Virus record (IMG/VR): IMGVR_UViG_3300028591_008352
Location: 1 to 64,000 of that record
Direction: 5' to 3' (one strand)
Source: a virus
Taxonomy: Duplodnaviria; Caudoviricetes
Length of the DNA: 64,000 nt
Part shown: positions 1 to 64,000 of the stretch, piece by piece
Layout of the letters: each line of letters opens with the position of its first letter
Numbering within the stretch: position 1 is the first letter of the stretch
Position numbers and translations under genes: made by a program
Notes under the pieces: model-generated
Database searches by the model: none
What the model was told of the DNA's origin: nothing
The model's input: the letters and a program-made list of their open reading frames with translations, nothing else

Positions 1-141
1 CTCCAATTGCAATTAAGCGGCGACCTTCTTGCAGAAGACCTCAGACAAGTATTAGAAATCCTTGCCGAAATAACAGGCGGCGAAATCACCCCCAATGAAG
101 TATTAGGAAATATCTTTAAGCATTTTTGCGTCGGAAAGTAG
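1..141 (+). CDS. mnmE: 3' end of tRNA modification GTPase MnmE (partial, host gene; prophage integration target)
   Basis: Frame 1 reads ...AEDLRQVLEILAEITGGEITPNEVLGNIFKHFCVGK*, the characteristic MnmE C-terminus (LGEITG...IFxxFCxGK). Confidence 0.92.
   Translation, partial: LQLQLSGDLLAEDLRQVLEILAEITGGEITPNEVLGNIFKHFCVGK
122..139 (+). repeat. attL (core TGCGTCGG at 127-134)
   Basis: ATTTTTGCGTCGGAAAGT matches ATTTCTGCGTCGGCAAGT at 58942-58959 (16/18), and both read FCVGK-stop. Confidence 0.88.
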
Positions 142-285
142 AGCACTTTTTTCGTAAAACAAACAGAGTAAAAAGAAGTACAAAAAACTCAAATAACCAC
201 GATAAATAAAGGATTTCTTAAATATCGTTATAATTATATCATTTTTAGTTCATTTTATTCCATTTGTCATTTATTTGTTGTTATT

Positions 286-322
286 TTGTTGCTCGATACG
301 CAATAAGCAACAAAAGCAACAA
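286..322. promoter_or_regulatory. Putative integrase arm-type binding sites (TTGTTGCT / AGCAACAA x2)
   Basis: TTGTTGCTCG at 286-295 and AGCAACAA at 306-313 and 315-322. The same motif occurs twice inside attR (58862-58882). Confidence 0.55.
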
Positions 323-326
323 AGTT

Positions 327-1472
327 ATGACATCATCAGAACCAATCAGATTACGGAAACGGCTGCTCAAAGATGGCAGGCAATCACTTTACCTTGACCT
401 CTACCACAACGGCAAGAGGGAGTATGAGTACTTAAAGCTCTACCTCATCCCTGAGAAGTCCAGGGCTGACAAGGAGAAGAACAAGCAGACGATGAAGCTT
501 GCCGAGGCAATCCGGGCAAAGCGCATCGTTGACTATCAGAACGGAAAGTTCGGTTTCCATCAGAAAGAGAATGATATCCGCTTCTTCGACTACTACAAGG
601 CCATGTGCGAGAAACGCAGGGGCGGCCCTGAGTCACGCGGCAACTGGGGAAACTGGTACTCGTGCCTGAAGCATCTGGAGATATACGAGAAGAACCAGGA
701 TATCACATTTGCCGACATCACATCCGAATGGGTGCATGGATTCAAGAATTATCTGGAGATCAATGCCAAGGCGTGGGCACCGAGGTATGAGCGCGAACTG
801 GAATACCACAAGCTATCCAGGAACTCGAAGCTGTCCTACTTCAACAAGCTTCGTGCATGCATACATCAGGCTCTTGCAGACGGAGTGATAGAGCAGAACC
901 CGTTACGAGGTGTCGAGAACTTCAAGGCCGAGGAAAGCAAGCGAATGTACCTCACCATCGACGAGGTGAAGGCCATCACCAAGGCAAAGTGTTCTTCTCC
1001 TGGTGTGAAGCGTGCCTTCCTGTTCTCTTGCCTGACTGGTCTGAGACGATCCGATATACAGAAGATGACATGGGGAGAGGTACATCAACAGGGCGAGTTC
1101 GTGCGCATCATTTTCAAGCAGAAGAAAACCAACGGACAGGAGTATATAGACATCACGCCACAAGCCGCAGAACTGATGGGTGAACGCAGGAAACCGACAG
1201 ACAAGGTCTTCTATGACTTCCTGAGTGCATCACCAACCAATCATGCCATCAGGGAATGGATGCTTCGTGCAGGCATCACCAAAGAGATTACTTTCCATTG
1301 TGCCCGGCATACCTTCGCCGTCATGATGCTTGACCTCGGCACCGATATATACACCGTTTCGAAGCTCCTTGGTCACCGGGAGTTGACCACGACGCAAATA
1401 TACGCAAAAGTGCTCGACAAAAACAAGCAGGCGGCGGTTATGAACATACCAGATATAGGTCTTGAAAAGTAA
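327..1472 (+). CDS. int: Tyrosine recombinase (phage integrase, Arm-DNA-bind + SAM-like + catalytic domains)
   Basis: N-terminal LRKRLLKDGRQSLYLD, catalytic GLRRSD...TFHCARHTFA...LGH...TQIY. ATG 327 preferred over TTG 264. Confidence 0.95.
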   Translation: MTSSEPIRLRKRLLKDGRQSLYLDLYHNGKREYEYLKLYLIPEKSRADKEKNKQTMKLAEAIRAKRIVDYQNGKFGFHQKENDIRFFDYYKAMCEKRRGGPESRGNWGNWYSCLKHLEIYEKNQDITFADITSEWVHGFKNYLEINAKAWAPRYERELEYHKLSRNSKLSYFNKLRACIHQALADGVIEQNPLRGVENFKAEESKRMYLTIDEVKAITKAKCSSPGVKRAFLFSCLTGLRRSDIQKMTWGEVHQQGEFVRIIFKQKKTNGQEYIDITPQAAELMGERRKPTDKVFYDFLSASPTNHAIREWMLRAGITKEITFHCARHTFAVMMLDLGTDIYTVSKLLGHRELTTTQIYAKVLDKNKQAAVMNIPDIGLEK

Positions 1473-1480
1473 CCGTGAAT

Positions 1481-1719
1481 TTTGCCGCAGCAAAAGTATC
1501 GGCAAAAGTATCGGCAAAAGTATCGGCAAAAATCGAAATTTGCTGCACTATTTGCCGCACCTTTTGCCGACCCTTTTGCTGGAAGTTTGCCGCAACACGT
1601 TTTGCATCATTTGTGGTATGAATTGTTAAATCCATTAACTAAAACGCCGAAAACGCCGATTTTTCGTTTTGTTTGTCGCGGCAAAACTATCGGCAAACGC
1701 CGCGGCAAAAGTAGCGGCA
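1481..1719. repeat. Iteron-like array A (CGGCAAA/TTTGCCG, 12-bp period, head-to-head)
   Basis: Rightward copies at 1488 (degenerate), 1500, 1512, 1524. Leftward copies at 1539, 1551, 1563, 1575, 1586. A further cluster lies at 1679-1719, followed by an AT-rich tract and ATAGGGGTATGGGGAAAGA (1792-1810). Confidence 0.85.
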
Positions 1720-1812
1720 CCTGCTGGAATTTTGCCTATATATATAATATAATAATGAATAAAAAAATGATTAAATAATAGTAAGAGTAAAATAGGGGTA
1801 TGGGGAAAGATG

Positions 1813-1847
1813 AAAAAAGCGAGGCTGTCTGTTCGGCTTCGCTTTTT
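1813..1847. terminator. Bidirectional intrinsic terminator
   Basis: A6-GCGAGGCTG-loop-CGGCTTCGC-T5, a 10-bp stem between int and the convergent gene at 1854. Confidence 0.7.
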
Positions 1848-1853
1848 GTTTTA

Positions 1854-2138
1854 TCATTCCACATGTGACCTACGGAATTGCTTGCCCGTCCCGAGCATCA
1901 GCCATACCGCATTCACCCCGAAGTACTTGATTAGCGGAACCATCCATGCCACCTCGAAATATCCCTTGCCCATATCCGCACGCTGTGCGTAAAGGTGTCG
2001 CTTGTCGATACCATACGTGTCGCAGAACCCGTTCATTCCACCTGGCATCTTCTTTTCGTCGATAAGCAGCTGCAATGTATCAAAGAACCTCTGCTGGATA
2101 TCCAGAGTCTCTTGTTTGTAGGCACGTCTCTTGCTCAT
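1854..2138 (-). CDS. Small HTH-like DNA-binding protein
   Basis: 94 aa; GMNGFCDTYGIDKRHLY...VNAVWLMLGTG resembles XRE-type HTH. Third gene of the cI transcript. Confidence 0.6.
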   Translation of the reverse strand: MSKRRAYKQETLDIQQRFFDTLQLLIDEKKMPGGMNGFCDTYGIDKRHLYAQRADMGKGYFEVAWMVPLIKYFGVNAVWLMLGTGKQFRRSHVE

Positions 2139-2141
2139 AGT

Positions 2142-2483
2142 TCATTCCTCATATTTTCCAACAAGGTTTCTTTTGCTATCAATGACAACGCATGACTTAA
2201 TCGGTACATTGTGTGCCTTGGCCTTATCAAAAGTTTCCTTGGCGATTTGGCTTAAATCGGTACCTTTACGAGTTTCTCCAATATCAAGCGTCAATACAGA
2301 GTCCTTCAGAATTGGCGAGAAAGCCTCATAATCTTTAAGGAAGTGTTCATAATGAACGCGTTCCTGTACATCTTTGGCATGATTGACCGCTTCTTCATAA
2401 TATATACTCTCATTTGAAGATTTTTTCTCGCCACAACTGATCAATGCAGCTGACAGAATTAATGAAATTACCAATTTTTTCAT
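2142..2483 (-). CDS. Lipoprotein (superinfection-exclusion candidate)
   Basis: Lipobox LISC after a hydrophobic signal (MKKLVISLILSAALISC); directly downstream of cI. Confidence 0.7.
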   Translation of the reverse strand: MKKLVISLILSAALISCGEKKSSNESIYYEEAVNHAKDVQERVHYEHFLKDYEAFSPILKDSVLTLDIGETRKGTDLSQIAKETFDKAKAHNVPIKSCVVIDSKRNLVGKYEE

Positions 2484-2490
2484 AAGTATA

Positions 2491-3147
2491 TCACATTGTG
2501 TTCTTTGATATTGCTCCCTTTACTATGAACAGCTGCAGGATATCTTCTTTATCAATCTCAAAGCTGTCATAGTCCTTGTTCTCTGACACGCACAAAACAC
2601 GTGAATTGTCAGAACCCTGCCTCAGATACTTCACCATCCTGTTGCCTTTCTTTGTGATGACGAGGTAGACGTTTCCATAGTCGATGAAACTCTCAGTCCA
2701 TTGTTTCAGGATAATTATCTGCCCATTCTTGTATAGCGGAGACATGGAGTCACCGTATAGATTCACGGCATCCGTACAATCCTTGAACTCGGGGATTGAT
2801 ATGTCAATGAACCTTTTCGTGTCGTTGTCATTGAACAACTCAATTCCACCTCCAGTAGCATCAATGTCAACCCAGTACCGTATCATCGAGAACTGCTCGC
2901 TTTCGTCTGGCTCTTTTAGCATATCACCCTCACCCAAAATCAGCCACTGGAGATTAAACACGCTTCCGAACGCCTCATTGAAACGACGAAGGAAGTTATC
3001 AGTTAGTACATTTTCAACGCCCTTCATTGCCTTAGACACATTAGAAGCCGTTGACTGCATTCTGTTTGCCACTTCTTCTTGCGTATGAATTATCCCTCTG
3101 CTTCGGAGATAATTATAGGCCTTTTGAAATCTTTCTTTTCTGTTCAT
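2491..3147 (-). CDS. CI-like repressor (HTH + S24 autopeptidase)
   Basis: HTH (TQEEVANRMQSTASNVSK), NLQWLILGEG, Ser/Lys dyad in GDSMSP and MVKYL; start MNRKERF at 3147. Confidence 0.92.
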   Translation of the reverse strand: MNRKERFQKAYNYLRSRGIIHTQEEVANRMQSTASNVSKAMKGVENVLTDNFLRRFNEAFGSVFNLQWLILGEGDMLKEPDESEQFSMIRYWVDIDATGGGIELFNDNDTKRFIDISIPEFKDCTDAVNLYGDSMSPLYKNGQIIILKQWTESFIDYGNVYLVITKKGNRMVKYLRQGSDNSRVLCVSENKDYDSFEIDKEDILQLFIVKGAISKNTM

Positions 3148-3243
3148 AACCACTTTTCTTGTTGTCAAATTATTAAATTTTCTTAATATAACAATAAATA
3201 TTGCTATTTCTTTTTGTAATAACAAGTAATGTTGTTATCTTTG
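3146..3243. promoter_or_regulatory. cI/cro switch: operators ATAACAA-N6-TTG(C/T)TAT and rightward promoter
   Basis: Palindromes at 3188-3207 and 3219-3238, degenerate copy at 3146-3165. Bacteroidetes promoter TTTG (3213-3216)-19 bp-TATCTTTG (3236-3243). Confidence 0.75.
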
Positions 3244-3315
3244 CACCGACAACCGTTTAAAGTTGCGACAAAGATAATAATTTGGTGTGTAACGCGCAAA
3301 CATTTTTAAGGATTT

Positions 3316-3555
3316 ATGGAAGAAAAGACATTCAAACAAATTTACGAGGGAGTAGCAAAACGCCCACCACTCCCTACTCCACGTAAGGAGTTTCTCAGCC
3401 GAATAGCTGAGTTGACCAAGAAGTCGGAAACAACTGTTAAGATGTGGGTGATAGGCAGACAGACACCAGATGCCCTTACTCAATCGGTTCTTGCAAAGGA
3501 ATTCGGTATCCCTGCGCATATTCTATTTCCAACGAAGTGTGAGAATCCAATCTAA
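3316..3555 (+). CDS. Cro-like HTH protein
   Basis: 79 aa, divergent from cI; IAELTKKSETTVKMWVIGRQTPD HTH pattern. Confidence 0.8.
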   Translation: MEEKTFKQIYEGVAKRPPLPTPRKEFLSRIAELTKKSETTVKMWVIGRQTPDALTQSVLAKEFGIPAHILFPTKCENPI

Positions 3556-3561
3556 AAGCAA

Positions 3562-3577
3562 ACGCAATACTGGTATG
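3562..3577 (+). promoter_or_regulatory. sRNA target site 1 (ACGCAATACTGGTATG), ends on ATG 3575
   Basis: 15/16 Watson-Crick plus 1 G:U to 58778-58793. Confidence 0.75.
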
Positions 3578-3856
3578 AGAATTACGAAATCAATGGTATC
3601 GAAATGGCTCGATACCGAAAGCAAAAAAGGAAATTTCCTGATGGACGGCGAGGGTACCGTTACGAGACGGGAAGTCATCCTCATGCATACCATCATCCTA
3701 TTCGTTCTGGGTGGAGCCACCGCAATCGAGGATTCCATCTGGTTATCAGCTTTGTTCTTCATTGCCGCGTCTTTGGCAGTGAAGCGACTCAACAGGATCG
3801 ACAAAACCAAGCAATCATGGCAACAGAAGAATTCAACCAAATCAACGAGCGACTGA
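3575..3856 (+). CDS. Small membrane protein (2 predicted TM helices)
   Basis: MRITKSMVSK...; hydrophobic VILMHTIILFVLGGA and IWLSALFFIAASLAV; overlaps the xis start. Confidence 0.6.
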   Translation: MRITKSMVSKWLDTESKKGNFLMDGEGTVTRREVILMHTIILFVLGGATAIEDSIWLSALFFIAASLAVKRLNRIDKTKQSWQQKNSTKSTSD

Positions 3857-4110
3857 GCAAGATTGAACGCCTTGTCCTCTTGTCCTCAAAGGAAGTACTG
3901 ACTATCGAGGAGGTCAGCATCATGACCGGATTCACGGTAAGCAACATCTACCGCATGACATCCAAAAAGACCATCCCTTACTACAAGCCCCTTGGCGGCA
4001 AGATTTTCTTCGACAAGGCTGAAATCGAGAACTGGCTCCGTTCCAACAAGGTTGAGACGGATGCCGTGACAAAGTCGAGAGCAAAGACATATTGTGTAAC
4101 ACATAAATAG
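3817..4110 (+). CDS. Excisionase-like HTH protein
   Basis: KEVLTIEEVSIMTGFTVSNIYRMTSKKTIPYYKPLGGKIFFDKAEIENWL, a typical Bacteroidales Xis/HTH_17 pattern. Confidence 0.85.
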   Translation: MATEEFNQINERLSKIERLVLLSSKEVLTIEEVSIMTGFTVSNIYRMTSKKTIPYYKPLGGKIFFDKAEIENWLRSNKVETDAVTKSRAKTYCVTHK

Positions 4111-4117
4111 TGAACGT

Positions 4118-6103
4118 ATGAAAAATATCATTATCAGACAAATGACGCTTCTGAACTTCAAGGGAGTCCGGGAGCTGACGGTGGACTTCGACGAGCACGA
4201 GACGAACGTCTTCGGTGCCAACCACACGGGGAAGACCACCCTATTCGATGCCTTCGTATGGCTCCTGTTCGACAAGGACAGCCAGGATCGCCAGAACTTC
4301 GGCATCAGGACCTACGACGAGGACAACAACATCATCCCGAAGCTGCCGCATGAGGTGTCGGCCTGCATCGAGGTGAACGGTGTCGAAATCAACCTCAAGC
4401 GCTGCTTCGTGGAGAACTGGGTGAAGAAACGTGGCTCACAGGAAGCGGTATATGACGGTAACAGCGAGGAACGCTACTGGAACGACGTACCGTGTTCCAA
4501 GGCGGAATTCGCCAAGAAGATTGCCGACATCTGCGACGAGAGCATCTTCAAGCTCATCACCAACCCCCTTTATTTTCCATCAATGAAGCCAGCTACCCAG
4601 CGAGGCATGCTGTTCCAGATGGCCGGCGACCTCACGGACATGGACGTGGCATTGAGCGACATGGAGAGGTTCGCCAACCTCGCCGAGCAGCTCGGTCACA
4701 AGACGCTCGACGAATACAAGCGCGAGATTGCCGCCAAGAAGAAGCGCATCAAGGATTCCATCGAGACAATCCCTGCACGCATCGATGAGAACAAACGCCA
4801 AATGCCGGAGGCAGAGGACTGGTCGGCACTTGAGCGTGACATCAAGGAGAAAGAGGCCAAGATTAATGAGCTTGACGGGCAGATTGCCGACGAGAGCAAG
4901 GCTTATCAGGCCAAGTCCAAGGAAACTGCCGAGAAAGCCAAGGAACTTGCCGAGAGGAAACGCCAGCGCATCAACCGCGAGAATGCCGTGCGTGACCAAC
5001 TGCTGGCAGACTACTACAAGCAGGTAGAGGACTACAACAACCGCAAGATTTCCGCACAGCAACATAACTTCGATATCAGAGAGCGACGCAGGATTGCCGA
5101 AGCAGACCTGAGACGTGAGAAGGAGAACATATTGAAGCTACAGAGCGAGGTCAACGAGAAAGAGAATCGTCTTAGCAAGCTCCGGGAAGAATGGCGAAGC
5201 ATCAAGTCCAGGGTATTCAACCCAGAGAACCTTGAAACCGTCTGCCCGCATTGCGGCCGTCCTTACGACCAGTCTCAGATAGACCGCAGCATAGAAGACC
5301 AGCTTATTTCCTTCAATGCCCACACCACTCACTTGCTGGAAGAGAACAAGACCAATGGTAAGAAGCTTGCATCGGAAGTCGAAGCTCTGAAAGCCGCCAT
5401 CAATCAGGCTGAGGATATCAGAAATGAGAAGGATGGGCAGCTTGCCGGACTTGTTGAAAATCCGTTTACAGAGCCACAACCTGTAAAGCCTGACGTGACA
5501 GACGGCATTGCATCAGACACAGAGCTTCAGCAGCTCGACAACGAAATATCCGAACTGGAGGCAGAAATCGCAAAGCCCGTCGACAAGCCAGATACGGATT
5601 TCCTCACCGACGGGAAGAACCTTCTCCTTGAAGGCATAGCCGAGGACCGCCAGCGACTTGCAAAGCGCGATGCCATTGCCGCCACCATGAAGCGCATTGA
5701 CGAGTTGGAAGCAGAGTTGAAGGCCAACAACGGGACGCTGGCTGAGCTTGAAGGCATCGAGTTCAACATCCTGGAGTTCGGCAAGGCGAAGGTGGCCATG
5801 GTGGAGGACAAAATCAACGGTCTCTTCTCCATCGTCAAGTTCAAGATGTACGAGCGACAGATAAACGGCGGCGAGGTGGAGACATGCGAGTGCCTGATGC
5901 ACGGCACCCCCTACTCCGTGCTTTCAAACTCAGAGAAAATCAATGCCGGACTTGACATCATCAATGCCATCTGCCGAGCCAACGGCGTGTACGCCCCCAT
6001 CTTCATCGACAACAGGGAGTCATCCACGGACATCATCGACGTGGATTCCCAAGTAATCAACCTGATAGTTGACGCTTCTTGCAAGAAGCTCAAGTTTCAA
6101 TAA
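4118..6103 (+). CDS. Rad50/SbcC-like AAA ATPase with coiled coil and Zn hook
   Basis: LLNFKG, Walker A GANHTGKTT, central CPHC, LSNSEKINAGLDII, IFIDNRES. Confidence 0.88.
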   Translation: MKNIIIRQMTLLNFKGVRELTVDFDEHETNVFGANHTGKTTLFDAFVWLLFDKDSQDRQNFGIRTYDEDNNIIPKLPHEVSACIEVNGVEINLKRCFVENWVKKRGSQEAVYDGNSEERYWNDVPCSKAEFAKKIADICDESIFKLITNPLYFPSMKPATQRGMLFQMAGDLTDMDVALSDMERFANLAEQLGHKTLDEYKREIAAKKKRIKDSIETIPARIDENKRQMPEAEDWSALERDIKEKEAKINELDGQIADESKAYQAKSKETAEKAKELAERKRQRINRENAVRDQLLADYYKQVEDYNNRKISAQQHNFDIRERRRIAEADLRREKENILKLQSEVNEKENRLSKLREEWRSIKSRVFNPENLETVCPHCGRPYDQSQIDRSIEDQLISFNAHTTHLLEENKTNGKKLASEVEALKAAINQAEDIRNEKDGQLAGLVENPFTEPQPVKPDVTDGIASDTELQQLDNEISELEAEIAKPVDKPDTDFLTDGKNLLLEGIAEDRQRLAKRDAIAATMKRIDELEAELKANNGTLAELEGIEFNILEFGKAKVAMVEDKINGLFSIVKFKMYERQINGGEVETCECLMHGTPYSVLSNSEKINAGLDIINAICRANGVYAPIFIDNRESSTDIIDVDSQVINLIVDASCKKLKFQ

Positions 6104-6128
6104 TATTCACCAATAAACACTTATTCGT

Positions 6129-7058
6129 ATGTCACAACAGCAACAATCAGCGCCCAACGGCGCAACGCAGCAGCCCAAGACGGCTGTAGTGAAGTTCGAG
6201 AACGTAGCCGACCAGGTTCTCGAGAAGGTAAAGAGGTTCACCGACGACGGCGGTCTTGTATTGCCAAGGAACTACTCGGTGGCCAACAACCTCAAGTCGG
6301 CATGGCTCATCCTTCAGGAGACCAGCGACCGCAGCGACAAGCCAGTACTGGAGGTATGTACGAAAGCGAGCATTGCCAACGCCCTGTTCGACATGGTGCT
6401 GCAGGGCATGTCAGTCAGCAAGAAACAAGGCTATTTCATCGCCTACGGAAACAAGCTGGAGTTCCAGCGTTCCTACTTCGGCACCGTGGCGCTGGCCAAG
6501 CGCGTACAGGGAGGCATCGTTACCGAGCCTGTCGCAAACGTCATCTACGAGGGTGACGAGTTCATTTACACCATCGACCCGAAGACGGGCCTCATTTCCA
6601 TCATCAAGCACGAACAGAAGCTGGAGAACATCGACGACAGCAAGATTAAGGCTGCATACGCAATCGCCACCTATGCCGATGGTAAGACACAGACCACAAT
6701 CATGACCATCGACCAAATCAAGAAGGCTTGGAACCAGGGAGCCACCAAGGGCCAGAGTCCGGCACACAAGAACTTCCCTGCCGAAATGTGCAAAAAGACC
6801 GTCATTGGCCGTGCATGCAAGATGGTCATCAACAGCTCTGATGACGCATGGCTCTACGACGGCAAGAAGGATGAGGACGATGTGGATGTAGCACAGCGTC
6901 AGCGTGACGCAGAAGTGGCAGGTCGTTCAGCTAACAAGCTGGAAGATGCCGAGTATGAGGAAATCTCAACGGGAGCTGCAGGAACCGCCGAACCTCAGCA
7001 ACAGCAGCCTGCGCCAGCCCCATCAGCTCCTGCCAACGATGATGACCCCGGTTATTAA
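6129..7058 (+). CDS. recT: RecT-family ssDNA annealing protein
   Basis: SIANALFDMVLQGMSVSKKQGYFIAYG...FQRSYFG, EMCKKTVIGRACK, acidic tail. Confidence 0.9.
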   Translation: MSQQQQSAPNGATQQPKTAVVKFENVADQVLEKVKRFTDDGGLVLPRNYSVANNLKSAWLILQETSDRSDKPVLEVCTKASIANALFDMVLQGMSVSKKQGYFIAYGNKLEFQRSYFGTVALAKRVQGGIVTEPVANVIYEGDEFIYTIDPKTGLISIIKHEQKLENIDDSKIKAAYAIATYADGKTQTTIMTIDQIKKAWNQGATKGQSPAHKNFPAEMCKKTVIGRACKMVINSSDDAWLYDGKKDEDDVDVAQRQRDAEVAGRSANKLEDAEYEEISTGAAGTAEPQQQQPAPAPSAPANDDDPGY

Positions 7059-7079
7059 CCCATTAAAGCCAGACGAAGT

Positions 7080-7835
7080 ATGAAACTGCATATCCTTGGA
7101 AGTAACTCTCTCGGCAACTGCTACGTTTTGGAGTCCGCCAGCGGCTCTTTAATTATCGAGGCAGGTGTACGGTTTCTGGAAGTGAAAAAGGCTCTCAGAT
7201 TCAAAATAAACGGCATTGTCGGGGCAATCATCAGCCACCATCACAATGACCACGCTAAGTATGTCAGCGAGTTGGCAACTTCCGGGATTCTTGTTCTGGC
7301 ACTCTCTGAGACTCTTGAAGCCAAACAGCTGCTCGGCGCTCCTTTCACCAGGGCCATCGAGCCGCTGCACGGCATCAAGATAGCCGATTTTAAAATCATG
7401 CCTATTGCCCTCGACCACTCCAACAACGACGGTTCCCGATGTCCATGTGTCGGCTACGTGATAGATCACCCAGAGTCTGGGCGTATCCTGTTCGTTACAG
7501 ACACGATGAAGCTTGACACTATAGTACCTCGCATGAACCACATCATGATTGAGGCCAACTATGCCGATGACATTCTGACAAGGAACATAAAGAACGGAAG
7601 CGTACCGCCTTCCATGCGTCCGAGGCTGCTGAAATCACACATGGAACTTGGCACGACCAAGCTGATACTGCAGGACAACGACCTCTCTGACGTGAGCGAC
7701 ATCATACTGATTCACCTGTCTGACGGAAACTCCGACGAGAAAAGGTTTGTCCGTGAGGTTTCGGAACTGACTGGCAAGTGCGTGTACGCAGCCAATGCCG
7801 GCATGACCATCGACCTATCAAAAGACCCCTACTGA
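7080..7835 (+). CDS. MBL-fold metallo-hydrolase (probable exonuclease partner of RecT)
   Basis: LGSNSLGNCY, SHHHNDH, TDT, IEANY, SHM, LIHLS motifs. Confidence 0.88.
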   Translation: MKLHILGSNSLGNCYVLESASGSLIIEAGVRFLEVKKALRFKINGIVGAIISHHHNDHAKYVSELATSGILVLALSETLEAKQLLGAPFTRAIEPLHGIKIADFKIMPIALDHSNNDGSRCPCVGYVIDHPESGRILFVTDTMKLDTIVPRMNHIMIEANYADDILTRNIKNGSVPPSMRPRLLKSHMELGTTKLILQDNDLSDVSDIILIHLSDGNSDEKRFVREVSELTGKCVYAANAGMTIDLSKDPY

Positions 7836-7836
7836 C

Positions 7837-8085
7837 ATGGAAATATGCAAGACGGATGTGAAAAACATCATCCAGTTCCTTGAAGAGGCAGACGCCATCA
7901 TCAAGGCGGAGGTGGCCAGAATGGAAGAACTCGGCAACAGCTCGCTTCGGCTACAGAACCGCGCAAGGCTCATGCGGCTCATGTCAAGGAAGCTGACAAA
8001 GAAACTCAATAAAACATCAATTCAGAACAACAATGGCAAAGAAGAAAGTTCCCATCAAAGAGAAGGTAAAGACGCGGAAGGATGA
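7837..8085 (+). CDS. Hypothetical phage protein
   Basis: 82-aa ORF in operon, overlapping the next gene. Confidence 0.55.
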   Translation: MEICKTDVKNIIQFLEEADAIIKAEVARMEELGNSSLRLQNRARLMRLMSRKLTKKLNKTSIQNNNGKEESSHQREGKDAEG

Positions 8086-8920
8086 AATCCGCTTCAAGAC
8101 GGACGATCCGAAAAGGATGCTCAACAAGTATATCTGCTCCCGTGTCATCAAGACATGGAGCGAGGACTTCGTGGATAATGATACAGGAGAGATTACGTCC
8201 GTTGAACGTAGCGATGTCCTCTTCGAGAAAGGCACCTACATCGACCGCGAAGTGCTGCAAATGATTCAGTTTTCGCAAGCCGCTGGTGAGTGCAGCGAAA
8301 TAGAGGTCAGCAATCAGAACCGAGAGGCATACGAACTGGAGAGCACTCACCTCTTCCCGTACAGTTCGAAGGTGACGATTGGTGACAAGAAGTATCGCTT
8401 CATCCTCTACGCTACCAGTATTGCCAACGTGCTCGAAATCATGCGTGACTATCTGGAACTGAACTACGCCGGGGGATTCTCCATCACCAACGTACAGGAA
8501 ATGGATTCCTGCATCATCCTCACCGATGAACTGACAAAGGAGAATCTGGATGTCGCCTATTTGCGTGATGGCATCGATATGGAAACGTATCTCAATGCCA
8601 AAGAAGGTGCAGATGAGTCTGAGGACGGCAATGCCAAGGAAGAGAAGAAGTTCTTCCAGATGGATATGAAGATAACGTATGACGACGGCATAGAGCTGCA
8701 TCAGTCGTTCATCGTGAACACCTTCGACACTAACCGGGCCTTGCTGGTCATCAACAAGTATCTGCAGGATGCCGAACAGAAGCACGCGGAAAAGGTCAAG
8801 GAGAATGGCGGTAGCTATGAGATTCGAAAGAATATCCTTTGTATTGAAAAAGCAGCACCCATGCCTGTGAAGAGCTTCGTCCCGAAAGAGTTCTCCCTGG
8901 CATACAACGAACCAGAGTAA
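8033..8920 (+). CDS. Phage protein with N-terminal segment resembling the Bacteroidetes RpoB beta-lobe insertion
   Basis: RVIKTWSEDFVDNDTGEITSVERSDVL resembles Bacteroides RpoB [27 protein letters not shown] (recalled from memory, not searched). Confidence 0.7.
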   Translation: MAKKKVPIKEKVKTRKDEIRFKTDDPKRMLNKYICSRVIKTWSEDFVDNDTGEITSVERSDVLFEKGTYIDREVLQMIQFSQAAGECSEIEVSNQNREAYELESTHLFPYSSKVTIGDKKYRFILYATSIANVLEIMRDYLELNYAGGFSITNVQEMDSCIILTDELTKENLDVAYLRDGIDMETYLNAKEGADESEDGNAKEEKKFFQMDMKITYDDGIELHQSFIVNTFDTNRALLVINKYLQDAEQKHAEKVKENGGSYEIRKNILCIEKAAPMPVKSFVPKEFSLAYNEPE

Positions 8921-8925
8921 AAGCT

Positions 8926-9657
8926 ATGGCATTAAGAGACCAACCATATTTGCCGTTGAACGTGCAGGACTTCCTCAACGATGAAAAGTTGCTGGAGTGT
9001 TCTGCATCGGCAACGGGAGTGTATATCAGACTTATGTGCATGATGCACAAGTCTGACCCATACGGCAAGATTGCCATCAAGTCCAGGGATATCTCCCTCT
9101 TCGGTGGTATCGAGCCGTTGGAGCAGTTCGCATCCCAGTTGGTTCGTCACATGCCATACGACAAGAAAGAGATTCTTAACGCCCTCAAAGAGCTTGTCGG
9201 TGAAGGTGTCATCTATGTGGATGGCAACTACCTTTGTCAGAAGCGGATGATACGAGACTCTGAAATCAGCGAGAAACGTGCTGAAGCTGGACGCAGGGGG
9301 TCATCCATCACCAACAAGCGTTTTGCCGCAACAAATGACGCGGCAAACGATTCGGCAAAACAATCGGCAAAACAATCGGCAAAAGGTACGGCAAAGCCGA
9401 AGTCTGATGTCAAGCACAAGTACACAGACACAGTCAAGATGACTGATGCAGAGTATTCCAAGCTTGTGGCAGATTACGGCGAGGACGGTGCGAAGAGAAT
9501 GGTAGAACTCCTTGATAACTACAAGGCCGCTACGGGCCGATCCTACAAGTCAGACTACAGGGCTATACTCAACTGGGTCGTTGACAAGTACAAAGAAGAA
9601 CTGAGAAAGAACGGCAGGGATTCTGGAACCTCTAAAGTGAATGATATATGGAAATAA
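8926..9657 (+). CDS. Replication initiator (YdaU/DUF1376-like N-terminus)
   Basis: RDQPYLPLNVQDFLND...GVYIRLMC. Contains an internal iteron array and lies directly upstream of a DnaC-like loader (lambda O/P arrangement). Confidence 0.8.
   Translation: MALRDQPYLPLNVQDFLNDEKLLECSASATGVYIRLMCMMHKSDPYGKIAIKSRDISLFGGIEPLEQFASQLVRHMPYDKKEILNALKELVGEGVIYVDGNYLCQKRMIRDSEISEKRAEAGRRGSSITNKRFAATNDAANDSAKQSAKQSAKGTAKPKSDVKHKYTDTVKMTDAEYSKLVADYGEDGAKRMVELLDNYKAATGRSYKSDYRAILNWVVDKYKEELRKNGRDSGTSKVNDIWK
9322..9395. repeat. Iteron array B inside the initiator gene (probable ori)
   Basis: TTTGCCG at 9322, then CGGCAAA at 9341, 9353, 9365, 9377, 9389 (exact 12-bp period; encodes SAKQ repeats). Confidence 0.85.
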
Positions 9658-10391
9658 AGGATGAAAAGGGCAATGTGATCAGAACAAACAGGATTGACCT
9701 CCTGCTGGCTAAGATTAAGCAGCGCGGCCTGTTCAATGACATCATACGCTACGGCTACATGGACTATGACCTCAATGAGTCGCTGCAGATGATAGAGATC
9801 ATTGGCAAGAGCAGGACGCAGAAGTTCGTGCTTGATGACGAGAACCGCTTCACCTACACGAACCTCATTAAGTGGGTACACGGCGACGCATCCATGCAAT
9901 GCCTCGATCCTAACAGCAAGGAGCATGTGAAAGGGAACTTGAAACGTGGTATCTACATAGCTGGCAATACAGGGACAGGTAAGTCGTGGGCGCTTGAAAT
10001 CATCGTAGCCTATTCACGGATGATGGGATTCCAGATAACATTCGATGACAAGCAGACGGGCCTTTCATGGGCAAACATCAGTGCCGATGATATATGCTCA
10101 AAGTTTTCCAACACAGGTAACATCGAGAGCATCAAGAATAACAATATCCTCGGCATTCAAGACCTCGGGGCTGAACCAATGGAGTGCTGCTTCATGGGTA
10201 ACAAGCTGGAGGTCATGCGCAACGTGATTGAGACACGCGGCGACAGGACTGACTACATCACATTATTCACCTCAAACCTACCTATGTCTCACAAGGCACT
10301 CTTAGACCGATACGGCGACCGCGTGGCCAGTCGTCTCGTGGAAATGTGCAACTACTTCGAGATTAAGGGGCAGGACAGAAGAAAACTTTAA
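9648..10391 (+). CDS. DnaC/IstB-like ATPase (helicase loader)
   Basis: Walker A GNTGTGKS, IQDLGAEP, TLFTSNL, YGDRVASRLVEM. Confidence 0.88.
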   Translation: MEIKDEKGNVIRTNRIDLLLAKIKQRGLFNDIIRYGYMDYDLNESLQMIEIIGKSRTQKFVLDDENRFTYTNLIKWVHGDASMQCLDPNSKEHVKGNLKRGIYIAGNTGTGKSWALEIIVAYSRMMGFQITFDDKQTGLSWANISADDICSKFSNTGNIESIKNNNILGIQDLGAEPMECCFMGNKLEVMRNVIETRGDRTDYITLFTSNLPMSHKALLDRYGDRVASRLVEMCNYFEIKGQDRRKL

Positions 10392-10397
10392 CTTTTA

Positions 10398-10413
10398 ACG
10401 CAATATTGATATG
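10398..10413 (+). promoter_or_regulatory. sRNA target site 2 (ACGCAATATTGATATG), ends on the pcfK-like ATG
   Basis: 15/16 Watson-Crick plus 1 G:U to the sRNA. Confidence 0.75.
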
Positions 10414-10941
10414 GCAACAAAGAACGAACCAAAGAAAGAGCAGGAGCAGAAGAAGTCAGCTCCGGCAAAAGGCGGGAAGGTTTCAGACACCTTCAAGACA
10501 ACCATCAAGGCATACCTCGACAAGCGAGCTGCCGAAGATGAACTATTCGCCAAGACTTACGCCAAGGAGAACAAGAACCTTGACGAGTGTTGTAACTACA
10601 TTCTCCAGCAGGTACAGAAGTCGGGCTGCATGGGATTTGCCGACGAGGAAATCTACGGCATGGCAGTCCACTACTACGACGAGGATGACATCAAGAATGT
10701 GAAGCCTGTATCGGCAGGAAAGATTGTCGTTAACCACGTTGTAGAGCTCTCTGAGGCAGAAAAAGCCGAAGCAAAGGAGAAAGCCAAGGCTGACTATGAA
10801 AAGGAGCAGCTGGCAAAGCTGAAGGAGGAAGAGCGCAAGCGTGAGGAAAAGGAGCGCAAGCGCATGGAAGAGCGCAAGCGGAAGGCCCAGGAAGCCGCCG
10901 AGCGCCAGAAGTCATTGCAACTATCACTATTTGAACTTTAG
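10411..10941 (+). CDS. PcfK-like protein
   Basis: FKTTIKAYLDKRAAEDELFAKTYAKENKNLDECCNYI...GFADEEIYGMAVHYYDE; ends QLSLFEL. Confidence 0.88.
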   Translation: MATKNEPKKEQEQKKSAPAKGGKVSDTFKTTIKAYLDKRAAEDELFAKTYAKENKNLDECCNYILQQVQKSGCMGFADEEIYGMAVHYYDEDDIKNVKPVSAGKIVVNHVVELSEAEKAEAKEKAKADYEKEQLAKLKEEERKREEKERKRMEERKRKAQEAAERQKSLQLSLFEL

Positions 10942-10945
10942 GCCT

Positions 10946-12376
10946 ATGTGTAGCGCAGGATTATTACTAAAGGCGACTCCCATTGAGGTATCAAAGGGTC
11001 GCAAGCCACATACGAAGCTCCAGCAGAAGTGCCTCGATTTGGCAGATACGCTTCCACCTCTTACTGAGGCACAGAAGAAATGGGCACGTAGCAAGATGTC
11101 CGGACTTGGATTCTACGTCACAAGAGGCCGAGGTGGTAAGCACAGCTGCATCTGGTGTCAAGAATGTGGCCAGATGGATGAAGTCGGTCTTCCCCCATTG
11201 GCCGTAGCACTAAAAATCAAGGATACGAAAACCCATATATGTTCCAAATGCGGAAGGAAACTTGAAGTCCGAGATTGGGCGCCTCGCTGGGATCACAAGC
11301 ATGACGTTGAGCATGATTTCAATTTCGCCATTGTTACCGTATGCGAAGGGATGCAGGTTGTTAGAATGTTTAACTGGCATCAGTACAATACTTTGGGGAG
11401 TGAAACTATTAACCATGTTTTCGAGGTGTTCCAAGTCTGGTTTGAACCAATTAAAGGCAAGAAAGTTATTATTTCAAAGCAGTACACAAGAAGCTGGTAT
11501 CATTTCAGATGGCACATGCACAGCGAGTGGAAAGTGAAATCAAATGCTCCTACAGGTGGTTATTCTTACAATGACGTTTACTCACTTGACAATATATTCA
11601 TCTACCCAAGGGCAAAGATACTACCAATACTTAGGCGCAATGGATGGAGCAATAAGATGTTCAGTATGTACACAAGTCCTTTAGATATATGGCGTGGACT
11701 GCTGACAGATCCGACGATTGAAGGCCTGGCCAAAACACACCAGTATGATGTTATGGACTATTGGTTTAGGCACGGAGGCCCGAGGCGTGACAAATCACAA
11801 TGGTTATCCCTCGTCAAGATATGCAACCGAAGGAAATACATCATAAAGGATGCTTCCATGTGGTTTGACTACATCGACCTGCTGGAATACTTCCATAAGG
11901 ACACCCACAGTCCTCACTATATATGCCCGGAGGACTTGAAGCGTGAACATGACAGGCTGATGGATAAAAAGAAACGTATTGAGAAGGCCGCTGAACTGAA
12001 ACGTCAGATAGCACAGGCAGAGAAACATGAGAAAGATTATAAAAAGCATCGTGGAATGTTCTTTGGTATCTGCTTCGGAAATGAAAACATCGTAGTTACC
12101 GTTATCTGCAGCGTCAAGGAAATGGCTGAGGAGGGCACGATGATGCACCACTGCGTATATGCCAACGGCTATTACGACCACAAACGCCACCCGGACAGCC
12201 TGATACTGTCCGCAAAGGACAGGGAAGGGCACCGCCTCGAGACGGTGGAGGTCAACACCAAGACATGGAAGGTTCTTCAGTCGAGAGCTGTATGTAACGG
12301 AACATCGAAGTACCACGACGAGATTGTGAAACTGGTAGAGAAAAATATCGGACTATTCAAAAAGGCAGCAGCATGA
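10946..12376 (+). CDS. PcfJ domain-containing protein
   Basis: Zn ribbons CQECG/CSKCG, MWFDYIDLL, HDRLM, EEGTMMHHCVY, ETVEV; follows PcfK. Confidence 0.88.
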   Translation: MCSAGLLLKATPIEVSKGRKPHTKLQQKCLDLADTLPPLTEAQKKWARSKMSGLGFYVTRGRGGKHSCIWCQECGQMDEVGLPPLAVALKIKDTKTHICSKCGRKLEVRDWAPRWDHKHDVEHDFNFAIVTVCEGMQVVRMFNWHQYNTLGSETINHVFEVFQVWFEPIKGKKVIISKQYTRSWYHFRWHMHSEWKVKSNAPTGGYSYNDVYSLDNIFIYPRAKILPILRRNGWSNKMFSMYTSPLDIWRGLLTDPTIEGLAKTHQYDVMDYWFRHGGPRRDKSQWLSLVKICNRRKYIIKDASMWFDYIDLLEYFHKDTHSPHYICPEDLKREHDRLMDKKKRIEKAAELKRQIAQAEKHEKDYKKHRGMFFGICFGNENIVVTVICSVKEMAEEGTMMHHCVYANGYYDHKRHPDSLILSAKDREGHRLETVEVNTKTWKVLQSRAVCNGTSKYHDEIVKLVEKNIGLFKKAAA

Positions 12377-13212
12377 GTTACTCTGTAAAACCACTGGCAA
12401 AGGAAATGGAGAATTTCGGCTACCGTTATGGCATCGGAATGGCAGAGACGCTTTCCTCCTTGCTTGACTACATCATAGGCTATTGCGACCCCGATGGAAA
12501 GCCCGTCGAGGGATGGCGGTACAACAAGGAGCAGAACCAGGCCTTTTTCTCGATGATGTCAACCTACTTCAATATCATGCAGGATGCCCTCTCTCATGAC
12601 GGCTGGCACGATGCCTTCGGCGATCTCTTCATGGAATGGGCAGGAAGCAAGAACGCCCTCGGCCAGTGCTTTACCCCGGCCAGCATCTGCAACTTGATGG
12701 CGGACGTCACCTTTTGCGGCCAGAAGCAGGACATTCCGCAAGTGAGTTGCAACGGATTCGGCCGACGTATCACCGTCAGCGACTGCGCATGTGGCAGCGG
12801 CCGTCTCCTTCTGGCCGCTGCAAGCAAGCTGGAGCGTATGGGTGCCGAAAAGCCCTATCTCATTGGTGAGGACATCGATGCCATGTGCTGCAAGCAGACC
12901 GCCATAAACATGATGATACACGGATGCTTCGGAGAGGTCATCTGCCATGACACCCTTTGCGAACCGGGAGAGGCACGGTTCGGATATATCGTTAACGAGG
13001 GGCTTTACCCCTTCCCCGCATTGCCTACCATACGTCGCTTCACGGACTCAAATGTGTTCATCGGGTGTCGTATATGGAAAGCGAGGAAACAGCCCCAGGA
13101 AAGCCCAAGAATTGAAGAAGCGGTAATCGTGGAGCCTGTCAAGGTGACTGCACCAGCGGCCAAGCCAAAGGCGGCTCCCATTCAACTAAGCCTTTTTGGA
13201 GATGACTATTAA
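12373..13212 (+). CDS. N-6 DNA methylase-like protein (SAM-binding motifs, no NPPF/Y)
   Basis: GQCFTP, DCACGSGRLLL, GEDID, HDTL present; catalytic motif IV not recognisable; ends QLSLFGDDY. Confidence 0.8.
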   Translation: MSYSVKPLAKEMENFGYRYGIGMAETLSSLLDYIIGYCDPDGKPVEGWRYNKEQNQAFFSMMSTYFNIMQDALSHDGWHDAFGDLFMEWAGSKNALGQCFTPASICNLMADVTFCGQKQDIPQVSCNGFGRRITVSDCACGSGRLLLAAASKLERMGAEKPYLIGEDIDAMCCKQTAINMMIHGCFGEVICHDTLCEPGEARFGYIVNEGLYPFPALPTIRRFTDSNVFIGCRIWKARKQPQESPRIEEAVIVEPVKVTAPAAKPKAAPIQLSLFGDDY

Positions 13213-13411
13213 CGGACATACATTCTATGAAATGCCGACTATATGCGGATCCTGCCCCTTCTTCCTCGCAGGGAGGGAGGACACAATGGGATGGTGTACG
13301 GCATTTTCCAAGCATAAGAGCAGATGGGCAAACGTCCCCAAGCGATGTAAAGACCTGTTTGAAAAAGCCTTCAAGATAGGCGGTGATTTAGTAATCGTAA
13401 TCAAGGAATAG
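13202..13411 (+). CDS. Small Cys-rich protein
   Basis: CGSCPFF...WC; ATG at 13202. Confidence 0.6.
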   Translation: MTINGHTFYEMPTICGSCPFFLAGREDTMGWCTAFSKHKSRWANVPKRCKDLFEKAFKIGGDLVIVIKE

Positions 13412-13413
13412 AC

Positions 13414-13581
13414 ATGAAATATCTTGTAATATGCAAAGACAAGTCAGCGTTCTGGACTGACTATTACACTTTCGATAATATGTGGAATGGTGACACCATC
13501 CATTGCGTGATTGATATTGCAGCCGATAAGGTAACGTTTAACGGCTGTGATTGGCAGGAAGTTGAATACGACCATTTGTAA
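13414..13581 (+). CDS. Small hypothetical protein (55 aa, below ORF-track cutoff)
   Basis: MKYLVICKDKSAFWTDYYTFDNMWNG...; fills the gap between neighbouring genes exactly. Confidence 0.6.
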   Translation: MKYLVICKDKSAFWTDYYTFDNMWNGDTIHCVIDIAADKVTFNGCDWQEVEYDHL

Positions 13582-13593
13582 TCGACTAACAGA

Positions 13594-14544
13594 ATGGACT
13601 TCAACATTATACACAACATGGACTGCCTCGACGGGCTGAGAGCGATGGATGATTGTAGTATCGACTGTTGCGTCACCTCACCTCCATACTTCGCCTTGCG
13701 CGATTATGGTTGCAACGGTCAGATAGGCTTAGAGCATTCGCCTGAAGAGTATATCGACAAGCTGGTATCTGTCTTTTCCGAGGTGTTGCGCGTGATGAAG
13801 CCTGATGGAACTTGTTGGGTGGTGATTGGTGATACATACGCTGGTTCTTGCAAGGGAGCAGCCAATTATCCTGAAAATGCAAAGAAGTATAAGCAGGGAA
13901 CGAATGTTGGATCGTTAGACAAAGCAATCGCGTACAAGTTCGTTACGGAAGCTAAAGACCGTGACCTGATAGGCATTCCGTGGATGCTGGCCTTTGCGCT
14001 CAGGAGACTTGGATTCTATCTGAGACAGGATATAATTTGGCACAAGACGAATCCGATGCCGGAGCCTGTCAAGTCAAGGTGTGTGAAGTCTCACGAATAC
14101 ATCTTCCTGCTATCCAAGTCGCGGACGTATTATTTCAACAGCGAGGCCATCAAGGAACGTGCCGTGACAGCCTTAAAGCGTTGGGATATTGGAAGCAGAC
14201 AACGTGGAATACTGGTGCCTGGTCAAAAATACAGTCAATTCAGAGGTGGCTATTATATTCAGAACGAAATGTCAAATAAGAGAGACGTTTGGAGTATTGC
14301 GATTAAGACGACCAAAAACCAAAACCATCATGCCACGTTTCCTGAAGAGATTCCTACGAATTGCATTCTTGCCGGATGTCCTGATGGAGGCATTGTCCTC
14401 GACCCATTTATGGGATCAGGAACAACGGCTATGGCAGCGCTAAAGACTGGTAGGAACTTTATCGGATTCGAACTAAACACAAACTATTGCTACCTCGCAA
14501 ACAGGCGGGTGGCAGAATATCAGAAACAGTTAAGACTATTTTGA
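13594..14544 (+). CDS. Beta-class DNA methyltransferase (N4-C/N6-A)
   Basis: Motif IV TSPPY precedes motif I LDPFMGSGTT; HHATFP; ends QLRLF. Confidence 0.92.
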   Translation: MDFNIIHNMDCLDGLRAMDDCSIDCCVTSPPYFALRDYGCNGQIGLEHSPEEYIDKLVSVFSEVLRVMKPDGTCWVVIGDTYAGSCKGAANYPENAKKYKQGTNVGSLDKAIAYKFVTEAKDRDLIGIPWMLAFALRRLGFYLRQDIIWHKTNPMPEPVKSRCVKSHEYIFLLSKSRTYYFNSEAIKERAVTALKRWDIGSRQRGILVPGQKYSQFRGGYYIQNEMSNKRDVWSIAIKTTKNQNHHATFPEEIPTNCILAGCPDGGIVLDPFMGSGTTAMAALKTGRNFIGFELNTNYCYLANRRVAEYQKQLRLF

Positions 14545-14548
14545 GATC

Positions 14549-14974
14549 ATGAAAGAAATAAAAAGTATAATTGAAAAGACAACAAATTGTTTCCTACATG
14601 GATTGCTTGTAGGTGCAGCAATGATTTGGTTACTATCATGCTCTGGGAATTGTCATGCCCAGACAAGGGCGGAGGTGCTGCAGGAAATCAAGAGGCAGAA
14701 CATCCCCCACCCTGCCGTCGTGCTCGCTCAGGCAAGGCTTGAGACGGGCAACTTCAAGAGCGACTACTACCTTCGCACGAAGAATCTTTTTGGCATCAAG
14801 AAGAAAGGTAAGTACGCAATCTACGACGACTGGCGTGACGGCGTAAGGGAGTACAAGCGTCTGGTGTCGTCACGATACGACGGTGGAAGCTATTACTCCT
14901 TCCTCCGCAGAATCAACTACGCCAGCGACCAGAATTACATCGGAAAACTGAAAAAAATACAAGGATATCATTAA
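14549..14974 (+). CDS. Exported glucosaminidase-domain peptidoglycan hydrolase
   Basis: Hydrophobic N-terminus; VLAQARLETG, NLFGIK, YASDQNY (Glucosaminidase/FlgJ-like). Confidence 0.8.
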   Translation: MKEIKSIIEKTTNCFLHGLLVGAAMIWLLSCSGNCHAQTRAEVLQEIKRQNIPHPAVVLAQARLETGNFKSDYYLRTKNLFGIKKKGKYAIYDDWRDGVREYKRLVSSRYDGGSYYSFLRRINYASDQNYIGKLKKIQGYH

Positions 14975-14987
14975 ACCATTCAAGACC

Positions 14988-15758
14988 ATGAACGAAGTAA
15001 TAGAGTTCGGCGAAAGCCAAAGGACAATGAGCTCCATCGAAATTGCGGAGCTCACGGGAAAGAACCATTTTGACGTGATGCGCTCCATCCGTAACATGGA
15101 GCCGGCATGGGAGAAAGTAAGCCAAAGCAAATTTGCATTGGCCACCTACAAGGATGCACAGGGCAAGGAAAGGCCTTGCTATTTTCTCGACAAGAGGGAA
15201 TGCCTGTACATCGCCACCAAGTTCAACGACGAGGCCAGGGCAAAGCTTGTCCTGCGATGGGAGGAACTGGAGACAAGGGAACGGCGGAACTTCACCGCCC
15301 TGCCCGATTTCTCCAACCCTGCCGCTGCCGCCCGTGCCTGGGCCTGTGAGTATGAGGCGAAGCTGATTGAGGCGAAGCGTGCCGACGCTGCCGAGCAACA
15401 GGTGTTCGCACTCTCGCAGGAGATTGAGCAGATGCAGCCGAAGGTCAGCTACTACGACACCATCCTCAACAACAAGTCGACGGTGCTCACCACGCAGATT
15501 GCCCTCGACTACGGCATGTCGGCGAAGGCGTTCAACCAGAAGCTGTTCGCCCTCCGCATCCAACACAAGGTAGGCGACCAGTGGATCCTCTACGCCCCCT
15601 ACCTCTCGCAGGGCTACATGCATTCAAAGCCGATAGAGATTACCCGTCGTGACGGTCATAGGGAAATCAAGTACAACTCGGAGTGGACGCAGAAAGGGCG
15701 ACTGTTCCTCTACGACGCGTTGAAGAAGCAGAACATCATCCCGTTAATCGAGCAGTAG
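14988..15758 (+). CDS. Rha-family protein fused to antirepressor KilAC domain
   Basis: MSSIEIAELTGKNHFDVMRSIR...RAKLVLRWEELE; C-terminal QPKVSYYDTIL...EWTQKGRLFLY. Confidence 0.9.
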   Translation: MNEVIEFGESQRTMSSIEIAELTGKNHFDVMRSIRNMEPAWEKVSQSKFALATYKDAQGKERPCYFLDKRECLYIATKFNDEARAKLVLRWEELETRERRNFTALPDFSNPAAAARAWACEYEAKLIEAKRADAAEQQVFALSQEIEQMQPKVSYYDTILNNKSTVLTTQIALDYGMSAKAFNQKLFALRIQHKVGDQWILYAPYLSQGYMHSKPIEITRRDGHREIKYNSEWTQKGRLFLYDALKKQNIIPLIEQ

Positions 15759-15777
15759 CACCAGGAAGGAGTAACTT

Positions 15778-16797
15778 ATGACGTACGACGAGATAACACT
15801 GTTCCGCAAGTTCCTCAATGGAAAGGGCGTGACGAATAACTTCGAGTATTTCTATGCCAACCACCGCTTCGAGAGAATCAGCATCGACGACTACTACGGG
15901 AAGGTTTCGGCGGAGAATGTCATACTGGACGCATTCGACATGGGTTCAGCCGGCAATACCATCTTCAACTTCAAGTACTGGAAGTCCCTCGACGAGAAAT
16001 GGCAGCGCAAGCTGCGTGAGTTCAGGCTGACGGGGAAAATGGTGGAGGAAGCCACCGTCAAGTGCGCCCATTGCTGCAGGGTGCTTCCGAAGTCCGCCTT
16101 TCTGTACCGCTCGAACGGACTGCTCCACAAGCACTGCAAGGAGTGCGAGAGCGGAGAGTGGGACAGGAAGAAGAAAGAGCGCGAAAAGGAGGCAAAGGAG
16201 AGAGAGGAACGGGAAAGGCAGACCCGCCAACTGGAGAAGGAGATTAGCGAGAAGCAGGCCAAGCTACAAAGGCTGACAGATGAAAAGACTGATTGGGAGA
16301 GACACGACGAGATAGAGAGAGCCCTCAACTATGCCTCCCGCGTATCTGACAAGGAGATAGTGAGCCAAGAACCCGTCAGGAGCACCCAGACGGAGAAGAA
16401 GGGGGACTTCACCTTCTTCGACTTCGAGAGGACGAGCAGCCTGGCAAACAACATCGGCCCCAACAAGTTCGCCATCAATAACAAGAAAGGCAACTATACA
16501 GTGGTGATGAACATCGAGGACAGCAGGGCCATTATCGACGCAAGCCTGATGCGCCTTCGCCTGAGGCAGGACAACATCACGGGTGCCCTTCATTTCGTTT
16601 TCAACGCCACCGTCGGTGCTTCCTGTGTCGTCAGGAACAAGAAGAACGTCACCGTTGCCAACAAGCAGCTGGTGGGGTTCCTGGTCAATGCCCTCGGGTA
16701 TGAGAGCACGACTGAGCGCATCCTTGTCGACATATCCGACAACCTCTCTCGCACCAGAGACTATGTGACGTTCCTGATCAAGAAACCCAAGAAATAA
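15778..16797 (+). CDS. Hypothetical protein with Zn finger and coiled coil
   Basis: CAHC...CKEC followed by a charged coiled coil. Confidence 0.7.
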   Translation: MTYDEITLFRKFLNGKGVTNNFEYFYANHRFERISIDDYYGKVSAENVILDAFDMGSAGNTIFNFKYWKSLDEKWQRKLREFRLTGKMVEEATVKCAHCCRVLPKSAFLYRSNGLLHKHCKECESGEWDRKKKEREKEAKEREERERQTRQLEKEISEKQAKLQRLTDEKTDWERHDEIERALNYASRVSDKEIVSQEPVRSTQTEKKGDFTFFDFERTSSLANNIGPNKFAINNKKGNYTVVMNIEDSRAIIDASLMRLRLRQDNITGALHFVFNATVGASCVVRNKKNVTVANKQLVGFLVNALGYESTTERILVDISDNLSRTRDYVTFLIKKPKK

Positions 16798-16801
16798 TCT
16801 C

Positions 16802-17302
16802 ATGTGTACGATAATGACAAGGGGCGGAGCATTGACTTGGTGGGGAAAGGAACTGCCAAGGGAGGTCGCCTACTGCATCAAGGAGATAGGTCAGGACTGG
16901 CGTGAGGTTACCTATAAGGAAATCTTTGCCAGAAAGAAAGCCCAACAGGATGCCAGAATCTCCATGAAAAGAGAACATGAGGAAGTGAGGCCTTGCGCTG
17001 TATGGGTGTTCTTCAACGAACACGGCATTAACGACATGTTCTTCAAAGGGTGGTGGATATACTTGCGTACGTTGAGGGGCGACTATGCCCTGAACTTCCG
17101 AAATCCGCGTAAAGACCTGGTAATGCAGATTAAGCAGCTCTTCCCTTGCGGATGCATCCCCTTTGATGCAGAGTATGACGAACTTTGGTTTTCCGCTTTC
17201 GAGAAGCAGTACCATCGTACTGGGAAAAGAAAGAGGAACGCTATAGCATTCGCCAGATGTCAGTTTAACAAACGTGGATATATCACCAAAATCTTCAAAT
17301 AA
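16802..17302 (+). CDS. Hypothetical phage protein
   Basis: 166-aa ORF in operon. Confidence 0.65.
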   Translation: MCTIMTRGGALTWWGKELPREVAYCIKEIGQDWREVTYKEIFARKKAQQDARISMKREHEEVRPCAVWVFFNEHGINDMFFKGWWIYLRTLRGDYALNFRNPRKDLVMQIKQLFPCGCIPFDAEYDELWFSAFEKQYHRTGKRKRNAIAFARCQFNKRGYITKIFK

Positions 17303-17321
17303 GTACATCGTAGTGAGTAGT

Positions 17322-17352
17322 GTGTATAGTAGTATTTAATATCATAGTACAA
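17322..17352 (+). promoter_or_regulatory. Bipartite leader motif GTGTATAGTAGTAT-N8-ATAGTACAA, copy 1
   Basis: Identical boxes and spacing at 19630-19660; both copies end 4-5 nt before an ATG. Confidence 0.6.
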
Positions 17353-17356
17353 CATT

Positions 17357-18124
17357 ATGGCAACAAAGATAGAATGGACTGATAAGACATGGCAACCGAT
17401 GCACGGCTGCACCAAGGTAAGCTCGGCATGTACCAACTGCTATGCAGAGGTGATGGCCAGGAGGTTGCAGGGCAACCATGTAAGGAGTTATGAGAACGGC
17501 TTCAAGCCGACATTGAACCCAGACGTATTGAACGAACCCTACAAGTGGAAGAAGCCAAGTATGGTGTTCGTCTGCTCCATGGGCGACCTGTTCCACCGTG
17601 ACGTACCCTGTGACTACATCGACCAGGTTATGCAGGTGATACGCGACAATCCACAGCACACCTTCCAGATACTCACAAAGAGGGCTGAGAGAATGGCGAA
17701 ATATTTCATGGGTGGTGCAAGTGAAGGTGTTCCTCAGAACGCATGGCTGGGTGTCACCTGTGAGAGCTTCAATTACTATGACCGCATCGACTGGCTCAGA
17801 TGGATTGACAAGGCACCCGTTCGCTTCCTCAGCTGTGAGCCACTTATTGGATATCTGGATAACATTAACCTTGACGGCATTGATTGGGTTATCACTGGAG
17901 GCGAGAGCGGATCATGCGCAAGGCACACACCCGCAAACTGCTTCCGTGACCTCAGAGACCGTTGTATCAAAGCCAATGTCCCTTTCTTCTTCAAGCAATG
18001 GGGAACATGGGGAGAGGACGGTATCAGGCGCAACAAGAAAGACAACGGCTGCCTGCTCGACGGGAGAGAGTGGAAACAATACCCGACACCAAGGACAAAC
18101 GACAGGGAGGGAAAGGAATGTTGA
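17357..18124 (+). CDS. DUF5131 / phage Gp37-Gp68 family (radical-SAM-like)
   Basis: TKIEWTDKTW..GCTKVSSACTNCYAE, SMGDLFH, SCEPL, WVITGGESG, FFFKQWG. Confidence 0.9.
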   Translation: MATKIEWTDKTWQPMHGCTKVSSACTNCYAEVMARRLQGNHVRSYENGFKPTLNPDVLNEPYKWKKPSMVFVCSMGDLFHRDVPCDYIDQVMQVIRDNPQHTFQILTKRAERMAKYFMGGASEGVPQNAWLGVTCESFNYYDRIDWLRWIDKAPVRFLSCEPLIGYLDNINLDGIDWVITGGESGSCARHTPANCFRDLRDRCIKANVPFFFKQWGTWGEDGIRRNKKDNGCLLDGREWKQYPTPRTNDREGKEC

Positions 18125-18369
18125 CGGTTATAGAACGGTTCCATGACTTGATTGAGGACATGGAAGCCTACAAGCGGCAATTCCCGGAAACCGCCGTTCC
18201 TTATGCAAGGATTAAGGAGTCTCTGGAAGAACGGGTGAACGATCCTGTCGGCAGCACCTTCGGGCTCAGCATCGCGACAGATTGGGAAGACAAGTGCTAT
18301 GGTTTCGAGGTGGATAGGGTAACCCCGGAAACTACCGTTTTCAGATATTGTGGAACTTGGAAAACATAA
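18118..18369 (+). CDS. Hypothetical phage protein
   Basis: ATG overlapping the upstream stop; 83 aa. Confidence 0.55.
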   Translation: MLTVIERFHDLIEDMEAYKRQFPETAVPYARIKESLEERVNDPVGSTFGLSIATDWEDKCYGFEVDRVTPETTVFRYCGTWKT

Positions 18370-18381
18370 GGAGGCAGACGT

Positions 18382-18774
18382 ATGACGTACGAACGCAAAT
18401 ATGTGACTATATCTGGAAGCAACTATGAATTGTGCATCCTGCAGATTGCAGATGAAACGGGCCTCGATGCCAATCTGGTAGAAGAGAAGGTGAAAGAGCT
18501 GTTCCGTGAAGCAGAAGAAAGAGGCGACCTGAAGGACGGCCAGTTGGTAGTCGGCTATATTGCCCAAGTTCCGGACATAAAAGAGGAACTGGAGTCTATG
18601 GCTCTGAAGCTTCAAGATATTGCGGATAAGATGTGCTATGTTGAGGATCTGTTGCTCCCTGCAAAGCCAGAATGTCCTCAGTACATCGAGAGGCTGCACC
18701 CATACAAGAAGCATGAGAGCCACGGAAAGCGCAATTACTGGCACCGTATCAGGAGCAATCCCCGTCAAAGGTGA
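18382..18774 (+). CDS. Hypothetical phage protein
   Basis: 130 aa; C-terminal NYWHRIRSNP motif recalled from Bacteroidales phage ORFs. Confidence 0.6.
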   Translation: MTYERKYVTISGSNYELCILQIADETGLDANLVEEKVKELFREAEERGDLKDGQLVVGYIAQVPDIKEELESMALKLQDIADKMCYVEDLLLPAKPECPQYIERLHPYKKHESHGKRNYWHRIRSNPRQR

Positions 18775-18837
18775 GTAACAAGTCAGACAACAAGAAACAA
18801 CGAGAAATCGAATTTAATCACATAAATTGAAAGAAAG

Positions 18838-19113
18838 ATGAAAAGAGTATTTAAGTACCCTCTCGTCATTGATGACGTAGTAGAAGTAATTATGCCGAAA
18901 GGCGCAAAAGTGCTGACCGTTCAAATGCAACATAACGTACCCTGTATTTGGGCTGTTGTCGAGTCTGAAGAAACTGAACTTGAATCACGGTTCTTCCGTA
19001 TCGCAGGAACCGGGCATGGTATTGTAGATGAGATAGTCGATAACTATATAGATACATTCCAAATGCGTGATGGGCTGTTGGTGTTTCATCTGTTTGAGAT
19101 AAAGAACTCTTAA
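18838..19113 (+). CDS. Conserved small phage protein
   Basis: MKRVFKYPL...GAKVLTVQMQ...CIWAVV...GTGH...VFHLFE, a widespread phage family. Confidence 0.7.
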   Translation: MKRVFKYPLVIDDVVEVIMPKGAKVLTVQMQHNVPCIWAVVESEETELESRFFRIAGTGHGIVDEIVDNYIDTFQMRDGLLVFHLFEIKNS

Positions 19114-19123
19114 TATTACAATT

Positions 19124-19624
19124 ATGGAAATAACAAGAAGTAAGACCGTGGTACTGATGCTGTCGCACCACTACCCTAAAACCGCCATCCATGCAGGGAA
19201 GCCCACCAACTTCAGGGAGCAGCTGCTGGACGGCCGCAAGATTCACACGTGCCGCGGCCGCTACGACGGCTGGGCTCACAACATCGACAAGGTGAACACC
19301 CTCAACTACGTGCTGTCAGTCCGCGAGTGGGACGGCAAGCCCTACGGGAAGGGAGTGAAGCAAAGGGAAATCAAGCAGTACCGCAAGGCGGGCTACCAGC
19401 GCATCACCATGAACTACGACCGCGGCACCGACGAGCTGAGGTGCGTCATCGACGGCAAGAGGTTCGACGACATCGAGCAGCTGGCGCGCAACGACGGCAT
19501 GACGCTCGAGGAGTTCAAGGACTGGTTCTTCGGGCAGGGACTCGACAGGACGGTCTTCAGCGGCGTGATCATCCACTTCACTGACTTCCGCTACAATACA
19601 GGGAATAGTACTACCCCATTGTAA
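19124..19624 (+). CDS. ASCH/PUA-like domain protein
   Basis: GRKIHTCR, W.GKPY, LARNDGMTLEEFKDWF. Confidence 0.65.
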   Translation: MEITRSKTVVLMLSHHYPKTAIHAGKPTNFREQLLDGRKIHTCRGRYDGWAHNIDKVNTLNYVLSVREWDGKPYGKGVKQREIKQYRKAGYQRITMNYDRGTDELRCVIDGKRFDDIEQLARNDGMTLEEFKDWFFGQGLDRTVFSGVIIHFTDFRYNTGNSTTPL

Positions 19625-19629
19625 GGGTG

Positions 19630-19660
19630 GTGTATAGTAGTATAATCATAAATAGTACAA
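19630..19660 (+). promoter_or_regulatory. Bipartite leader motif, copy 2 (upstream of ssb)
   Basis: GTGTATAGTAGTAT-N8-ATAGTACAA. Confidence 0.6.
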
Positions 19661-19665
19661 TCTAT

Positions 19666-20052
19666 ATGTCGATAAACAAGGCAATACTGGTCGGGAACGT
19701 CGGCGCAGAACCGAAGGTGACGACCTATTCAAGCGGCAAGGTGGCACAGGTATCGCTCGCCACCACGGAGCGGGGGTACACCCTGCAGAACGGCACACAG
19801 GTGCCTGAGAGAACTGAGTGGCACAACCTCATAGCATGGGGGAAGACTGCCGAAGTGATGGAACGCTACGTGCACAAGGGCTCCAAGCTCTACGTGGAGG
19901 GGAAGATAAAGACACGCTCATACGATGACCGCCAAGGGCGCAAGTGCTACGTGACGGAGATACACATCGACGTGCTTGAATTGCTCGATCCGAAGCAAGC
20001 AGCCAACGGCAACCAGCAGCAATCTCCATACGATGACCGAATAAACTTCTGA
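19666..20052 (+). CDS. ssb: Single-stranded DNA-binding protein
   Basis: MSINKAILVGNVGAEP...TEWHNL...KGSKLYVEGKIKTRSY; acidic/Phe C-terminus. Confidence 0.95.
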   Translation: MSINKAILVGNVGAEPKVTTYSSGKVAQVSLATTERGYTLQNGTQVPERTEWHNLIAWGKTAEVMERYVHKGSKLYVEGKIKTRSYDDRQGRKCYVTEIHIDVLELLDPKQAANGNQQQSPYDDRINF

Positions 20053-20056
20053 GACT

Positions 20057-20488
20057 ATGCCGAGAAAAGGTAGAATGAGCCCGGAGGAAAAGTTCGCCAT
20101 GCTCCTTGCCAGATCCAACACGGGAACCAAGCAGAAGCCATCGCACATAGAGAGCGAGATGCAGCGGTCGTGCAAGAAGTGGTTCGGCCTCCAATATCCC
20201 AAGCTGGGCCGCCTGTTGTTCGCCGTTCCCAACGGCGGTGCCAGGAACTCACGCGAGGCAGCCATCATGAAGGCGGAGGGAGTAACCGCCGGAGTGGCAG
20301 ACATGATACTGCTCATACCCCGTCACGGCTACGGCAGCCTGTGCATTGAGTTCAAGACAAAGGAAGGTCGCCAGTCGGACAGTCAGAAGCTTTGGCAGAC
20401 AGACGCGGAATCCAACGGAAACAAGTACGTCGTGATACGAAGCGTGGAGCAATTTGTTAATGAAATAAAAAAATATTTGGCTGACTGA
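20057..20488 (+). CDS. VRR-NUC domain nuclease
   Basis: FAVPNGGAR...EGVTAGVADMIL...IEFKT..GRQSDSQ. Confidence 0.9.
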   Translation: MPRKGRMSPEEKFAMLLARSNTGTKQKPSHIESEMQRSCKKWFGLQYPKLGRLLFAVPNGGARNSREAAIMKAEGVTAGVADMILLIPRHGYGSLCIEFKTKEGRQSDSQKLWQTDAESNGNKYVVIRSVEQFVNEIKKYLAD

Positions 20489-20506
20489 GTTTTTTTGGTT
20501 TTAAAA

Positions 20507-20538
20507 GTGCCTATCAAGCACGGAAATTTGTAAATTTG
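20507..20538 (+). promoter_or_regulatory. Late-type palindrome GTGCCT-ATC-AAGCAC plus TAAATTTG promoter upstream of the holin
   Basis: The same 15-bp palindrome family occurs at 27133, 35610 and 35741. Confidence 0.65.
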
Positions 20539-20569
20539 CGCAATTACAAATGTTACATATTAATTAGCA

Positions 20570-21037
20570 ATGGAAGAATTTGTTTTCAGAGGAATGGGCA
20601 TGATGTACATGCTTTCTGTAGTAGTCATGTTGGCAGTCATCGTTGCCATGGGTGTTGATTTCGTCTCTGGCTGGCGTAAGGCCAAGATACGGGGTGACGA
20701 GCATACAAGCTATGCAGCTTCACGGACACTTACGAAGTTCCTAATCTATGAAGGCATCCTGCTCATTGGCGTTTGCATTGACACAATGATACACTTCGTA
20801 TGGGCAATGCTGATGGATGGGTCATACTTCGTCCCGCTGATGACGATAGTATGGGGTATCATCCTGTGCATTGTAGAGGCATGGAGCGTCAGGGAAAAGG
20901 CAGACAAGAAGCAGCGAAAGAGGATGGACGAAGCCGCTGCGGCCCTTGCCCAGATCCTCGACAAGGAAACGGTGCTTGAGATACTGAGAGCCCGGATGAA
21001 GAATGAGGAAGCCTCAGACATAGCTGAAGACATATAG
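20570..21037 (+). CDS. Holin (phage holin family)
   Basis: Three hydrophobic segments; D..SGWRKAK.RG...S....RT..K pattern of Bacteroidales holins. Confidence 0.8.
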   Translation: MEEFVFRGMGMMYMLSVVVMLAVIVAMGVDFVSGWRKAKIRGDEHTSYAASRTLTKFLIYEGILLIGVCIDTMIHFVWAMLMDGSYFVPLMTIVWGIILCIVEAWSVREKADKKQRKRMDEAAAALAQILDKETVLEILRARMKNEEASDIAEDI

Positions 21038-21060
21038 ACGAAAGAGAGGTCACAAAAAAG

Positions 21061-21103
21061 AGAGCCGCCGGAAGCCACTCATAAGTTCGCTTCCGGCGGC
21101 TCT
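21061..21103. terminator. 15-bp perfect hairpin between holin and HU-like gene
   Basis: AGAGCCGCCGGAAGC-N13-GCTTCCGGCGGCTCT. Confidence 0.75.
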
Positions 21104-21124
21104 TCTTGGAAAGGAGAGGCTTCG

Positions 21125-21577
21125 CTATGGGTTGTCGTCGTCCTCCCCGTCGTCGGTCACGGACGTGCCCATCTGCTCGATGTCGAGGAACGACGCCTTC
21201 TTCCTCATGGTGACGGAGTCGAGCGGGAACGCCTTGCTCCTGTTGGGGAGGAAGCGAAGGTGCACCTTGACGATCTTCTCCGAGGTGTAGTCCTCCGCAA
21301 GGTCCTCGCCCCTCGACTCCGCGCTCAGGTAGAACGTGCCGAGGTCTCCGAGCCGCACCTTCTTCGAGTCGAGGCACAGTTCCACGAGGCAGTCGCACGC
21401 CGCCGTCAGCACCCCCATGATGGTAGCCCTGTCGAAAGGCGAGCCGTGGCTGGAGATGTGGTTTGCGAACTCGTTGGTGGTGAGCGTCTCCGTATGCACG
21501 ATGCGCCCGTAGGTCTTCCCGAATGCGGTTGAGCCCTTCACGTTGTTCTTGTACTTTCTCGTAATCAGTTTAGACAT
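21125..21577 (-). CDS. Bacteroidetes HU-related DNA-binding protein (HU-HIG type)
   Basis: TLTTNEFANHIS...GVLTAACDCLVELCLDSKKVRLGDLGTFYLS; own promoter TACCTTTG (21642-21649, minus strand). Confidence 0.85.
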   Translation of the reverse strand: MSKLITRKYKNNVKGSTAFGKTYGRIVHTETLTTNEFANHISSHGSPFDRATIMGVLTAACDCLVELCLDSKKVRLGDLGTFYLSAESRGEDLAEDYTSEKIVKVHLRFLPNRSKAFPLDSVTMRKKASFLDIEQMGTSVTDDGEDDDNP

Positions 21578-21738
21578 GGTTTCTTTTTCTTTTAATCGTT
21601 AGACATCCTGTTACTTCACTCGCGTAAACGTTTACCGTGTGCAAAGGTACCATTTCCGCACGGCCACGAAAATGGTTCCTTCGGCTTCCATCGCCTTCCG
21701 TCCCGTTACGTCCAGTTTCGTCCCACTGACGGCAAGGC

Positions 21739-21794
21739 GGCACTTTTCCAGTGCCAAACAGGCACTTTTCCACCGCTAAAGCGGCACTTTTCCA
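21739..21794 (+). repeat. 3x GGCACTTTTCCA at 22-bp period
   Basis: Copies at 21739, 21761 and 21783, between the divergent HU-like and DUF4248 genes. Confidence 0.85.
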
Positions 21795-21884
21795 AGATTG
21801 TGCGGTTATGTCCTGTTATAGGGTGTCTCCGAACCGCCGAATGTGGGCGAAATTCCGTACCTTTGCAGGCGATTAGGCACGCGA

Positions 21885-22106
21885 ATGGAGTTCAAGATAC
21901 GCGAATACGGAAGGACGGAGCTTGCACTGGCATACTGCCCGGACATCGCCCCGGAATCCGCTTGGAAGAAGTTCAAGCGGTGGATGGAGCTGTACCCCGG
22001 CCTGATGGACGGCCTGCGTGCCATCGGCTACAGTCCGCGCACGCGGAGCTTCACGCCCCGACAGGTCCGCCTTATCGTGGAATGCCTCGGCTCTCCTGCC
22101 GATTAA
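21885..22106 (+). CDS. DUF4248 family small DNA-binding protein
   Basis: IREYGRTELALAYCPDIAPESAWKKFKRW...FTPRQVRLIVECLGSP; promoter TACCTTTG at 21858. Confidence 0.8.
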   Translation: MEFKIREYGRTELALAYCPDIAPESAWKKFKRWMELYPGLMDGLRAIGYSPRTRSFTPRQVRLIVECLGSPAD

Positions 22107-22170
22107 CAATATTTCTGATACGGAAACGGGCCATAACCAATATGATTATCGCCCGTTTCCTGTGTGGTTA

Positions 22171-22665
22171 TTATCGTCCTATCCTATAGACTTTCTTCTT
22201 GTGTTCGTCAATGAACCCGCATGAAGCGACAAGCGGAATCACCTTTTCCTCGTCCACGCTTGTCAGATGGCCTACGACCTCGGCTTTTACCGCTACACTC
22301 TTTCTCGCTTTCAGCGTAAACAGCTCGGCACAGTCGAGGCGGCTGTCCTTTTCCAGTATTCCGGGATAATTCTCCTGTTTCAGGGTGTACTGGTATTTCT
22401 GCCTGTTAGGGTTATTCTTATAGAAGTCCAGGTTGGAATTGATGAAACACAGTCCGATGGCGTCGCCCTTGGAATTCTTTCCCACGATGACAAAGTACTT
22501 GTTGCGGTTCTGATATCCGTTTTTGAGGGTAAGGCCGTCGTTCGCATCCATGTTCTGGTAGACGATATCGCCTACATTCATGTCGGAGCCCGACGAAACC
22601 TGCTGCTCTTGCTGAATGGAGGCCTTCAGAGCAGCGAGAGAGCCTTTCGCATCGTCAATCAGCAT
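22171..22665 (-). CDS. PemK/MazF-like candidate toxin
   Basis: VGDIVY...RNKYFVIVG...GLCFINS...YP..L..DS.LDC pattern; overlaps and follows the Panacea gene. Confidence 0.6.
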   Translation of the reverse strand: MLIDDAKGSLAALKASIQQEQQVSSGSDMNVGDIVYQNMDANDGLTLKNGYQNRNKYFVIVGKNSKGDAIGLCFINSNLDFYKNNPNRQKYQYTLKQENYPGILEKDSRLDCAELFTLKARKSVAVKAEVVGHLTSVDEEKVIPLVASCGFIDEHKKKVYRIGR

Positions 22666-23233
22666 TGAAGGCGGCTTTTATCAGTTGGACTTCGCGTATG
22701 TGGTCGACCATCTGCTTCGAGGCACCGCCTGCTCGGGCAATGTCGATGGTGGTAAGCATGTCCTTCTGCGGATCGTCCTCCATCAAGCCCCTCACCTTGT
22801 TGTATGCCTCGTCGTGGGAGAGCTCTGACAAATCCTCAGACCCCATACGCCCATACTTTTCTATAGTTCGGTCGATCTCCTCTTTCTCCATATCGGAGAT
22901 ATAGTCCATGTCAGGCTCATTCACGGCATGTACAATCTGATTGGAATCAACCGCTATGGACGACATAAACTCCGTCAGGTCGTTTCCCTCATCGTCTGGC
23001 TCCAGATTGTTCTCAACCAGTTTCACCACTTTGTAGGTAAGGGCTGGCACTGGACCCTTCAGGCGAGCCTTAAACGTGTCCTCCACGAGGCAAAGGCCAT
23101 TGGTGGCAAGGTATTCACGCTGTGCAAAATACATGATCTTGAACAGCCTGATATAGTCCACGCCATCCTTGAAGTGCTGAAGAATATACAGCACAACAGC
23201 CTGAATCTTGCTTATTTGCTCAGGTGATTTCAT
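22655..23233 (-). CDS. Panacea-domain (DUF4065/SocA-like) antitoxin
   Basis: LFKIMYFAQREYL...DTFKARLKGPVP...LSELSHD. Confidence 0.85.
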   Translation of the reverse strand: MKSPEQISKIQAVVLYILQHFKDGVDYIRLFKIMYFAQREYLATNGLCLVEDTFKARLKGPVPALTYKVVKLVENNLEPDDEGNDLTEFMSSIAVDSNQIVHAVNEPDMDYISDMEKEEIDRTIEKYGRMGSEDLSELSHDEAYNKVRGLMEDDPQKDMLTTIDIARAGGASKQMVDHIREVQLIKAAFNAD

Positions 23234-23426
23234 AAAAGTAATATGTTAATTAGCCACTCTTAATTTTTGCCATTCATTTCCGGTTGCAAAATTACAACAT
23301 TTATTCGGAATTTCAATGCGTAACGCAATATTTAACATTTAACGCCATTAAATACGAAAGTGCAAATAATGACCGAAGCCGACATTAGCATAAGTGCCCC
23401 TCTTGCCAATGTTTATTGATGTTTTA

Positions 23427-24683
23427 TCAAACCTTTCTTTCATTGATTCTTAATGTTTCCCTATACTGCTCGGCTTCAGGCACTTTTATGAACTCAACAG
23501 ACTTGTCGAAATTAGCCTTCACAACCTGTTCAATTTCTTCAAGTGTGACGTGAAAAAACTCTTTGCGCCCGTTAATCATATTCATCTTCCTATCATCAAA
23601 GGCACGATGCAAAGCTGCTTCAAGCTTTGGCGCATCATCACAAAATATCATTGCATGAACGTCAAATTTGAACGGAACAGACGCATCACCAAGTTCATCA
23701 ACACGCTCCATCGGATCAAGACGACGTGTCATGCCTATTTTATAGACATTCTCACCAAACGATCCAATATTAGAGATGATATACACATATCCAGCTTTTT
23801 TATTTGCTTCACGATAATCGATGTCTTTCATTGCAACTTCAAGATCCTCCAGATGGCCTTCGATTTCCGTCTTTTTCTGTAACAACAATTCTCTCTCTGT
23901 TTCATCAGCATTGTCAAGTTGCAATTCAATCTTTGCAAGGGCGTTTGTATAATGCTTTTTCTCCTTCTCAATGTCTTTTCTGGCATCTTCGATTTCCTTT
24001 GCCAACTTGGCTTCTTCTCTCAACTGTTCACGAATACGTTTCTGTTCTTCTTTCTCCTCTTGTTTCTTAACTGCATATTCGTACGAAAGATTAAGCTCTT
24101 CTATTTTGGACTTTACATATTCATTTGTCAAGCGTACACAATTCTTAGAATTCATTTTATTAAGTGCATCTGCAGACTTTTCTATCTTTTCCTTAAATGC
24201 GACTATATTGTTAAACTTGACTTTACTAATGAGTACGTCGCATTCATCGTTAAAACAGCGAACTATCTGCTTGATGTTTTGACTGGTCATTGCACGTCCT
24301 TTTGCAATACTACCATCAACTGTCCATTCCTTATCACATACAGCAGCGCAATGGTCACGAATCATTCGTTTTTGTTCAGAACGAACTTCGTCGAGACGTT
24401 CTTTGTAAAGTTCCAAGTTTGCAAAATCGTATATTGGAGAATACAAGCCGTACTCCTGTAGCAATATTGAATCGTCAAGTTCCACTATCTGATCTTTCTT
24501 TTCCTCTATCTCACCAGACAACTTTTCCAATTCGGACTTTAATTCTTCTATGACTTTTTCTAAGCGTGATTTCTCGGTATCAAGATCAGCGATGGCTCGG
24601 TACTTTTCCAAACCACTGACTTGTTCCTTTAATAGCTGTATTTCAACTATCTCCTTTTTCTTTAGGAAATCAAATACTCCCAT
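23427..24683 (-). CDS. DUF4041 + T5orf172 (GIY-YIG-like) domain protein
   Basis: Coiled coil, then GYVYIISNIGSFGENVYKIGMTRRLDPMERVDELGDASVPF...LEAALH...RKEFF. Confidence 0.88.
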   Translation of the reverse strand: MGVFDFLKKKEIVEIQLLKEQVSGLEKYRAIADLDTEKSRLEKVIEELKSELEKLSGEIEEKKDQIVELDDSILLQEYGLYSPIYDFANLELYKERLDEVRSEQKRMIRDHCAAVCDKEWTVDGSIAKGRAMTSQNIKQIVRCFNDECDVLISKVKFNNIVAFKEKIEKSADALNKMNSKNCVRLTNEYVKSKIEELNLSYEYAVKKQEEKEEQKRIREQLREEAKLAKEIEDARKDIEKEKKHYTNALAKIELQLDNADETERELLLQKKTEIEGHLEDLEVAMKDIDYREANKKAGYVYIISNIGSFGENVYKIGMTRRLDPMERVDELGDASVPFKFDVHAMIFCDDAPKLEAALHRAFDDRKMNMINGRKEFFHVTLEEIEQVVKANFDKSVEFIKVPEAEQYRETLRINERKV

Positions 24684-24691
24684 AATAACGC

Positions 24692-24982
24692 CTATTTTAT
24701 ATCAATTGATAATTCGTGGCCACAGTAAGGGCAAGTGACAGAAGGAGAAATGGCGGAACCAGAATCGCTCTCTCTAAAAAGTTGCCACATTTCTATTCCA
24801 AGAGCCTTTGAGAATAATTCTAAGACCTCGAATGTTGCACCCTGATTTCCATTGAGAACGTTACTAACATACTGAGGGGATTTGTCAACCTTCTCTGAGA
24901 GGGCTTTAGCAGTGAGTCCCTGGTCTCTCATTATTTCTTTGATGCGCTGGCCAATTGTGACCATATACTCTTTGTTTGTCAT
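24692..24982 (-). CDS. XRE-family repressor with C-terminal CPYC ribbon
   Basis: IGQRIKEIMRDQGLTAKALSEKVDKSPQYVSNVLNG...CPYCG. Confidence 0.88.
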   Translation of the reverse strand: MTNKEYMVTIGQRIKEIMRDQGLTAKALSEKVDKSPQYVSNVLNGNQGATFEVLELFSKALGIEMWQLFRESDSGSAISPSVTCPYCGHELSIDIK

Positions 24983-25005
24983 ATCAAGTATATTAAAAAC
25001 GAACG

Positions 25006-25118
25006 CAAAGATACATATTTAATATAAGAGTATAGCAATTTAATATATTAAATATAGTTAAAAGATAGCGTTTTACTATATATAAATTTGGAAGATATAG
25101 CGATTTACTATATCTTTG
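25006..25118. promoter_or_regulatory. Second divergent switch: two promoters, three operators
   Basis: TATAGCnnTTTAnTATA-like palindromes at 25031, 25064, 25096. Leftward -7 TATCTTTG at 25006-25013. Rightward TTTG (25087)-20 bp-TATCTTTG (25111). Confidence 0.75.
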
Positions 25119-25170
25119 CACCCGAAAAGTCAAACAAAGTAAAACAATAAACAAATAAACTCAAAGAATT

Positions 25171-25458
25171 ATGGAGAATCAAGCAAAGAACCAGGAACAG
25201 GACTTCACGATGATTCAGAACGTGGAGCAAGTAAAGATCAACGAGACCACAAAAAAGCTGATGAAGTGTCACGCCATGCTGATGGACATCACCCGCTTCC
25301 TTGGCGGCTTCGAGATGAAGGAGTCGAAGGTATACATGCTGGAAGGCGAGACCGAGAACGCACAGAACGCCGTCTTGGAGGCTGAAAAGGAAGTGTCAGC
25401 CCTGATGAGCGCCTATTCTGTGAACATTATGTGCGAGACCGATTACAAGTTTATCTGA
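25171..25458 (+). CDS. Hypothetical protein
   Basis: 95 aa, first gene of the rightward operon. Confidence 0.6.
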   Translation: MENQAKNQEQDFTMIQNVEQVKINETTKKLMKCHAMLMDITRFLGGFEMKESKVYMLEGETENAQNAVLEAEKEVSALMSAYSVNIMCETDYKFI

Positions 25459-25462
25459 GCCT

Positions 25463-25714
25463 ATGAGAACGAAGGAGTTTGAGCCGTTAGACGGCATTTG
25501 CGTGGGCGACTGGATGGGGCGCAGTGTATCATTGCGTCCAGAACCTACCTCACGACAACATGTTAGAGGTACGCTGAAGGGCGTCATCTTCGAGACGAGA
25601 ACCAACAAGGGAATTATCCTTACCCTCATCATCGGCGACAGGCTGGTGCAAGTGTTCAGCTGGATGGCCGAGATACGAATGGAACAACGAACAAACAAAA
25701 ACAAATGCCCATGA
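25463..25714 (+). CDS. Hypothetical protein
   Basis: 83 aa ORF in operon. Confidence 0.55.
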   Translation: MRTKEFEPLDGICVGDWMGRSVSLRPEPTSRQHVRGTLKGVIFETRTNKGIILTLIIGDRLVQVFSWMAEIRMEQRTNKNKCP

Positions 25715-25777
25715 AACAGGAAGCATCCCCTACCCCAAAGACGCAATACTGATATGAACGATTATATATTTCACTAA
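25711..25777 (+). other. Two tandem micro-ORFs (MKQEASPTPKTQY* 25711-25752; MNDYIFH* 25754-25777) spanning sRNA target site 3 (25741-25756)
   Basis: ACGCAATACTGATATG is a 16/16 complement of the sRNA and covers the stop of micro-ORF 1 and the start of micro-ORF 2. Confidence 0.55.
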
Positions 25778-25791
25778 TCAAATTATAAACA

Positions 25792-26511
25792 ATGGAAACA
25801 GCAATCCAAGTATTCAACAACCCGCAATTCGGAGACATCCGAGTAATAACCGACGAGAATGGACAAATCCTTTTTGTAGGAAAGGATATAGCGAAAGCTC
25901 TGGGGTATGCTAACCCTCGAAACGCTTTGAAAGCCCATGTGGATGCAGAGGACAAAACCACCGCCCCGATTCAGGGCAGTGGTTCGAACTACAAAACCCG
26001 TGCTGTGCTTATCAACGAGTCTGGCTTCTACGCTCTTGTCCTTTCGTCAAAGTTACCCCAAGCCAAGCGGATCAAGCGTTGGGTGACGAGCGAGGTTCTT
26101 CCGGCCATCCGCCGCACTGGAGCCTACGCCGTGCCCAATCCCGCCGTCACCGACAGCACGGAGCATCTGCTGGCAGAGCTGCGCGACACACGCACACAGG
26201 ATGCCGAGAAGCTGCTGCGCAAGCACGTCAACGCCTTCAATAAGCGGCTGAGGGAGTATGTGACAGAAGGCCGCTATTTCTTAGGCCACAACTACGGCCC
26301 TCTGAGCCGTGAGCAGTCGGGAATAGTGCTGCCTCCCGGCATAAGCTTCGAACAGGCTTTGAAGTCGCTCTTCGCCCAGCTCGACGAGGCATTCCTGGCC
26401 TTCTATAGCCTGAACCACGGCTTTGCAAAGGGAGAAACAGCCATGCAGATGCGACTGGAGGCAATGAGAGAGCAGATTTCGCTCCTCGGAAAAATGGCTG
26501 GCGTCATCTGA
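25792..26511 (+). CDS. BRO-N domain antirepressor-like protein
   Basis: IQVFNNPQFGDIRVI...FVGKDIAKALGYANP...INESGFYALVLSSKLPQAKRIKRWVTSEVLPAIRRTGAY. Confidence 0.92.
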   Translation: METAIQVFNNPQFGDIRVITDENGQILFVGKDIAKALGYANPRNALKAHVDAEDKTTAPIQGSGSNYKTRAVLINESGFYALVLSSKLPQAKRIKRWVTSEVLPAIRRTGAYAVPNPAVTDSTEHLLAELRDTRTQDAEKLLRKHVNAFNKRLREYVTEGRYFLGHNYGPLSREQSGIVLPPGISFEQALKSLFAQLDEAFLAFYSLNHGFAKGETAMQMRLEAMREQISLLGKMAGVI

Positions 26512-26542
26512 CGTCGCCGATTCTTAGTTACTTCGTTATCAG

Positions 26543-26577
26543 GCCCCGGCGGGAAAATCCGCTGGGGCGTTCTTTTT
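26543..26577 (+). terminator. Intrinsic terminator after bro
   Basis: GCCCCGGCGGG-AAAA-TCCGCTGGGGC then GTTCTTTTT. Confidence 0.7.
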
Positions 26578-26609
26578 GCCTGTTTGTAAAGCATTTTCAA
26601 AACGTCTTT

Positions 26610-26779
26610 TTTGCCGCGGCAAAATCGCAAATTTGCCGCCATGTTTGCCGATATATTTGCCGCTACTTTTGCCGCGGCGTTTGCCGAATATTTTGCCGCG
26701 TCATTTGCCGCAGCAAAAAGACCACGTTAAGAGCTGTTAAGAATGTTAACGGAAATCGGTTTTGCCGCTATTTTTGCCG
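26610..26779. repeat. Iteron-like array C upstream of terminase
   Basis: TTTGCCG at 26610, 26632, 26644, 26656, 26668, 26680, 26692, 26704 (12-bp period), 26761 and 26773. Followed by an AT-rich tract and ATAGGGGGTTATAGGGGGAAAGA (26976-26998). Confidence 0.88.
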
Positions 26780-27132
26780 CGACAAATTTCACGAAGATAG
26801 GGCGTTTCGGAGGATTTAGTTAAAATTGGCATGAAAAACAGCTTTTTTTTAACGAAAAATTAACACGTTAAATTCTGTTAATTCGGTGAACAGCCGTTAA
26901 ATCCTCGCGCGCGTACATGATGTGCGTATGCGCACGGTTATACTCTATATAATATATTATTATTTACTAATAGATATAGGGGGTTATAGGGGGAAAGAAA
27001 AAAAACTGATCCTTGTACTTGGTACTTGCTCATGGTACCATTTCCATACATTATTTATAATTCAAGTGCTTAAAAGCAAACGCAAAAACCGCAAAAACAA
27101 GGGTTTATGTAAGTTATAAGCATAATTTAATA

Positions 27133-27172
27133 GTGCTTTTTAGGCACTTTTGCGAAAATTTGCTTATTTTTG
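27133..27172 (+). promoter_or_regulatory. Late promoter: GTGCTT-TTT-AGGCAC at the -33 position plus TATTTTTG
   Basis: The palindrome ends 17 bp before the -7 element, upstream of terS. Confidence 0.65.
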
Positions 27173-27197
27173 TGCCAAATAATCAGAAAACACGGAT

Positions 27198-27704
27198 ATG
27201 AAGTACAGCGAACAGACCATCGCCGCCATAGCGGATGCCATCAAGGACGGCGAGACCGTCGAGACCGCCTGCAAGATAGCCGGGATTACCAAGACCACCT
27301 TCTACGAATGGATGGCGGACGAGGGAAAAACGGACTTTGCTGACGCCATAAAAAAGGCCAAGGACGAGTTCCAGAAGACGATCGTCGGCAGGCTGGAGCA
27401 CTCCCTTTGGAAGAAGGCGCTCGGCTTCGAGTTCGAGGAGAGGAAGACGGAGACCAACAAGGATGGTGTGACTACCAAGAAGACTGTAGTCAAGAAATAC
27501 TATCCCCCCGACACCGCTGCCCTGATATTCGCCCTTACAAACGTAGCTCCCGAGCAGTGGAAGAACCGCCAGAACATAGAGGCGACGGGCAGGGACGGGA
27601 GAGACCTATACCCCCGCCAGAGCATCGACATGGACAAGCTGACGGCCGAGCAGCGTGAGCTCCTGCTTTCCATCGGCACGGAAATCATCAACAGGAAGGA
27701 ATGA
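27198..27704 (+). CDS. Terminase small subunit
   Basis: N-terminal HTH (ETACKIAGITKTTFYEW), PPDTAALIFALTN; overlaps terL. Confidence 0.85.
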   Translation: MKYSEQTIAAIADAIKDGETVETACKIAGITKTTFYEWMADEGKTDFADAIKKAKDEFQKTIVGRLEHSLWKKALGFEFEERKTETNKDGVTTKKTVVKKYYPPDTAALIFALTNVAPEQWKNRQNIEATGRDGRDLYPRQSIDMDKLTAEQRELLLSIGTEIINRKE

Positions 27705-29164
27705 GCATCGACTATACGGAGCTGGCAATAGCAGCGGTGGCAGACGAGTGCAGGAGGAGCTTCTTCTACTTCGTCAGGACCTTCTGGGACGTCATCATCA
27801 AGGAGGAGCCCGTGTACAACTGGCACATCCCCTACCTTTGCGGTGAGCTCCAGAGGCTTTCCGTGTCCATCGTGGAGCGACGGCCGAAGCCGTATGACCT
27901 CATCATCAACATTCCCCCTGGCACCACCAAGTCCACCATCGTGACCGTGATGTGGCCCGTATGGCTGTGGACGCAGGACCCCAGCATCCGCATCATCACC
28001 AACTCATATTCTGGTGCCCTCTCCATCGACCATGCCACCAAGAGCAAGGACATCATCGAGAGCGACAAGTTCAGGATGCTGTACCCGGAGATAAGGATAC
28101 GCCGCGACAAGAGCGGCAAGCAGAACTATGAGAACACCGAGACGGGCTACCGCTACGCCACCTCCACGGGTGCCACCATCACTGGCTTCCACGCGCACGT
28201 CATCATCAATGACGACCCCGTGAACCCCAAGCAGGCCGAATCGGAGCAGATGCGAACCGCCGCAAACGAGCACACTAAGACACTTTCCTCACGTAAGGTT
28301 GACAAGGCCAATACGCCTGTGGTCACCATCATGCAGCGACTCCATGAGGAAGACGTGACCGGCTACCTGTTGAAGAAGAAGGGCGAGAACATCCGCCACA
28401 TCTGCCTCCCCGCCGAGCTTTCGGACAACGTAAGGCCCGCGGAGCTGAGAAGCAACTACGTGGACGGGCTCCTCGACCCCGTGCGACTTCCGAGGAAGGT
28501 TCTTGAGGAAGCCAAGACTGACCTCGGCAGCAGGGGCTACGCCGGGCAGTACGAACAGACGCCGACGGCAGCTGGCGGCAACATCATCAAGGAGTCCTGG
28601 TTCAGGCACGTCAGCAAGGCCGACTACCACGCCCTGCATTTCCGTGAGCCTGTACACTTCTTCCTCGACACGGCCTACAACAAGAAGCAGAAGAGCGACA
28701 ACGACCCCTCTGGCATCCTCGGGGCGTGCAAGATACGGAACAACATCTACATCACCTGCGCACAGAAGGTTTACAAGGAGTTCCCCGACCTGATACGGTT
28801 CCTGCCAGAGTTCATGGCGGCGAACGACGCCAGCGGCGAGAGCACGCTGAGGATAGAGCCGAAGGCAAACGGAATGAGCGTCTGCCAGCAGCTGCAGGAG
28901 GTGAGCTCGCTCAACGTCACCTACACCCCATCCCCCACCGACGCGAAGGACACGCGCCTCTATGCCGTCGCCCCGAAGGTGGAGTGCGGACGCGTTTACT
29001 TGGTGGAGGGCGACTGGAACGAAGAGTTCATTGACGAGGTCTGCGGCTTCCCCGCCAAGACCCACGACGAATACGTCGACATCCTCGGCTATGCCATCAA
29101 CTATTTCACGGAGGAAAGCTTCGAGGTGCCCGAGTATGCCGGCAGCATGTTAGCGATAACGTAG
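27701..29164 (+). CDS. terL: Terminase large subunit
   Basis: INIPPGTTKST (Walker A), INDDPVNP (Walker B), nuclease LDTAY...HDEYVD. Confidence 0.93.
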   Translation: MSIDYTELAIAAVADECRRSFFYFVRTFWDVIIKEEPVYNWHIPYLCGELQRLSVSIVERRPKPYDLIINIPPGTTKSTIVTVMWPVWLWTQDPSIRIITNSYSGALSIDHATKSKDIIESDKFRMLYPEIRIRRDKSGKQNYENTETGYRYATSTGATITGFHAHVIINDDPVNPKQAESEQMRTAANEHTKTLSSRKVDKANTPVVTIMQRLHEEDVTGYLLKKKGENIRHICLPAELSDNVRPAELRSNYVDGLLDPVRLPRKVLEEAKTDLGSRGYAGQYEQTPTAAGGNIIKESWFRHVSKADYHALHFREPVHFFLDTAYNKKQKSDNDPSGILGACKIRNNIYITCAQKVYKEFPDLIRFLPEFMAANDASGESTLRIEPKANGMSVCQQLQEVSSLNVTYTPSPTDAKDTRLYAVAPKVECGRVYLVEGDWNEEFIDEVCGFPAKTHDEYVDILGYAINYFTEESFEVPEYAGSMLAIT

Positions 29165-29189
29165 TAGTAACAATAAAAAACAAACAACC

Positions 29190-30647
29190 ATGTCGATTAT
29201 CAACCAAATCACCAACCTGTTCAACGCTGCGGTTGGAAGGAACCAGGACTTCGAGCAACTCATCGAGGCCCGTGACATCAACAGAGTTAAGAGCCTCATG
29301 GACAGCCACCGCGAGGAGGCGGAGGAAGCCATGAGGGAGTACGACCCGGAGACCCATCCCATCATGAGCCGAAAGGACAAGGTGCTGAAGGACCTGAAGG
29401 GCAACCGCAAGGGCACGCTCACGCGGTGGAAGCTGCCAGTGGGCTACCCCATGTACATCAACGAGATTTCCCTCGTGTTCCTCTTCGGCCAGCCCGTGAA
29501 GTGGAAGCAGAAGAGCGAGTCCGCGGACGAAGGCTTCCAGGCATACACGAAGCTGCTGAAGAAGATGCACTTCAACAGCAAGATTCGCCAGTGCAAGCGA
29601 CTGGCTGGATCGGAGACGGAGTCGGCCATGCTGTTCCGCGTGTTCCGCAACAAGAAAGGGGAGCCCGACTGCCAGATTCGCGTGCTCGCGAACTCCAAGC
29701 ACGACGAGATTTACACCCGCTGGGACGTGTACGAGAACCTCATCACGTTCGCATGGGGCCATTACGGCAAGGACATTGCCGGGAAGACCACCTATCACCT
29801 CGACATCTTCACCGACTCCGTCATCTACCATTGCACGCAGGGCTTGTTCGGCTGGGAGGTAGAGGAGGAGGACAACCCCATCGGCAAGATTCCAGTCATC
29901 TACTTCAGCCAGAAGAAGGAATGGGACGGTGTGCAGAAGCTGATAGACCGCGAGGAATACGTGGCATCGAGACGGGCGGACACCAACGACTACTTCTCCG
30001 ACCCGTACCTCGTCATCAAGGCTGCGCTGCTCAAGTCGATGCCCGACAAGGAGATGGAGAACAAGACGCTCGTGGCCAGCGACAACGTGGAGGACGTGAG
30101 CAAGCTTGCAGGGTTCCTCACCTGGGACGGGCAGAACGAAAGCAAGAAGGACGAGCTGGAGTGGCTGCGCCACCACATCCTCACCAAGACGTTCACGCCA
30201 GACATCGACTGGAGCCAGTTCAAGGGCATGTCGCAGATGTCCGGCAAGGCGCTGAAACAGATGATGCTCCTCGCCGACATCAAGGCGACCAAGCACAAGG
30301 AGAACTACGACGAGATGCTCGACCGCGCCGCGTCGCTCGTCATCGCCATCATGGCGAACGTGCTCTACATCACCAAGACGGAGTACAACCTTGGCGAGCT
30401 GGAGGTTGACCACGACTACCAGGAGCCGTTCGGCGAGGACATCGCGGAGGTAATCAAGAACATCAACGAGTCCATCGACGGAGGCACCATGTCGGAGGAG
30501 AGCGGCATCGAGCAGAACCCGCTCATCAAGGACAAGGAGCTGGAGAAAAACCGCCTCAAGGAACAGAGGGAGGAGAAGGCCAGGCAGCAGGGCGACCTAT
30601 TCGGGGGCACCCAGGACAGGGACGACGTATTCGGAGGGGCTAAGTGA
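29190..30647 (+). CDS. Portal protein (SPP1 gp6-like)
   Basis: Follows terL; KIPVIYF..., LIDREEYVASRRADTNDYFSDP. Confidence 0.9.
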   Translation: MSIINQITNLFNAAVGRNQDFEQLIEARDINRVKSLMDSHREEAEEAMREYDPETHPIMSRKDKVLKDLKGNRKGTLTRWKLPVGYPMYINEISLVFLFGQPVKWKQKSESADEGFQAYTKLLKKMHFNSKIRQCKRLAGSETESAMLFRVFRNKKGEPDCQIRVLANSKHDEIYTRWDVYENLITFAWGHYGKDIAGKTTYHLDIFTDSVIYHCTQGLFGWEVEEEDNPIGKIPVIYFSQKKEWDGVQKLIDREEYVASRRADTNDYFSDPYLVIKAALLKSMPDKEMENKTLVASDNVEDVSKLAGFLTWDGQNESKKDELEWLRHHILTKTFTPDIDWSQFKGMSQMSGKALKQMMLLADIKATKHKENYDEMLDRAASLVIAIMANVLYITKTEYNLGELEVDHDYQEPFGEDIAEVIKNINESIDGGTMSEESGIEQNPLIKDKELEKNRLKEQREEKARQQGDLFGGTQDRDDVFGGAK

Positions 30648-30844
30648 TGGCTGCAGGGAGAGCGAGGAAACAGGGCGGCGTCAATGGCGTCCGTCACCTG
30701 TGCCGTGACTGCGAGAACAGCTACGACTGGCACGAGAAGAGCGTCAAGGGCGAGTTCTTCATGTGCCGTTGCCCCCATCACAGGTTCAGCAGGTTCCTCA
30801 ACCATGACGGATGTGACGAACACTTTAAGCCGAGAATGAAATGA
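30644..30844 (+). CDS. Small Cys/His-rich protein
   Basis: CRDC...CRCPHH...CDEH. Confidence 0.55.
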   Translation: MMAAGRARKQGGVNGVRHLCRDCENSYDWHEKSVKGEFFMCRCPHHRFSRFLNHDGCDEHFKPRMK

Positions 30845-32625
30845 GAGACGACAAGAGGAAGAAGGCGGAAGCCGCAATCATGCAGTACATCAACGGGCTG
30901 TTCGGCCGGACCGAGGGCTATGCGTCTGCCGTGAGCAGGCACTTCACGTCTGCCGTGAACGCCCTGCTCGACCTTGCGGCAAAGGTTGACATGGAGCCCG
31001 ACGAGGTGTTCTACTTCGCCGACCACAAGCGGCTGTCCGCCAAGGCGACCGCCATCCTCCGAGGGCTCTACAGCGCCGTGTACCAGGAAATCAGGAACGG
31101 CGTGACAGCCGAATGGGACAACGCCAACGCCGCCACCGACCTGATGCTCACAAGGCTGTTCGGCAAGGAACTGCAAGAGGACAACCACTTTGCACGGTGG
31201 TTTGCCCGTAACCAGGAGGCCATGGACTCGTTCTTCAGCCGAAAGGACGTTCACGGTGGCCTGAACCTCTCGCAGAAGGTGTGGAAGTACACCAGCCAGT
31301 TCAAGGAGGAAATGGAGTTGGCATTGTCTGCCAGCCTCGGCCGTGGTGACTCGGCAGCCACCGTGTCGCGCCACGTGCGCCAGTACCTCAAGGAACCCGA
31401 CAAGCTGTTCCGACGGGTGCGAGACGCCAATGGTAACCTGAAGCTGTCGAAGCGTGCCGCGGCGTACCACCCCGGACGAGGCGAGTACCGCAGCAGCTAC
31501 AAGAACGCCATGCGTCTTGCGAGGACGGAGACGAACTCCGCCTACCGTGCCGCCGACTGTGACCGCTGGGGCAACATCCCGTTTGTCGTGGGCATTGAGG
31601 TGAAGCGATCCAACCATCCGTTCGGCTGTGAGGTGTGCGAGCTCCTGAAAGGCAAGTACCCCAAGGACTTCGTGTTCACGGGATGGCATCCGCAGTGCCG
31701 ATGCTACATCGTACCCGTCATGGCGTCGGAGAAGGAAAGGATGGCTTACCACCGTGCCATACTGAAAGGCGAGGACGTGAGCGACTGGCACTTCAATGAC
31801 GAGATTACCGAGCCGCACGATGGGTTCAATAAATGGATTGGGGAGAACCAGGAGCGAATCGGTGAAGCAAGGCAGCGCGGAACGCTGCCCTACTGGATAA
31901 AGGATAACCCGAAGTATGTGGGGTTTGAACAACTACATAGAAATAAGATGGCGTTGCAACATACTGAAATCATTGGAACTTCTGAACTGACAACCAAAGA
32001 ACTCAACCAACTATCTGGCAACATAAGGGAATTGTCGAAAAAGGCAGGAATATTTGGTAAAGACTACGAAATAGAATTCTCCGAGTTTTCGGATGGCACA
32101 CTCATGCAATGGAAGGATGGAAAGCTGACCATTTCAACTGTCAGGCATCAGCTGGAGGATGGAACAGTATTCTGCCCAACAGAGAACCTCCGCTCTGCCA
32201 TCAGGAAACTTCAAAGAGGAGATACGCTTGAATTCAATGAAGAATACAGTATTGAGAGTCTGTTCCACGAGAGTGTTCACGCACGAGCAACACGGAAGAC
32301 AGCTATCATAGCTGGAAGTATGGACGAAAAAATAATGGAGACATGTACACAGCTATATGCCCGCGACAGATACGTGAAAATCCTAAAAGCTTACAAAGTC
32401 GATGCCGTTAACTTTGAGCGCATTATGACTGATGGATTGGGGTATAATTTAGAATGCTCCAAGTTGCGCGGATTCTTCATTAAGAATGGAGAATTACAAG
32501 TAGGTGAACTCATCAATATCGCCAATGAGACGGAGAGCGGAACACGGATAATGATGAAGAAACTTATTGGAATTGGATTGACAGAGAAAGATGCAAGGTC
32601 TATCCTGAGAAACTTTCTTAAATAG
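30841..32625 (+). CDS. MuF-like minor head protein with C-terminal HExxH extension (polymorphic toxin candidate)
   Basis: NAMRLARTETN, CEVC, GWHPQCRC, LPYWIKDNP, then an AT-richer ~230-aa extension containing FHESVHA. Confidence 0.85.
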   Translation: MRDDKRKKAEAAIMQYINGLFGRTEGYASAVSRHFTSAVNALLDLAAKVDMEPDEVFYFADHKRLSAKATAILRGLYSAVYQEIRNGVTAEWDNANAATDLMLTRLFGKELQEDNHFARWFARNQEAMDSFFSRKDVHGGLNLSQKVWKYTSQFKEEMELALSASLGRGDSAATVSRHVRQYLKEPDKLFRRVRDANGNLKLSKRAAAYHPGRGEYRSSYKNAMRLARTETNSAYRAADCDRWGNIPFVVGIEVKRSNHPFGCEVCELLKGKYPKDFVFTGWHPQCRCYIVPVMASEKERMAYHRAILKGEDVSDWHFNDEITEPHDGFNKWIGENQERIGEARQRGTLPYWIKDNPKYVGFEQLHRNKMALQHTEIIGTSELTTKELNQLSGNIRELSKKAGIFGKDYEIEFSEFSDGTLMQWKDGKLTISTVRHQLEDGTVFCPTENLRSAIRKLQRGDTLEFNEEYSIESLFHESVHARATRKTAIIAGSMDEKIMETCTQLYARDRYVKILKAYKVDAVNFERIMTDGLGYNLECSKLRGFFIKNGELQVGELINIANETESGTRIMMKKLIGIGLTEKDARSILRNFLK

Positions 32626-32851
32626 CGTAGTCGTGGTAGCAAGTACCAAAAACCTTATGCACGTCGTTAGGAATCAAATCTGCATATTTTTTAGCAGTTG
32701 TAAGGTCGTGACGATAACGATAAAGTCGATAGATAAGACCGTAATGTTCAGTCTGAGTCCAATCTTCGAAATCATCCAAGGTACTATCAGCAAAGCCAAG
32801 CACGGCTTCACGTTCCTTTTTTGTGATATTATGGTCAAATATTGTTTCCAT
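32618..32851 (-). CDS. Small protein METIFDHNITKKE..., candidate immunity protein (leaderless)
   Basis: Convergent with and overlapping the MuF 3' end by 8 bp; consensus promoter ends 4 nt before its ATG. Confidence 0.65.
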   Translation of the reverse strand: METIFDHNITKKEREAVLGFADSTLDDFEDWTQTEHYGLIYRLYRYRHDLTTAKKYADLIPNDVHKVFGTCYHDYAI

Positions 32852-32855
32852 GCCG

Positions 32856-32887
32856 CAAATATACGATTTATAATTGAAACTACCAAA
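32856..32887 (-). promoter_or_regulatory. Consensus promoter TTTG-N20-TATATTTG for the 32618-32851 gene
   Basis: Minus-strand TTTG at 32884-32887 and TATATTTG at 32856-32863. Confidence 0.75.
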
Positions 32888-32895
32888 TAAAAGTT

Positions 32896-32928
32896 GCAGG
32901 AGGTGGCTATTTACCACCCCTGCTTTTT
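32896..32928. terminator. Bidirectional terminator closing the leftward operon
   Basis: GCAGG(A)GGTGG-loop-CCACCCCTGC with T/A tracts on both sides. Confidence 0.65.
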
Positions 32929-33152
32929 GTATTCATACTCGCAGGGACAAGAATTCCCTGCCTGATGATGCACTTTTTGTTCTCGTACGGCTCTTTAGAG
33001 AGCTTTACGCAGTTCAAAAGAGTCTTGTAAGTGATTCCCACTACCTCGTTTGATAAAACGTCATACACGGCCTTTTTCGAGCCAAAGTAAAAATGCTTTG
33101 GCCTGTCTCCCGGCTCTTTCAGTTCCACATGGATAACTTTTCGTGTCTTCAT
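32907..33152 (-). CDS. Hypothetical basic protein
   Basis: MKTRKVIHVELKE...HFYFGSKKAVY. Confidence 0.65.
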   Translation of the reverse strand: MKTRKVIHVELKEPGDRPKHFYFGSKKAVYDVLSNEVVGITYKTLLNCVKLSKEPYENKKCIIRQGILVPASMNTKSRGGK

Positions 33153-33493
33153 TGCTTTTTGCTTTTGAGTCTTTCAATGAGTGCGTCAGCATATTGTATC
33201 GCCTGTTCTGAGACAGCATCTGGTATGGTCTTTCCTGCGTACTGGTCACCGATACCATGGCCACTCATGAGAATGGTGCGTGTCGTTTCAGCGCAATATG
33301 GAAGGACAGTCCGGGCTATCTCATACCTGCGCTGTTCCCAATCAATATTACTGTCACTCGTTTCTTGCACAAGTTCCACCTCTTCCGGACTGAGTTCTAT
33401 GGGGCTACCGTAGCTGTCACATGTATTGAGTGTTATCTTGGCATAGGGTGCTAAATTCACCAGTTCGCCAGTCTTCTTGATTCTTGCTTTCAT
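33149..33493 (-). CDS. Hypothetical phage protein
   Basis: MKARIKKTGELV...IDWEQRRYEIA...AIQYADALIERLK. Confidence 0.7.
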   Translation of the reverse strand: MKARIKKTGELVNLAPYAKITLNTCDSYGSPIELSPEEVELVQETSDSNIDWEQRRYEIARTVLPYCAETTRTILMSGHGIGDQYAGKTIPDAVSEQAIQYADALIERLKSKKQ

Positions 33494-33497
33494 TGTT

Positions 33498-34364
33498 TTA
33501 CTTGATGTTTAGAATTCTTTTTGCTGCATAGATGGCATTGTCCGTTAGCTGGCGCTGCCATGCCTGGTTAAATCGTGACCACTTGAAAGCAGATCCTTTC
33601 AACTTTGCCCTCAGTTCCTCTTCGGGAATCTCGTTGAAGTGGAGCCTCAGACGTTCCTCGCTGTAGCAATATTCGATGCTGCCCCATTCATATTCCTCTG
33701 TCCTATCCTCGGTGTTGACCATCTTCGTGAGGCGGTCGATGCGCGCCTGTGTGTCCTTAATCTTGGCATTGTTGTTAGTAAGCTGGAATGGCGCAAAGCC
33801 TTTCCCCCACCATCCAGCGTCCCCCATCAACAACATTGCATCCTTTTCGCTGATGCCAAGATTCTCCAGTTCCTCCAGCTTCTCGATATCCGGCATCTTC
33901 TTTCGGATCACCGCATTGGCTTTCTTCATCCGCTCCTGAAGCTCGGTCAGCCTGTCAACCTTCTCTTGCAGGCGCTCGATTTCTTCCCAGCCCGTCAAGC
34001 GGTGCTGTCGGTTGAGACGCTTGATGACACGCTTCACCCAGTCGTTCAGTTTCTCACGGGCCGAGCGCTCCCACTCCAGATACTTGCGGTTTCTCGCCGT
34101 CGGGAACTTTGCAGGTCCTGTCACCGCAGGGCTGGCACACCTTGACTGAGCGTGCAGCCAGTGGCGGAACAGTTCGATGAAACGTTTCTCATACTCCTCA
34201 TGGAATTCCTCTGGTATCTTCGAGAGGAAATCACTCAGTTCACTCTCGCAGCAGTTCAGCAACACTTCGCCAGCCCTCTCAGGGTCGAAACTGCTCCACC
34301 TATTGGCCTCGTAAGCCTCTTTCTTCAATGCCTCTACTGAGGCGCGTCTTGTAATCTGTGCCAT
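33498..34364 (-). CDS. Conserved mobile-element 'leading region' type protein
   Basis: SRCASPAVTGPAKFP..RN, LTNNNAKIK, FKWSRFNQAWQRQLT motifs recalled from plasmid/phage early proteins. Confidence 0.7.
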   Translation of the reverse strand: MAQITRRASVEALKKEAYEANRWSSFDPERAGEVLLNCCESELSDFLSKIPEEFHEEYEKRFIELFRHWLHAQSRCASPAVTGPAKFPTARNRKYLEWERSAREKLNDWVKRVIKRLNRQHRLTGWEEIERLQEKVDRLTELQERMKKANAVIRKKMPDIEKLEELENLGISEKDAMLLMGDAGWWGKGFAPFQLTNNNAKIKDTQARIDRLTKMVNTEDRTEEYEWGSIEYCYSEERLRLHFNEIPEEELRAKLKGSAFKWSRFNQAWQRQLTDNAIYAAKRILNIK

Positions 34365-34368
34365 GTCG

Positions 34369-34647
34369 CTATCTTATTTGTTTGTTAGTGCATACCAACA
34401 CGTCACCCACGATGAAGTCACCATCATACAGTAAACTTTCAGCCAGTTCCGTTGCCTTGTCATTCACGGGAAGACCTTCAAACTTGCCTTCCTCGTTCAT
34501 CACAATCACCTCTCCGTCATCATTCATCAAGTAGAAAAGCTGGATGTAGCCACCCACAATCTTCTGCATTTCCTCGAGTTGGAAATCCGTGCCGTTCTTC
34601 GGCTCTACGGGAATAATCTCACCGTTTGTCTTAATAATTCTTGCCAT
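34369..34647 (-). CDS. DUF3846 domain protein
   Basis: LEEMQKIVGGYIQ...VIVMNEEGKFEGLPVNDKAT...FIVGDVLV. Confidence 0.85.
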   Translation of the reverse strand: MARIIKTNGEIIPVEPKNGTDFQLEEMQKIVGGYIQLFYLMNDDGEVIVMNEEGKFEGLPVNDKATELAESLLYDGDFIVGDVLVCTNKQIR

Positions 34648-34660
34648 ATCAATATTGCGT
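34645..34660 (-). promoter_or_regulatory. sRNA target site 4 (ACGCAATATTGATATG), ends on the DUF3846 ATG
   Basis: 15/16 Watson-Crick plus 1 G:U. Confidence 0.75.
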
Positions 34661-34698
34661 TTATTGTGGGGAGTTGGTTAGGCTCCCCGTTACCTATG

Positions 34699-35163
34699 TT
34701 ATTTGTTTGACAATACGTTTATCAGTAATTCTCTGTCAGCTTCCCAAAGGTTGTAGCCTTTCTCAATCTTCCTGCGTAGGTACTCAGAAGATCCGAGCAT
34801 TTCGATGGCCTTGGCTCTGAGGTCTGTTGCCGACCATTTCTCAGCCTGCTCAATCAGGAAGTCGGCCATTCCGTCATAGACGCTTGCCTTTGGCTCCAGT
34901 TCCTGAATCCGCTTGTAGTATTCAGAGAGTTTCTGTGTGTTCTCGTCAATAACACTTTCAAGCTCCTTTACTCTCAAATGGTTGTTTGCAGCATCCTTAC
35001 ACATGGCATCGTAGGCTTTCTGGATGCCTCCGTTCTTCTTCCACTGCTTGCACCAATCATCCTTGTCGAGATTGCTGTGTTCGTACTCCGGCTCTATCTC
35101 CTTGTGATAGTAGTCGTCTGTTGGTGTGAAACCCGTCCAGTCGATAAATTCCTTGATTAACAT
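34699..35163 (-). CDS. Hypothetical protein
   Basis: MLIKEFIDWTGFTPTDDYYHKEIEPEY...DKDDWCKQW. Confidence 0.7.
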   Translation of the reverse strand: MLIKEFIDWTGFTPTDDYYHKEIEPEYEHSNLDKDDWCKQWKKNGGIQKAYDAMCKDAANNHLRVKELESVIDENTQKLSEYYKRIQELEPKASVYDGMADFLIEQAEKWSATDLRAKAIEMLGSSEYLRRKIEKGYNLWEADRELLINVLSNK

Positions 35164-35174
35164 AACTCTTTGCT

Positions 35175-35423
35175 TTACTTGTTCATTAACTTGTTAAAAT
35201 ACTTTTGGGTGTCCTCTGCGCTTGCTTCACTGCAGATTTCAGCCGGGTAGATGAAATCATCGTCATCCCCTTGGTCATTGAGTTTCAGTTCGCCGTCAAT
35301 GACGCATGATGAAAGAAGATAGGCATCGTAGCCGAAGTCATCTTTCGTGTAACCGCCAATCATTCCCTGGTGCCATCTGATTCCATCGAGATAGACAACC
35401 GTTCCAAGTTTTAGCTTTTCCAT
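35175..35423 (-). CDS. Small acidic hypothetical protein
   Basis: 82 aa with DQGDDDDF; ATTATCAGAC immediately precedes its ATG. Confidence 0.65.
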   Translation of the reverse strand: MEKLKLGTVVYLDGIRWHQGMIGGYTKDDFGYDAYLLSSCVIDGELKLNDQGDDDDFIYPAEICSEASAEDTQKYFNKLMNK

Positions 35424-35432
35424 GTCTGATAA

Positions 35433-35588
35433 TTACTTGTTAATAAAAAGGTTGATGTACTTTGCCAGTCCGTACATAACGATTCCGCTGTTCATGTCAT
35501 TCGACTTCCTGGCGACAAAGTTTCTCATGCCACGCTCCGTCTTGAAGCTCTTGGTCTTTCCCGTGATAAATAATACCTTAAATTCCAT
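35433..35588 (-). CDS. Small basic protein, first gene of the leftward operon
   Basis: MEFKVLFITGKTKSFKTERG...; ATG at 35588. Confidence 0.6.
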   Translation of the reverse strand: MEFKVLFITGKTKSFKTERGMRNFVARKSNDMNSGIVMYGLAKYINLFINK

Positions 35589-35601
35589 ATCTGTATTGCG
35601 T
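35586..35601 (-). promoter_or_regulatory. sRNA target site 5 (ACGCAATACAGATATG)
   Basis: 15/16 complementary, with one A:A mismatch. Confidence 0.7.
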
Positions 35602-35609
35602 TTTGTTGT

Positions 35610-35643
35610 GTGCTTATTAAGCACGTTTGGTGTTGCAAATTTA
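35610..35643 (-). promoter_or_regulatory. Leftward promoter TAAATTTG with downstream palindrome GTGCTT-ATT-AAGCAC
   Basis: -7 element at 35636-35643 (minus strand); palindrome at 35610-35624. Confidence 0.65.
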
Positions 35644-35740
35644 TAGAATATGTTTAATATATGCAAGTATTTAAGCTAAATATTTAAATTTAAGGCAAAT
35701 ATTTAAGAAAGTTTAACTTTATAATTAATTCAAAATAATA

Positions 35741-35781
35741 ATGCTTATTAAGCACCTTTTCGAAAAATATGTCTATATTTG
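35741..35781 (+). promoter_or_regulatory. Head-operon promoter: ATGCTT-ATT-AAGCAC at the -33 position plus TATATTTG
   Basis: Palindrome at 35741-35755; -7 element at 35774-35781. Confidence 0.7.
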
Positions 35782-35807
35782 TACCCGTTTACATTTCCTT
35801 AATTACA

Positions 35808-36440
35808 ATGAACAAGAAATTACTTAAGGCTCTGCAAGACAAGTGCAAGGACTTTGGATTGACAGACAAGGCAATCGAGGAGCTGGCCGAGTCAGCTTCC
35901 GAGGGTCTCAGCGATGAGTCCTCAGACGAGGACATCGAGAATGCTGCGGATTCTCTCATTCCAACTGCAAAGATTATTCAGGGGGAGATTACGAGGAAGA
36001 CGCGCAAACAGGCTTCCAAGACTAAGACCACGACCAAAAAGGCTGGGGATGATGACGACGAGGGAGCAGGTGACGACGATGAGGGCAACGATGACGGCAA
36101 GAATCCCCCTTCGTGGTTCCGCAAATACAAGAAGCAGAACGACGAGGCCATCAAGGCATTGCAGGATGAAAATGCTGCACTGAAAGCTGAGAAGGCCAAG
36201 GGTGAGCGTCAGACAGCCATCACTCTGAAAGCGAAAGAGCTTAGAATCCCCGACTTCCTCATGAAGCGTTTCAGCATTGCCGATGACGCAGACATCGAGC
36301 AGGAGTTGAAGGAGTACAAGCAGGAGCTGGTCACAAACAAGCTGATGCCTGCCGAAAAGGCGGACATCTTATCATCCTCTCAAAAGGCAATGGAGGATGA
36401 TGCCGAAGAGTGGGCCAAATCATTGCCTGACAACAAGTAA
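35808..36440 (+). CDS. Capsid scaffolding protein
   Basis: Acidic linker and coiled coil, upstream of decoration/capsid genes. Confidence 0.75.
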   Translation: MNKKLLKALQDKCKDFGLTDKAIEELAESASEGLSDESSDEDIENAADSLIPTAKIIQGEITRKTRKQASKTKTTTKKAGDDDDEGAGDDDEGNDDGKNPPSWFRKYKKQNDEAIKALQDENAALKAEKAKGERQTAITLKAKELRIPDFLMKRFSIADDADIEQELKEYKQELVTNKLMPAEKADILSSSQKAMEDDAEEWAKSLPDNK

Positions 36441-36455
36441 AACCATTAGTGTAAG

Positions 36456-37190
36456 ATGATTACATTCGCATCTGAATCCTACACGAAGCACCCGAACCCT
36501 TTCTGGCGCCAGGAGCGTAGAATCCTGCCAGCAGGTTTCAAGCCCGTGCAGGAGTTCCCCGTAGGTACGAAAATCTACCGAGGGGCATGGGTGAAGGTTC
36601 TTGCCGGACTGACTTGCGGCGTCACCAAGGTGGCTCAGGTCCTGACTGGCGGCACCACCACGAAGCCAAGGGTTGCGAAGGGTGGCTATTTCCAGGTTGG
36701 TGACGTTGTTATGGATCTGTCCAACAACGCCAAGACGACAACCGTCAAGGCCATCGACACCAGCAACCCCGACTATGACGTGCTGACTCTCAATGCTGCT
36801 ATCTCCACGCTTGCAGAGGGTCACTTCATTCAGGAAGCGAACGAGTATGGCTACATCGACGCAGAGAGCACAACAGAGGGAGCCTTGAAGATTGTCGCCT
36901 CCGGCGCAACCACAGGGCAGGTAAACCTCGCCGACGTGACTCCCTACCTCGGTGAAAAGACCCTCGCTGCTAACGACTATGTTGTGCTGCAGAGCGCCAC
37001 GCCTAAGTTCATTCCTAACAGCGTGCTTGCCGAAGACGAGGAATTCGTCAAGGAGCGTTATCCCGCTCTGGCACCGGCGTATGACGCTGTTCTTCTGAAA
37101 GACATTCTCCCGCCGTTCCCCGAGGAATGGCTGATTGAGGGTGGTTATGCACTCAAAACAAATCCTAACATCAAAGTAATCGAGCAGTAA
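36456..37190 (+). CDS. Head decoration/fibre protein
   Basis: Between scaffold and MCP; LPAGF, GTKIY, TTVKAIDTSNPDYDVLTL. Confidence 0.7.
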   Translation: MITFASESYTKHPNPFWRQERRILPAGFKPVQEFPVGTKIYRGAWVKVLAGLTCGVTKVAQVLTGGTTTKPRVAKGGYFQVGDVVMDLSNNAKTTTVKAIDTSNPDYDVLTLNAAISTLAEGHFIQEANEYGYIDAESTTEGALKIVASGATTGQVNLADVTPYLGEKTLAANDYVVLQSATPKFIPNSVLAEDEEFVKERYPALAPAYDAVLLKDILPPFPEEWLIEGGYALKTNPNIKVIEQ

Positions 37191-37192
37191 CT

Positions 37193-38293
37193 ATGCCAGA
37201 ACTCAGTTCTCTTTTTGGCGAACTCACGAAGAACGTGCAGATTCGCATCGACAAGGCTTCTGAGCTGCAGAAGCGACTGTTTGACCAGGTGCTCTACACC
37301 CGATGGCTCGACTGGGATGACCCAACCATCGGACTGGACTTCGAGGAACTTGTGGGCAAGTACAACATCACCGTTGTAGCTCCCACTATCGGCATTGATG
37401 CCAAGGATCCTATCTTGCAGACGGAAGGCTTGGAGACCATCAAGAAGAGCGTGATGAACCACGCCCTCACGTTGCCTCTGAGCATGAAGGACTATCGCAA
37501 GATGCTCCAGATTCTCGACTCCAAGAGCCTCAGTGACAAGCAGAAGAGCCGCCAGCTCATCAACCTCATGTGGGGCAACGTACAGACGGTTGTCAACGCA
37601 GTAGAGGGTAAGATTGACATGATTTTCCTCGGTATGCTCTCCAATCACGGCGTATTCACCTTCGACGAGAACAACAACCCCGAGGGCCCGATCCGTGGCG
37701 GCATCAGCATGAACTTCCCGCAGGCCAACCTTGCCACAAGTAAGGTGGAATGGACGGAGGCCAACCTCGACACCGTTGACCCGATGGAAGACGTTTTCGA
37801 GCTGATTGACGCTGCCGAGGACAAGACCAGCCTCTCCACCATCCTCTGTGCTCCTTCGCGCATCAGCTACATGTGCCGCTGCAAGAAGATGAAGCAGATG
37901 ATTTGGGGTACCGACAAGTCCTCGAAGATTGTCACCTTGAAGGACATCAACGAGTACATGCAGAGCAACGACTATCCCACCTTCGAGAAGGTGCGCCGCC
38001 GCCTGCGTGTGCAGAAGGGCCGTCAGTTCCTGAGCTACAACCCGTGGAACGAGAAGAACCTGGTGGGCATCCCTGCCGGTAAGCTCGGAACCGTCAAGAA
38101 CGCCTACGCTGACAATGAGCTGAAGCAGGAGGCCGATGTTGCCTACAGCAACTATGGTCGCATCCGCATCAGCCAGTGGAACGTGGGCGAGACCAAGGGC
38201 GACAACCACGGTGAGTTTACCAAGGCTCAGTCCCTCTCTTTGCCCATCATTACTGAAGGAATGGATATCTATACCCTCAAGACTCAGCAGTGA
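37193..38293 (+). CDS. Major capsid protein (gpE-like)
   Basis: 366 aa at the canonical position, strong codon bias. Confidence 0.85.
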   Translation: MPELSSLFGELTKNVQIRIDKASELQKRLFDQVLYTRWLDWDDPTIGLDFEELVGKYNITVVAPTIGIDAKDPILQTEGLETIKKSVMNHALTLPLSMKDYRKMLQILDSKSLSDKQKSRQLINLMWGNVQTVVNAVEGKIDMIFLGMLSNHGVFTFDENNNPEGPIRGGISMNFPQANLATSKVEWTEANLDTVDPMEDVFELIDAAEDKTSLSTILCAPSRISYMCRCKKMKQMIWGTDKSSKIVTLKDINEYMQSNDYPTFEKVRRRLRVQKGRQFLSYNPWNEKNLVGIPAGKLGTVKNAYADNELKQEADVAYSNYGRIRISQWNVGETKGDNHGEFTKAQSLSLPIITEGMDIYTLKTQQ

Positions 38294-38631
38294 TGTACAG
38301 AACTAACTTGGAAGCACTCAGGGCGAAGTGCAAGCTGATATGCAACACCTGCTATGTGGACGATGACGTACTGAAGGACGTACTTATTGAAAACGGCATC
38401 CATCCAGATGACAGTGCCTCGGCTGGAAACGCAGACCTGTTCAAGGCGGCAATCATTGTCGTCAGGGGATGGGTGGAGACGGCACGTAGCGAGGGTGGAA
38501 TCAGCGCCAGCATCGACCGCGAGGCGGTGGACAAGAACATCCTCTTCTGGTGCCAGCGGTTCGGCCTGGATGCTTCCGAGTATCTCTCTGAAAGTATGAC
38601 CGTGATACAGGACGGGTCTAACATGTACTGA
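38290..38631 (+). CDS. Head-tail connector
   Basis: TNLEAL...SEGGISAS pattern; synteny. Confidence 0.7.
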   Translation: MMYRTNLEALRAKCKLICNTCYVDDDVLKDVLIENGIHPDDSASAGNADLFKAAIIVVRGWVETARSEGGISASIDREAVDKNILFWCQRFGLDASEYLSESMTVIQDGSNMY

Positions 38632-38632
38632 T

Positions 38633-38950
38633 ATGCGTACCAACGGAACCATGACATACAGGCTGTGCGCCACGGAAGGGCAGTTCGACGAGGATGGCCA
38701 GCCCATCGCCGCCGACTCCGTGTGGAGCGAGCCCGTACGCTGTTTCATCAAGACGAACACCCACGACAACAAGGGTACGAGCGTCAGCGGGACTTTCACG
38801 CATGAGGCATACGAAGTGCTGATTGAGCGGATTCCCGAAGGCCTCGATACTGACACAGTGAGACTCGTCAGGGGGAACAGGGAGCTTGGCGAGTTCAAGG
38901 TGCAGGACATTCAGGACGTGTCTCTCGACAGGATTAGGATCATTGTCTGA
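38633..38950 (+). CDS. Head closure protein
   Basis: QFDEDGQP...WSEPVRCFI; synteny. Confidence 0.65.
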   Translation: MRTNGTMTYRLCATEGQFDEDGQPIAADSVWSEPVRCFIKTNTHDNKGTSVSGTFTHEAYEVLIERIPEGLDTDTVRLVRGNRELGEFKVQDIQDVSLDRIRIIV

Positions 38951-38951
38951 C

Positions 38952-39485
38952 ATGGGGATTCAACTCAAATACTCATTTGATTTAGACGCCTTGGGGGATG
39001 TCGTTACCGAGAACGTCAGGAAATCCATCGTCAGCGTACTTACCGACGTGGGCATGCAATGCATCGCAGAGGCAAGGAGCAACGGTAACTACGAAGACCA
39101 GACAGGTAACCTGCGTTCGTCCATCGGCTTTGCCGTAGTGGTTGACGGTAAAATAGTTACCAAAAGCGGTTTCACCCAAGTACAGGGACGTGGCGAGAAC
39201 ATGGCACTTGTAAGATACAAGACCAAAGCTGGCAAAGAGGTGAAGTTTTGGGCTAAGGGTAAAAGCGGGGATGGTTCAGAAGGAGTAAGGCAAGGCGAAC
39301 AACTCCTTGACAAACTTGCATCGGAACATTCCACTGGTATCTGCCTAATTGTCGCAGCCGGCATGAGCTACGCCGTCTATGTCGAGGGTCGTGGAAAAAA
39401 CGTACTGACATCTGCCAAACTCCTGTCTGAGCGAGTGATTCCTGATATGTTTCAGCAACTTGGTATCAAAGTGAGAAAGAAATGA
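38952..39485 (+). CDS. Tail completion protein (HK97 gp10-like)
   Basis: YEDQTGNLRSSIG...VAAGMSYAVYVE..GKNVL. Confidence 0.75.
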   Translation: MGIQLKYSFDLDALGDVVTENVRKSIVSVLTDVGMQCIAEARSNGNYEDQTGNLRSSIGFAVVVDGKIVTKSGFTQVQGRGENMALVRYKTKAGKEVKFWAKGKSGDGSEGVRQGEQLLDKLASEHSTGICLIVAAGMSYAVYVEGRGKNVLTSAKLLSERVIPDMFQQLGIKVRKK

Positions 39486-39904
39486 GCGACATCAAGACCG
39501 GGACACAGATTGAGAAGGACTTCTTCCATTTCGTAAAGGAGAGCTCGATTGCCTCCACCATAAGGGGAAAGGTCTATCGTGACGGAACGAGACCGAGGAA
39601 CTCCAAGGCCGAGGATGCCGTTGTCATCTTCACAAGCGGGTTGGACGGACAGATCCAGGACGGTGTTGTGGTGCTCAACGTGTTCGTTCCAAAGAAGCCC
39701 TTCGGGAAGGACACCGAGCCAGTGAAGGATATCGGGCGTGTAGATGAACTTGAACAGCTCATTCGAGACTGGTTGAGGTTCTGGGACAATACGGAATATC
39801 TCATCGTGTCAAGGGACAGGCCGACCATTCGTTCCTATGAAGACCCTGAAACCCACGAGACATACATTCATGCAAGATTGAAATTTAGAAGATGTGCTGA
39901 ATAA
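39482..39904 (+). CDS. Tail terminator protein
   Basis: Synteny; RPRNSKAEDAVV, VVVLNVFVP. Confidence 0.65.
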   Translation: MSDIKTGTQIEKDFFHFVKESSIASTIRGKVYRDGTRPRNSKAEDAVVIFTSGLDGQIQDGVVVLNVFVPKKPFGKDTEPVKDIGRVDELEQLIRDWLRFWDNTEYLIVSRDRPTIRSYEDPETHETYIHARLKFRRCAE

Positions 39905-39915
39905 AAAAAATTACC

Positions 39916-40503
39916 ATGGCAAAGAAAAAGAAAATACTGGGATGGGGCGATTGTACTGGCAAGTGCACGCCCGTTAGCGGCGACCCCGAGTCCTATGACG
40001 ACATCGTGGAGAACTCCGCCTCCCTCTCCGTAGAAGAAGGTGAGGAACAGGAGGCTAACGTCGAGGGCGGTAAGGCCGAAGGCCGCAAGCAAGCCCCGGA
40101 CAAGTACCTCATCGAATTTGACCGACGCATCGGTGATGTAGACGAGGTCAAGGTAGGCTTTGTGGAGGATGCCGGCGATTGCGCCATCATCCCGAAGAAT
40201 GTTGGAGCCGTATATGCCGAACTGAAAGACTGCTCGCGTAAGATTACGCTGAAGCAAGACTCTACCGACGGACTTGTGGCTCACTACCTGTACAAGACAA
40301 AGGGTAGCACTGACTCGGAGGGGAACCTTGACGACGTTCTCATCAAGGAGCACGATTCCGCAGACGAGAGCTACACTGCCGTTGAGTCCACCTCTGGCAA
40401 GAATCCACGCGAGGAAGGCTGGTATATCAAGAATGGCGACGTTTACATCCACTCTTGGGACAAGGAGCCAGCTCAAGGCACCACCTACTACGAGCTCGGG
40501 TAG
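39916..40503 (+). CDS. Major tail protein
   Basis: ILGWG...SASLSVEEGEE...EGG..E pattern; synteny before TAC and tape measure. Confidence 0.7.
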   Translation: MAKKKKILGWGDCTGKCTPVSGDPESYDDIVENSASLSVEEGEEQEANVEGGKAEGRKQAPDKYLIEFDRRIGDVDEVKVGFVEDAGDCAIIPKNVGAVYAELKDCSRKITLKQDSTDGLVAHYLYKTKGSTDSEGNLDDVLIKEHDSADESYTAVESTSGKNPREEGWYIKNGDVYIHSWDKEPAQGTTYYELG

Positions 40504-40552
40504 GCTTTTTCATTTACCCTTGCCGACCGGGGTTTATCGGTCGGCATTATAT

Positions 40553-40625
40553 CGCGGTGTGGAGCAGTTGGCAGCTCGCTTGGCTCATAACCAAGAGGTC
40601 GGGGGTTCGAGTCCTCCCTCCGCAA
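40553..40625 (+). tRNA. tRNA-Met (CAT), initiator-type; CCA not encoded
   Basis: Full cloverleaf: C1:A72 mismatch, D arm GAGC/GCTC, anticodon stem CTTGG/CCAAG with loop CTCATAA (CAT at 40586-40588), TTCGA T-loop. Confidence 0.93.
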
Positions 40626-40629
40626 CTCT

Positions 40630-41364
40630 ATGGCAAACAGGAAAATGGGAAACAGGGAACTTGACAGGGAACTTGCGGATATCATAACTGCAAGGCCTCA
40701 CGATTTTTCCGTAGGGCGCAAGCACCTGCGCCTCTTCCCCGTCACACTTGCCAAGAAGTGCAAGTTGCAACCATATCTTGATGCCATTGGCGCCAACACC
40801 AAGGCGCTAATGATGAATCCCTACCTCGAGGCACTCCGCATCGTAAGCGGACACCGTAGGGAATGCTGCTCCATCCTGGCTATCCATACCGCCCCGAACA
40901 CCTACAAGGATCTGCACGACAAGCAGAGCCTGGCAGTCCGCAGGAACTTGATAAACAAATTGTCCGACGGTGACTTGTCGGCTTTGATGATTGAGGTTCT
41001 CATGGCAGACAAGACGGAACAGGTAATAGCGCACCTTGGACTCGACCGCGAACACGAGAGAGTCAGAAAGGTAATGGCCGTTAAAAAAGGGAGCAAGAAC
41101 AACCTGACCTTCGGCGGACTTACCATTTTCGGTTCGTTCATTGGACCGCTGAAGGAAATCGGGTACAGTGACGATGAAATACTTTTCGAACGCCCCTACT
41201 CCTTCCTGCGCCTAATGCTTGCAGACAAGATGACATCCATATACTTGAGCGACGACGAACTGCAAGGCGTAAGTGAGGAAGATGGCGGAACAATGATTGA
41301 CGGAAACGACCCGGACTCATTCGGGAAGCTGAAGTCTATGCTTAAACGTGTAAAATTCAACTGA
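40630..41364 (+). CDS. Tail assembly chaperone
   Basis: Directly upstream of tape measure; RHLRLFPVTLAK, C-terminal SFLRLMLADK. Confidence 0.7.
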   Translation: MANRKMGNRELDRELADIITARPHDFSVGRKHLRLFPVTLAKKCKLQPYLDAIGANTKALMMNPYLEALRIVSGHRRECCSILAIHTAPNTYKDLHDKQSLAVRRNLINKLSDGDLSALMIEVLMADKTEQVIAHLGLDREHERVRKVMAVKKGSKNNLTFGGLTIFGSFIGPLKEIGYSDDEILFERPYSFLRLMLADKMTSIYLSDDELQGVSEEDGGTMIDGNDPDSFGKLKSMLKRVKFN

Positions 41365-41366
41365 CC

Positions 41367-44300
41367 ATGGACGACGAAGTACTGTCATTCTCTGCCGAAT
41401 TGGAGGAAAAGGGGTTTGTCGAAGGCATGAACAAACTCCTGGAAGCAATTCACGGCATGGCAGAGGAAGTGAAGAAGACGGGCATGACCGTTGACCAGTT
41501 CTCTACCAAGGCTCTTGCCTCATTCGACACCATGACTGCAGCTATCAACCGTCAGGCCCAGGCACAGGGCAGGGCTGGCAAGGCTGGGCGTGACGCCTCC
41601 GAGGCAGAACGCCAAGGTGCCGACAATGCTACAGAGGCCATCGGCAGGACTGGCAGGGCAACCGACGAACTCGGCAGGAAGCTGCAGAAGGCAGGCGACG
41701 AGGGTTCCGTAAGCTTCGGCAAGATGGCAAAATACGCCGCAGGGTTCTTCACGCTGCAGAAGGCCAAGGAGTTCGGGCAAAAGATGTTCGACGTCCGCAA
41801 GGAGATGGAAAGCCTGCAAGTATCGTTCGAGACGCTTGCGGGAGCTGATGTCGGCAAGCAACTGTATGAGGACATCAAGCAATTCACCCTTAACACCCCA
41901 ATGATGATGGGTGACTTTGCGAAGGGCGCGCAAACATTACTCGGCTTCAACATCGAGGCGCAGAAGGTGATGCCCATATTAAAGCAGATAGGCGATATCA
42001 GCATGGGCGACTCGCAGAAATTCAATTCTCTCACCCTTGCTTTTGCACAAATGTCGTCAACTGGCAAGTTGATGGGACAGGACTTGCTGCAGATGATTAA
42101 CGCCGGCTTCAATCCCCTTGTGGTCATCAGCGAGAAAACGGGAAAGTCAGTAGCCGAGCTGAAAGACGAGATGTCGAAGGGTGCCATTTCCGTAGAGATG
42201 GTGGAAGAGGCATTCCGCAGCGCGACGGAAGAGGGCGGAAAGTTCCATGGAATGCTCGAGCAACAGTCCAAGACTCTCGGGGGCGCATACTCCAACCTGC
42301 TTGGTGCCATCGACGAGATGTTCAACGAGATTGGCGAGAAGTCGGAGGGAATAATGGCTGGTGCCATCGATACGGCTACGCTTCTTGCACGGAACTACGA
42401 AATGGTAGGCAAGGTGATTATTGGGTTGGTTGCCACGTATGGAACCTATAAGGCAGCAGTGATGACCGTTACAGCTGTCGAGAGGATACAGGCGCTGTCG
42501 CGACTTGCCCACATCAAGCAAATGACGCTACTTCAGTTGGCCACAGACATCCTGACAAGGAAAACTGCCCTGCTGAATGCTACAATGCTCGCAAATCCTT
42601 ATGTGCTTGCAGCTACGGCAATAGGTGCGCTGGTAAGTGCAATGGTCATCGGTATCAAGCACACGGACGTGCTCGCAGACGGGCAGAAGAAACTCAACGA
42701 GACCTATGCCGAAGCCGAGGGTGCAGCCGCAAAGGAGCAGAGAAAGATTGACGATCTGTTCGGCACACTTAGAAAGGCTAAAAATGGTACCGAAGAGTGG
42801 AAGAATGCGAAGAGCGCAATACTGAGTCAATACGGAGGCTATCTGAAAAGACTTGGTACTGAAGTCAGTAGTCTGAAGGACGTGGAAAGTGCCTACCGTG
42901 CAGTAAGTCGTGCAGCAAGGGATGCCGCTATGGCTCGCGGTATGGAGGCTGCTATCGGCAACATCAACAATGACTACGGTGACACTTATTCGAAGAACTT
43001 CGACAAGATACGCAACAGCCTAAAGTCTCGGTACGGCGAGGATTTTGCATCAAAGCAAATGAATTTGCTCCGTATTCACATGCAGCGCAATGGCGGACTT
43101 ATCAGCGACAACAACAAGGAAGCCTTGAAGGGAATTATGCGCGGCACATCTGACTACGGCAATATGGATTCGTGGGTAACTGCGCTGAACAATGCCGAGA
43201 AGAACCGCCAACAGTTATTGAAGGAAGCTCAGGAAAAGTTCGGCAAGTTGAATGCCCAGATATTCGATGCAGCGGAAAATCCTGAAGGAACGGGCAAGCA
43301 TAATGTCCGCAACAAAAGAGCCATTGAAGAAGATAAGAAGAAGGCCCAGGCAGAACTTGATTCATTGGAAGCAATAGACGCTGCAGGTAAGAAGGGCGCA
43401 GCACTGCGCAAGAAGATTGCTGGTTATAACAAGGAATTGGAATCATATAGCGCCTCCTCTGACAAGAAGGCTGCCACGGAAGCAGCAAAACAATGGAAGG
43501 AGACCGTCAAAAGCAATGCAGCAACCATTCAGGAAGAGCGTCGGTACCAGGAAGAACTTGACAAATACACCCTTCAAGCCGAGCAAGCCCGCTCTGATGC
43601 AAGGATCGCAGCCATAAGGAACGATGCCGAGCGTGAGAGAGCCGAGCAGGACGAGCAGCACAGAAGAAGTCTCCAGCAGATAGCCGAGTTGGCAGACGAA
43701 ATGCGCAAGGCCATCTACGAGCATAACAAGAAGGCATGGGAAGCCGAGCACAAGGATTCCCCTTACGAACTGACCGAGGAGGGTGGGAAAGGCTGGAAGG
43801 AAATAAGTCTATCTGATGACCAGCAGTCCATCATCAACGCACGGTTGAAGAAAGAGAATGCCGAGTATTCCCGTCTGCTTGAAGAAAGACGGAGAAGCGA
43901 GAGGCAGTCCATGTACGACTACATCAAGGAGTACGGAAGCATTCAGCAGCAGCGCCTTGCTATTACAAAGGAATACGACGAGAAGATATCCGAGACAAAA
44001 GACGCTACCCAGAAAGCCGTCTTGGAACAGCGGAAGAAGCAGGATCTTTCATCTGTCGACTATAATGCAATACAGCAGTCCATCGACTGGGAATCCGTGT
44101 TCAACGACATAGAACGGCTGTCTACGGGTGCGTTGAGGTCTATTCGGGAGAAATTAAAGGCTGCACTTAATGTTGGTGACATCACCCCTGAGAATGCAAA
44201 GGTTCTGTCAGAGAAGATTCTTGAAATCGAAGACAGGATTTCGGAGAGGTCAAATGTATGGTCTTCCCTCATTCCTGCATTGAAGGAAAGGGAGAGGATT

Positions 44301-46217
44301 ACCCGCCAGATCGCTCAGGCTGAGGACGAGGTAACAAGGGCTACAAACGAGAGTGCCGAGGCAATAATGAAGATGCACGCTGCCGAGGTTAATGCTCAGA
44401 AAGTTATCAAGGAGAGGACCGGAAAGGATGTGAGCCTTGACGACTTCAGGGCAAAGACGGCAGATGAAATCGTCAGCAGCCTTGGACTGTCCGATCTGAA
44501 GAACGCTAATGGTGAGAATGTCAAATCGATCGAGGATATAACGCAAGCCATCAACGCTGCCATCATTGCCGTTACCGATGCCACGGAGGCGGAAGAGAAC
44601 CTTACGCAGGCTCGTGGCAAATCCCAGAACCTCAAGGATATCCTTGGCGGTTTCAAGGGAAAGGGCATAGGAGGAGCCATATCTGACATCTTCAAGAATG
44701 CGACTGGCAACTTCAGTGCAATGGGAATCGTCAACATGGCGAACCAGAACGTACAGAGCCTTGCAGAGCTTACAGAAACCCTTAATCTGTCAGAAACTCA
44801 TTTCGGGACGTTCGTTAACGACTTCGCCAGTGCCACCAGTTCTTTCACCAGTTCCGTCCAGTCCCTTGCAAGCGGTGATGTCGCTGGGGCAATCAATGGA
44901 GTTGTCAAGGGCTTTGAGGGCCTGGGGCGCTCCTTTGGAAACATACTTGGAATAGCAATCGATGCGGACTACAGCTCCTATAACAGACTCGTCGAGCAGT
45001 ATGACGAGCTGATAGGCGTATGGGACGAGCTGATAGACCGCAAGAGCGAATATATCGGCATGAGCTACGGCGCTGAGACGCTGAAGGTCGGCAGGGAGGC
45101 GTTAGACCTCATTGAGAAGCAGGCAGAGGCATACAGGGAGCTTGGCAAGGAAAGGCTCAACGCAGGGTCGTCGGCAGGGTCGAGCTCCATAGGACGCAGA
45201 ATATCCAAGAATATGGATGCCGGGGACTGGAAGGGCATAGCGGACAGTCTCGGGTGGTCTGTTGACGAGGCGAAGGAGTTCATCGGCACATCAAGAATGA
45301 CCGGGCTGTTCGACCTCACGGCGGAGCAGATTAAAGCCCTGCAGGAAGGCAACCAGGTATGGTGGGCAAAGCTCGACGACGATGTGAGAAAATACCTTGA
45401 GAGCATCATCGAGAACGAGGAGAAATGGTCCGCCGCGCAAAGCCAGATGATGCAGCAGCTCACCACCACCACGGAGGATAACGTGTTCAGCGGATTCCTC
45501 GATGACCTCTACGGCATAGCAGACGGTTCAGAGGAAGTATTCGACAACATTGCCGAAAGCTGGCAGCAGATGGTCAACAGAATGGTCATCAACAACCTTG
45601 TAGGTGCGAGGTTTCAGGAATCGCTCAAAGGATGGTACGACGACCTGTACAAGGCAATGCAGAAGCGTTCCGAGAACGGCGACAACAAAGAGTTCAAGAG
45701 CGACATCGACCGTCTTCAGAAGGAATACGAGGACTATGTACGTGAGGCGCAGGAGGAGATTGAGGTGCTTCGCGGAGTGGGAATCATCAGCGGAAGCGCA
45801 GAGGCTAAAGAGGATAAGAACGCATCGAATGTAATGGCTGACAAGGCTACATACGATCAGTTTGAGAAATACCTTGGCATAGCTACGGCACAGCAGATAA
45901 CCGAGGAACAGATCAGGTCCATCCTCCAGAGGTGGGACGGAAATATCAGCCCTGTCGTAAACTTGCCGGAAAGCCAATCCCCTGTTGTGAACGTTGAGAC
46001 GAAGGCTGACAACAAGGAAGCGTTGCTCATCATCGAAAACCTACGCTCGATTGCCGATATCACATCATCGAACGGCTCTACTACGAGGGAAATTAGAGAG
46101 CTTGTGAAGACATCCAATGAGTATCTGTTGGATATAAAGAAGTCGAACAGGGAGATACTGGAGGCTATGACGGTGCGAGTTGATAACCTTTACAATCTTA
46201 TGGAGAAGAAGCTATGA
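41367..46217 (+). CDS. Tape measure protein
   Basis: 1616 aa, helical; SFETLAG...TP...AQTLLGF...GQDLLQMINAGFNPL. Confidence 0.92.
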   Translation: MDDEVLSFSAELEEKGFVEGMNKLLEAIHGMAEEVKKTGMTVDQFSTKALASFDTMTAAINRQAQAQGRAGKAGRDASEAERQGADNATEAIGRTGRATDELGRKLQKAGDEGSVSFGKMAKYAAGFFTLQKAKEFGQKMFDVRKEMESLQVSFETLAGADVGKQLYEDIKQFTLNTPMMMGDFAKGAQTLLGFNIEAQKVMPILKQIGDISMGDSQKFNSLTLAFAQMSSTGKLMGQDLLQMINAGFNPLVVISEKTGKSVAELKDEMSKGAISVEMVEEAFRSATEEGGKFHGMLEQQSKTLGGAYSNLLGAIDEMFNEIGEKSEGIMAGAIDTATLLARNYEMVGKVIIGLVATYGTYKAAVMTVTAVERIQALSRLAHIKQMTLLQLATDILTRKTALLNATMLANPYVLAATAIGALVSAMVIGIKHTDVLADGQKKLNETYAEAEGAAAKEQRKIDDLFGTLRKAKNGTEEWKNAKSAILSQYGGYLKRLGTEVSSLKDVESAYRAVSRAARDAAMARGMEAAIGNINNDYGDTYSKNFDKIRNSLKSRYGEDFASKQMNLLRIHMQRNGGLISDNNKEALKGIMRGTSDYGNMDSWVTALNNAEKNRQQLLKEAQEKFGKLNAQIFDAAENPEGTGKHNVRNKRAIEEDKKKAQAELDSLEAIDAAGKKGAALRKKIAGYNKELESYSASSDKKAATEAAKQWKETVKSNAATIQEERRYQEELDKYTLQAEQARSDARIAAIRNDAERERAEQDEQHRRSLQQIAELADEMRKAIYEHNKKAWEAEHKDSPYELTEEGGKGWKEISLSDDQQSIINARLKKENAEYSRLLEERRRSERQSMYDYIKEYGSIQQQRLAITKEYDEKISETKDATQKAVLEQRKKQDLSSVDYNAIQQSIDWESVFNDIERLSTGALRSIREKLKAALNVGDITPENAKVLSEKILEIEDRISERSNVWSSLIPALKERERITRQIAQAEDEVTRATNESAEAIMKMHAAEVNAQKVIKERTGKDVSLDDFRAKTADEIVSSLGLSDLKNANGENVKSIEDITQAINAAIIAVTDATEAEENLTQARGKSQNLKDILGGFKGKGIGGAISDIFKNATGNFSAMGIVNMANQNVQSLAELTETLNLSETHFGTFVNDFASATSSFTSSVQSLASGDVAGAINGVVKGFEGLGRSFGNILGIAIDADYSSYNRLVEQYDELIGVWDELIDRKSEYIGMSYGAETLKVGREALDLIEKQAEAYRELGKERLNAGSSAGSSSIGRRISKNMDAGDWKGIADSLGWSVDEAKEFIGTSRMTGLFDLTAEQIKALQEGNQVWWAKLDDDVRKYLESIIENEEKWSAAQSQMMQQLTTTTEDNVFSGFLDDLYGIADGSEEVFDNIAESWQQMVNRMVINNLVGARFQESLKGWYDDLYKAMQKRSENGDNKEFKSDIDRLQKEYEDYVREAQEEIEVLRGVGIISGSAEAKEDKNASNVMADKATYDQFEKYLGIATAQQITEEQIRSILQRWDGNISPVVNLPESQSPVVNVETKADNKEALLIIENLRSIADITSSNGSTTREIRELVKTSNEYLLDIKKSNREILEAMTVRVDNLYNLMEKKL

Positions 46218-46690
46218 CGGAAGAAACATATATCAGGGTTGTAGGAAGCGAGGAATGGATAGACCTGTATGATACATACGGAATCTCGCTTGACGAGACA
46301 TCGCTTTCTAAGCTGATGACGCCGGCACCGAACAAACAGCCAACGGAGAACTCGAGCGACATCATGAACGGGAAGAGGCTGAACAGGGAGCCGGGGAACG
46401 TGCGCAAGGACGAGCGGAACGTGCAGCTGACAATCAACATCCATGCAAGGAACAAGGACGAGTTCCTAAGACTATACGGACGCTTCTGTAACGAAGTTCT
46501 TGACAATGGGTATTTCGACCTTAGAAGCTGTTACAATCCTGGTATGATATACCGCATGACCTACGTCGACTGCCAGCAGTTCAGCGAGTTCATGCTTGAG
46601 CTTGGGAAATTCACCCTGACGCTCAATGAGCCCGACCCTACTAACAGGGGTACTGATGACAAGTGGGATGAAGAAATAGAGGAAGAGTGA
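46214..46690 (+). CDS. Distal tail protein
   Basis: Follows TMP; DLYDTYGISL, FTLTLNEPDPTNR. Confidence 0.7.
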   Translation: MTEETYIRVVGSEEWIDLYDTYGISLDETSLSKLMTPAPNKQPTENSSDIMNGKRLNREPGNVRKDERNVQLTINIHARNKDEFLRLYGRFCNEVLDNGYFDLRSCYNPGMIYRMTYVDCQQFSEFMLELGKFTLTLNEPDPTNRGTDDKWDEEIEEE

Positions 46691-49600
46691 TGGAAGGAAG
46701 AATCAACATATACCAGATGAAGGAGGTAGGCGGCACGTTGAAAGAGACGGTCGTCTACAGGACTTATCTTAGCAGCGAATCGGTGCATGAGGAGGAAATG
46801 AGCATATCCAACCTCATACGCCTCTCCTTCGACGGGGAGAGGAATATAACTCTTCCAGCCGGGGCGTACATTAAGCATGGCGGTGTCAAGTACCGTCTGC
46901 TCAGTGCCTACCATCCGAAAGCGAACAACAACAGAAGCTACAAGTACACGCCGGAGTTCCAGCACCCAGTCATGCTCCTCTCACGGATTCCGTATTTCCA
47001 TCTTGACGGTGACACATCGGGAGGCAATCAGGGACACGAACCACCTACTCCAGCGGATGTATGGCGGACGGCCACCAAGGAGTCGGAATGGAGCTTCAGC
47101 GGATATGCCGCTACGCTTGTGAACGATGTGGTCACATACATGAACCTGTACCTTGGCATGATTGATGGGACGCTTGCATCAGAGCTTGGCGCAGGATGGG
47201 AATATGTATGCGACAGCTTCGGACAGAAGGTAGTGGAAATATCTGTTCAGGCTTCGGACATCATCAGCGTCGTGTCACAGGCTGCGGAGCAGTGCGGCTG
47301 TGAGTTCCACTTCGACGCAGTACAAAAGATACTCTTCTTCGGTGACGTGGCTAACCAAATGACTGAAACCCCGTTTGTACTGAAAAGCGGCTACAATGTC
47401 AGCCATGCGAGCGTGACGAGCAACAGCGAGGAATACTATAACCGATATGTCGTAAGGGGCGGCACGACGAACCTCTCCCAGCCTACCTATGCGGGCGGCA
47501 ATGCAAGGGTAACGAAGCGCCTCACCCTTGAGGGAATGTATTATTCTGGCACCGGAATAGAAATGTACCCAGATTCCATTCTCGACCTTCGAGGAAACGA
47601 AAATGTACCAGAGTATATACGCTCGGATGCCAACGAGCCCGCACTGACGGGGCAGATAACGATGGACGATGTATATCCTCATCTGAAGGTGTACATCTAC
47701 AACCCGAGGGAAAGACGGTGCTACAAGCTTGACGAGGACGGGAACGAGCTTACCGACCAGATTTATTCGAAGTGGTACATTAGGCTTGCATACAAGACCA
47801 CCGAGGCGGAGTATGATGAAAATGAGAACCCTCTCTTCATCGCACAGGAGACCTTCGGCGGAACGACCTACTATTGGTACCCTTATGTCATCACGGACGA
47901 GATGCGGATACAGGACACCGACTTGCAGATATCCTTCCTCCCGAACTACGACACGGAGAAATATTCAAGCCCGTTGGTGGGCAGGACGTTCGTAATCGTT
48001 CCTTTCTATGAGAAAACTCAGGAGAACGAGCATAATGTTGACCATATCCCGTTCAACGTGTATGCCGGAGAGTACCGCATAGACTTCGAGGAAGATAACG
48101 GGCTGATTATTCCGACCGGAGAAGAAGGAGGTCTTTATCCGCAGGGGGCCTCTACCCCGTCCCATGAGAACAACATCGTGTCGGTCATTGGCGTGGCCGT
48201 CACGGAAGAATTGAAGACGGAGGCGAAGTATGAGCTTCTACAGGCTGCTATTGAGTATGTCGGCCAACAGAGGAAGGACAGGAAGACATACTCATTCGAT
48301 TCCTATGTAAGACACTTCCGTCATTATAGGCAGAACCCGAACTTCCGTCTGTATGTCGGTCAGAAGGTTATATACGACGACGGAGGCGACCTTATCGGCG
48401 GCACCTCCATGCGTCTTGAGACGAAGATAAGGAAGCTTGTCACCCGTCTGACCGACCCGGATAACATAAAGATTGAGGTAGGCAATGAAAGAATCGTCGG
48501 CAGAAGGGAAAGCTATGAGAAGAAAGTAGAGACGCTGATAACGTACATCGGCGGTGCTAACGGTGGCAATATGACCGATGCGGACTTCCTGAAGCTGCTC
48601 AACACGTTCGGCCGCAGGATGTTCCTGTCGAAAGAGCATGATGACACGGCAAAGGGAATCATTACTTTCTTACGGGGGATATGCTTCGGTGCAAGTCAGG
48701 ACTGGAAGATAACAGGCGACGGCGATGCAACCCTGCATGACATCAATGCTCAGAATGCTATCTTTAACACGCTCACTGCCCAGAATGCGCACTTCTTCAA
48801 TCTTATCATCGACGAGATAAAGTCGGTCGGAGGCCAGTTGATTATCACCCCGGCTAACTGCCGTATTGACAAGGCTGTTGAACTTGAAAATAACGAGGGG
48901 TGGAAATGTTACTTCAAGAAGTCAGACGGGAACAAAACGATAAACAACCAGTGGGTGCCCGGTATGCAGGCAATCCATCAGGAGTTTAACGTGGCCGATA
49001 ATGGCACAAGGAATTACTGGCGTGTCGTCACGGCGATTGGCGAAGAGGAGAATGTGGAAATCGACGAAGAAAACACATTCGACTGTCATTACATTGTTCT
49101 AGGCAACAAACAGGGAGAATATAAGAACGATTCAAGTTTAGGCGACAAGTTTGTTGCTGCACCACAGGCAGGGGATGACATCTCGCAACTCGGATTCAAT
49201 GAGGCGTGGTGCCTGGCACAGCCAAACGGCACTCTGCCATCCGACTATAAGCAGTTGGAGAATGCTATCATTCTGTCTGCTTATAACATTCCATTCATCT
49301 ATACTGGTCCGTATAAGGAAGACGCTAACGGCATACAAGCACCTTTATATGCAGCGTTTAGCGGAATTAAAGACTTTGTTGTAAAAGAAGACAACCTGTT
49401 AGTCGGAATAGCAGGTAACGGACATACGTTTAAGGGGCGTGTCATTATCGAGCAAGGATCTACCCTTGCTGACGGTAGGGATGTGAACAATCTCGGTGTG
49501 CAGGAAGGGAATCTTCTTCGCAACAGCGGATTTACGGGAGATTATAATAGCATTGAAGTTGACGGGGATATGGATATGTCGGCTGGCACAGAAGTCTATT

Positions 49601-51258
49601 CCGAACCGCTAAAATATTGGCTTGTGACTGATGCGAATGGTCGTGCAAGTACAAGTGCCGTTGAAGTCATCGAAGAATCAAATGCTGTCAGCGGATATGC
49701 TGCTGTGATTAACGGCAATCTGTCACAGGACATAGATGTGTACCCTGGCACTTGGTATATGCTGATGTTCAAGGCATATATAAGCGACAATACTACTGGA
49801 AGACTAACAATCAACTTAGGTGGGGAAAGTAAGCAAGTGACCGTCACTTATACCACACAAAGATTCGCACTTCCAATCCATACTGGTGAATCTGTAGATG
49901 AAGCATACAAGAAGTTAGTGCTATCAGGTGAAGGTATAACAGTCTATGACCTTATGCTTGTTCAAGGGAATATCCCGACCGAATACAAGCCATCGGAGAA
50001 GGATAATGACAAGACACTTGCTGAATTACTCAATCTCGAATATCTCAAAAGGGCAATCTATGAAGCAAACACGGAGATAATTGGCGGTCTGATTATGTCC
50101 CAATTAATCAAGGTCGGTAACTACGTGAACGGCAGGCAAGAGAATACTGGAGGTATGAGCGGACTATACACAGATGGCAACTCTCCTTTCCTCTGGGGTG
50201 GCGGCACATTTGAGCAGGCTATTGAAACCATTATGTATTATGCCGGCAGAAGACCGGAGCATTATTACGACGAGGAACCCGAAGGTCACGTAAACTTTGC
50301 TGTCTCACATGGGGGGACGGCTATATTGAATGATATTATCCTAAGAGGCTATATCAACGCCATTGGCGGTATATTCAAGAACGTCCGTTCCGCTAACGGC
50401 AAATGGTCGCTTGATGAAGACGGATATATGCGCTGCGTAAACGCATGGATAAGCGGAAGCATATATACTCCTTACACTATCATCAACAATGACAATATCG
50501 AAGACAACTCGACAATACGGCAAATAACTATCAGATGGGGCATCACGGAAATAACACGTGATGTCAGAGTGCTGAACCTCGAAAAGACAGGGTTCAATCT
50601 ACAGATTGACTATCAGAGTAATGAAAGTATGCCGCTGTTTATCATGTTGCCTGAAGACGACGGCTTAATTGGCGCGGAAGTCAACGTATTCCAAAACTCA
50701 ATTCATAGATGTGCATTAGTGCATATATCGAAGGTAAGCATGGATGATAACCGCTATTATGAATATTTCAATCCTATTCTGCTGAAAGGGCAGAAGATAA
50801 AGCTCAAATGCTTCAAGGATGGAGATACAAACAGGTGGTTTCCTGAAGCGTACACTGATGCGTTACGATTCAGAACACCTTTGGAAATTGCCTATGTAGA
50901 AGTGGAGGTCATTAAAGTAAATGATGAATGGATTCTTCGTGAAATTGTAGGACGCTATCATTCTGAGGCGAGATTCCAATATGTAAGAGATAATGTAGGG
51001 AAGTATATTGTAACGCTTCCTTCTGACTGGAGAAGCGTAGGTGTAATTGGTTGTGACATTGTTCCGCATTCTTATGTAATGATGGAGTATAACAGAGGTG
51101 CCTATGCGAGTGTAATAGACAAAGACCCTGTAAACAGCAGCTTTACAATACAGGTAGCCGATGACGATTCTGTTAATGACGGAAACTTCGGATTCACGAT
51201 ATATCTAAACAGGGATGAAGAGTCAATCGACATAAACCCAATTTTGAATAACGAATAA
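46687..51258 (+). CDS. Tail tip / baseplate hub protein with carbohydrate-binding-like and fibre regions
   Basis: 1523 aa after Dit; EGNLLRNSGF CBM-like segment; compositional shift in the distal third. Confidence 0.75.
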   Translation: MMEGRINIYQMKEVGGTLKETVVYRTYLSSESVHEEEMSISNLIRLSFDGERNITLPAGAYIKHGGVKYRLLSAYHPKANNNRSYKYTPEFQHPVMLLSRIPYFHLDGDTSGGNQGHEPPTPADVWRTATKESEWSFSGYAATLVNDVVTYMNLYLGMIDGTLASELGAGWEYVCDSFGQKVVEISVQASDIISVVSQAAEQCGCEFHFDAVQKILFFGDVANQMTETPFVLKSGYNVSHASVTSNSEEYYNRYVVRGGTTNLSQPTYAGGNARVTKRLTLEGMYYSGTGIEMYPDSILDLRGNENVPEYIRSDANEPALTGQITMDDVYPHLKVYIYNPRERRCYKLDEDGNELTDQIYSKWYIRLAYKTTEAEYDENENPLFIAQETFGGTTYYWYPYVITDEMRIQDTDLQISFLPNYDTEKYSSPLVGRTFVIVPFYEKTQENEHNVDHIPFNVYAGEYRIDFEEDNGLIIPTGEEGGLYPQGASTPSHENNIVSVIGVAVTEELKTEAKYELLQAAIEYVGQQRKDRKTYSFDSYVRHFRHYRQNPNFRLYVGQKVIYDDGGDLIGGTSMRLETKIRKLVTRLTDPDNIKIEVGNERIVGRRESYEKKVETLITYIGGANGGNMTDADFLKLLNTFGRRMFLSKEHDDTAKGIITFLRGICFGASQDWKITGDGDATLHDINAQNAIFNTLTAQNAHFFNLIIDEIKSVGGQLIITPANCRIDKAVELENNEGWKCYFKKSDGNKTINNQWVPGMQAIHQEFNVADNGTRNYWRVVTAIGEEENVEIDEENTFDCHYIVLGNKQGEYKNDSSLGDKFVAAPQAGDDISQLGFNEAWCLAQPNGTLPSDYKQLENAIILSAYNIPFIYTGPYKEDANGIQAPLYAAFSGIKDFVVKEDNLLVGIAGNGHTFKGRVIIEQGSTLADGRDVNNLGVQEGNLLRNSGFTGDYNSIEVDGDMDMSAGTEVYSEPLKYWLVTDANGRASTSAVEVIEESNAVSGYAAVINGNLSQDIDVYPGTWYMLMFKAYISDNTTGRLTINLGGESKQVTVTYTTQRFALPIHTGESVDEAYKKLVLSGEGITVYDLMLVQGNIPTEYKPSEKDNDKTLAELLNLEYLKRAIYEANTEIIGGLIMSQLIKVGNYVNGRQENTGGMSGLYTDGNSPFLWGGGTFEQAIETIMYYAGRRPEHYYDEEPEGHVNFAVSHGGTAILNDIILRGYINAIGGIFKNVRSANGKWSLDEDGYMRCVNAWISGSIYTPYTIINNDNIEDNSTIRQITIRWGITEITRDVRVLNLEKTGFNLQIDYQSNESMPLFIMLPEDDGLIGAEVNVFQNSIHRCALVHISKVSMDDNRYYEYFNPILLKGQKIKLKCFKDGDTNRWFPEAYTDALRFRTPLEIAYVEVEVIKVNDEWILREIVGRYHSEARFQYVRDNVGKYIVTLPSDWRSVGVIGCDIVPHSYVMMEYNRGAYASVIDKDPVNSSFTIQVADDDSVNDGNFGFTIYLNRDEESIDINPILNNE

Positions 51259-51269
51259 AAAAACGAAAT

Positions 51270-54002
51270 ATGGCAGAAGAGAACGATAGCATTTTACATA
51301 GAATACCTTTTTCGGGAAAATTCTCCGACATTGCAAACTGGCTGAATGAAAACTTTCATCTGATAGAGCTGGCAATCAAGCAGAATACAGGTAAGAGCGC
51401 ATACGAGGTATGGCGCGACTATACGGACGGACAGGGAAATCAGCCGAACATAGACAAGACCGAAGAGGAATTTCTTGCCTCATTGAAAGAAAGCGGCTAC
51501 AAGATGCAGGCGGTGACAGCTCGCCCGTCAACGATAGCAGGAATCGAAGCAGATACAATCTACATGTACCCTGACGGAACTGGGCAATTCTCGACTGCCA
51601 TCTATACAGGCGACCTAAACAGTACGTATGACAGCACTAAATGGATTGTTTTGGCTACGAATCCGGGTGACTTGTCAGGTGCATTTTCTGACATTGAAGG
51701 GATTAAAGAGAATATAAGGAAAACACCTTCTATGGTCTCTAATATGGGAAGGAACCACGTATTTGTTTCCACTAATGATAATCCTGATGTAATCAATGTG
51801 TGTGATGCAAAAGGTAATATTGCAATATCTGTAAGAAACGGACATCTCTACACAAAAAACGCCAACACGGAGGTACTTGGAAGTTTTAAAGAGAACGGCA
51901 ACGGCGAATTTACCGTATCGGATGCAAGGGGCAATGTAGCTTTTAAGGTCAGTGAAAATGGCGTCTCATTAAAAAAGGGTATAGTTGACGAGTTGATTTT
52001 GGGCGGGAATAATATACTTGAGATGATAACCAGTCTCTCACGCGACACATTGAAATTCATCAATACGGATGAAGGTGATATTATCAGACTTATAGATAAA
52101 CATGGGTATATCCTCGCTATTATCTCAGAAAATGGCATCACTACACGGAATAGTGCAAGTTCGGATATTGATATAACCGTTGCCAACTCTGACACTATTA
52201 CTATTATCGGTTCTTCGCTTGGCGAGACAGAAGGATATGGTACAACGATATTCCCTGCCAACAAACATTGGAGCGGCATAATATCAATGTATCTTGACTA
52301 TCGAATCCAGAATCTCTCTGTGTCTGGCTCAAACAAAATCACCGCGCTATATAAAATCAGGAAAGGTGATTGGAAGCCTATCGGTAGATATTGCCTTGTT
52401 GCCAATGATGAGAACGTGCAATTCGATAGCCGCCAGCACACAATGGCATTAGACAATCTATGTAAGTGTCTGTTGTCTATTGGAATAGAACCAATTATCT
52501 GCACATCATATCATAAAGATTGGTGTTTATCCTCTGCGTATAAAAATTATGCTAAAGAACATAACTACATGATGCTCGATGCTGCACATTATTGCAATAG
52601 TCTGAGAAGCGGAATCGTAGAAGAGTTCGATGATGGGGCGCATCTTCGCAGGAGAAATATACCGATGGTTGCTGATGCCTATATGCCACAGCTAATGATG
52701 ATGGAGAACCCATTGCAGAGCGTCAAGGTGTTCAGGGTAAGGGACGCTTCTTTTAATGACCTTGACGAGCTTGTATTCACTTCCAACTTTGAGCGGGCAA
52801 AAATTTTTAGGGAGATAACGGTAAGCAGTTCGGCTAATATTGACGAATATTGCAAGTTGGCAGGAGGAAGCAGCATTAGCTTCAATAAGGTTGCACTCAT
52901 CAGTTGTATTTTGCCAGCTATCGGTAAAAATGCGAACAATGTAAGATTGTCATTCGTCACAAATGACGACAACATTGCGGTGTATGCCAAAAATGACATG
53001 ATAAGCCCATATCCTAACCCGACAAATGCAACAAGGGCAAGGTTTAGCATAGAAGATGAGATTGATGTCCCTTCTGTCGGTTCCGTCTATACTGTCGAAG
53101 GAAGTGACTATACTGTGACGGATATAATCATTGGTGAGAATAATTATTATTGCACCGTCTATTGCACTCCAAGCACGTTACCATCCACTCTCGAAGATGG
53201 TAATATGACCAAGAAAAGCGGAGATGGTGATGAACAGATATATTATGCACTGGCAGAGCAAGCAACAGTGTCCGTCATGCAATTTGTCGAAAATGACAAT
53301 AACGGACATTATGTAGCTTTGACAAAATCTAACGGATATTATAGATTGCCAGACGAAGATGGATATATTGACTATGATAAGGTCAACTTTCTTATTGTTT
53401 CAAGTGGAACTTTTTCGTTGTCAGATATACATGTGATGCTAAGTGCATCGTCGAAAAAACAACGGAAAGACAGGATGTTGTTTGAATGGACTGATAATGA
53501 TGAACTGCCAACAGATGAATTGCTGCCGGAAACGAAATTCGGAAATGTAGGAACAAGCACAAGCTACTGGAGAAATGACAGCAATAGCCCCTTGATGTCG
53601 CAAAGTTCTTATGGAGAAAAATATCCGTCCGGGTGTTCGTCTCTTGTGCGCATATCAGATGTTGTAGCAATGAATTACACAGCACCATCCTCCTCTTTGG
53701 CGAAGAACGGAAAAATGTGGCTGGAGGTATGGTGTAGATATTTCCCGACTGCCCCATCTCCATACACGCAAGCTGGAGACACGGTAATTGACGATTCGAG
53801 TTATGACTATTCCACATTATACGTCCAATTTGGAGAGATGAACAAGAAAGCGGTTGTGGAAAACGAAGTTGGACTAATGTGGAAAATAGTCAGAGTGCCT
53901 ATAACATTGTATTACAACGCATCAACTCCGTCAATGCCAATCAGACTGTCTGCTTCTAAGGAGCTGGAGATTTGTAAAGTTTCCCTCAAATACGAATGTT
54001 AA
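51270..54002 (+). CDS. Tail spike/receptor-binding protein with SGNH-like esterase domain
   Basis: Three DxxGxIxxxVxENG-like repeats, then IIGSSL (block I), NLSVSG, and DGAH (block V). Confidence 0.65.
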   Translation: MAEENDSILHRIPFSGKFSDIANWLNENFHLIELAIKQNTGKSAYEVWRDYTDGQGNQPNIDKTEEEFLASLKESGYKMQAVTARPSTIAGIEADTIYMYPDGTGQFSTAIYTGDLNSTYDSTKWIVLATNPGDLSGAFSDIEGIKENIRKTPSMVSNMGRNHVFVSTNDNPDVINVCDAKGNIAISVRNGHLYTKNANTEVLGSFKENGNGEFTVSDARGNVAFKVSENGVSLKKGIVDELILGGNNILEMITSLSRDTLKFINTDEGDIIRLIDKHGYILAIISENGITTRNSASSDIDITVANSDTITIIGSSLGETEGYGTTIFPANKHWSGIISMYLDYRIQNLSVSGSNKITALYKIRKGDWKPIGRYCLVANDENVQFDSRQHTMALDNLCKCLLSIGIEPIICTSYHKDWCLSSAYKNYAKEHNYMMLDAAHYCNSLRSGIVEEFDDGAHLRRRNIPMVADAYMPQLMMMENPLQSVKVFRVRDASFNDLDELVFTSNFERAKIFREITVSSSANIDEYCKLAGGSSISFNKVALISCILPAIGKNANNVRLSFVTNDDNIAVYAKNDMISPYPNPTNATRARFSIEDEIDVPSVGSVYTVEGSDYTVTDIIIGENNYYCTVYCTPSTLPSTLEDGNMTKKSGDGDEQIYYALAEQATVSVMQFVENDNNGHYVALTKSNGYYRLPDEDGYIDYDKVNFLIVSSGTFSLSDIHVMLSASSKKQRKDRMLFEWTDNDELPTDELLPETKFGNVGTSTSYWRNDSNSPLMSQSSYGEKYPSGCSSLVRISDVVAMNYTAPSSSLAKNGKMWLEVWCRYFPTAPSPYTQAGDTVIDDSSYDYSTLYVQFGEMNKKAVVENEVGLMWKIVRVPITLYYNASTPSMPIRLSASKELEICKVSLKYEC

Positions 54003-54019
54003 TTAAAAAAAATAAAATC

Positions 54020-54466
54020 ATGAACATTGTTATTCCAAACGCTGATTTCTCTTCCGTTGCCATAGGCAAGGTAGATATGAATGTAACGAAAATAGGCGAT
54101 TATCACGTCTATTCAGATAATGCCGGTAAATTGTATTACATCGGCAGTCAGTATTCTTCTATATTTGACGTTGAAGGATGCACGCAGATATACATTAAGG
54201 CTTCGGGTAAGTATGCGTCGTCTGCTGTAGCATCAAGACCTCATTGTATATTCTACAGTGAATATCCGGGCACCGACTTAACTGATGCAAGTGAGGCAAA
54301 CGCATTCAACGCATATCGTATTAGTGCAGAGATAGACACAGAAGCAACACTCGGTGATGTCTATGACTTCGAGGGTGTCGTGAGTGTCCCGACAGGTTCC
54401 AAGTGTGTATTACTACAATATCTAAGTAATTCTAATTACGATAAAGTTTGCATCAAGGAGTCGTAA
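54020..54466 (+). CDS. Tail-associated hypothetical protein
   Basis: MNIVIPNADFSSVAIGKV...; ATG at 54020. Confidence 0.6.
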   Translation: MNIVIPNADFSSVAIGKVDMNVTKIGDYHVYSDNAGKLYYIGSQYSSIFDVEGCTQIYIKASGKYASSAVASRPHCIFYSEYPGTDLTDASEANAFNAYRISAEIDTEATLGDVYDFEGVVSVPTGSKCVLLQYLSNSNYDKVCIKES

Positions 54467-54551
54467 CATTAAAACGATAAGCTATGAAATGTCTATGCTG
54501 TCAATAATATGTTGGTTCGCATTAAAAGATAATGCTTAAAATTCTGAAAGT

Positions 54552-55931
54552 ATGCTGAACATTACACAAGGAAACCCGGTGCCGCTGGGGATACAGCTGC
54601 GGAGGAACGGGACGGACTTCGCCCCTGAGAGTGAGGGATTGCGCGTGCGGCTGACCGACTATTACGGCAGTCGGGCGATTGAGGACGTGACGGTGGCCGA
54701 CTGTAAAATCCTGGCTACCGTCCCCGCTACGGTACGCGTGGGTAAGTACGGTATCGAGATTACCGGCACACAGGCTGGCAGTCCGTGGCGCACGAAGTAT
54801 AATGATGTGCTTAACATCACCGACGAGACGGTGGAGGACGTTAGCGACGAGCCTGTGACGATGACGGGCGACTACTACGACATCGTACTGACGGTAAACC
54901 TCTATGGCGGCGGCGATTCGGCAGATCTGCTCGAAGAACTGGAACGGCTCAGGGGTGAGGTGACGAGTCTCACCGGGGAGCTGGCAGAGAAGGATGAGGT
55001 CATCAGCCAGAAGGACGCGGTGATCAGTCTGAAGGATGCCGTAATCAGCGAGAAGGACAGTACCATCAGCGGACTGCAGGGCGACCTGCAGGAGAGTCAG
55101 CAGCAGCTGTCGGACATGACCGACGAGCGCGACGATGCTGTGTATGTAATTGGGTCTTTCTTTGGAGGAACTGTTGTAAATCTTCCAGACAAAAGTTTCA
55201 ATGTAAAATTTAGAGATCTGCCAGTTCCAACACAAATCGAAAGTTGTGGGAATTTCTTTCAAGGTACAAAACAAATAGAGAGTATAAATCTTGGAGGAAT
55301 AACAAGGTTGGACGACAGTTGTTTTAGAGACTGCACCAGTCTTAATACAGTTGTTGGTGTTAATGTCATAGAATGTGGTACCAATATATTCTATGGTTGT
55401 ACCAATCTTGAAACAATTTCACTGCCGAAATTAGCAACAATATATAACCACGCCTCTAATTATGGCTATTTGTTCTATTCTTGTAGTGCAAAGCTTGAAA
55501 CAATAGATTTACCTGCATTGGAAGAAGCGGGAGCATCTTCCTTTGCTTACTGCTCGAAGTTGAAAAGTGTAAGTCTGCCCAAATGTAAGACGTTTGGAAA
55601 TTACTCTTTTCAAAATTGTACAGAATTGGAAGAAATATCTTTACCAGAAGCAACGTCAGCGGCCTATTCGACCTTTCAGGGTTGTAGCAAGTTAAAAAAA
55701 ATCGAATTTTTCAAGATTCTTTCATTTAGCATTGGTACCGCTACTACTAACAGCTCAGATTTGAAGCTCATACTAAGGAATCCATCTGTTGTAGCTCTTG
55801 TTTCTGCAGGATATATAGCAAGTAATTGTACAGTTTATGTGCCAGACGATCTATTATCCTCATATAAATCAGCCAGTAACTGGAAGAATATTGCCGGGCA
55901 GATTAGGGGACTGAGTGAGTATGTGGAATAA
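54552..55931 (+). CDS. BspA-type leucine-rich-repeat protein with N-terminal adaptor and coiled coil
   Basis: CF.DCTSL, F.GCTNLETISLPKL, SF..CSKLKSVSLPKC repeats; ends VPDDLLSSYKSASNWK; 4x 21-bp heptad repeats at ~54990-55074. Confidence 0.85.
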   Translation: MLNITQGNPVPLGIQLRRNGTDFAPESEGLRVRLTDYYGSRAIEDVTVADCKILATVPATVRVGKYGIEITGTQAGSPWRTKYNDVLNITDETVEDVSDEPVTMTGDYYDIVLTVNLYGGGDSADLLEELERLRGEVTSLTGELAEKDEVISQKDAVISLKDAVISEKDSTISGLQGDLQESQQQLSDMTDERDDAVYVIGSFFGGTVVNLPDKSFNVKFRDLPVPTQIESCGNFFQGTKQIESINLGGITRLDDSCFRDCTSLNTVVGVNVIECGTNIFYGCTNLETISLPKLATIYNHASNYGYLFYSCSAKLETIDLPALEEAGASSFAYCSKLKSVSLPKCKTFGNYSFQNCTELEEISLPEATSAAYSTFQGCSKLKKIEFFKILSFSIGTATTNSSDLKLILRNPSVVALVSAGYIASNCTVYVPDDLLSSYKSASNWKNIAGQIRGLSEYVE

Positions 55932-55945
55932 TAAGTTTATGAGTT

Positions 55946-57163
55946 ATGAGAATACAACCAGATGAAGCCATCTCTCGCCTAAAAAAAGTAGGTGTGAAAG
56001 GAACAAGAAAAGTTCCAGCTTCAACACCCATAAAATTCGTTAGAGGTTTTGGTGATAATGAACACCACACTATCTATTTTTTAGGTCAGGGAAATAGAGT
56101 GTTTATCACTCCAGCCGACGATTCAATCAGACCAGTATTAGCTGACTGCGAAAACTTGGATTTAACGGAAGAACTACCGCCATCATTAGTAGATTTACTT
56201 GGTGAATATGACCGCCAAATCACCATGTACCAAAATAGCGGTATGTCTATGGAGGTAGGTGACGATATGCTGAGTGATGCAGACCGCCAAGCAGTTCAAC
56301 CATTATTGAAGACTGTCTGGTCACAAGGAGCACCATACAACGACAGACTATTGTTCAACGGTCAGAAGTGTCTGGTCGGATGCGTGGCTCTCAGTATGGC
56401 GCAAATCATTTATTACTGGGGAAAGACTGGTAAAGATGGGAAATTGTATTACAGGGGATGCACTGCATGTCCTGCATATACGACGAGAACAAGTAAGTAT
56501 AAGGTGGATGCCCTACCACCTATAACCAAGTTTGATTATAGTCACTTGACACAGAAGACACCTGCATCTGCGGCAAGCATAAAAGCTATGTCTGTATTCT
56601 TGGAGTATTGCGGTAAAGCTCTACAGAGCAATTACGGAACATCTGCCACATCTGCATATAATGTTTCAGCAAGGGACGTGTTAAAAACTCATTTCAGAAT
56701 GGGCAATCCTGTTATAATATATGCCAGTAGTGGAGAAGCAAAATTTGAGGAAAAGATTTACAACGAATTGGTCAATGGGAGACCAATTATGATTGCTGGA
56801 TATAGAGCAGGTGGGTATGGTCACATGTTTAATTGCGATGGTGTTAAACATGATACTTATGGCGATACATATCATTTTAATTTTGGCTGGGGAGGTAATG
56901 GCGATGGTTGGTATGCAATGACTGCTATAAAACCAAAGGCTGACAGAGAGTACACGATAAACCTCAGTGCCATAATAGGCATTGAGCCGACGTATATGCT
57001 TGGTGACGCTAACGGTGACGGTAATATAGATATATCAGATGTTACTACTGTGGTACGTGACAGTTTGAATGGTAACAATAGAATTGAGAGTGACATCAAC
57101 AACGACGGTAAGGTGGATGTTTCCGATCTGACATTATTACAGAACAAATTATTAGGGAAATGA
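55946..57163 (+). CDS. C10 (streptopain-like) cysteine protease with C-terminal dockerin-like domain
   Basis: QGAPYN...GCVALSMAQI (Cys), GHMFNCDG (His), HFNFGWGG; dockerin GDANGDGNIDISDV...SDINNDGKVDVSDL; no signal peptide. Confidence 0.9.
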   Translation: MRIQPDEAISRLKKVGVKGTRKVPASTPIKFVRGFGDNEHHTIYFLGQGNRVFITPADDSIRPVLADCENLDLTEELPPSLVDLLGEYDRQITMYQNSGMSMEVGDDMLSDADRQAVQPLLKTVWSQGAPYNDRLLFNGQKCLVGCVALSMAQIIYYWGKTGKDGKLYYRGCTACPAYTTRTSKYKVDALPPITKFDYSHLTQKTPASAASIKAMSVFLEYCGKALQSNYGTSATSAYNVSARDVLKTHFRMGNPVIIYASSGEAKFEEKIYNELVNGRPIMIAGYRAGGYGHMFNCDGVKHDTYGDTYHFNFGWGGNGDGWYAMTAIKPKADREYTINLSAIIGIEPTYMLGDANGDGNIDISDVTTVVRDSLNGNNRIESDINNDGKVDVSDLTLLQNKLLGK

Positions 57164-57217
57164 AAGTAGTCTCCTGTTCGACAGCCAGAATAATTAAATA
57201 CATAATTTGAATTGATC

Positions 57218-57874
57218 ATGAGAAAGAGAGTTTTAATCATTATCGGCTTTGCTCACCTTCTGACCACACCAGGCAAGCGGTCGCCCGACGGAAAATTCCG
57301 CGAGGCCATCTACAGCCGTGAGGTGGGACGTGCCATCAAGGCCAATCTGGAAGCACTCGGCTATACCGTTGCTTTCGACTATGACGGTGACAAGCTGCCT
57401 AAGACCATGCAGACGCCAATGGCCAAGCTGGAGCAGCAGCGGGAACTTGCCCTGCGTGTCGCCAATGTGAATCAGATGTGCAAGGATTACGGTGCAGCCA
57501 ATGTCATCTACATCAGCATCCATGTGAATGCTGCAGGGGCAGACGGCAAGTGGCATGAGGCCGGAGGGTGGCAGGTCAATGTGTCGCCAAAGGCTTCTTC
57601 CAAGAGTAAGCTTCTGGCAGGCTGTCTCTTCGACGCCGCCAAGGGCGTTGGTTTGAAGATGCGCCAGCCGTCGGCAAGCCAGAAATACTGGAACAACGCC
57701 GCGCTGTATATCCTAAGTAACACCGCATGTCCTGCCGTCCTTACTGAGAACCTGTTCCAGGACAACAAGGAAGATGTTGCCTTTCTCACATCTGACGAGG
57801 GCCGTCATGCCGTCGAGAGGCTGCATGTGGAGGGAATCGTTGACTACATAGAGAAAACCTATGGAAAAGCCTAA
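57218..57874 (+). CDS. Endolysin, N-acetylmuramoyl-L-alanine amidase (Amidase_3)
   Basis: H..TPGKRSPDGKFRE, ISIHVNAAG, CPAVLTENLFQDN. Confidence 0.92.
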   Translation: MRKRVLIIIGFAHLLTTPGKRSPDGKFREAIYSREVGRAIKANLEALGYTVAFDYDGDKLPKTMQTPMAKLEQQRELALRVANVNQMCKDYGAANVIYISIHVNAAGADGKWHEAGGWQVNVSPKASSKSKLLAGCLFDAAKGVGLKMRQPSASQKYWNNAALYILSNTACPAVLTENLFQDNKEDVAFLTSDEGRHAVERLHVEGIVDYIEKTYGKA

Positions 57875-58139
57875 AGAGTTCAAGCGTGTAGAATTCGTGG
57901 AATACATGCCCCATGAGAAAGAGCCGGGAGTGCTTTATGTGAGTATGCGTTTCGGCCTGGTTATCTGCAAGTGTCCGTGCGGCTGTGGCATCGATGCGGT
58001 AATGCCTATCAAGCCCAAGTCATACGGATGGGACTACATCGAAAAGGACGGCAAGGTTACTCTATCCCCCTCTGTGGCTACCAACTGCCCAAACAAGGCG
58101 CACTTCTTTATTCGTGATAACAAAATCCAATGGTTATGA
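57861..58139 (+). CDS. DUF6527-like Cys-rich protein
   Basis: EPGVLYVS...CKCPCGCG...W...VTLSPSV...CPNKAHFFIRDNKIQW. Confidence 0.75.
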   Translation: MEKPKEFKRVEFVEYMPHEKEPGVLYVSMRFGLVICKCPCGCGIDAVMPIKPKSYGWDYIEKDGKVTLSPSVATNCPNKAHFFIRDNKIQWL

Positions 58140-58741
58140 AAAAGAGAATTGTTCCGCTCCTGCTTCTGGCATCCGTATTGCTGAATCTGGTGCTGCTGAA
58201 TCAGATGTTTAAGCCAGAGCAGGGAGAGGTGGTCACAGACACCACTACCGTTGTCAGCACATTTGTTCCCGATTCTGCTGCAGACAGCAGCTTTGTTGAG
58301 TGTAGGGACTATAAAATCCCTGCTTCAGCAATAAAAGTGCGTGGAAATGGAACGAAAGCTGTTAATTCTGGAACGAAAAGTGTTAATTCTGGAACAGAAA
58401 CAGCAGAAAATGGAAATTTTCAGTCAGATTCTGTCAATTCCATGACCGACTCTCTTACTATCCAGATGAACGGTGACAGCGTGACCGTAACACTTCCTAT
58501 TACTCAGAAGGTGTATTCTGATTCCACCTACACGGCATACGTCAGCGGATTTGATGCGAAGCTCGACAGCATCAGCGTGTATAGCAAGATGATCACCGTC
58601 ACAAGAAGGGAGCCTACCCCGGCGTTCACATTAGGAGTGCAGGCTGGGTACGGAATAACCCCTGCAGGGATGCAGCCATACATCGGTTTGGGAGTCCAGT
58701 ATAACTTTTCCCTATCCAAAATTTGGCCATTCCGAAAATAA
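58130..58741 (+). CDS. Membrane-anchored spanin-like lysis accessory protein
   Basis: N-terminal TM; LPITQKVYSDSTYTAYVSG..A.LDSI; GVQAGYG...PYIGLGVQY; 21-bp GTKxVNS repeats at ~58349-58400. Confidence 0.7.
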   Translation: MVMKKRIVPLLLLASVLLNLVLLNQMFKPEQGEVVTDTTTVVSTFVPDSAADSSFVECRDYKIPASAIKVRGNGTKAVNSGTKSVNSGTETAENGNFQSDSVNSMTDSLTIQMNGDSVTVTLPITQKVYSDSTYTAYVSGFDAKLDSISVYSKMITVTRREPTPAFTLGVQAGYGITPAGMQPYIGLGVQYNFSLSKIWPFRK

Positions 58742-58753
58742 TGACTACATTTG
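58722..58753 (+). promoter_or_regulatory. Consensus promoter for the sRNA: TTTG-N20-TACATTTG
   Basis: TTTG at 58722-58725, TACATTTG at 58746-58753; predicted +1 at G58758. Confidence 0.8.
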
Positions 58754-58757
58754 CACC

Positions 58758-58831
58758 GTCTGATAATGTTTTTAGGACATATCAGTATTGCGTATAGCCC
58801 CTGTGTCCTTCATCAGGCATGGGGGCTTTTT
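58758..58831 (+). ncRNA. Predicted trans-acting antisense sRNA (~74 nt)
   Basis: Own promoter and terminator, no ORF. Nt 58778-58793 (CAUAUCAGUAUUGCGU) are complementary to five start-codon regions elsewhere in the prophage. Confidence 0.75.
58796..58831 (+). terminator. Intrinsic terminator of the sRNA / late operon
   Basis: 12-bp stem AGCCCCTGTGTC / GGCATGGGGGCT (3 G:U), 8-nt loop, U5. Confidence 0.85.
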
Positions 58832-58861
58832 CAGTCCGAAAAGAGCTGTTTTTCAACACTT

Positions 58862-58882
58862 TTGTTGCTGGATTGTTGCTCG
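58862..58882. promoter_or_regulatory. Putative integrase arm sites near attR
   Basis: TTGTTGCT x2, the second extending to TTGTTGCTCG as at 286-295. Confidence 0.55.
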
Positions 58883-58941
58883 GAGATTTGTGACAGCTTC
58901 AAAATTTATTGATAATCAGGTGATTTACAGCTACTTACGTA

Positions 58942-58959
58942 ATTTCTGCGTCGGCAAGT
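58942..58959 (+). repeat. attR (core TGCGTCGG at 58947-58954)
   Basis: AAT TTC TGC GTC GGC AAG TGA = NFCVGK*, duplicating the mnmE end. Confidence 0.88.
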
Positions 58960-59005
58960 GACCCCTTATAAACAACTCTGAGCAACTTGGAGTAATTTGA
59001 ACTAT

Positions 59006-59035
59006 AGGCCGTGTCAAAAGTAACAGACACGACCT
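59006..59035. terminator. Hairpin, possible terminator of mnmE (in attB) and of the convergent gene
   Basis: AGG(C)CGTGTC-N10-GACACG(A)CCT. Confidence 0.4.
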
Positions 59036-59073
59036 CTTCATTTATTATCATGGCCTCCCGATTTTTATAGCTC

Positions 59074-60246
59074 TTATTCTTCATCATCAGACTCCTCATC
59101 TGAATCGTCAGAAGAAGGATAACGGTTCGGCATCATCATGGCTCTTTCTATCATAGCTTCATTGCCGAAATAGTTCTGCCCGAAGCGGTTCATATTGGTT
59201 CTGCCACCGATGGCGGCTACACAGTTCATGGCATAGATATCATCGGGATGGTTCTCTATACGTTTTAGACATGAGACATAACACATCTTGCGGTACTCGT
59301 TGTAATACTGGTTGGGTATGGACGAGTCTCTGGAACTGCCGAAATAAAGCCCTTGGTTAATCGCCCTCCACGTTATCCAGATGCGATGCAAGATTGGACT
59401 GTAGTTTCCGCTCTCCATCAGGGCACGTCCTACAGCAAGAATCCATTCGTCATCGATGTCGGATTTGTCGCAGTTCGCCCAATTCCGCCAGAGTGAGCAT
59501 TGTTCGTCGAAGTTCCTGCAAGTTGCAAGTTCGCCTAACATGACTTCTATCTGGTCATCCTCACTGGCATCAAGATAATGCTGGAACTTCTCCATAACCA
59601 TGCCCTCAGCAATGTCCATCACACTGTCCAAGGACTCGACAAAGGTTTCTTCGTCATCGTAGAACTTATATGCCTTGCTTTCGACAACATCGCCAAAGGA
59701 GATAAGCAAGTCCATCGGACTGAAATCCTCGTCCCATTTATCCGGCTCTGTCTTCATCAGTTTCAGGATGGAGTCCTCGAAGTCCTGTGCAGCCTTGCGC
59801 ACCTCCTTGTCCTTGATTATATTGACGCTGACCGCCTTGATGCTATTCTTGACTTCATCATCGTAGCGTAACAGGTCTGCTGTGTGTCCTCTGTACCAAA
59901 CCTCGTAGTTGCTCCAGACATTCCATGACAAGGCACAGCTGTTGTAGAAATCCTCGGCATTGGCAAGGAACGGCTGCTTTGAGCCTGCATATTCGGGAAC
60001 ACGCAACACAAAAGCGGTGTCCTCAAACAAGTAGAACTCATCCTCTGGCAGTTCAAGATTCATCTTGGAGTATAAGATGGAATCCTTGTCCTCGCCTTCA
60101 TAATGCTGATACCAATCGTATGCCTGGAGGATGGCAGACAAATCGACAGGGTCGCTGTAGTCAAACAGGTCTGATGGTTTTTCTTTTCCGCAGCTGATCA
60201 GGCTCATGGCACAGCACATAGCCGTCAATAAATGTGTGAACTTCAT
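59074..60246 (-). CDS. Lipoprotein, hypothetical (host side)
   Basis: Lipobox LISC; acidic, helical. Confidence 0.75.
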   Translation of the reverse strand: MKFTHLLTAMCCAMSLISCGKEKPSDLFDYSDPVDLSAILQAYDWYQHYEGEDKDSILYSKMNLELPEDEFYLFEDTAFVLRVPEYAGSKQPFLANAEDFYNSCALSWNVWSNYEVWYRGHTADLLRYDDEVKNSIKAVSVNIIKDKEVRKAAQDFEDSILKLMKTEPDKWDEDFSPMDLLISFGDVVESKAYKFYDDEETFVESLDSVMDIAEGMVMEKFQHYLDASEDDQIEVMLGELATCRNFDEQCSLWRNWANCDKSDIDDEWILAVGRALMESGNYSPILHRIWITWRAINQGLYFGSSRDSSIPNQYYNEYRKMCYVSCLKRIENHPDDIYAMNCVAAIGGRTNMNRFGQNYFGNEAMIERAMMMPNRYPSSDDSDEESDDEE

Positions 60247-61745
60247 TGTATATCCTCCTTTCCTTTTGTTTTTGTAGGCATTTTCAGTTCTCTAAGTGCA
60301 GCCACCTTCCCAGCAAGTCCAACCAATGTGGAGTTGGCAGGTATACTATCCGTAGCCAGCCTTACATATATTCTGTATCGGGGGGTGGTATCATCAGGTA
60401 TTTGCGTGGCATAGCTTAAAGAATGCTTCGTGCCATGATAGACCTTCACAGAATCGTTATGGAAGAACTCACCAGAGGCAACAGTGATGCTGTCATCTGG
60501 GATAAAGCGTTCTTCATTGTAATTGATAAAGGGATTCCCATACATGGAGATACGGACATCGGCAATGGTCTTTCCATCTATCAATTCCGTTACCGTAATC
60601 TGACCCTTATCGTCATACTCACTGCCATTCCACTTGAAATGGTTTTCAAGAATCTCTCTTATCCCATGCTGCAGGTCTGGACAGATGTCTGGCTCGTGGG
60701 TAAACGTGTTGTTGACCACCTCGTAGTAACGGCAGTAACCGTCCTTTTGCAGTTCATAGATGTATGGCCATCCATTGGGAAATCTGTCACTCTCACAAAT
60801 ACGCTCATAGACAGGTTCGACAAGCAAGCCATAGCGGTCACGCAAGCCATAAAGCTCACGTGTACTATCGGTCAGGTAGAGAATACCGTGGAATGGTTCC
60901 ATATAGTAGAAACCGCTCCTGGCATAGTTGATACAGGCATATTGGTTATAACCTATTGAGAACGACGGAAGCAGCATGCCCAGATAAAGAACCATCGTGT
61001 TTACCAACAGATTGTCCTTGATATGATGATACAACCTCGTACAGACGTAGATGACCAACCCGAAACTGACAAGCAACATACTCACTCGCCACACACCACC
61101 TACTATCTGTGCGTACCAGAAGATGGTCATACTAACGACCAGCACCCATACCTTCTCGGCATTCACTTTATGATAGTGGCAAAGCAGCCAGTAAGTGAGT
61201 GGTGCAGCTGACATGCACAGGATCTGGCAGAGACGAGCGTTCATGGCAAGTCCTGTCAGGAAAGTAACCAAAAGTATCATCAATATGGCAGAACAAGTTC
61301 TTTCCAAGCGTCCATGCCACAGGATGCCACCTATCAAATCTTTCCAGGTCAGTTCAGTGCGTACCAGTTTCTTCTTGAACAGCAATACTGCATACCAGAT
61401 ATAGGGTATCACGAATAACCAAAGCATGAGGAATGCCCCCAAGGCGTACTTCAATGCTACATTATATTCCAATCCTGTCAGGTCAGACACACGGCAGATA
61501 ATATCACCTACACCGTTATAAACCCCAATATAAACGGACATGACTATCAACGGCACAAAGATGAGCAGCGGCAGCCAAGCACGTTTTTCTTTGTGAGCTA
61601 AAGAGAATGAGATAACCAAACGGTATAAGACCTCTAACACGATGAAGGGAAGGGCTGTGTAAGCCCAACTGCCCCTCCCTCCGAACATACTCAGCATCCA
61701 CAAGGCGCAAATAGCCAAGTCAAAGAAAAACAATTTCGATTTCAT
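60243..61745 (-). CDS. Multi-pass membrane protein with periplasmic C-terminal domain
   Basis: About 9 hydrophobic segments, then a soluble domain (YGLRDRYGLLVEPVY). Confidence 0.7.
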   Translation of the reverse strand: MKSKLFFFDLAICALWMLSMFGGRGSWAYTALPFIVLEVLYRLVISFSLAHKEKRAWLPLLIFVPLIVMSVYIGVYNGVGDIICRVSDLTGLEYNVALKYALGAFLMLWLFVIPYIWYAVLLFKKKLVRTELTWKDLIGGILWHGRLERTCSAILMILLVTFLTGLAMNARLCQILCMSAAPLTYWLLCHYHKVNAEKVWVLVVSMTIFWYAQIVGGVWRVSMLLVSFGLVIYVCTRLYHHIKDNLLVNTMVLYLGMLLPSFSIGYNQYACINYARSGFYYMEPFHGILYLTDSTRELYGLRDRYGLLVEPVYERICESDRFPNGWPYIYELQKDGYCRYYEVVNNTFTHEPDICPDLQHGIREILENHFKWNGSEYDDKGQITVTELIDGKTIADVRISMYGNPFINYNEERFIPDDSITVASGEFFHNDSVKVYHGTKHSLSYATQIPDDTTPRYRIYVRLATDSIPANSTLVGLAGKVAALRELKMPTKTKGKEDIQ

Positions 61746-61756
61746 GATGACCTCCT

Positions 61757-62479
61757 TCAGGACTTGCTCTCTTCTTCATCGAATGCTTCGTCTGCCATCG
61801 CCATATAACAGGCACGGCGTTCCCTTGCGGGCATCTCACAACAGTCCACATCTTCCTTGAAATGTGCCAGGCGTGAGAAGAAGTTCATACGGGTACTGGT
61901 GTCCTTCGCCATCCCTGCCATCGTACCATGAGCAGAATAGTCGAAGTTACGGGCATTGCGGATGGAGAGGTTGAAGGCCACCTCCACGGAGTCCTGGTTG
62001 GCTCCCATATAGGTGAATGTCCATCCTTCGCCCTTCAGTTGCTCAACGAGTTGCTTGACGGCAGCACCTGTATATTCCTTGGAGGCATTCTCCAGTCCGT
62101 CGGTGATAATGGTGACGACAACCACGGCATCCTCGATGTCCTTCACATGGTTACGCATTGAGGTCAGTGTGAAGCCCATTGCATCATACAGCGGTGTGCA
62201 GCAGCAAGGCTGATAGTCATTCATTGTCAGGGGACGCGCTTCACCGACAGGCACCTTGTCAAAGACATACTTCTTCTCACAATCGCAGAAGGTGAGCAGT
62301 GACACAAAGTGTTCCTGTGTATCTGCAAACTTCTCTTGTGCTTTCTTGATGCCGTTCAAGGTCTCGTTGAATCCGCTAACAGCAGCCTGACGGATGCACT
62401 CCATCGATCCGCTTTTATCGAGGATAATCACATTGAATACCTTTGTCCTTGTCTGCTTGGTTTCGTTTTTCTGTTCCAT
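61757..62479 (-). CDS. von Willebrand factor A domain protein
   Basis: MIDAS DKSGSM, TPLYDAMG, IITDGLENAS. Confidence 0.9.
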   Translation of the reverse strand: MEQKNETKQTRTKVFNVIILDKSGSMECIRQAAVSGFNETLNGIKKAQEKFADTQEHFVSLLTFCDCEKKYVFDKVPVGEARPLTMNDYQPCCCTPLYDAMGFTLTSMRNHVKDIEDAVVVVTIITDGLENASKEYTGAAVKQLVEQLKGEGWTFTYMGANQDSVEVAFNLSIRNARNFDYSAHGTMAGMAKDTSTRMNFFSRLAHFKEDVDCCEMPARERRACYMAMADEAFDEEESKS

Positions 62480-62514
62480 TGTTCTTTCGCTTTTAATGAT
62501 TTGACTTTGATTGT

Positions 62515-64000
62515 TTATCCCACTGCTACCGTATCGACCACTTCCACGACATCTTCAGACTCTTCAAATTCACGCACCAACATGGAACGTAGGTCGTATG
62601 AATCTACTAACACGTCAATGGTCTTAGCCATGATGTTACCACACATAGAACCTGCACTGGCTGGGACTCCATATTTCTCCAATACAACCATGATGGTGTA
62701 CATCGGATTGTCGGCAGGGAAATAGCCGCACAACTCCATGCGGCGGTTGTTACCCTTGGTATAGAAGGTACGCCCACAAGCGGCAACAGATGTGTAACTG
62801 CGTCCTGCCTTACGGAACAATCCGCGTTTTACGGCGTGTTCCAGACCCTTCTGTAATGTAGCGATATGTGCAGACTCTGCTATTTGCTCATTGAGCACAA
62901 CAACATTATCTCCTTCTGCCTGTAACTTCACCATACGTCCGCCATTGGCTACAGCGTTGTAGAAGGTGAGCATTCCCATTGCGTTGTCTGGCATACTAGC
63001 AAGGTACTCGGAGATTTTGTTGTCGAGCAGTACTGTCTGATTACCATACACCCTTTCCTTTGCCTTGGTGAAGGCGACCTGAGAGCGATAGCCCAAAGCC
63101 TGTTCCAATGTCAGATGTCCATAACCGCCTCGGCTCCAGTTGTGGTCTTTCACATTCTTGTAGATGCCAAATTCTGTGTCAATGACATCATCCGAAGAAA
63201 TCTTACCAGTGGAGAGCAATGCCAGATAGGTCGGGCCAGTCATCATTACACTCTGCTCTTCATTGTATGTGTCTTCGTATGGAACGAACTGTTTGCCTTT
63301 GCTTGACAATGATACTTGTGCCTTGATAGCACCTGTTGCTGTCTCCACGACATAGACCATACCTTTGGTACAGTTCCGCTCTGTCATCGCTTCCTGTAGG
63401 ATGGTACTAACGGACGCCTCCAATGCTTCATCCCTATTACTTGTCGGTTCCAGGTTATCTACAGGTGTTTCTCCTGCAAGAATCTGTAACCGCTGAATAT
63501 CTCTTTCGGACAAAGACAAGTTTGCACCGCTCCTATGGTAGCCCAGTAACCATCTGGCTCCTCGCTTGCCTAAACAAGCTTTCTCGTCTGCCTTTAGGTA
63601 GTAATAGGCCGCAAGTTGATCATTCTGAAGATTTTCATCATCATATCCTGCGTACATCTTGGCAAGAATAGCATTAACAAAAGGAATCTTGTCAGAAAGA
63701 GCCGTAAGTTTGTCCACATCAGGGTTGGTGGCACCTCGCCAGTCCGGGACACACTGAAGCAGTTCGGCAAATGTGCTGCCAGCGGTGGTTGCCTGTTCAA
63801 TCAGACGTATTCCATCCAACGTGTCGCCACGTTCCATTGTGATGATGCCCTGTATGGCAAATCCATCAGGACAGCCTTTGGCGATAAGCTCTTCAAACAT
63901 GAAAGTGGCTTCATCCACGTTCTTCTTCTCGTAGTTATCCACGGCATCGAAGATGAGCTTGAAATCGGAACCTTCCGGCAATGTCTTCAAATAATCTTCC
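62515..64000 (-). CDS. Sel1/TPR-like + degenerate penicillin-binding transpeptidase domain protein (5' end beyond window)
   Basis: Frame is open past 64000. GMVYVVETATGAIKA, TFYNAVANGGRMV, YFPADNPMYTIMVV present; SxxK, SxN and KTG motifs replaced. Confidence 0.75.
   Translation of the reverse strand, partial: EDYLKTLPEGSDFKLIFDAVDNYEKKNVDEATFMFEELIAKGCPDGFAIQGIITMERGDTLDGIRLIEQATTAGSTFAELLQCVPDWRGATNPDVDKLTALSDKIPFVNAILAKMYAGYDDENLQNDQLAAYYYLKADEKACLGKRGARWLLGYHRSGANLSLSERDIQRLQILAGETPVDNLEPTSNRDEALEASVSTILQEAMTERNCTKGMVYVVETATGAIKAQVSLSSKGKQFVPYEDTYNEEQSVMMTGPTYLALLSTGKISSDDVIDTEFGIYKNVKDHNWSRGGYGHLTLEQALGYRSQVAFTKAKERVYGNQTVLLDNKISEYLASMPDNAMGMLTFYNAVANGGRMVKLQAEGDNVVVLNEQIAESAHIATLQKGLEHAVKRGLFRKAGRSYTSVAACGRTFYTKGNNRRMELCGYFPADNPMYTIMVVLEKYGVPASAGSMCGNIMAKTIDVLVDSYDLRSMLVREFEESEDVVEVVDTVAVG

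Follow-up and report, generated by a model that had tools for sequence, protein, structure and literature searches.

A shared start-codon tag and a complementary RNA-like unit

Five start codons in the window, a 64,000-nt stretch of a Caudoviricetes genome, carry a common 16-nt tag, and the tagged genes are likely silenced by a predicted prophage-encoded RNA of ∼73 nt that would pair across these tags. The tag, a 16-mer of the form ACGCAATA-YW-G-R-TATG, spans positions -13 to +3 of the ATGs at 3575 (+), 10411 (+), 25754 (+), 34647 (-), and 35588 (-). A previous sequence-only reading had placed an 8-nt motif at -13 from the A of these ATGs and judged the five sites non-random; all five are present as described, and the window contains eight copies of the 8-mer ACGCAATA, where 1.48 would be expected and none of 100 shuffles reaches eight. 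The shared stretch is 16 nt rather than 8. The two leftover 8-mers, at 298 and 23323, are in line with what chance would give. Counting k-mers at naive ORF starts gave results too noisy for use. In the 77-kb record, the 16-nt pattern ACGCAATAYWGRTATG has six exact copies, comprising the five start sites and 58778-58793 (-), which is the reverse complement of the tag and lies between a predicted full-consensus Bacteroidetes promoter and a predicted intrinsic terminator. The tagged genes come from a rumen Prevotellaceae prophage.

The predicted sRNA gene that contains this antisense copy (58722..58831, +) was read from the sequence as a promoter, hairpin, linker, and terminator. Its predicted promoter consists of TTTG (58722-58725) and TACATTTG (58746-58753) separated by an N20 spacer, and is one of five full-consensus promoters in the 77 kb, where shuffles give 1.0. 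The predicted transcript (∼58759-58831, ∼73 nt) would begin with a 5′ hairpin holding CAUAUCAG, continue through the linker UAUUGCGU (58786-58793), which is single-stranded in the predicted fold, and end in a predicted terminator with a 12-bp stem (58796-58827) and a T run. With a predicted promoter and terminator of its own, the unit stands at the right end of the prophage, 23-55 kb from its targets. Around the attP junction, the antisense copy and the 8-mer at 298 sit at nearly symmetrical positions on either side. A search of 58650-58950 against Rfam at E ≤ 1 returned no family, including C4.

The eight invariant bases of the tag are complementary to the predicted single-stranded linker. 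Predicted duplexes with the five targets range from -20.7 to -26.5 kcal/mol, compared with a background mean of -7.6, and rank among the best sRNA duplexes of the whole record. All 23 non-redundant target sites (23/23) are in the sense orientation and on start codons. True mismatches (CAG, CGG, and AAC variants) are tolerated at the central positions 9-10 of the tag; accordingly, a wobble test over target variants found no enrichment of wobble-compatible changes, because these three variants truly mismatch, whereas C>U and A>G variants keep pairing. At the sequence level, the unit combines attributes of a canonical trans-acting base-pairing sRNA with a multi-target regulon: its own promoter, an intrinsic terminator, a predicted single-stranded seed, multiple targets in initiation regions, and co-change of seed and target.

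Tagged genes and their transcription units

Full-consensus promoters place the tags in three transcription units, namely those of PR, the bro operon, and a leftward unit. The rightward early promoter PR (3213..3243, +) drives a cro-like gene (3316-3555) together with tag 1 and, at a greater distance, tag 2; another full-consensus promoter (3269-3300, -) diverges from it toward the S24 repressor gene (2491-3225). Coding by the cro-like gene is supported by 3-periodic substitutions relative to a relative. Tag 1, ACGCAATACTGGTATG (3562..3577, +), lies at the start of the second cistron, which encodes a 93-aa protein with two TM segments (3575-3856) and overlaps by 40 nt an xis-like HTH_17 gene starting at 3817, in agreement with the previous description of a gene that follows cro and overlaps xis. 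It pairs with the sRNA at 16 positions, including one G.U, at -24.7 kcal/mol, and the same tag variant is found at the G001 orthologue. Tag 2, ACGCAATATTGATATG (10398..10413, +), starts 6 nt past the stop codon of a DnaC-like loader gene and marks the start of pcfK (10411-10941), followed at gaps of ≤4 nt by pcfJ (10946) and an N6 methylase gene (12373). All three products were identified, as the sequence-only reading had proposed for this block, and the tag on pcfK is shared by three lineages (G000/G001/G004, G006, and G008/9).

The bro operon has a full-consensus promoter, TTTG-N-TATCTTTG (25087-25118, +). Tag 3, ACGCAATACTGATATG (25741..25756, +), lies where a 13-codon ORF stops and a 7-codon ORF (25754-25777) starts; this micro-ORF ends 14 nt before the Bro-N gene (25792-26511), so the arrangement proposed from the sequence holds, and both micro-ORF and tag are conserved in G002. 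Tag 3 is the only tag matching the sRNA at 16/16 positions (-26.5 kcal/mol).

In the leftward unit, the previously proposed first gene at 35588 and DUF3846 gene at 34647 were both borne out. Tag 4, ACGCAATACAGATATG (35586..35601, -), belongs to the 51-aa first gene (35433-35588), which is preceded by a -7 box, TAAATTTG, at 35629-35636 and has a leader holding the palindrome GTGCTTAATAAGCAC. It pairs with the sRNA with one A.A mismatch, at -20.7 kcal/mol, and the same variant is present at the G001 and G004C32 orthologues. Tag 5, a second copy of ACGCAATATTGATATG (34645..34660, -), lies at the start of the DUF3846 gene (34369-34647) behind a GGGGAG-N9-CTCCCC hairpin (34668-34688), and the three cistrons after this gene are packed at gaps of ≤4 nt. 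The DUF3846 gene is tagged again in G007-9, and its orthologue in G004C32 is untagged.

These positions modify the proposal that the sites are entry points of distinct operons. Only three units are involved, and 35588 alone heads a transcript, the other tagged cistrons being internal and located 4-8 nt past a stop codon or after a hairpin. The notion of a block head does fit tag 5, where the tag behind the GGGGAG-CTCCCC hairpin stays on whichever gene leads. The same hairpin and tag stand before other genes in G001 and G004C32, such that G000, G001, and G004C32 carry different first genes behind them, and several tagged orthologues have unrelated upstream flanks. Both patterns could be expected if the tags were junctions for module swapping by homologous recombination among relatives, with no regulatory role. 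We consider this highly unlikely, as 16 nt is short for recombination and swapping accounts neither for an antisense copy inside an RNA-like unit nor for the fixed ATG phase or the lineage-specific seed and tag alleles described below; module exchange may instead be a by-product of shared tags.

With regard to function, the labels of excision and antirepression have family support in the xis-like and Bro-N/antirepressor-like products, but the label of anti-host function for pcfK/pcfJ/methylase and DUF3846 has none. The further suggestion of a second lock independent of CI is plausible from the sequence, because the sRNA has its own predicted promoter and G001 keeps the same sRNA and tags despite an unrelated repressor.

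Conservation and co-variation in related prophages

In relatives that are ∼80% identical in DNA or, at the most distant, 35-50% identical in protein, the tag is kept and its flanks have diverged. Across 19 orthologue pairs, no position differs in the 8-mer (152/152 identical) or in RTATG (95/95), compared with 47% identity over the 30 nt upstream, so the motif does recur at orthologous genes of related prophages, a check that the sequence-only reading had put forward. Tag sets vary among relatives; for example, tag 1 and the bro tag are missing in G004C32. The copy at 298 behaves differently: relatives do not conserve the hairpin loop that contains it. Integrase arm-type sites were rejected as an explanation since this loop is variable and the copy is absent from G001, G002, and G004.

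The sRNA promoter is conserved in G001/2/4, G003, and G311, and the position of the unit after amidase/DUF6808 genes is common to G311, G320, and G003. The G003 sRNA has the same architecture built from unrelated stems, and the role of terminator is filled by different stems in G003, G311, and G320. In the predicted folds, the unpaired probability of UAUUGCGU is 0.8-1.0 in G000, G004, and G003, the linker of G001 is less exposed (unpaired ∼0.3 over GCG), and the seeds of G311 and G320 are partly paired, varying with the assumed 5′ end.

Three lineages have matched seed and tag alleles, with A/T/G in the tag versus U/A/C in the seed: seed UAUUGCGU with tag ACGCAATA; seed AAUUGCGU with tag ACGCAATT in G311, G312, and G313; and seed CAUUGCGU with tag ACGCAATG in G320, where the tag has eight copies against 1.65 expected. 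For all nine targets tested (9/9), the cognate phage RNA was the best partner.

Several candidate extensions of this set were rejected. Other matches to the TCGCAATC tag variant (L420) were unrelated; a single tag-like site in G005 with a 1-mismatch partner lies inside a coding sequence and is probably due to chance; and an RNA-like prophage unit in G321, found by its promoter pattern, has no tag-like targets in the G321 genome. No sRNA was found in G006-G009, which have tags, including in searches with their tag variants, and only fragments lacking the genome end were found for these. Tag variants of the G006-G009, G315, and L410 lineages comprise ACGG, AACG, C-GAT, and TAAGC. A search of INPHARED for a cultured-phage relative found none.

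Besides RNA pairing, a shared DNA or RNA site for a protein would also lead all copies to co-vary. The 16-mer could be the operator of a phage protein, either a RegA-like translational repressor or a DNA-binding regulator, in which case the inverted copy at 58778 would be a further binding site and not an RNA seed. A motif that several mRNAs carry across their start codons is the pattern seen with RegA, a co-evolving protein would account equally well for concerted change of all copies, and the tolerance of central mismatches is compatible with protein binding. We nevertheless regard an operator as improbable. The sole antisense copy is always within a promoter-hairpin-linker-terminator unit, which keeps its position in phages with 35-50% protein identity and recurs with stems that are unrelated, and the 8 invariant nt correspond to its predicted single-stranded linker. 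In addition, no candidate binding protein was found, with nothing RegA-like among the ∼35 of ∼80 proteins scanned, and a DNA operator would have no reason to keep ATG phase inside operons. Silencing by a complementary RNA is therefore preferred.

Distribution of the tag in host genomes and other phages

The sequence-only reading would have been contradicted by a motif equally common before host genes. In 301 genomes of the Prevotella-MAG genus, the tag had 26 matches versus 29 for a reversed control, i.e., background, and in the G004 lysogen all four tag matches (4/4) lie inside its prophage. Exact 16-mer matches in genome contigs were mostly chance singletons, and five identical Prevotella matches all stem from a single conserved coding sequence of the host. 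None of 80 other phage pcfK genes carries the tag; they have ordinary A-rich leaders instead. Moreover, a comparison with Prevotella 16S rRNA revealed no complement to the tag, the longest match being 7 nt (-10.7 kcal/mol). A generic translation enhancer was rejected on these results. They also bear on a phage-specific enhancer that contacts the ribosome or an initiation factor, with the complementary RNA tuning it or being irrelevant. The tag supplies A at -14, -13, -9, -8, and -6, and its A at -14, -13, and -6 matches positions enriched for A in Bacteroidetes (PMC7366714), as such an enhancer might; against the missing 16S complementarity, the background frequency in the host genus, and the untagged pcfK starts, we give this explanation very little weight. 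With the complementarity, conservation, and co-variation described above, absence from the host supports the earlier proposal of one regulon, in the form of five sites linked as one set to the predicted sRNA.

Proposed mechanism

In Bacteroides, SD sequences are missing from mRNAs, and pairing over start codons is how the sRNA GibS represses (PMC7366714). By the preferred reading, one RNA probably switches the five tagged genes off together. The right end of the prophage would express the ∼73-nt RNA from its own host-type promoter, and the exposed linker UAUUGCGU would nucleate on the invariant ACGCAAUA of the mRNA tag. The 5′ hairpin of the sRNA would then open and pairing spread through the AUG, such that the 30S subunit could not initiate and the tagged cistron would go untranslated. 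Tightly packed or overlapping cistrons downstream (xis-like, pcfJ-methylase, bro, and the DUF3846 block) would be blocked as well, through translational coupling or mRNA decay. We infer that such an RNA is produced, pairs in the cell, and is repressive, and that the outcome would be selective post-transcriptional silencing of chosen cistrons in three polycistronic units, on top of the repressor. It may act during lysogeny, setting a threshold for leaky transcripts, late in infection, or at both stages.

Significance and comparison with known systems

To our knowledge, almost nothing is known of gene control in gut and rumen Bacteroidota phages. Tentatively, a clade of temperate Bacteroidota phages may use a co-evolving address code, in which a genome-end sRNA and start-codon tags diversify together, a shared seed means mutual silencing, and a seed switch means a new immunity specificity. 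If so, phages with the same seed would silence each other's tagged genes regardless of repressor, representing an RNA-based immunity layer that hits several cistrons at once. A start-codon tag shared by five cistrons would also offer compact control of single genes in long operons. The natural seed and tag alleles are ready-made compensatory mutants, making the hypothesis directly testable, and the tag and RNA pair is a potential orthogonal translational switch for Bacteroides engineering.

One close parallel is the c4 RNA of P1/P7 (immI: c4-icd-ant), likewise a phage RNA of ∼75 nt that forms a second immunity layer. Through short exposed elements, it base-pairs with the ribosome-binding region of a small upstream ORF whose translation is coupled to that of an antirepressor, and its RNA/target specificity differs among related phages (PMC12197685, PMC8546580). 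The layout at tag 3, a micro-ORF followed by bro, may correspond to this c4-controlled ORF and antirepressor. However, c4 is processed from the operon of its own target and acts on one mRNA, whereas the predicted RNA here has its own promoter, a common 16-nt tag, and five cistrons in three units, lacks an Rfam C4 match, and belongs to a different host phylum without Hfq; it would carry the c4 principle over from a single target to a regulon. The sar RNA of P22, also small and phage-encoded, pairs over the start region of an antirepressor gene and so prevents initiation of its translation, but it is cis-encoded opposite a single target, whereas the RNA predicted here is trans-encoded with multiple targets. 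In Bacteroides thetaiotaomicron, intergenic sRNAs such as GibS share with the predicted RNA a sigma-ABfr-type promoter of their own, an intrinsic terminator, and a single-stranded seed, and GibS pairs with several mRNAs across their start codons in a phylum that has neither SD sequences nor Hfq (PMC7366714); GibS is, however, chromosomal and metabolic with imperfect pairing, in contrast to a phage-borne RNA predicted to pair near-perfectly over 16 nt with the phage's own genes. Finally, the T4 RegA regulon similarly joins one regulator to many early mRNAs through a motif overlapping start codons, but RegA is a protein, whereas the matching element here is an RNA-like gene.

The Start-Codon Element and Its Predicted Antisense RNA

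An 8-mer lying 13 nt ahead of five genes in the window (the first 64 kb of a virus record of 77,105 bp) had been proposed, from a sequence-only reading, to mark a post-transcriptional regulon. The observation was confirmed, as ACGCAATA begins 13 nt 5′ of the ATG at all five sites, and the 8-mer was counted 8 times against 1.48 expected. The common sequence exceeds the 8-mer, however, and ACGCAATAYWGRTATG occurs in six exact copies, specifically the five sites (tags 1 to 5) and 58778–58793 on the minus strand; the offset from the ATG is constant because this 16-nt element itself contains the start codon.

Read on the plus strand, 58778–58793 gives the tag’s reverse complement. It begins 24 nt 3′ of a promoter with the full Bacteroidetes consensus (TTTG at 58722 and TACATTTG at 58746–58753, plus strand), and is closely followed by a 12-bp terminator stem and a T run. 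Only five matches to TTTG-N18-22-TAnnTTTG were found in 77 kb, compared with 1.0 in shuffles; the remaining four point at the cro-like gene, the S24 repressor, the bro operon, and a 77-aa leftward gene. This last promoter (32856–32887, minus strand) ends a few bases 5′ of the 77-aa gene’s ATG, and the gene converges on a long MuF-like gene (30841–32625). The predicted RNA of ∼73 nt (58759–58831) matched no Rfam family and is predicted to fold into a 5′ hairpin containing CAUAUCAG, a linker, and the terminator. The linker, UAUUGCGU, is predicted to be single-stranded (unpaired probability 0.8–1.0), and the invariant half of the tag therefore complements the exposed part of the RNA (the seed).

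Two copies of ACGCAATA lie elsewhere. One, at 298–305, occupies the loop of a conserved hairpin (TTTGTTGCT..AGCAACAAA), 22–29 nt 5′ of the integrase ATG; it is probably due to chance, since the surrounding loop sequence is not the same in three relatives (G001, G002, and G004), although in this phage itself the RNA seed would find an accessible match there. The other falls within a palindrome, TGCGTAACGCA (23315–23330), between a SocA/Panacea gene (22655–23233) and a DUF4041/T5orf172 gene (23427–24683), both leftward.

Tagged Genes

Tag 1 (ATG 3575, plus strand) opens a gene for a 93-aa protein with two hydrophobic helices, directly after the cro-like gene, whose reading frame is backed by 3-periodic substitutions in comparison with a relative; an HTH_17 excisionase/regulator-like gene, starting at 3817, shares 40 nt with the 93-aa gene. 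Tag 2 (ATG 10411, plus strand) opens pcfK, preceded by a DnaC-like loader gene and followed by pcfJ and an N6 methylase gene, and tag 3 (ATG 25754, plus strand) opens a 7-codon ORF 14 nt 5′ of a Bro-N gene, filed among antirepressors by PHROGs. On the minus strand, tag 4 (ATG 35588) opens a 51-aa gene, the first of a leftward unit, with a −7 box upstream, and tag 5 (ATG 34647) opens DUF3846, with a hairpin upstream. Orthologue N-termini align from residue 1, which shows the tagged ATGs to be the true starts. The proposal that the sites are operon entry points holds only in part: they fall into three transcription units, a single tagged gene is a true first cistron, and one tag clearly heads a gene block. 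Most targets had no assigned function, and the “anti-host” label given to some of them found no support. Between the −7 box and tag 4 stands a palindrome, GTGCTTAATAAGCAC (35612–35626), that is conserved in G001 and in the prophage contig of G004; the leftward unit may be under two controls.

Conservation Among Relatives and Absence From Host Genes

Both tag and RNA are kept in four relatives, which share ∼80% DNA identity where aligned or are further removed: G001 (a complete phage of 64.7 kb), the prophage of the Prevotella MAG G004, G002 (a fragment), and G003 (a distant relative). The G003 RNA shares the 16-nt seed and the overall architecture, and its stems are unrelated in sequence. Across 19 orthologue pairs, the 8-mer was identical at 152/152 positions and RTATG at 95/95, compared with 47% identity over the 30 nt upstream and 62% over the first 30 coding nt, figures that carry an ascertainment bias, the sites having been found via the pattern. 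All 23 non-redundant sites are sense-oriented and on start codons. Tag sets vary, in that the G004 prophage lacks tag 1 and the bro gene is absent from both it and G001; three lineages carry the tag on pcfK and two on DUF3846. In a protein-based search blind to the tag, the tag behind a GGGGAG..CTCCCC hairpin remained on the first gene, whichever gene that was: DUF3846 in the window, a 132-aa gene in the G004 prophage (where DUF3846 is untagged), a 110-aa gene and a 132-aa gene in G001, and, in G006, the orthologue of orf288, where the 8-mer stands at −11. No cultured relative is known; the host flank shares 93% protein identity with a gene from a Prevotellaceae MAG of the rumen.

The tag is not a host or general signal, and the result that would have refuted the regulon, a motif equally common before host genes, was not obtained. 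All four exact copies in the lysogenic G004 MAG (4.8 Mb) are on the prophage contig, and 301 genomes of its genus gave 26 matches outside G004 versus 29 for a reversed control, five identical matches among the 26 representing one conserved coding sequence. The tag was also not found in 80 other phage pcfK genes (45–74% identity), which have ordinary, A-rich leaders, and Prevotella 16S rRNA contains no complement to it longer than 7 nt.

Co-variation of Seed and Tag

Two unbiased collections, relatives of orf288 and matches to the sRNA promoter pattern, yielded two additional seed/tag alleles. In G311 (terL 77%, portal 59%, and DUF6808 41% relative to the window’s phage), the RNA has the same location, after DUF6808; its linker is AAUUGCGU, and ACGCAATT stands at −13 of two genes, a tag shared by its relatives G312 and G313. 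In G320 (92% complete, terL 41%), the RNA carries ..CAUUGCGU, and ACGCAATG occurs in 8 copies versus 1.65 expected, three of them at gene starts with the ATG within the 8-mer. In a 3 × 3 duplex table, 9/9 targets paired best with their own phage’s RNA, a result that links the tags functionally to the RNA gene. Co-variation alone is equally compatible with a shared protein-binding site, as all copies of a DNA motif would likewise change in concert; RNA pairing is nevertheless favored because of the strand rule, the phasing of tags with start codons even inside operons (4–8 nt after the preceding stop), and the conserved promoter-hairpin-linker-terminator unit.

At 45330–45367 of G320 (IMGVR_UViG_3300045988_043852), two ACGCAATG copies 30 nt apart each open a very short ORF; they could act as a decoy or as a target in tandem. 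In viral contigs L530, L562, and L567, further short hairpin-linker-terminator units follow this promoter pattern, but their linkers are unrelated; for one such unit, that of G321, the phage’s genome showed no tag-like targets.

Modularity Relative to the Repressor and Comparison With Known Systems

The repressor position of G001 (L194; 10387–10818) is occupied by a 143-aa gene in place of the 243-aa S24 repressor of the window’s phage; its product shares only 26% identity with the S24 protein’s N-terminal region and lacks the S24 domain, and the cro-side promoter region is conserved. Despite this differing repressor, G001 has the same RNA and tags, and the system is therefore modular relative to the repressor. 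The two phages are probably heteroimmune with the sRNA system in common, and the system could act between heteroimmune relatives. The regulon idea has good support at the sequence level, and the suggested second lock, independent of CI, is plausible.

As a proposed mechanism, the RNA linker would nucleate on ACGCAAUA and pairing would spread across the AUG, occluding initiation, with downstream cistrons (overlapping or with gaps of ≤11 nt) affected via coupling or decay. This would match the action of GibS, a Bacteroides sRNA that targets start regions in a phylum lacking both SD sequences and Hfq (PMC7366714), and would resemble P1 c4, which works through icd on ant (PMC12197685, PMC8546580); the system would be a form of phage antisense-RNA control.

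Follow-up and report, generated by a model that had tools for sequence, protein, structure and literature searches.

Why does the right-hand end of a prophage hold the exact complement of a 16-nt sequence that ends on the start codons of phage genes lying ~23-55 kb away, and could a single small RNA made there act on all of them? The DNA analysed here (the window) makes up the initial 64 kb of a record of 77,105 bp and opens in the 3′ end of an mnmE-like gene. The prophage spans ~150 to 58942; the end of mnmE (..TGCGTCGGnAAGT..) is present twice, at 118-143 and at 58943-58963, and contigs from other samples part from the window exactly at 58942. The nearest relatives are found in Prevotella MAGs of ruminants, phage DNA is present in sheep and bovine gut runs, and no DNA match was obtained among cultured phages; the host belongs to the Bacteroidales of rumen or gut, and within these is probably Prevotella. 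The prophage is framed by the following features.

264-1472, left end: tyrosine integrase
left end: HTH_17 excisionase-like gene
2491-3225, minus strand: S24 CI-like repressor
3316-3555, left end: small cro-like gene
right of the left-end genes: SbcC-like ATPase
27701-29164: TerL
58130-58741, plus strand: DUF6808 gene of the lysis cassette, the synteny anchor directly 5′ of the RNA gene
58862-58963, plus strand: arm-site and junction context, with two TTGTTGCT repeats, the phage/host junction at ~58942 and the duplicated mnmE 3′ end

Further to the right the order is SbcC-like ATPase, PcfK/PcfJ-like genes, Bro-N/Ant, TerL, large tail genes and DUF6808, which in related phages is immediately preceded by an amidase gene. 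The TTGTTGCT repeat occurs eight times in the window, and five of these copies are at the prophage ends (286 plus, 306 minus and 315 minus beside the integrase gene; 58862 plus and 58873 plus beside attR), where they are likely to be arm-type sites of the integrase; TTGTTGCTGGATTGTTGCT is also found 3′ of the RNA gene in two related loci, L053 and L069. At 59004 the contigs of four runs depart from the window into a terminator hairpin (AGTCCCTC..GAGGGACTTTTTG), and therefore the window may hold a second inserted element right after mnmE, with minus-strand genes from 59074. Two other genes are recorded in passing: a tRNA gene (58 bits) at 40553-40625, within the tail-gene region, and a T5orf172/MUG113 + DUF4041 gene at 23427-24683 on the minus strand, placed between the early genes and the packaging region in the opposite orientation, which is moron-like in appearance and possibly encodes a defence-type nuclease.

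The sequence that follows the DUF6808 gene has the parts of a small transcription unit.

58722-58753, plus strand: promoter, with TTTG at -33, an N20 spacer and TACATTTG at -7
58758-58831, plus strand: predicted non-coding RNA of ~74 nt, its start deduced from the promoter and its end set by the U-run
58760-58785, plus strand: 5′ hairpin, whose 3′ arm (ACAUAUCAG) holds the anti-AUG part of the complement
58786-58795, plus strand: single-stranded stretch UAUUGCGUAU, the proposed seed, complementary to the invariant ACGCAAUA of the boxes
58796-58832, plus strand: intrinsic terminator (stem 58796-58827), with a 12-bp stem, an 8-nt loop and a U-run

The promoter read by the first-pass annotation as TTTG-N20-TACATTTG proved to be one of five full-consensus Bacteroidetes promoters in the 64-kb window, where 0.77 are expected. 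Two of the others form the divergent pair of the CI-like and cro-like genes, and one is located at 25087-25118, ~650 nt 5′ of the micro-ORF that precedes ant. The terminator and the ~74-nt non-coding unit described in that annotation also stood: the stem has 12 pairs, and stem and T-run occur together on the plus strand only. From an ATG at 58767 a reading frame extends past the terminator, but in L053, a close homologue, the corresponding frame stops after two codons, and so the unit at 58758-58831 is non-coding. The computed fold (-27.4 kcal/mol, z = -4.0) consists of the hairpin at 58760-58785, the unpaired stretch at 58786-58795 and the terminator, and is the same as the one that had been drawn by hand. 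Considering that it has its own promoter and intrinsic terminator, both kept in nine versions of the unit, 58758-58831 is probably a promoter-to-terminator sRNA gene, as judged from these signals.

The complement held by this unit, at 58778-58793, matches ACGCAATACTGATATG without mismatch. When ACGCAATACTGATATG was sought with up to three mismatches, six sites were found in the window against 0.56 expected, and 0 of 100 shuffled sequences reached six. All six have no more than one mismatch; one is the antisense copy in the RNA gene, and the five others are in mRNA sense and each ends exactly on an ATG, as the first-pass annotation had said. These five are referred to below as boxes.

3562-3577, plus strand: box 1 (ACGCAATACTGGTATG), 1 mismatch, at the start of a 93-codon gene (3575-3856) directly after the cro-like gene
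10398-10413, plus strand: box 2 (ACGCAATATTGATATG), 1 mismatch, at the start of the PcfK-like gene (10411-10941), which is followed by the PcfJ-like gene
25741-25756, plus strand: box 3, perfect (16/16), at the start of a 7-codon micro-ORF (25754-25777)
34645-34660, minus strand: box 4 (ACGCAATATTGATATG), 1 mismatch, at the start of the DUF3846 gene (34369-34647)
35586-35601, minus strand: box 5 (ACGCAATACAGATATG), 1 mismatch, at the start of a 51-codon gene (35433-35588), the first in a leftward operon

The claim of at least five tagged ORFs has to be worded more narrowly, since five ATGs are tagged: four of them open ORFs of 93, 176, 92 and 51 codons, and the fifth opens the 7-codon micro-ORF, which ends 14 nt before the Bro-N/Ant antirepressor gene (25792-26511). 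The targets span ~32 kb and lie on both strands. Several boxes have a stable hairpin on their 5′ side, as does box 4 (GGGGAG..CTCCCC). Two further sequence features were noted near boxes or starts. Between the leftward operon and the gene at 35769 lies a divergent control region (35602-35768) in which a TAAATTTG -7 box is surrounded by several repeats resembling CTTAAATAYTTG; the repeats are candidate operators for a second regulatory switch. A match to the seed at 298-305, 5′ of the integrase start, is not shared by relatives and is compatible with chance.

The four deviating boxes differ from the consensus as had been claimed: A12>G and C9>T (twice) are compatible with G:U pairing, and T10>A is a true mismatch. 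On the one hand, a relative of the phage (G012, see below) contributes one further G:U-compatible case (AUGCAAUA); on the other hand, the three transitions are all G:U-compatible, the bias is not significant once transitions are allowed for (estimated p about 0.2), and the targets in two orthologous groups have a true mismatch at box position 10. The G:U pattern, from which RNA pairing had originally been argued, is thus a statistically weak argument. A duplex-energy scan of the whole 77-kb record placed four boxes near the top and box 5 (-20.7 kcal/mol) within the background; therefore duplex energy alone does not define the regulon.

What would such an RNA do? In Bacteroidetes, start sites rely on an open region before the AUG and not on a Shine-Dalgarno sequence. 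The reading we favour, and hold to be rather probable on the strength of the sequence comparisons, is that the unit is a trans-acting antisense sRNA of a temperate Bacteroidales phage, which would mask the AUG of tagged mRNAs, starting from a seed, and so block the 30S subunit. A strong promoter of its own, located beside attP at the end of the phage, would drive the RNA, which would fold into the 5′ hairpin, the exposed UAUUGCGU seed and the terminator. The seed would bind the invariant ACGCAAUA, located 13 to 6 nt before the AUG of the tagged phage mRNAs, and pairing would then spread into the 3′ arm of the hairpin, cover the AUG and prevent 30S binding. The five tagged genes would probably be silenced together by this one RNA, and ant would be controlled by way of the micro-ORF, which may gate the antirepressor as icd does for ant in P1. 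The first-pass annotation had the RNA silence several lytic operons, which goes too far: the tags are on single early or accessory genes, and the structural and lysis operons are untagged. It is therefore likely that the role is either silencing in the lysogen or a limit on expression to the first minutes after entry. In the first case translation of the tagged genes would be blocked in the lysogen, and likewise in incoming relatives that share the box; equally possible is that early genes are shut off during lytic growth. The tagged genes (pcfK/pcfJ, DUF3846, Ant) are of a type required immediately after the DNA enters the cell, and so the RNA may set when they are expressed.

The same pairing could also have another outcome or another timing, namely activation, stabilization, processing or a late shut-off of early genes. 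T4 RegA is a protein repressor that recognizes a shared element over the AUG of many early phage mRNAs, and a late shut-off by the RNA would be its counterpart: one factor and a shared AUG element would be common to both, with a protein as the recogniser in T4 and apparently an RNA here. The RNA gene is located at the end of the late/lysis region, where late read-through could add to its level, the stable hairpins 5′ of several boxes could be remodelled by pairing, and the sequence data give no pointer to the direction of regulation. Nevertheless, the predicted pairing covers the AUG itself, and in the known cases such pairing blocks initiation; the RNA gene also has its own full-consensus promoter, independent of late transcription. 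We regard this alternative as unlikely, while granting it more weight than those discussed below.

Homologues of the unit were sought by pattern scans of viral and metagenome contigs and by a protein-anchored scan of species genomes, and nine distinct versions were found on viral, genome and metagenome contigs. All nine have the -7 box TAnnTTTG, the 5′ hairpin, the AUUGCGU stretch and a strong terminator. The closing part of the hairpin (CUGAU/AUCAG) and the stretch AUCAGUAUUGCGU are present in every version, whereas the upper hairpin varies: it is AUGU/ACAU in the window, UGCG/CGCA in L025, and has short loops elsewhere. The terminators of the homologues have no sequence relation to each other and cannot be aligned, yet each stem has 11-15 pairs. 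In the alignment of the versions (A2), ATCAGTATTGCGT is invariant, the basal stem is fixed by the complement of the target, and the hairpin tops and terminators are unrelated. The seven versions that were folded gave the same three-part structure with z from -4.0 to -6.3, and AUUGCGU was unpaired in both the minimum free energy and the centroid structure. The earlier suggestion of an exposed toehold that pairs with the invariant part of the targets thus agrees with seven of seven folds and with the invariance of ATCAGTATTGCGT.

The position of the unit is conserved as well. In all seven loci checked (the window, L053, L069, L072, L025, L175 and L291) it lies directly 3′ of the DUF6808 stop, within a few dozen bases, and it adjoins the end of the element wherever that end is visible; in L291 a host cytidine-deaminase-like gene is found on its 3′ side. 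Promoter, fold and position are conserved while the remainder changes freely, which is the pattern of a functional RNA gene. With a covariance model, 3 of the 63 DUF6808 loci searched had a member of the family; among 151 genomes sampled from the host family there was 1, and these counts assign the unit to one phage lineage. Weak matches of the model in L111 and G071 were set aside, their genomes having no matching sites, as were matches in G144, G074 and G123, which are not unit-like. In four Bacteroides phages with DUF6808 homologues, genes come next and there is no unit.

Every phage record that has the unit also has boxes at gene starts.

G012, 100% complete: five boxes (gene after cro, pcfK, the 51-codon gene and two others)
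G011, 99% complete: two boxes detected by the seed (gene after cro and pcfK), the remainder diverged
G002 contig 32, completeness not given: three boxes
G001 contig 58, completeness not given: two boxes
G010, partial: one box
G013, partial: one box

Each box of the window has a counterpart among these records. The slot of box 1, the gene after cro, is also tagged in G012 (29971, minus) and G011 (54179, minus); pcfK (box 2) is tagged in G002, G012 and G011; box 3 is conserved together with the micro-ORF (MNDYIFH) in L005/G013; the DUF3846 start (box 4) is tagged in G001; and box 5 with the same 51-codon gene is found in G002 and G012. At orthologous sites the box is kept and the upstream flanks differ. 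Copies with at most one mismatch that are antisense to local genes or placed off an ATG were not found in these phages, the RNA gene excepted. The first-pass annotation had pointed out that boxes conserved in relatives without the antisense locus would indicate a protein-binding site. Four fragments do have boxes and no unit, but they are 54-68% complete and the DUF6808 end is missing from them too, and so they are not counter-examples to the link between unit and boxes. Lone matches to the box in partial IMG/VR records, and another in G005:C32, are indistinguishable from chance or incompleteness.

Two cases where the RNA and the tag have both changed favour pairing. The RNA of G011 has CUUAUC in place of the CAUAUC of the other versions, and its best target, the small gene that follows cro, has GAUAAG in place of GAUAUG; the duplex consists of 10 pairs, a G:U pair, a mismatch and 7 pairs. 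The other case is a second class of unit after DUF6808, with the 5′ sequence GUUGUUG(C/U)GGA, which was found in L063 (G005:C10:20150-20300), L054 and L057. In the first of these, a prophage of a Muribaculaceae MAG (G005 contig 10), the 5′ part of the unit is another sequence, GUGUUGUUGCGGA, whose complement is the tag CCGCAACAAC(A)ATG. This tag is present on at least five ATGs of the contig, of which four begin ORFs that have no stop within the stretch read and one begins an 11-codon ORF; three copies of the tag are an identical 15-mer. For the units of L054 and L057 a pattern search for the predicted tag gave no clear targets. In L074, a prophage of B. pyogenes DSM 20611 with a unit in the same slot, the single-stranded stretch is different, and gene starts show no enrichment of its complement (of three matches, two fall inside a 1992-codon ORF). 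Within the family of the window no seed variant with matching boxes was found, the seed being invariant, and therefore the covariation of RNA and target, which had been proposed as a check, rests on one lineage-specific change (G011) and one different class (G005).

These two cases bear on a different explanation of the box, namely that it is a binding site for a protein, either a translational operator on the mRNA or a DNA operator, with the antisense copy being incidental or a decoy. The box is bipartite, with ACGCAATA and GATATG around a variable centre, as are many protein sites. However, all boxes are co-oriented with their genes and have a fixed register to the ATG, neither of which a DNA operator needs, and a protein site leaves unexplained the conserved unit of promoter, hairpin, seed and terminator that holds the exact complement in nine versions. 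Nor does it account for the second unit at this slot, which mirrors a tag of its own and is hard to reconcile with a protein operator. The original preference for RNA pairing over a DNA-binding protein is thus supported by the change in G011 and the second tag in G005, and not by the G:U argument on which it was based; we consider a protein-binding site improbable.

A further observation concerns the surroundings of box 4. The hairpin GGGGAGCCTAACCAACTCCCC together with a box stands 5′ of three different genes in three phages (window 34661-34690, G002:C32 ~41250 and G012 ~1730), and on the sequence evidence it looks like a conserved junction where accessory-gene cassettes are swapped. This would suit the idea that the box is a boundary (linker) sequence for cassette exchange between phages and that the small unit is unrelated or a relic, as the same junction precedes DUF3846 in G000, MGQFSW.. 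in G002 and MEDLNK.. in G012; but sixteen bases are very short for recombination, the antisense copy and the conserved fold would have no explanation, and the exchange of cassettes may be a by-product of a shared regulatory tag, all of which makes this idea very improbable.

In one sheep-gut metatranscriptome (X23), a contig spans 58846-59004; the unit is outside its coverage, and the contig is thus evidence neither for nor against expression of the unit. This contig has a depth of 17.6, several-fold above the other pieces of X23; it begins immediately 3′ of the RNA terminator and extends over the phage/host junction as far as the mnmE remnant. It may represent read-through, or a transcript of its own that leads from the phage end into the host DNA, and DNA carry-over is also possible. 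A 90-nt skip across the unit in X2 was disregarded, as one of its sides is just 20 nt long. That the unit is unexpressed, a chance pair of promoter-like and terminator-like sequences around a stray inverted box, would be in line with the lack of an observed transcript, but nine conserved versions at one syntenic slot, with the promoter box kept in all, make such a coincidence hardly credible.

How does an AUG-masking sRNA of this kind compare with known systems? To our knowledge, the phage antisense RNAs described so far (c4, sar, CI and OOP) each act on one locus, and the multi-target prophage sRNAs known to us act on host genes. The immI region of P1 and P7 has the order c4-icd-ant, where a small upstream ORF links the RNA to the antirepressor, and the CI RNA of P4 is related to c4. 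Scanning the whole window against Rfam at gathering scores returned the tRNA only and no family for the unit, and a scan of 58600-59000 under relaxed settings (E up to 10) yielded three matches at chance level, none of them C4; the covariance model of the C4 family likewise gives no match to the unit.

The c4 RNA of phages P1 and P7 is a small trans-acting phage RNA that controls an antirepressor (PMC12197685). Like c4 and P4 CI, the unit is predicted to act in trans on mRNA start regions through exposed complementary stretches. Box 3 is on a 7-codon uORF 14 nt before Bro-N/Ant, an arrangement that resembles c4 and is conserved in L005, and the uORF and ant may be coupled here too; as with c4, the sequence of the RNA could define the specificity of immunity. 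The differences are that c4 is processed from its target operon, whereas the unit has its own promoter and terminator; that c4 has two sites in one leader, whereas here there are at least five dispersed targets in different operons; and that the host phylum is one without Shine-Dalgarno-led initiation. The sar RNA of P22 is a ~70-nt RNA that blocks the translation start of an antirepressor (PMC12197685). The unit is similar to it in size and in its predicted start-site target, but sar is transcribed opposite its single target as a cis-antisense RNA, while the unit lies ~23-55 kb from its targets and has 16 nt in common with them. Nothing codes opposite 58758-58831, which sets the unit apart from cis-antisense RNAs of the P22 sar and lambda OOP type.

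Multi-target trans sRNAs that regulate host genes include DicF, encoded by a prophage (PMC5069750), and GibS of Bacteroides thetaiotaomicron (PMC7366714). Their own promoter, Rho-independent terminator, single-stranded seed and several mRNA start regions as targets are all features that the unit has, or is predicted to have, as well; in sequence, it has the properties expected of a trans sRNA, namely a transcription unit of its own, a conserved single-stranded seed and start-region sites that are conserved in relatives. DicF and GibS use short imperfect matches in host genes, whereas here the phage's own genes have a near-identical 16-nt tag, as if it had been installed for the RNA. It is likely, as far as these comparisons reach, that the RNA is a multi-target antisense sRNA and a variation on the c4/sar type of phage RNA control that belongs to neither family. 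The first-pass annotation knew of no multi-target analogue, and this still holds for the literature searched: a 2025 review of phage sRNAs lists none from Bacteroidetes and no phage-wide regulon of this sort, and a full-text literature search found no description of the unit.

The arrangement may be more general among temperate Bacteroidales phages. In such a 'tag-and-mirror' scheme, a replaceable RNA gene would occupy the slot after the lysis cassette, by attP, and its tag would mark the starts of early, anti-defence-type and antirepressor-gating genes; pairs of RNA and tag would form an RNA-based class of immunity, directed at the phage itself and at incoming relatives, in many lineages and with different tags. 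We offer this generalization tentatively, as a possibility that stands well below the antisense reading of the unit itself.

The locus in the window points to one RNA that would govern a tagged set of the phage's own genes over ~32 kb, in a phylum where little work has been done on sRNAs or on how phages are regulated. Should this be confirmed, it would add a simple RNA layer to the control of lysogeny and immunity in abundant gut and rumen phages, and it would give a reason why unrelated accessory genes have one common start-site tag. The tag and the RNA would also make up a compact and portable repression module for Bacteroidales genetics.
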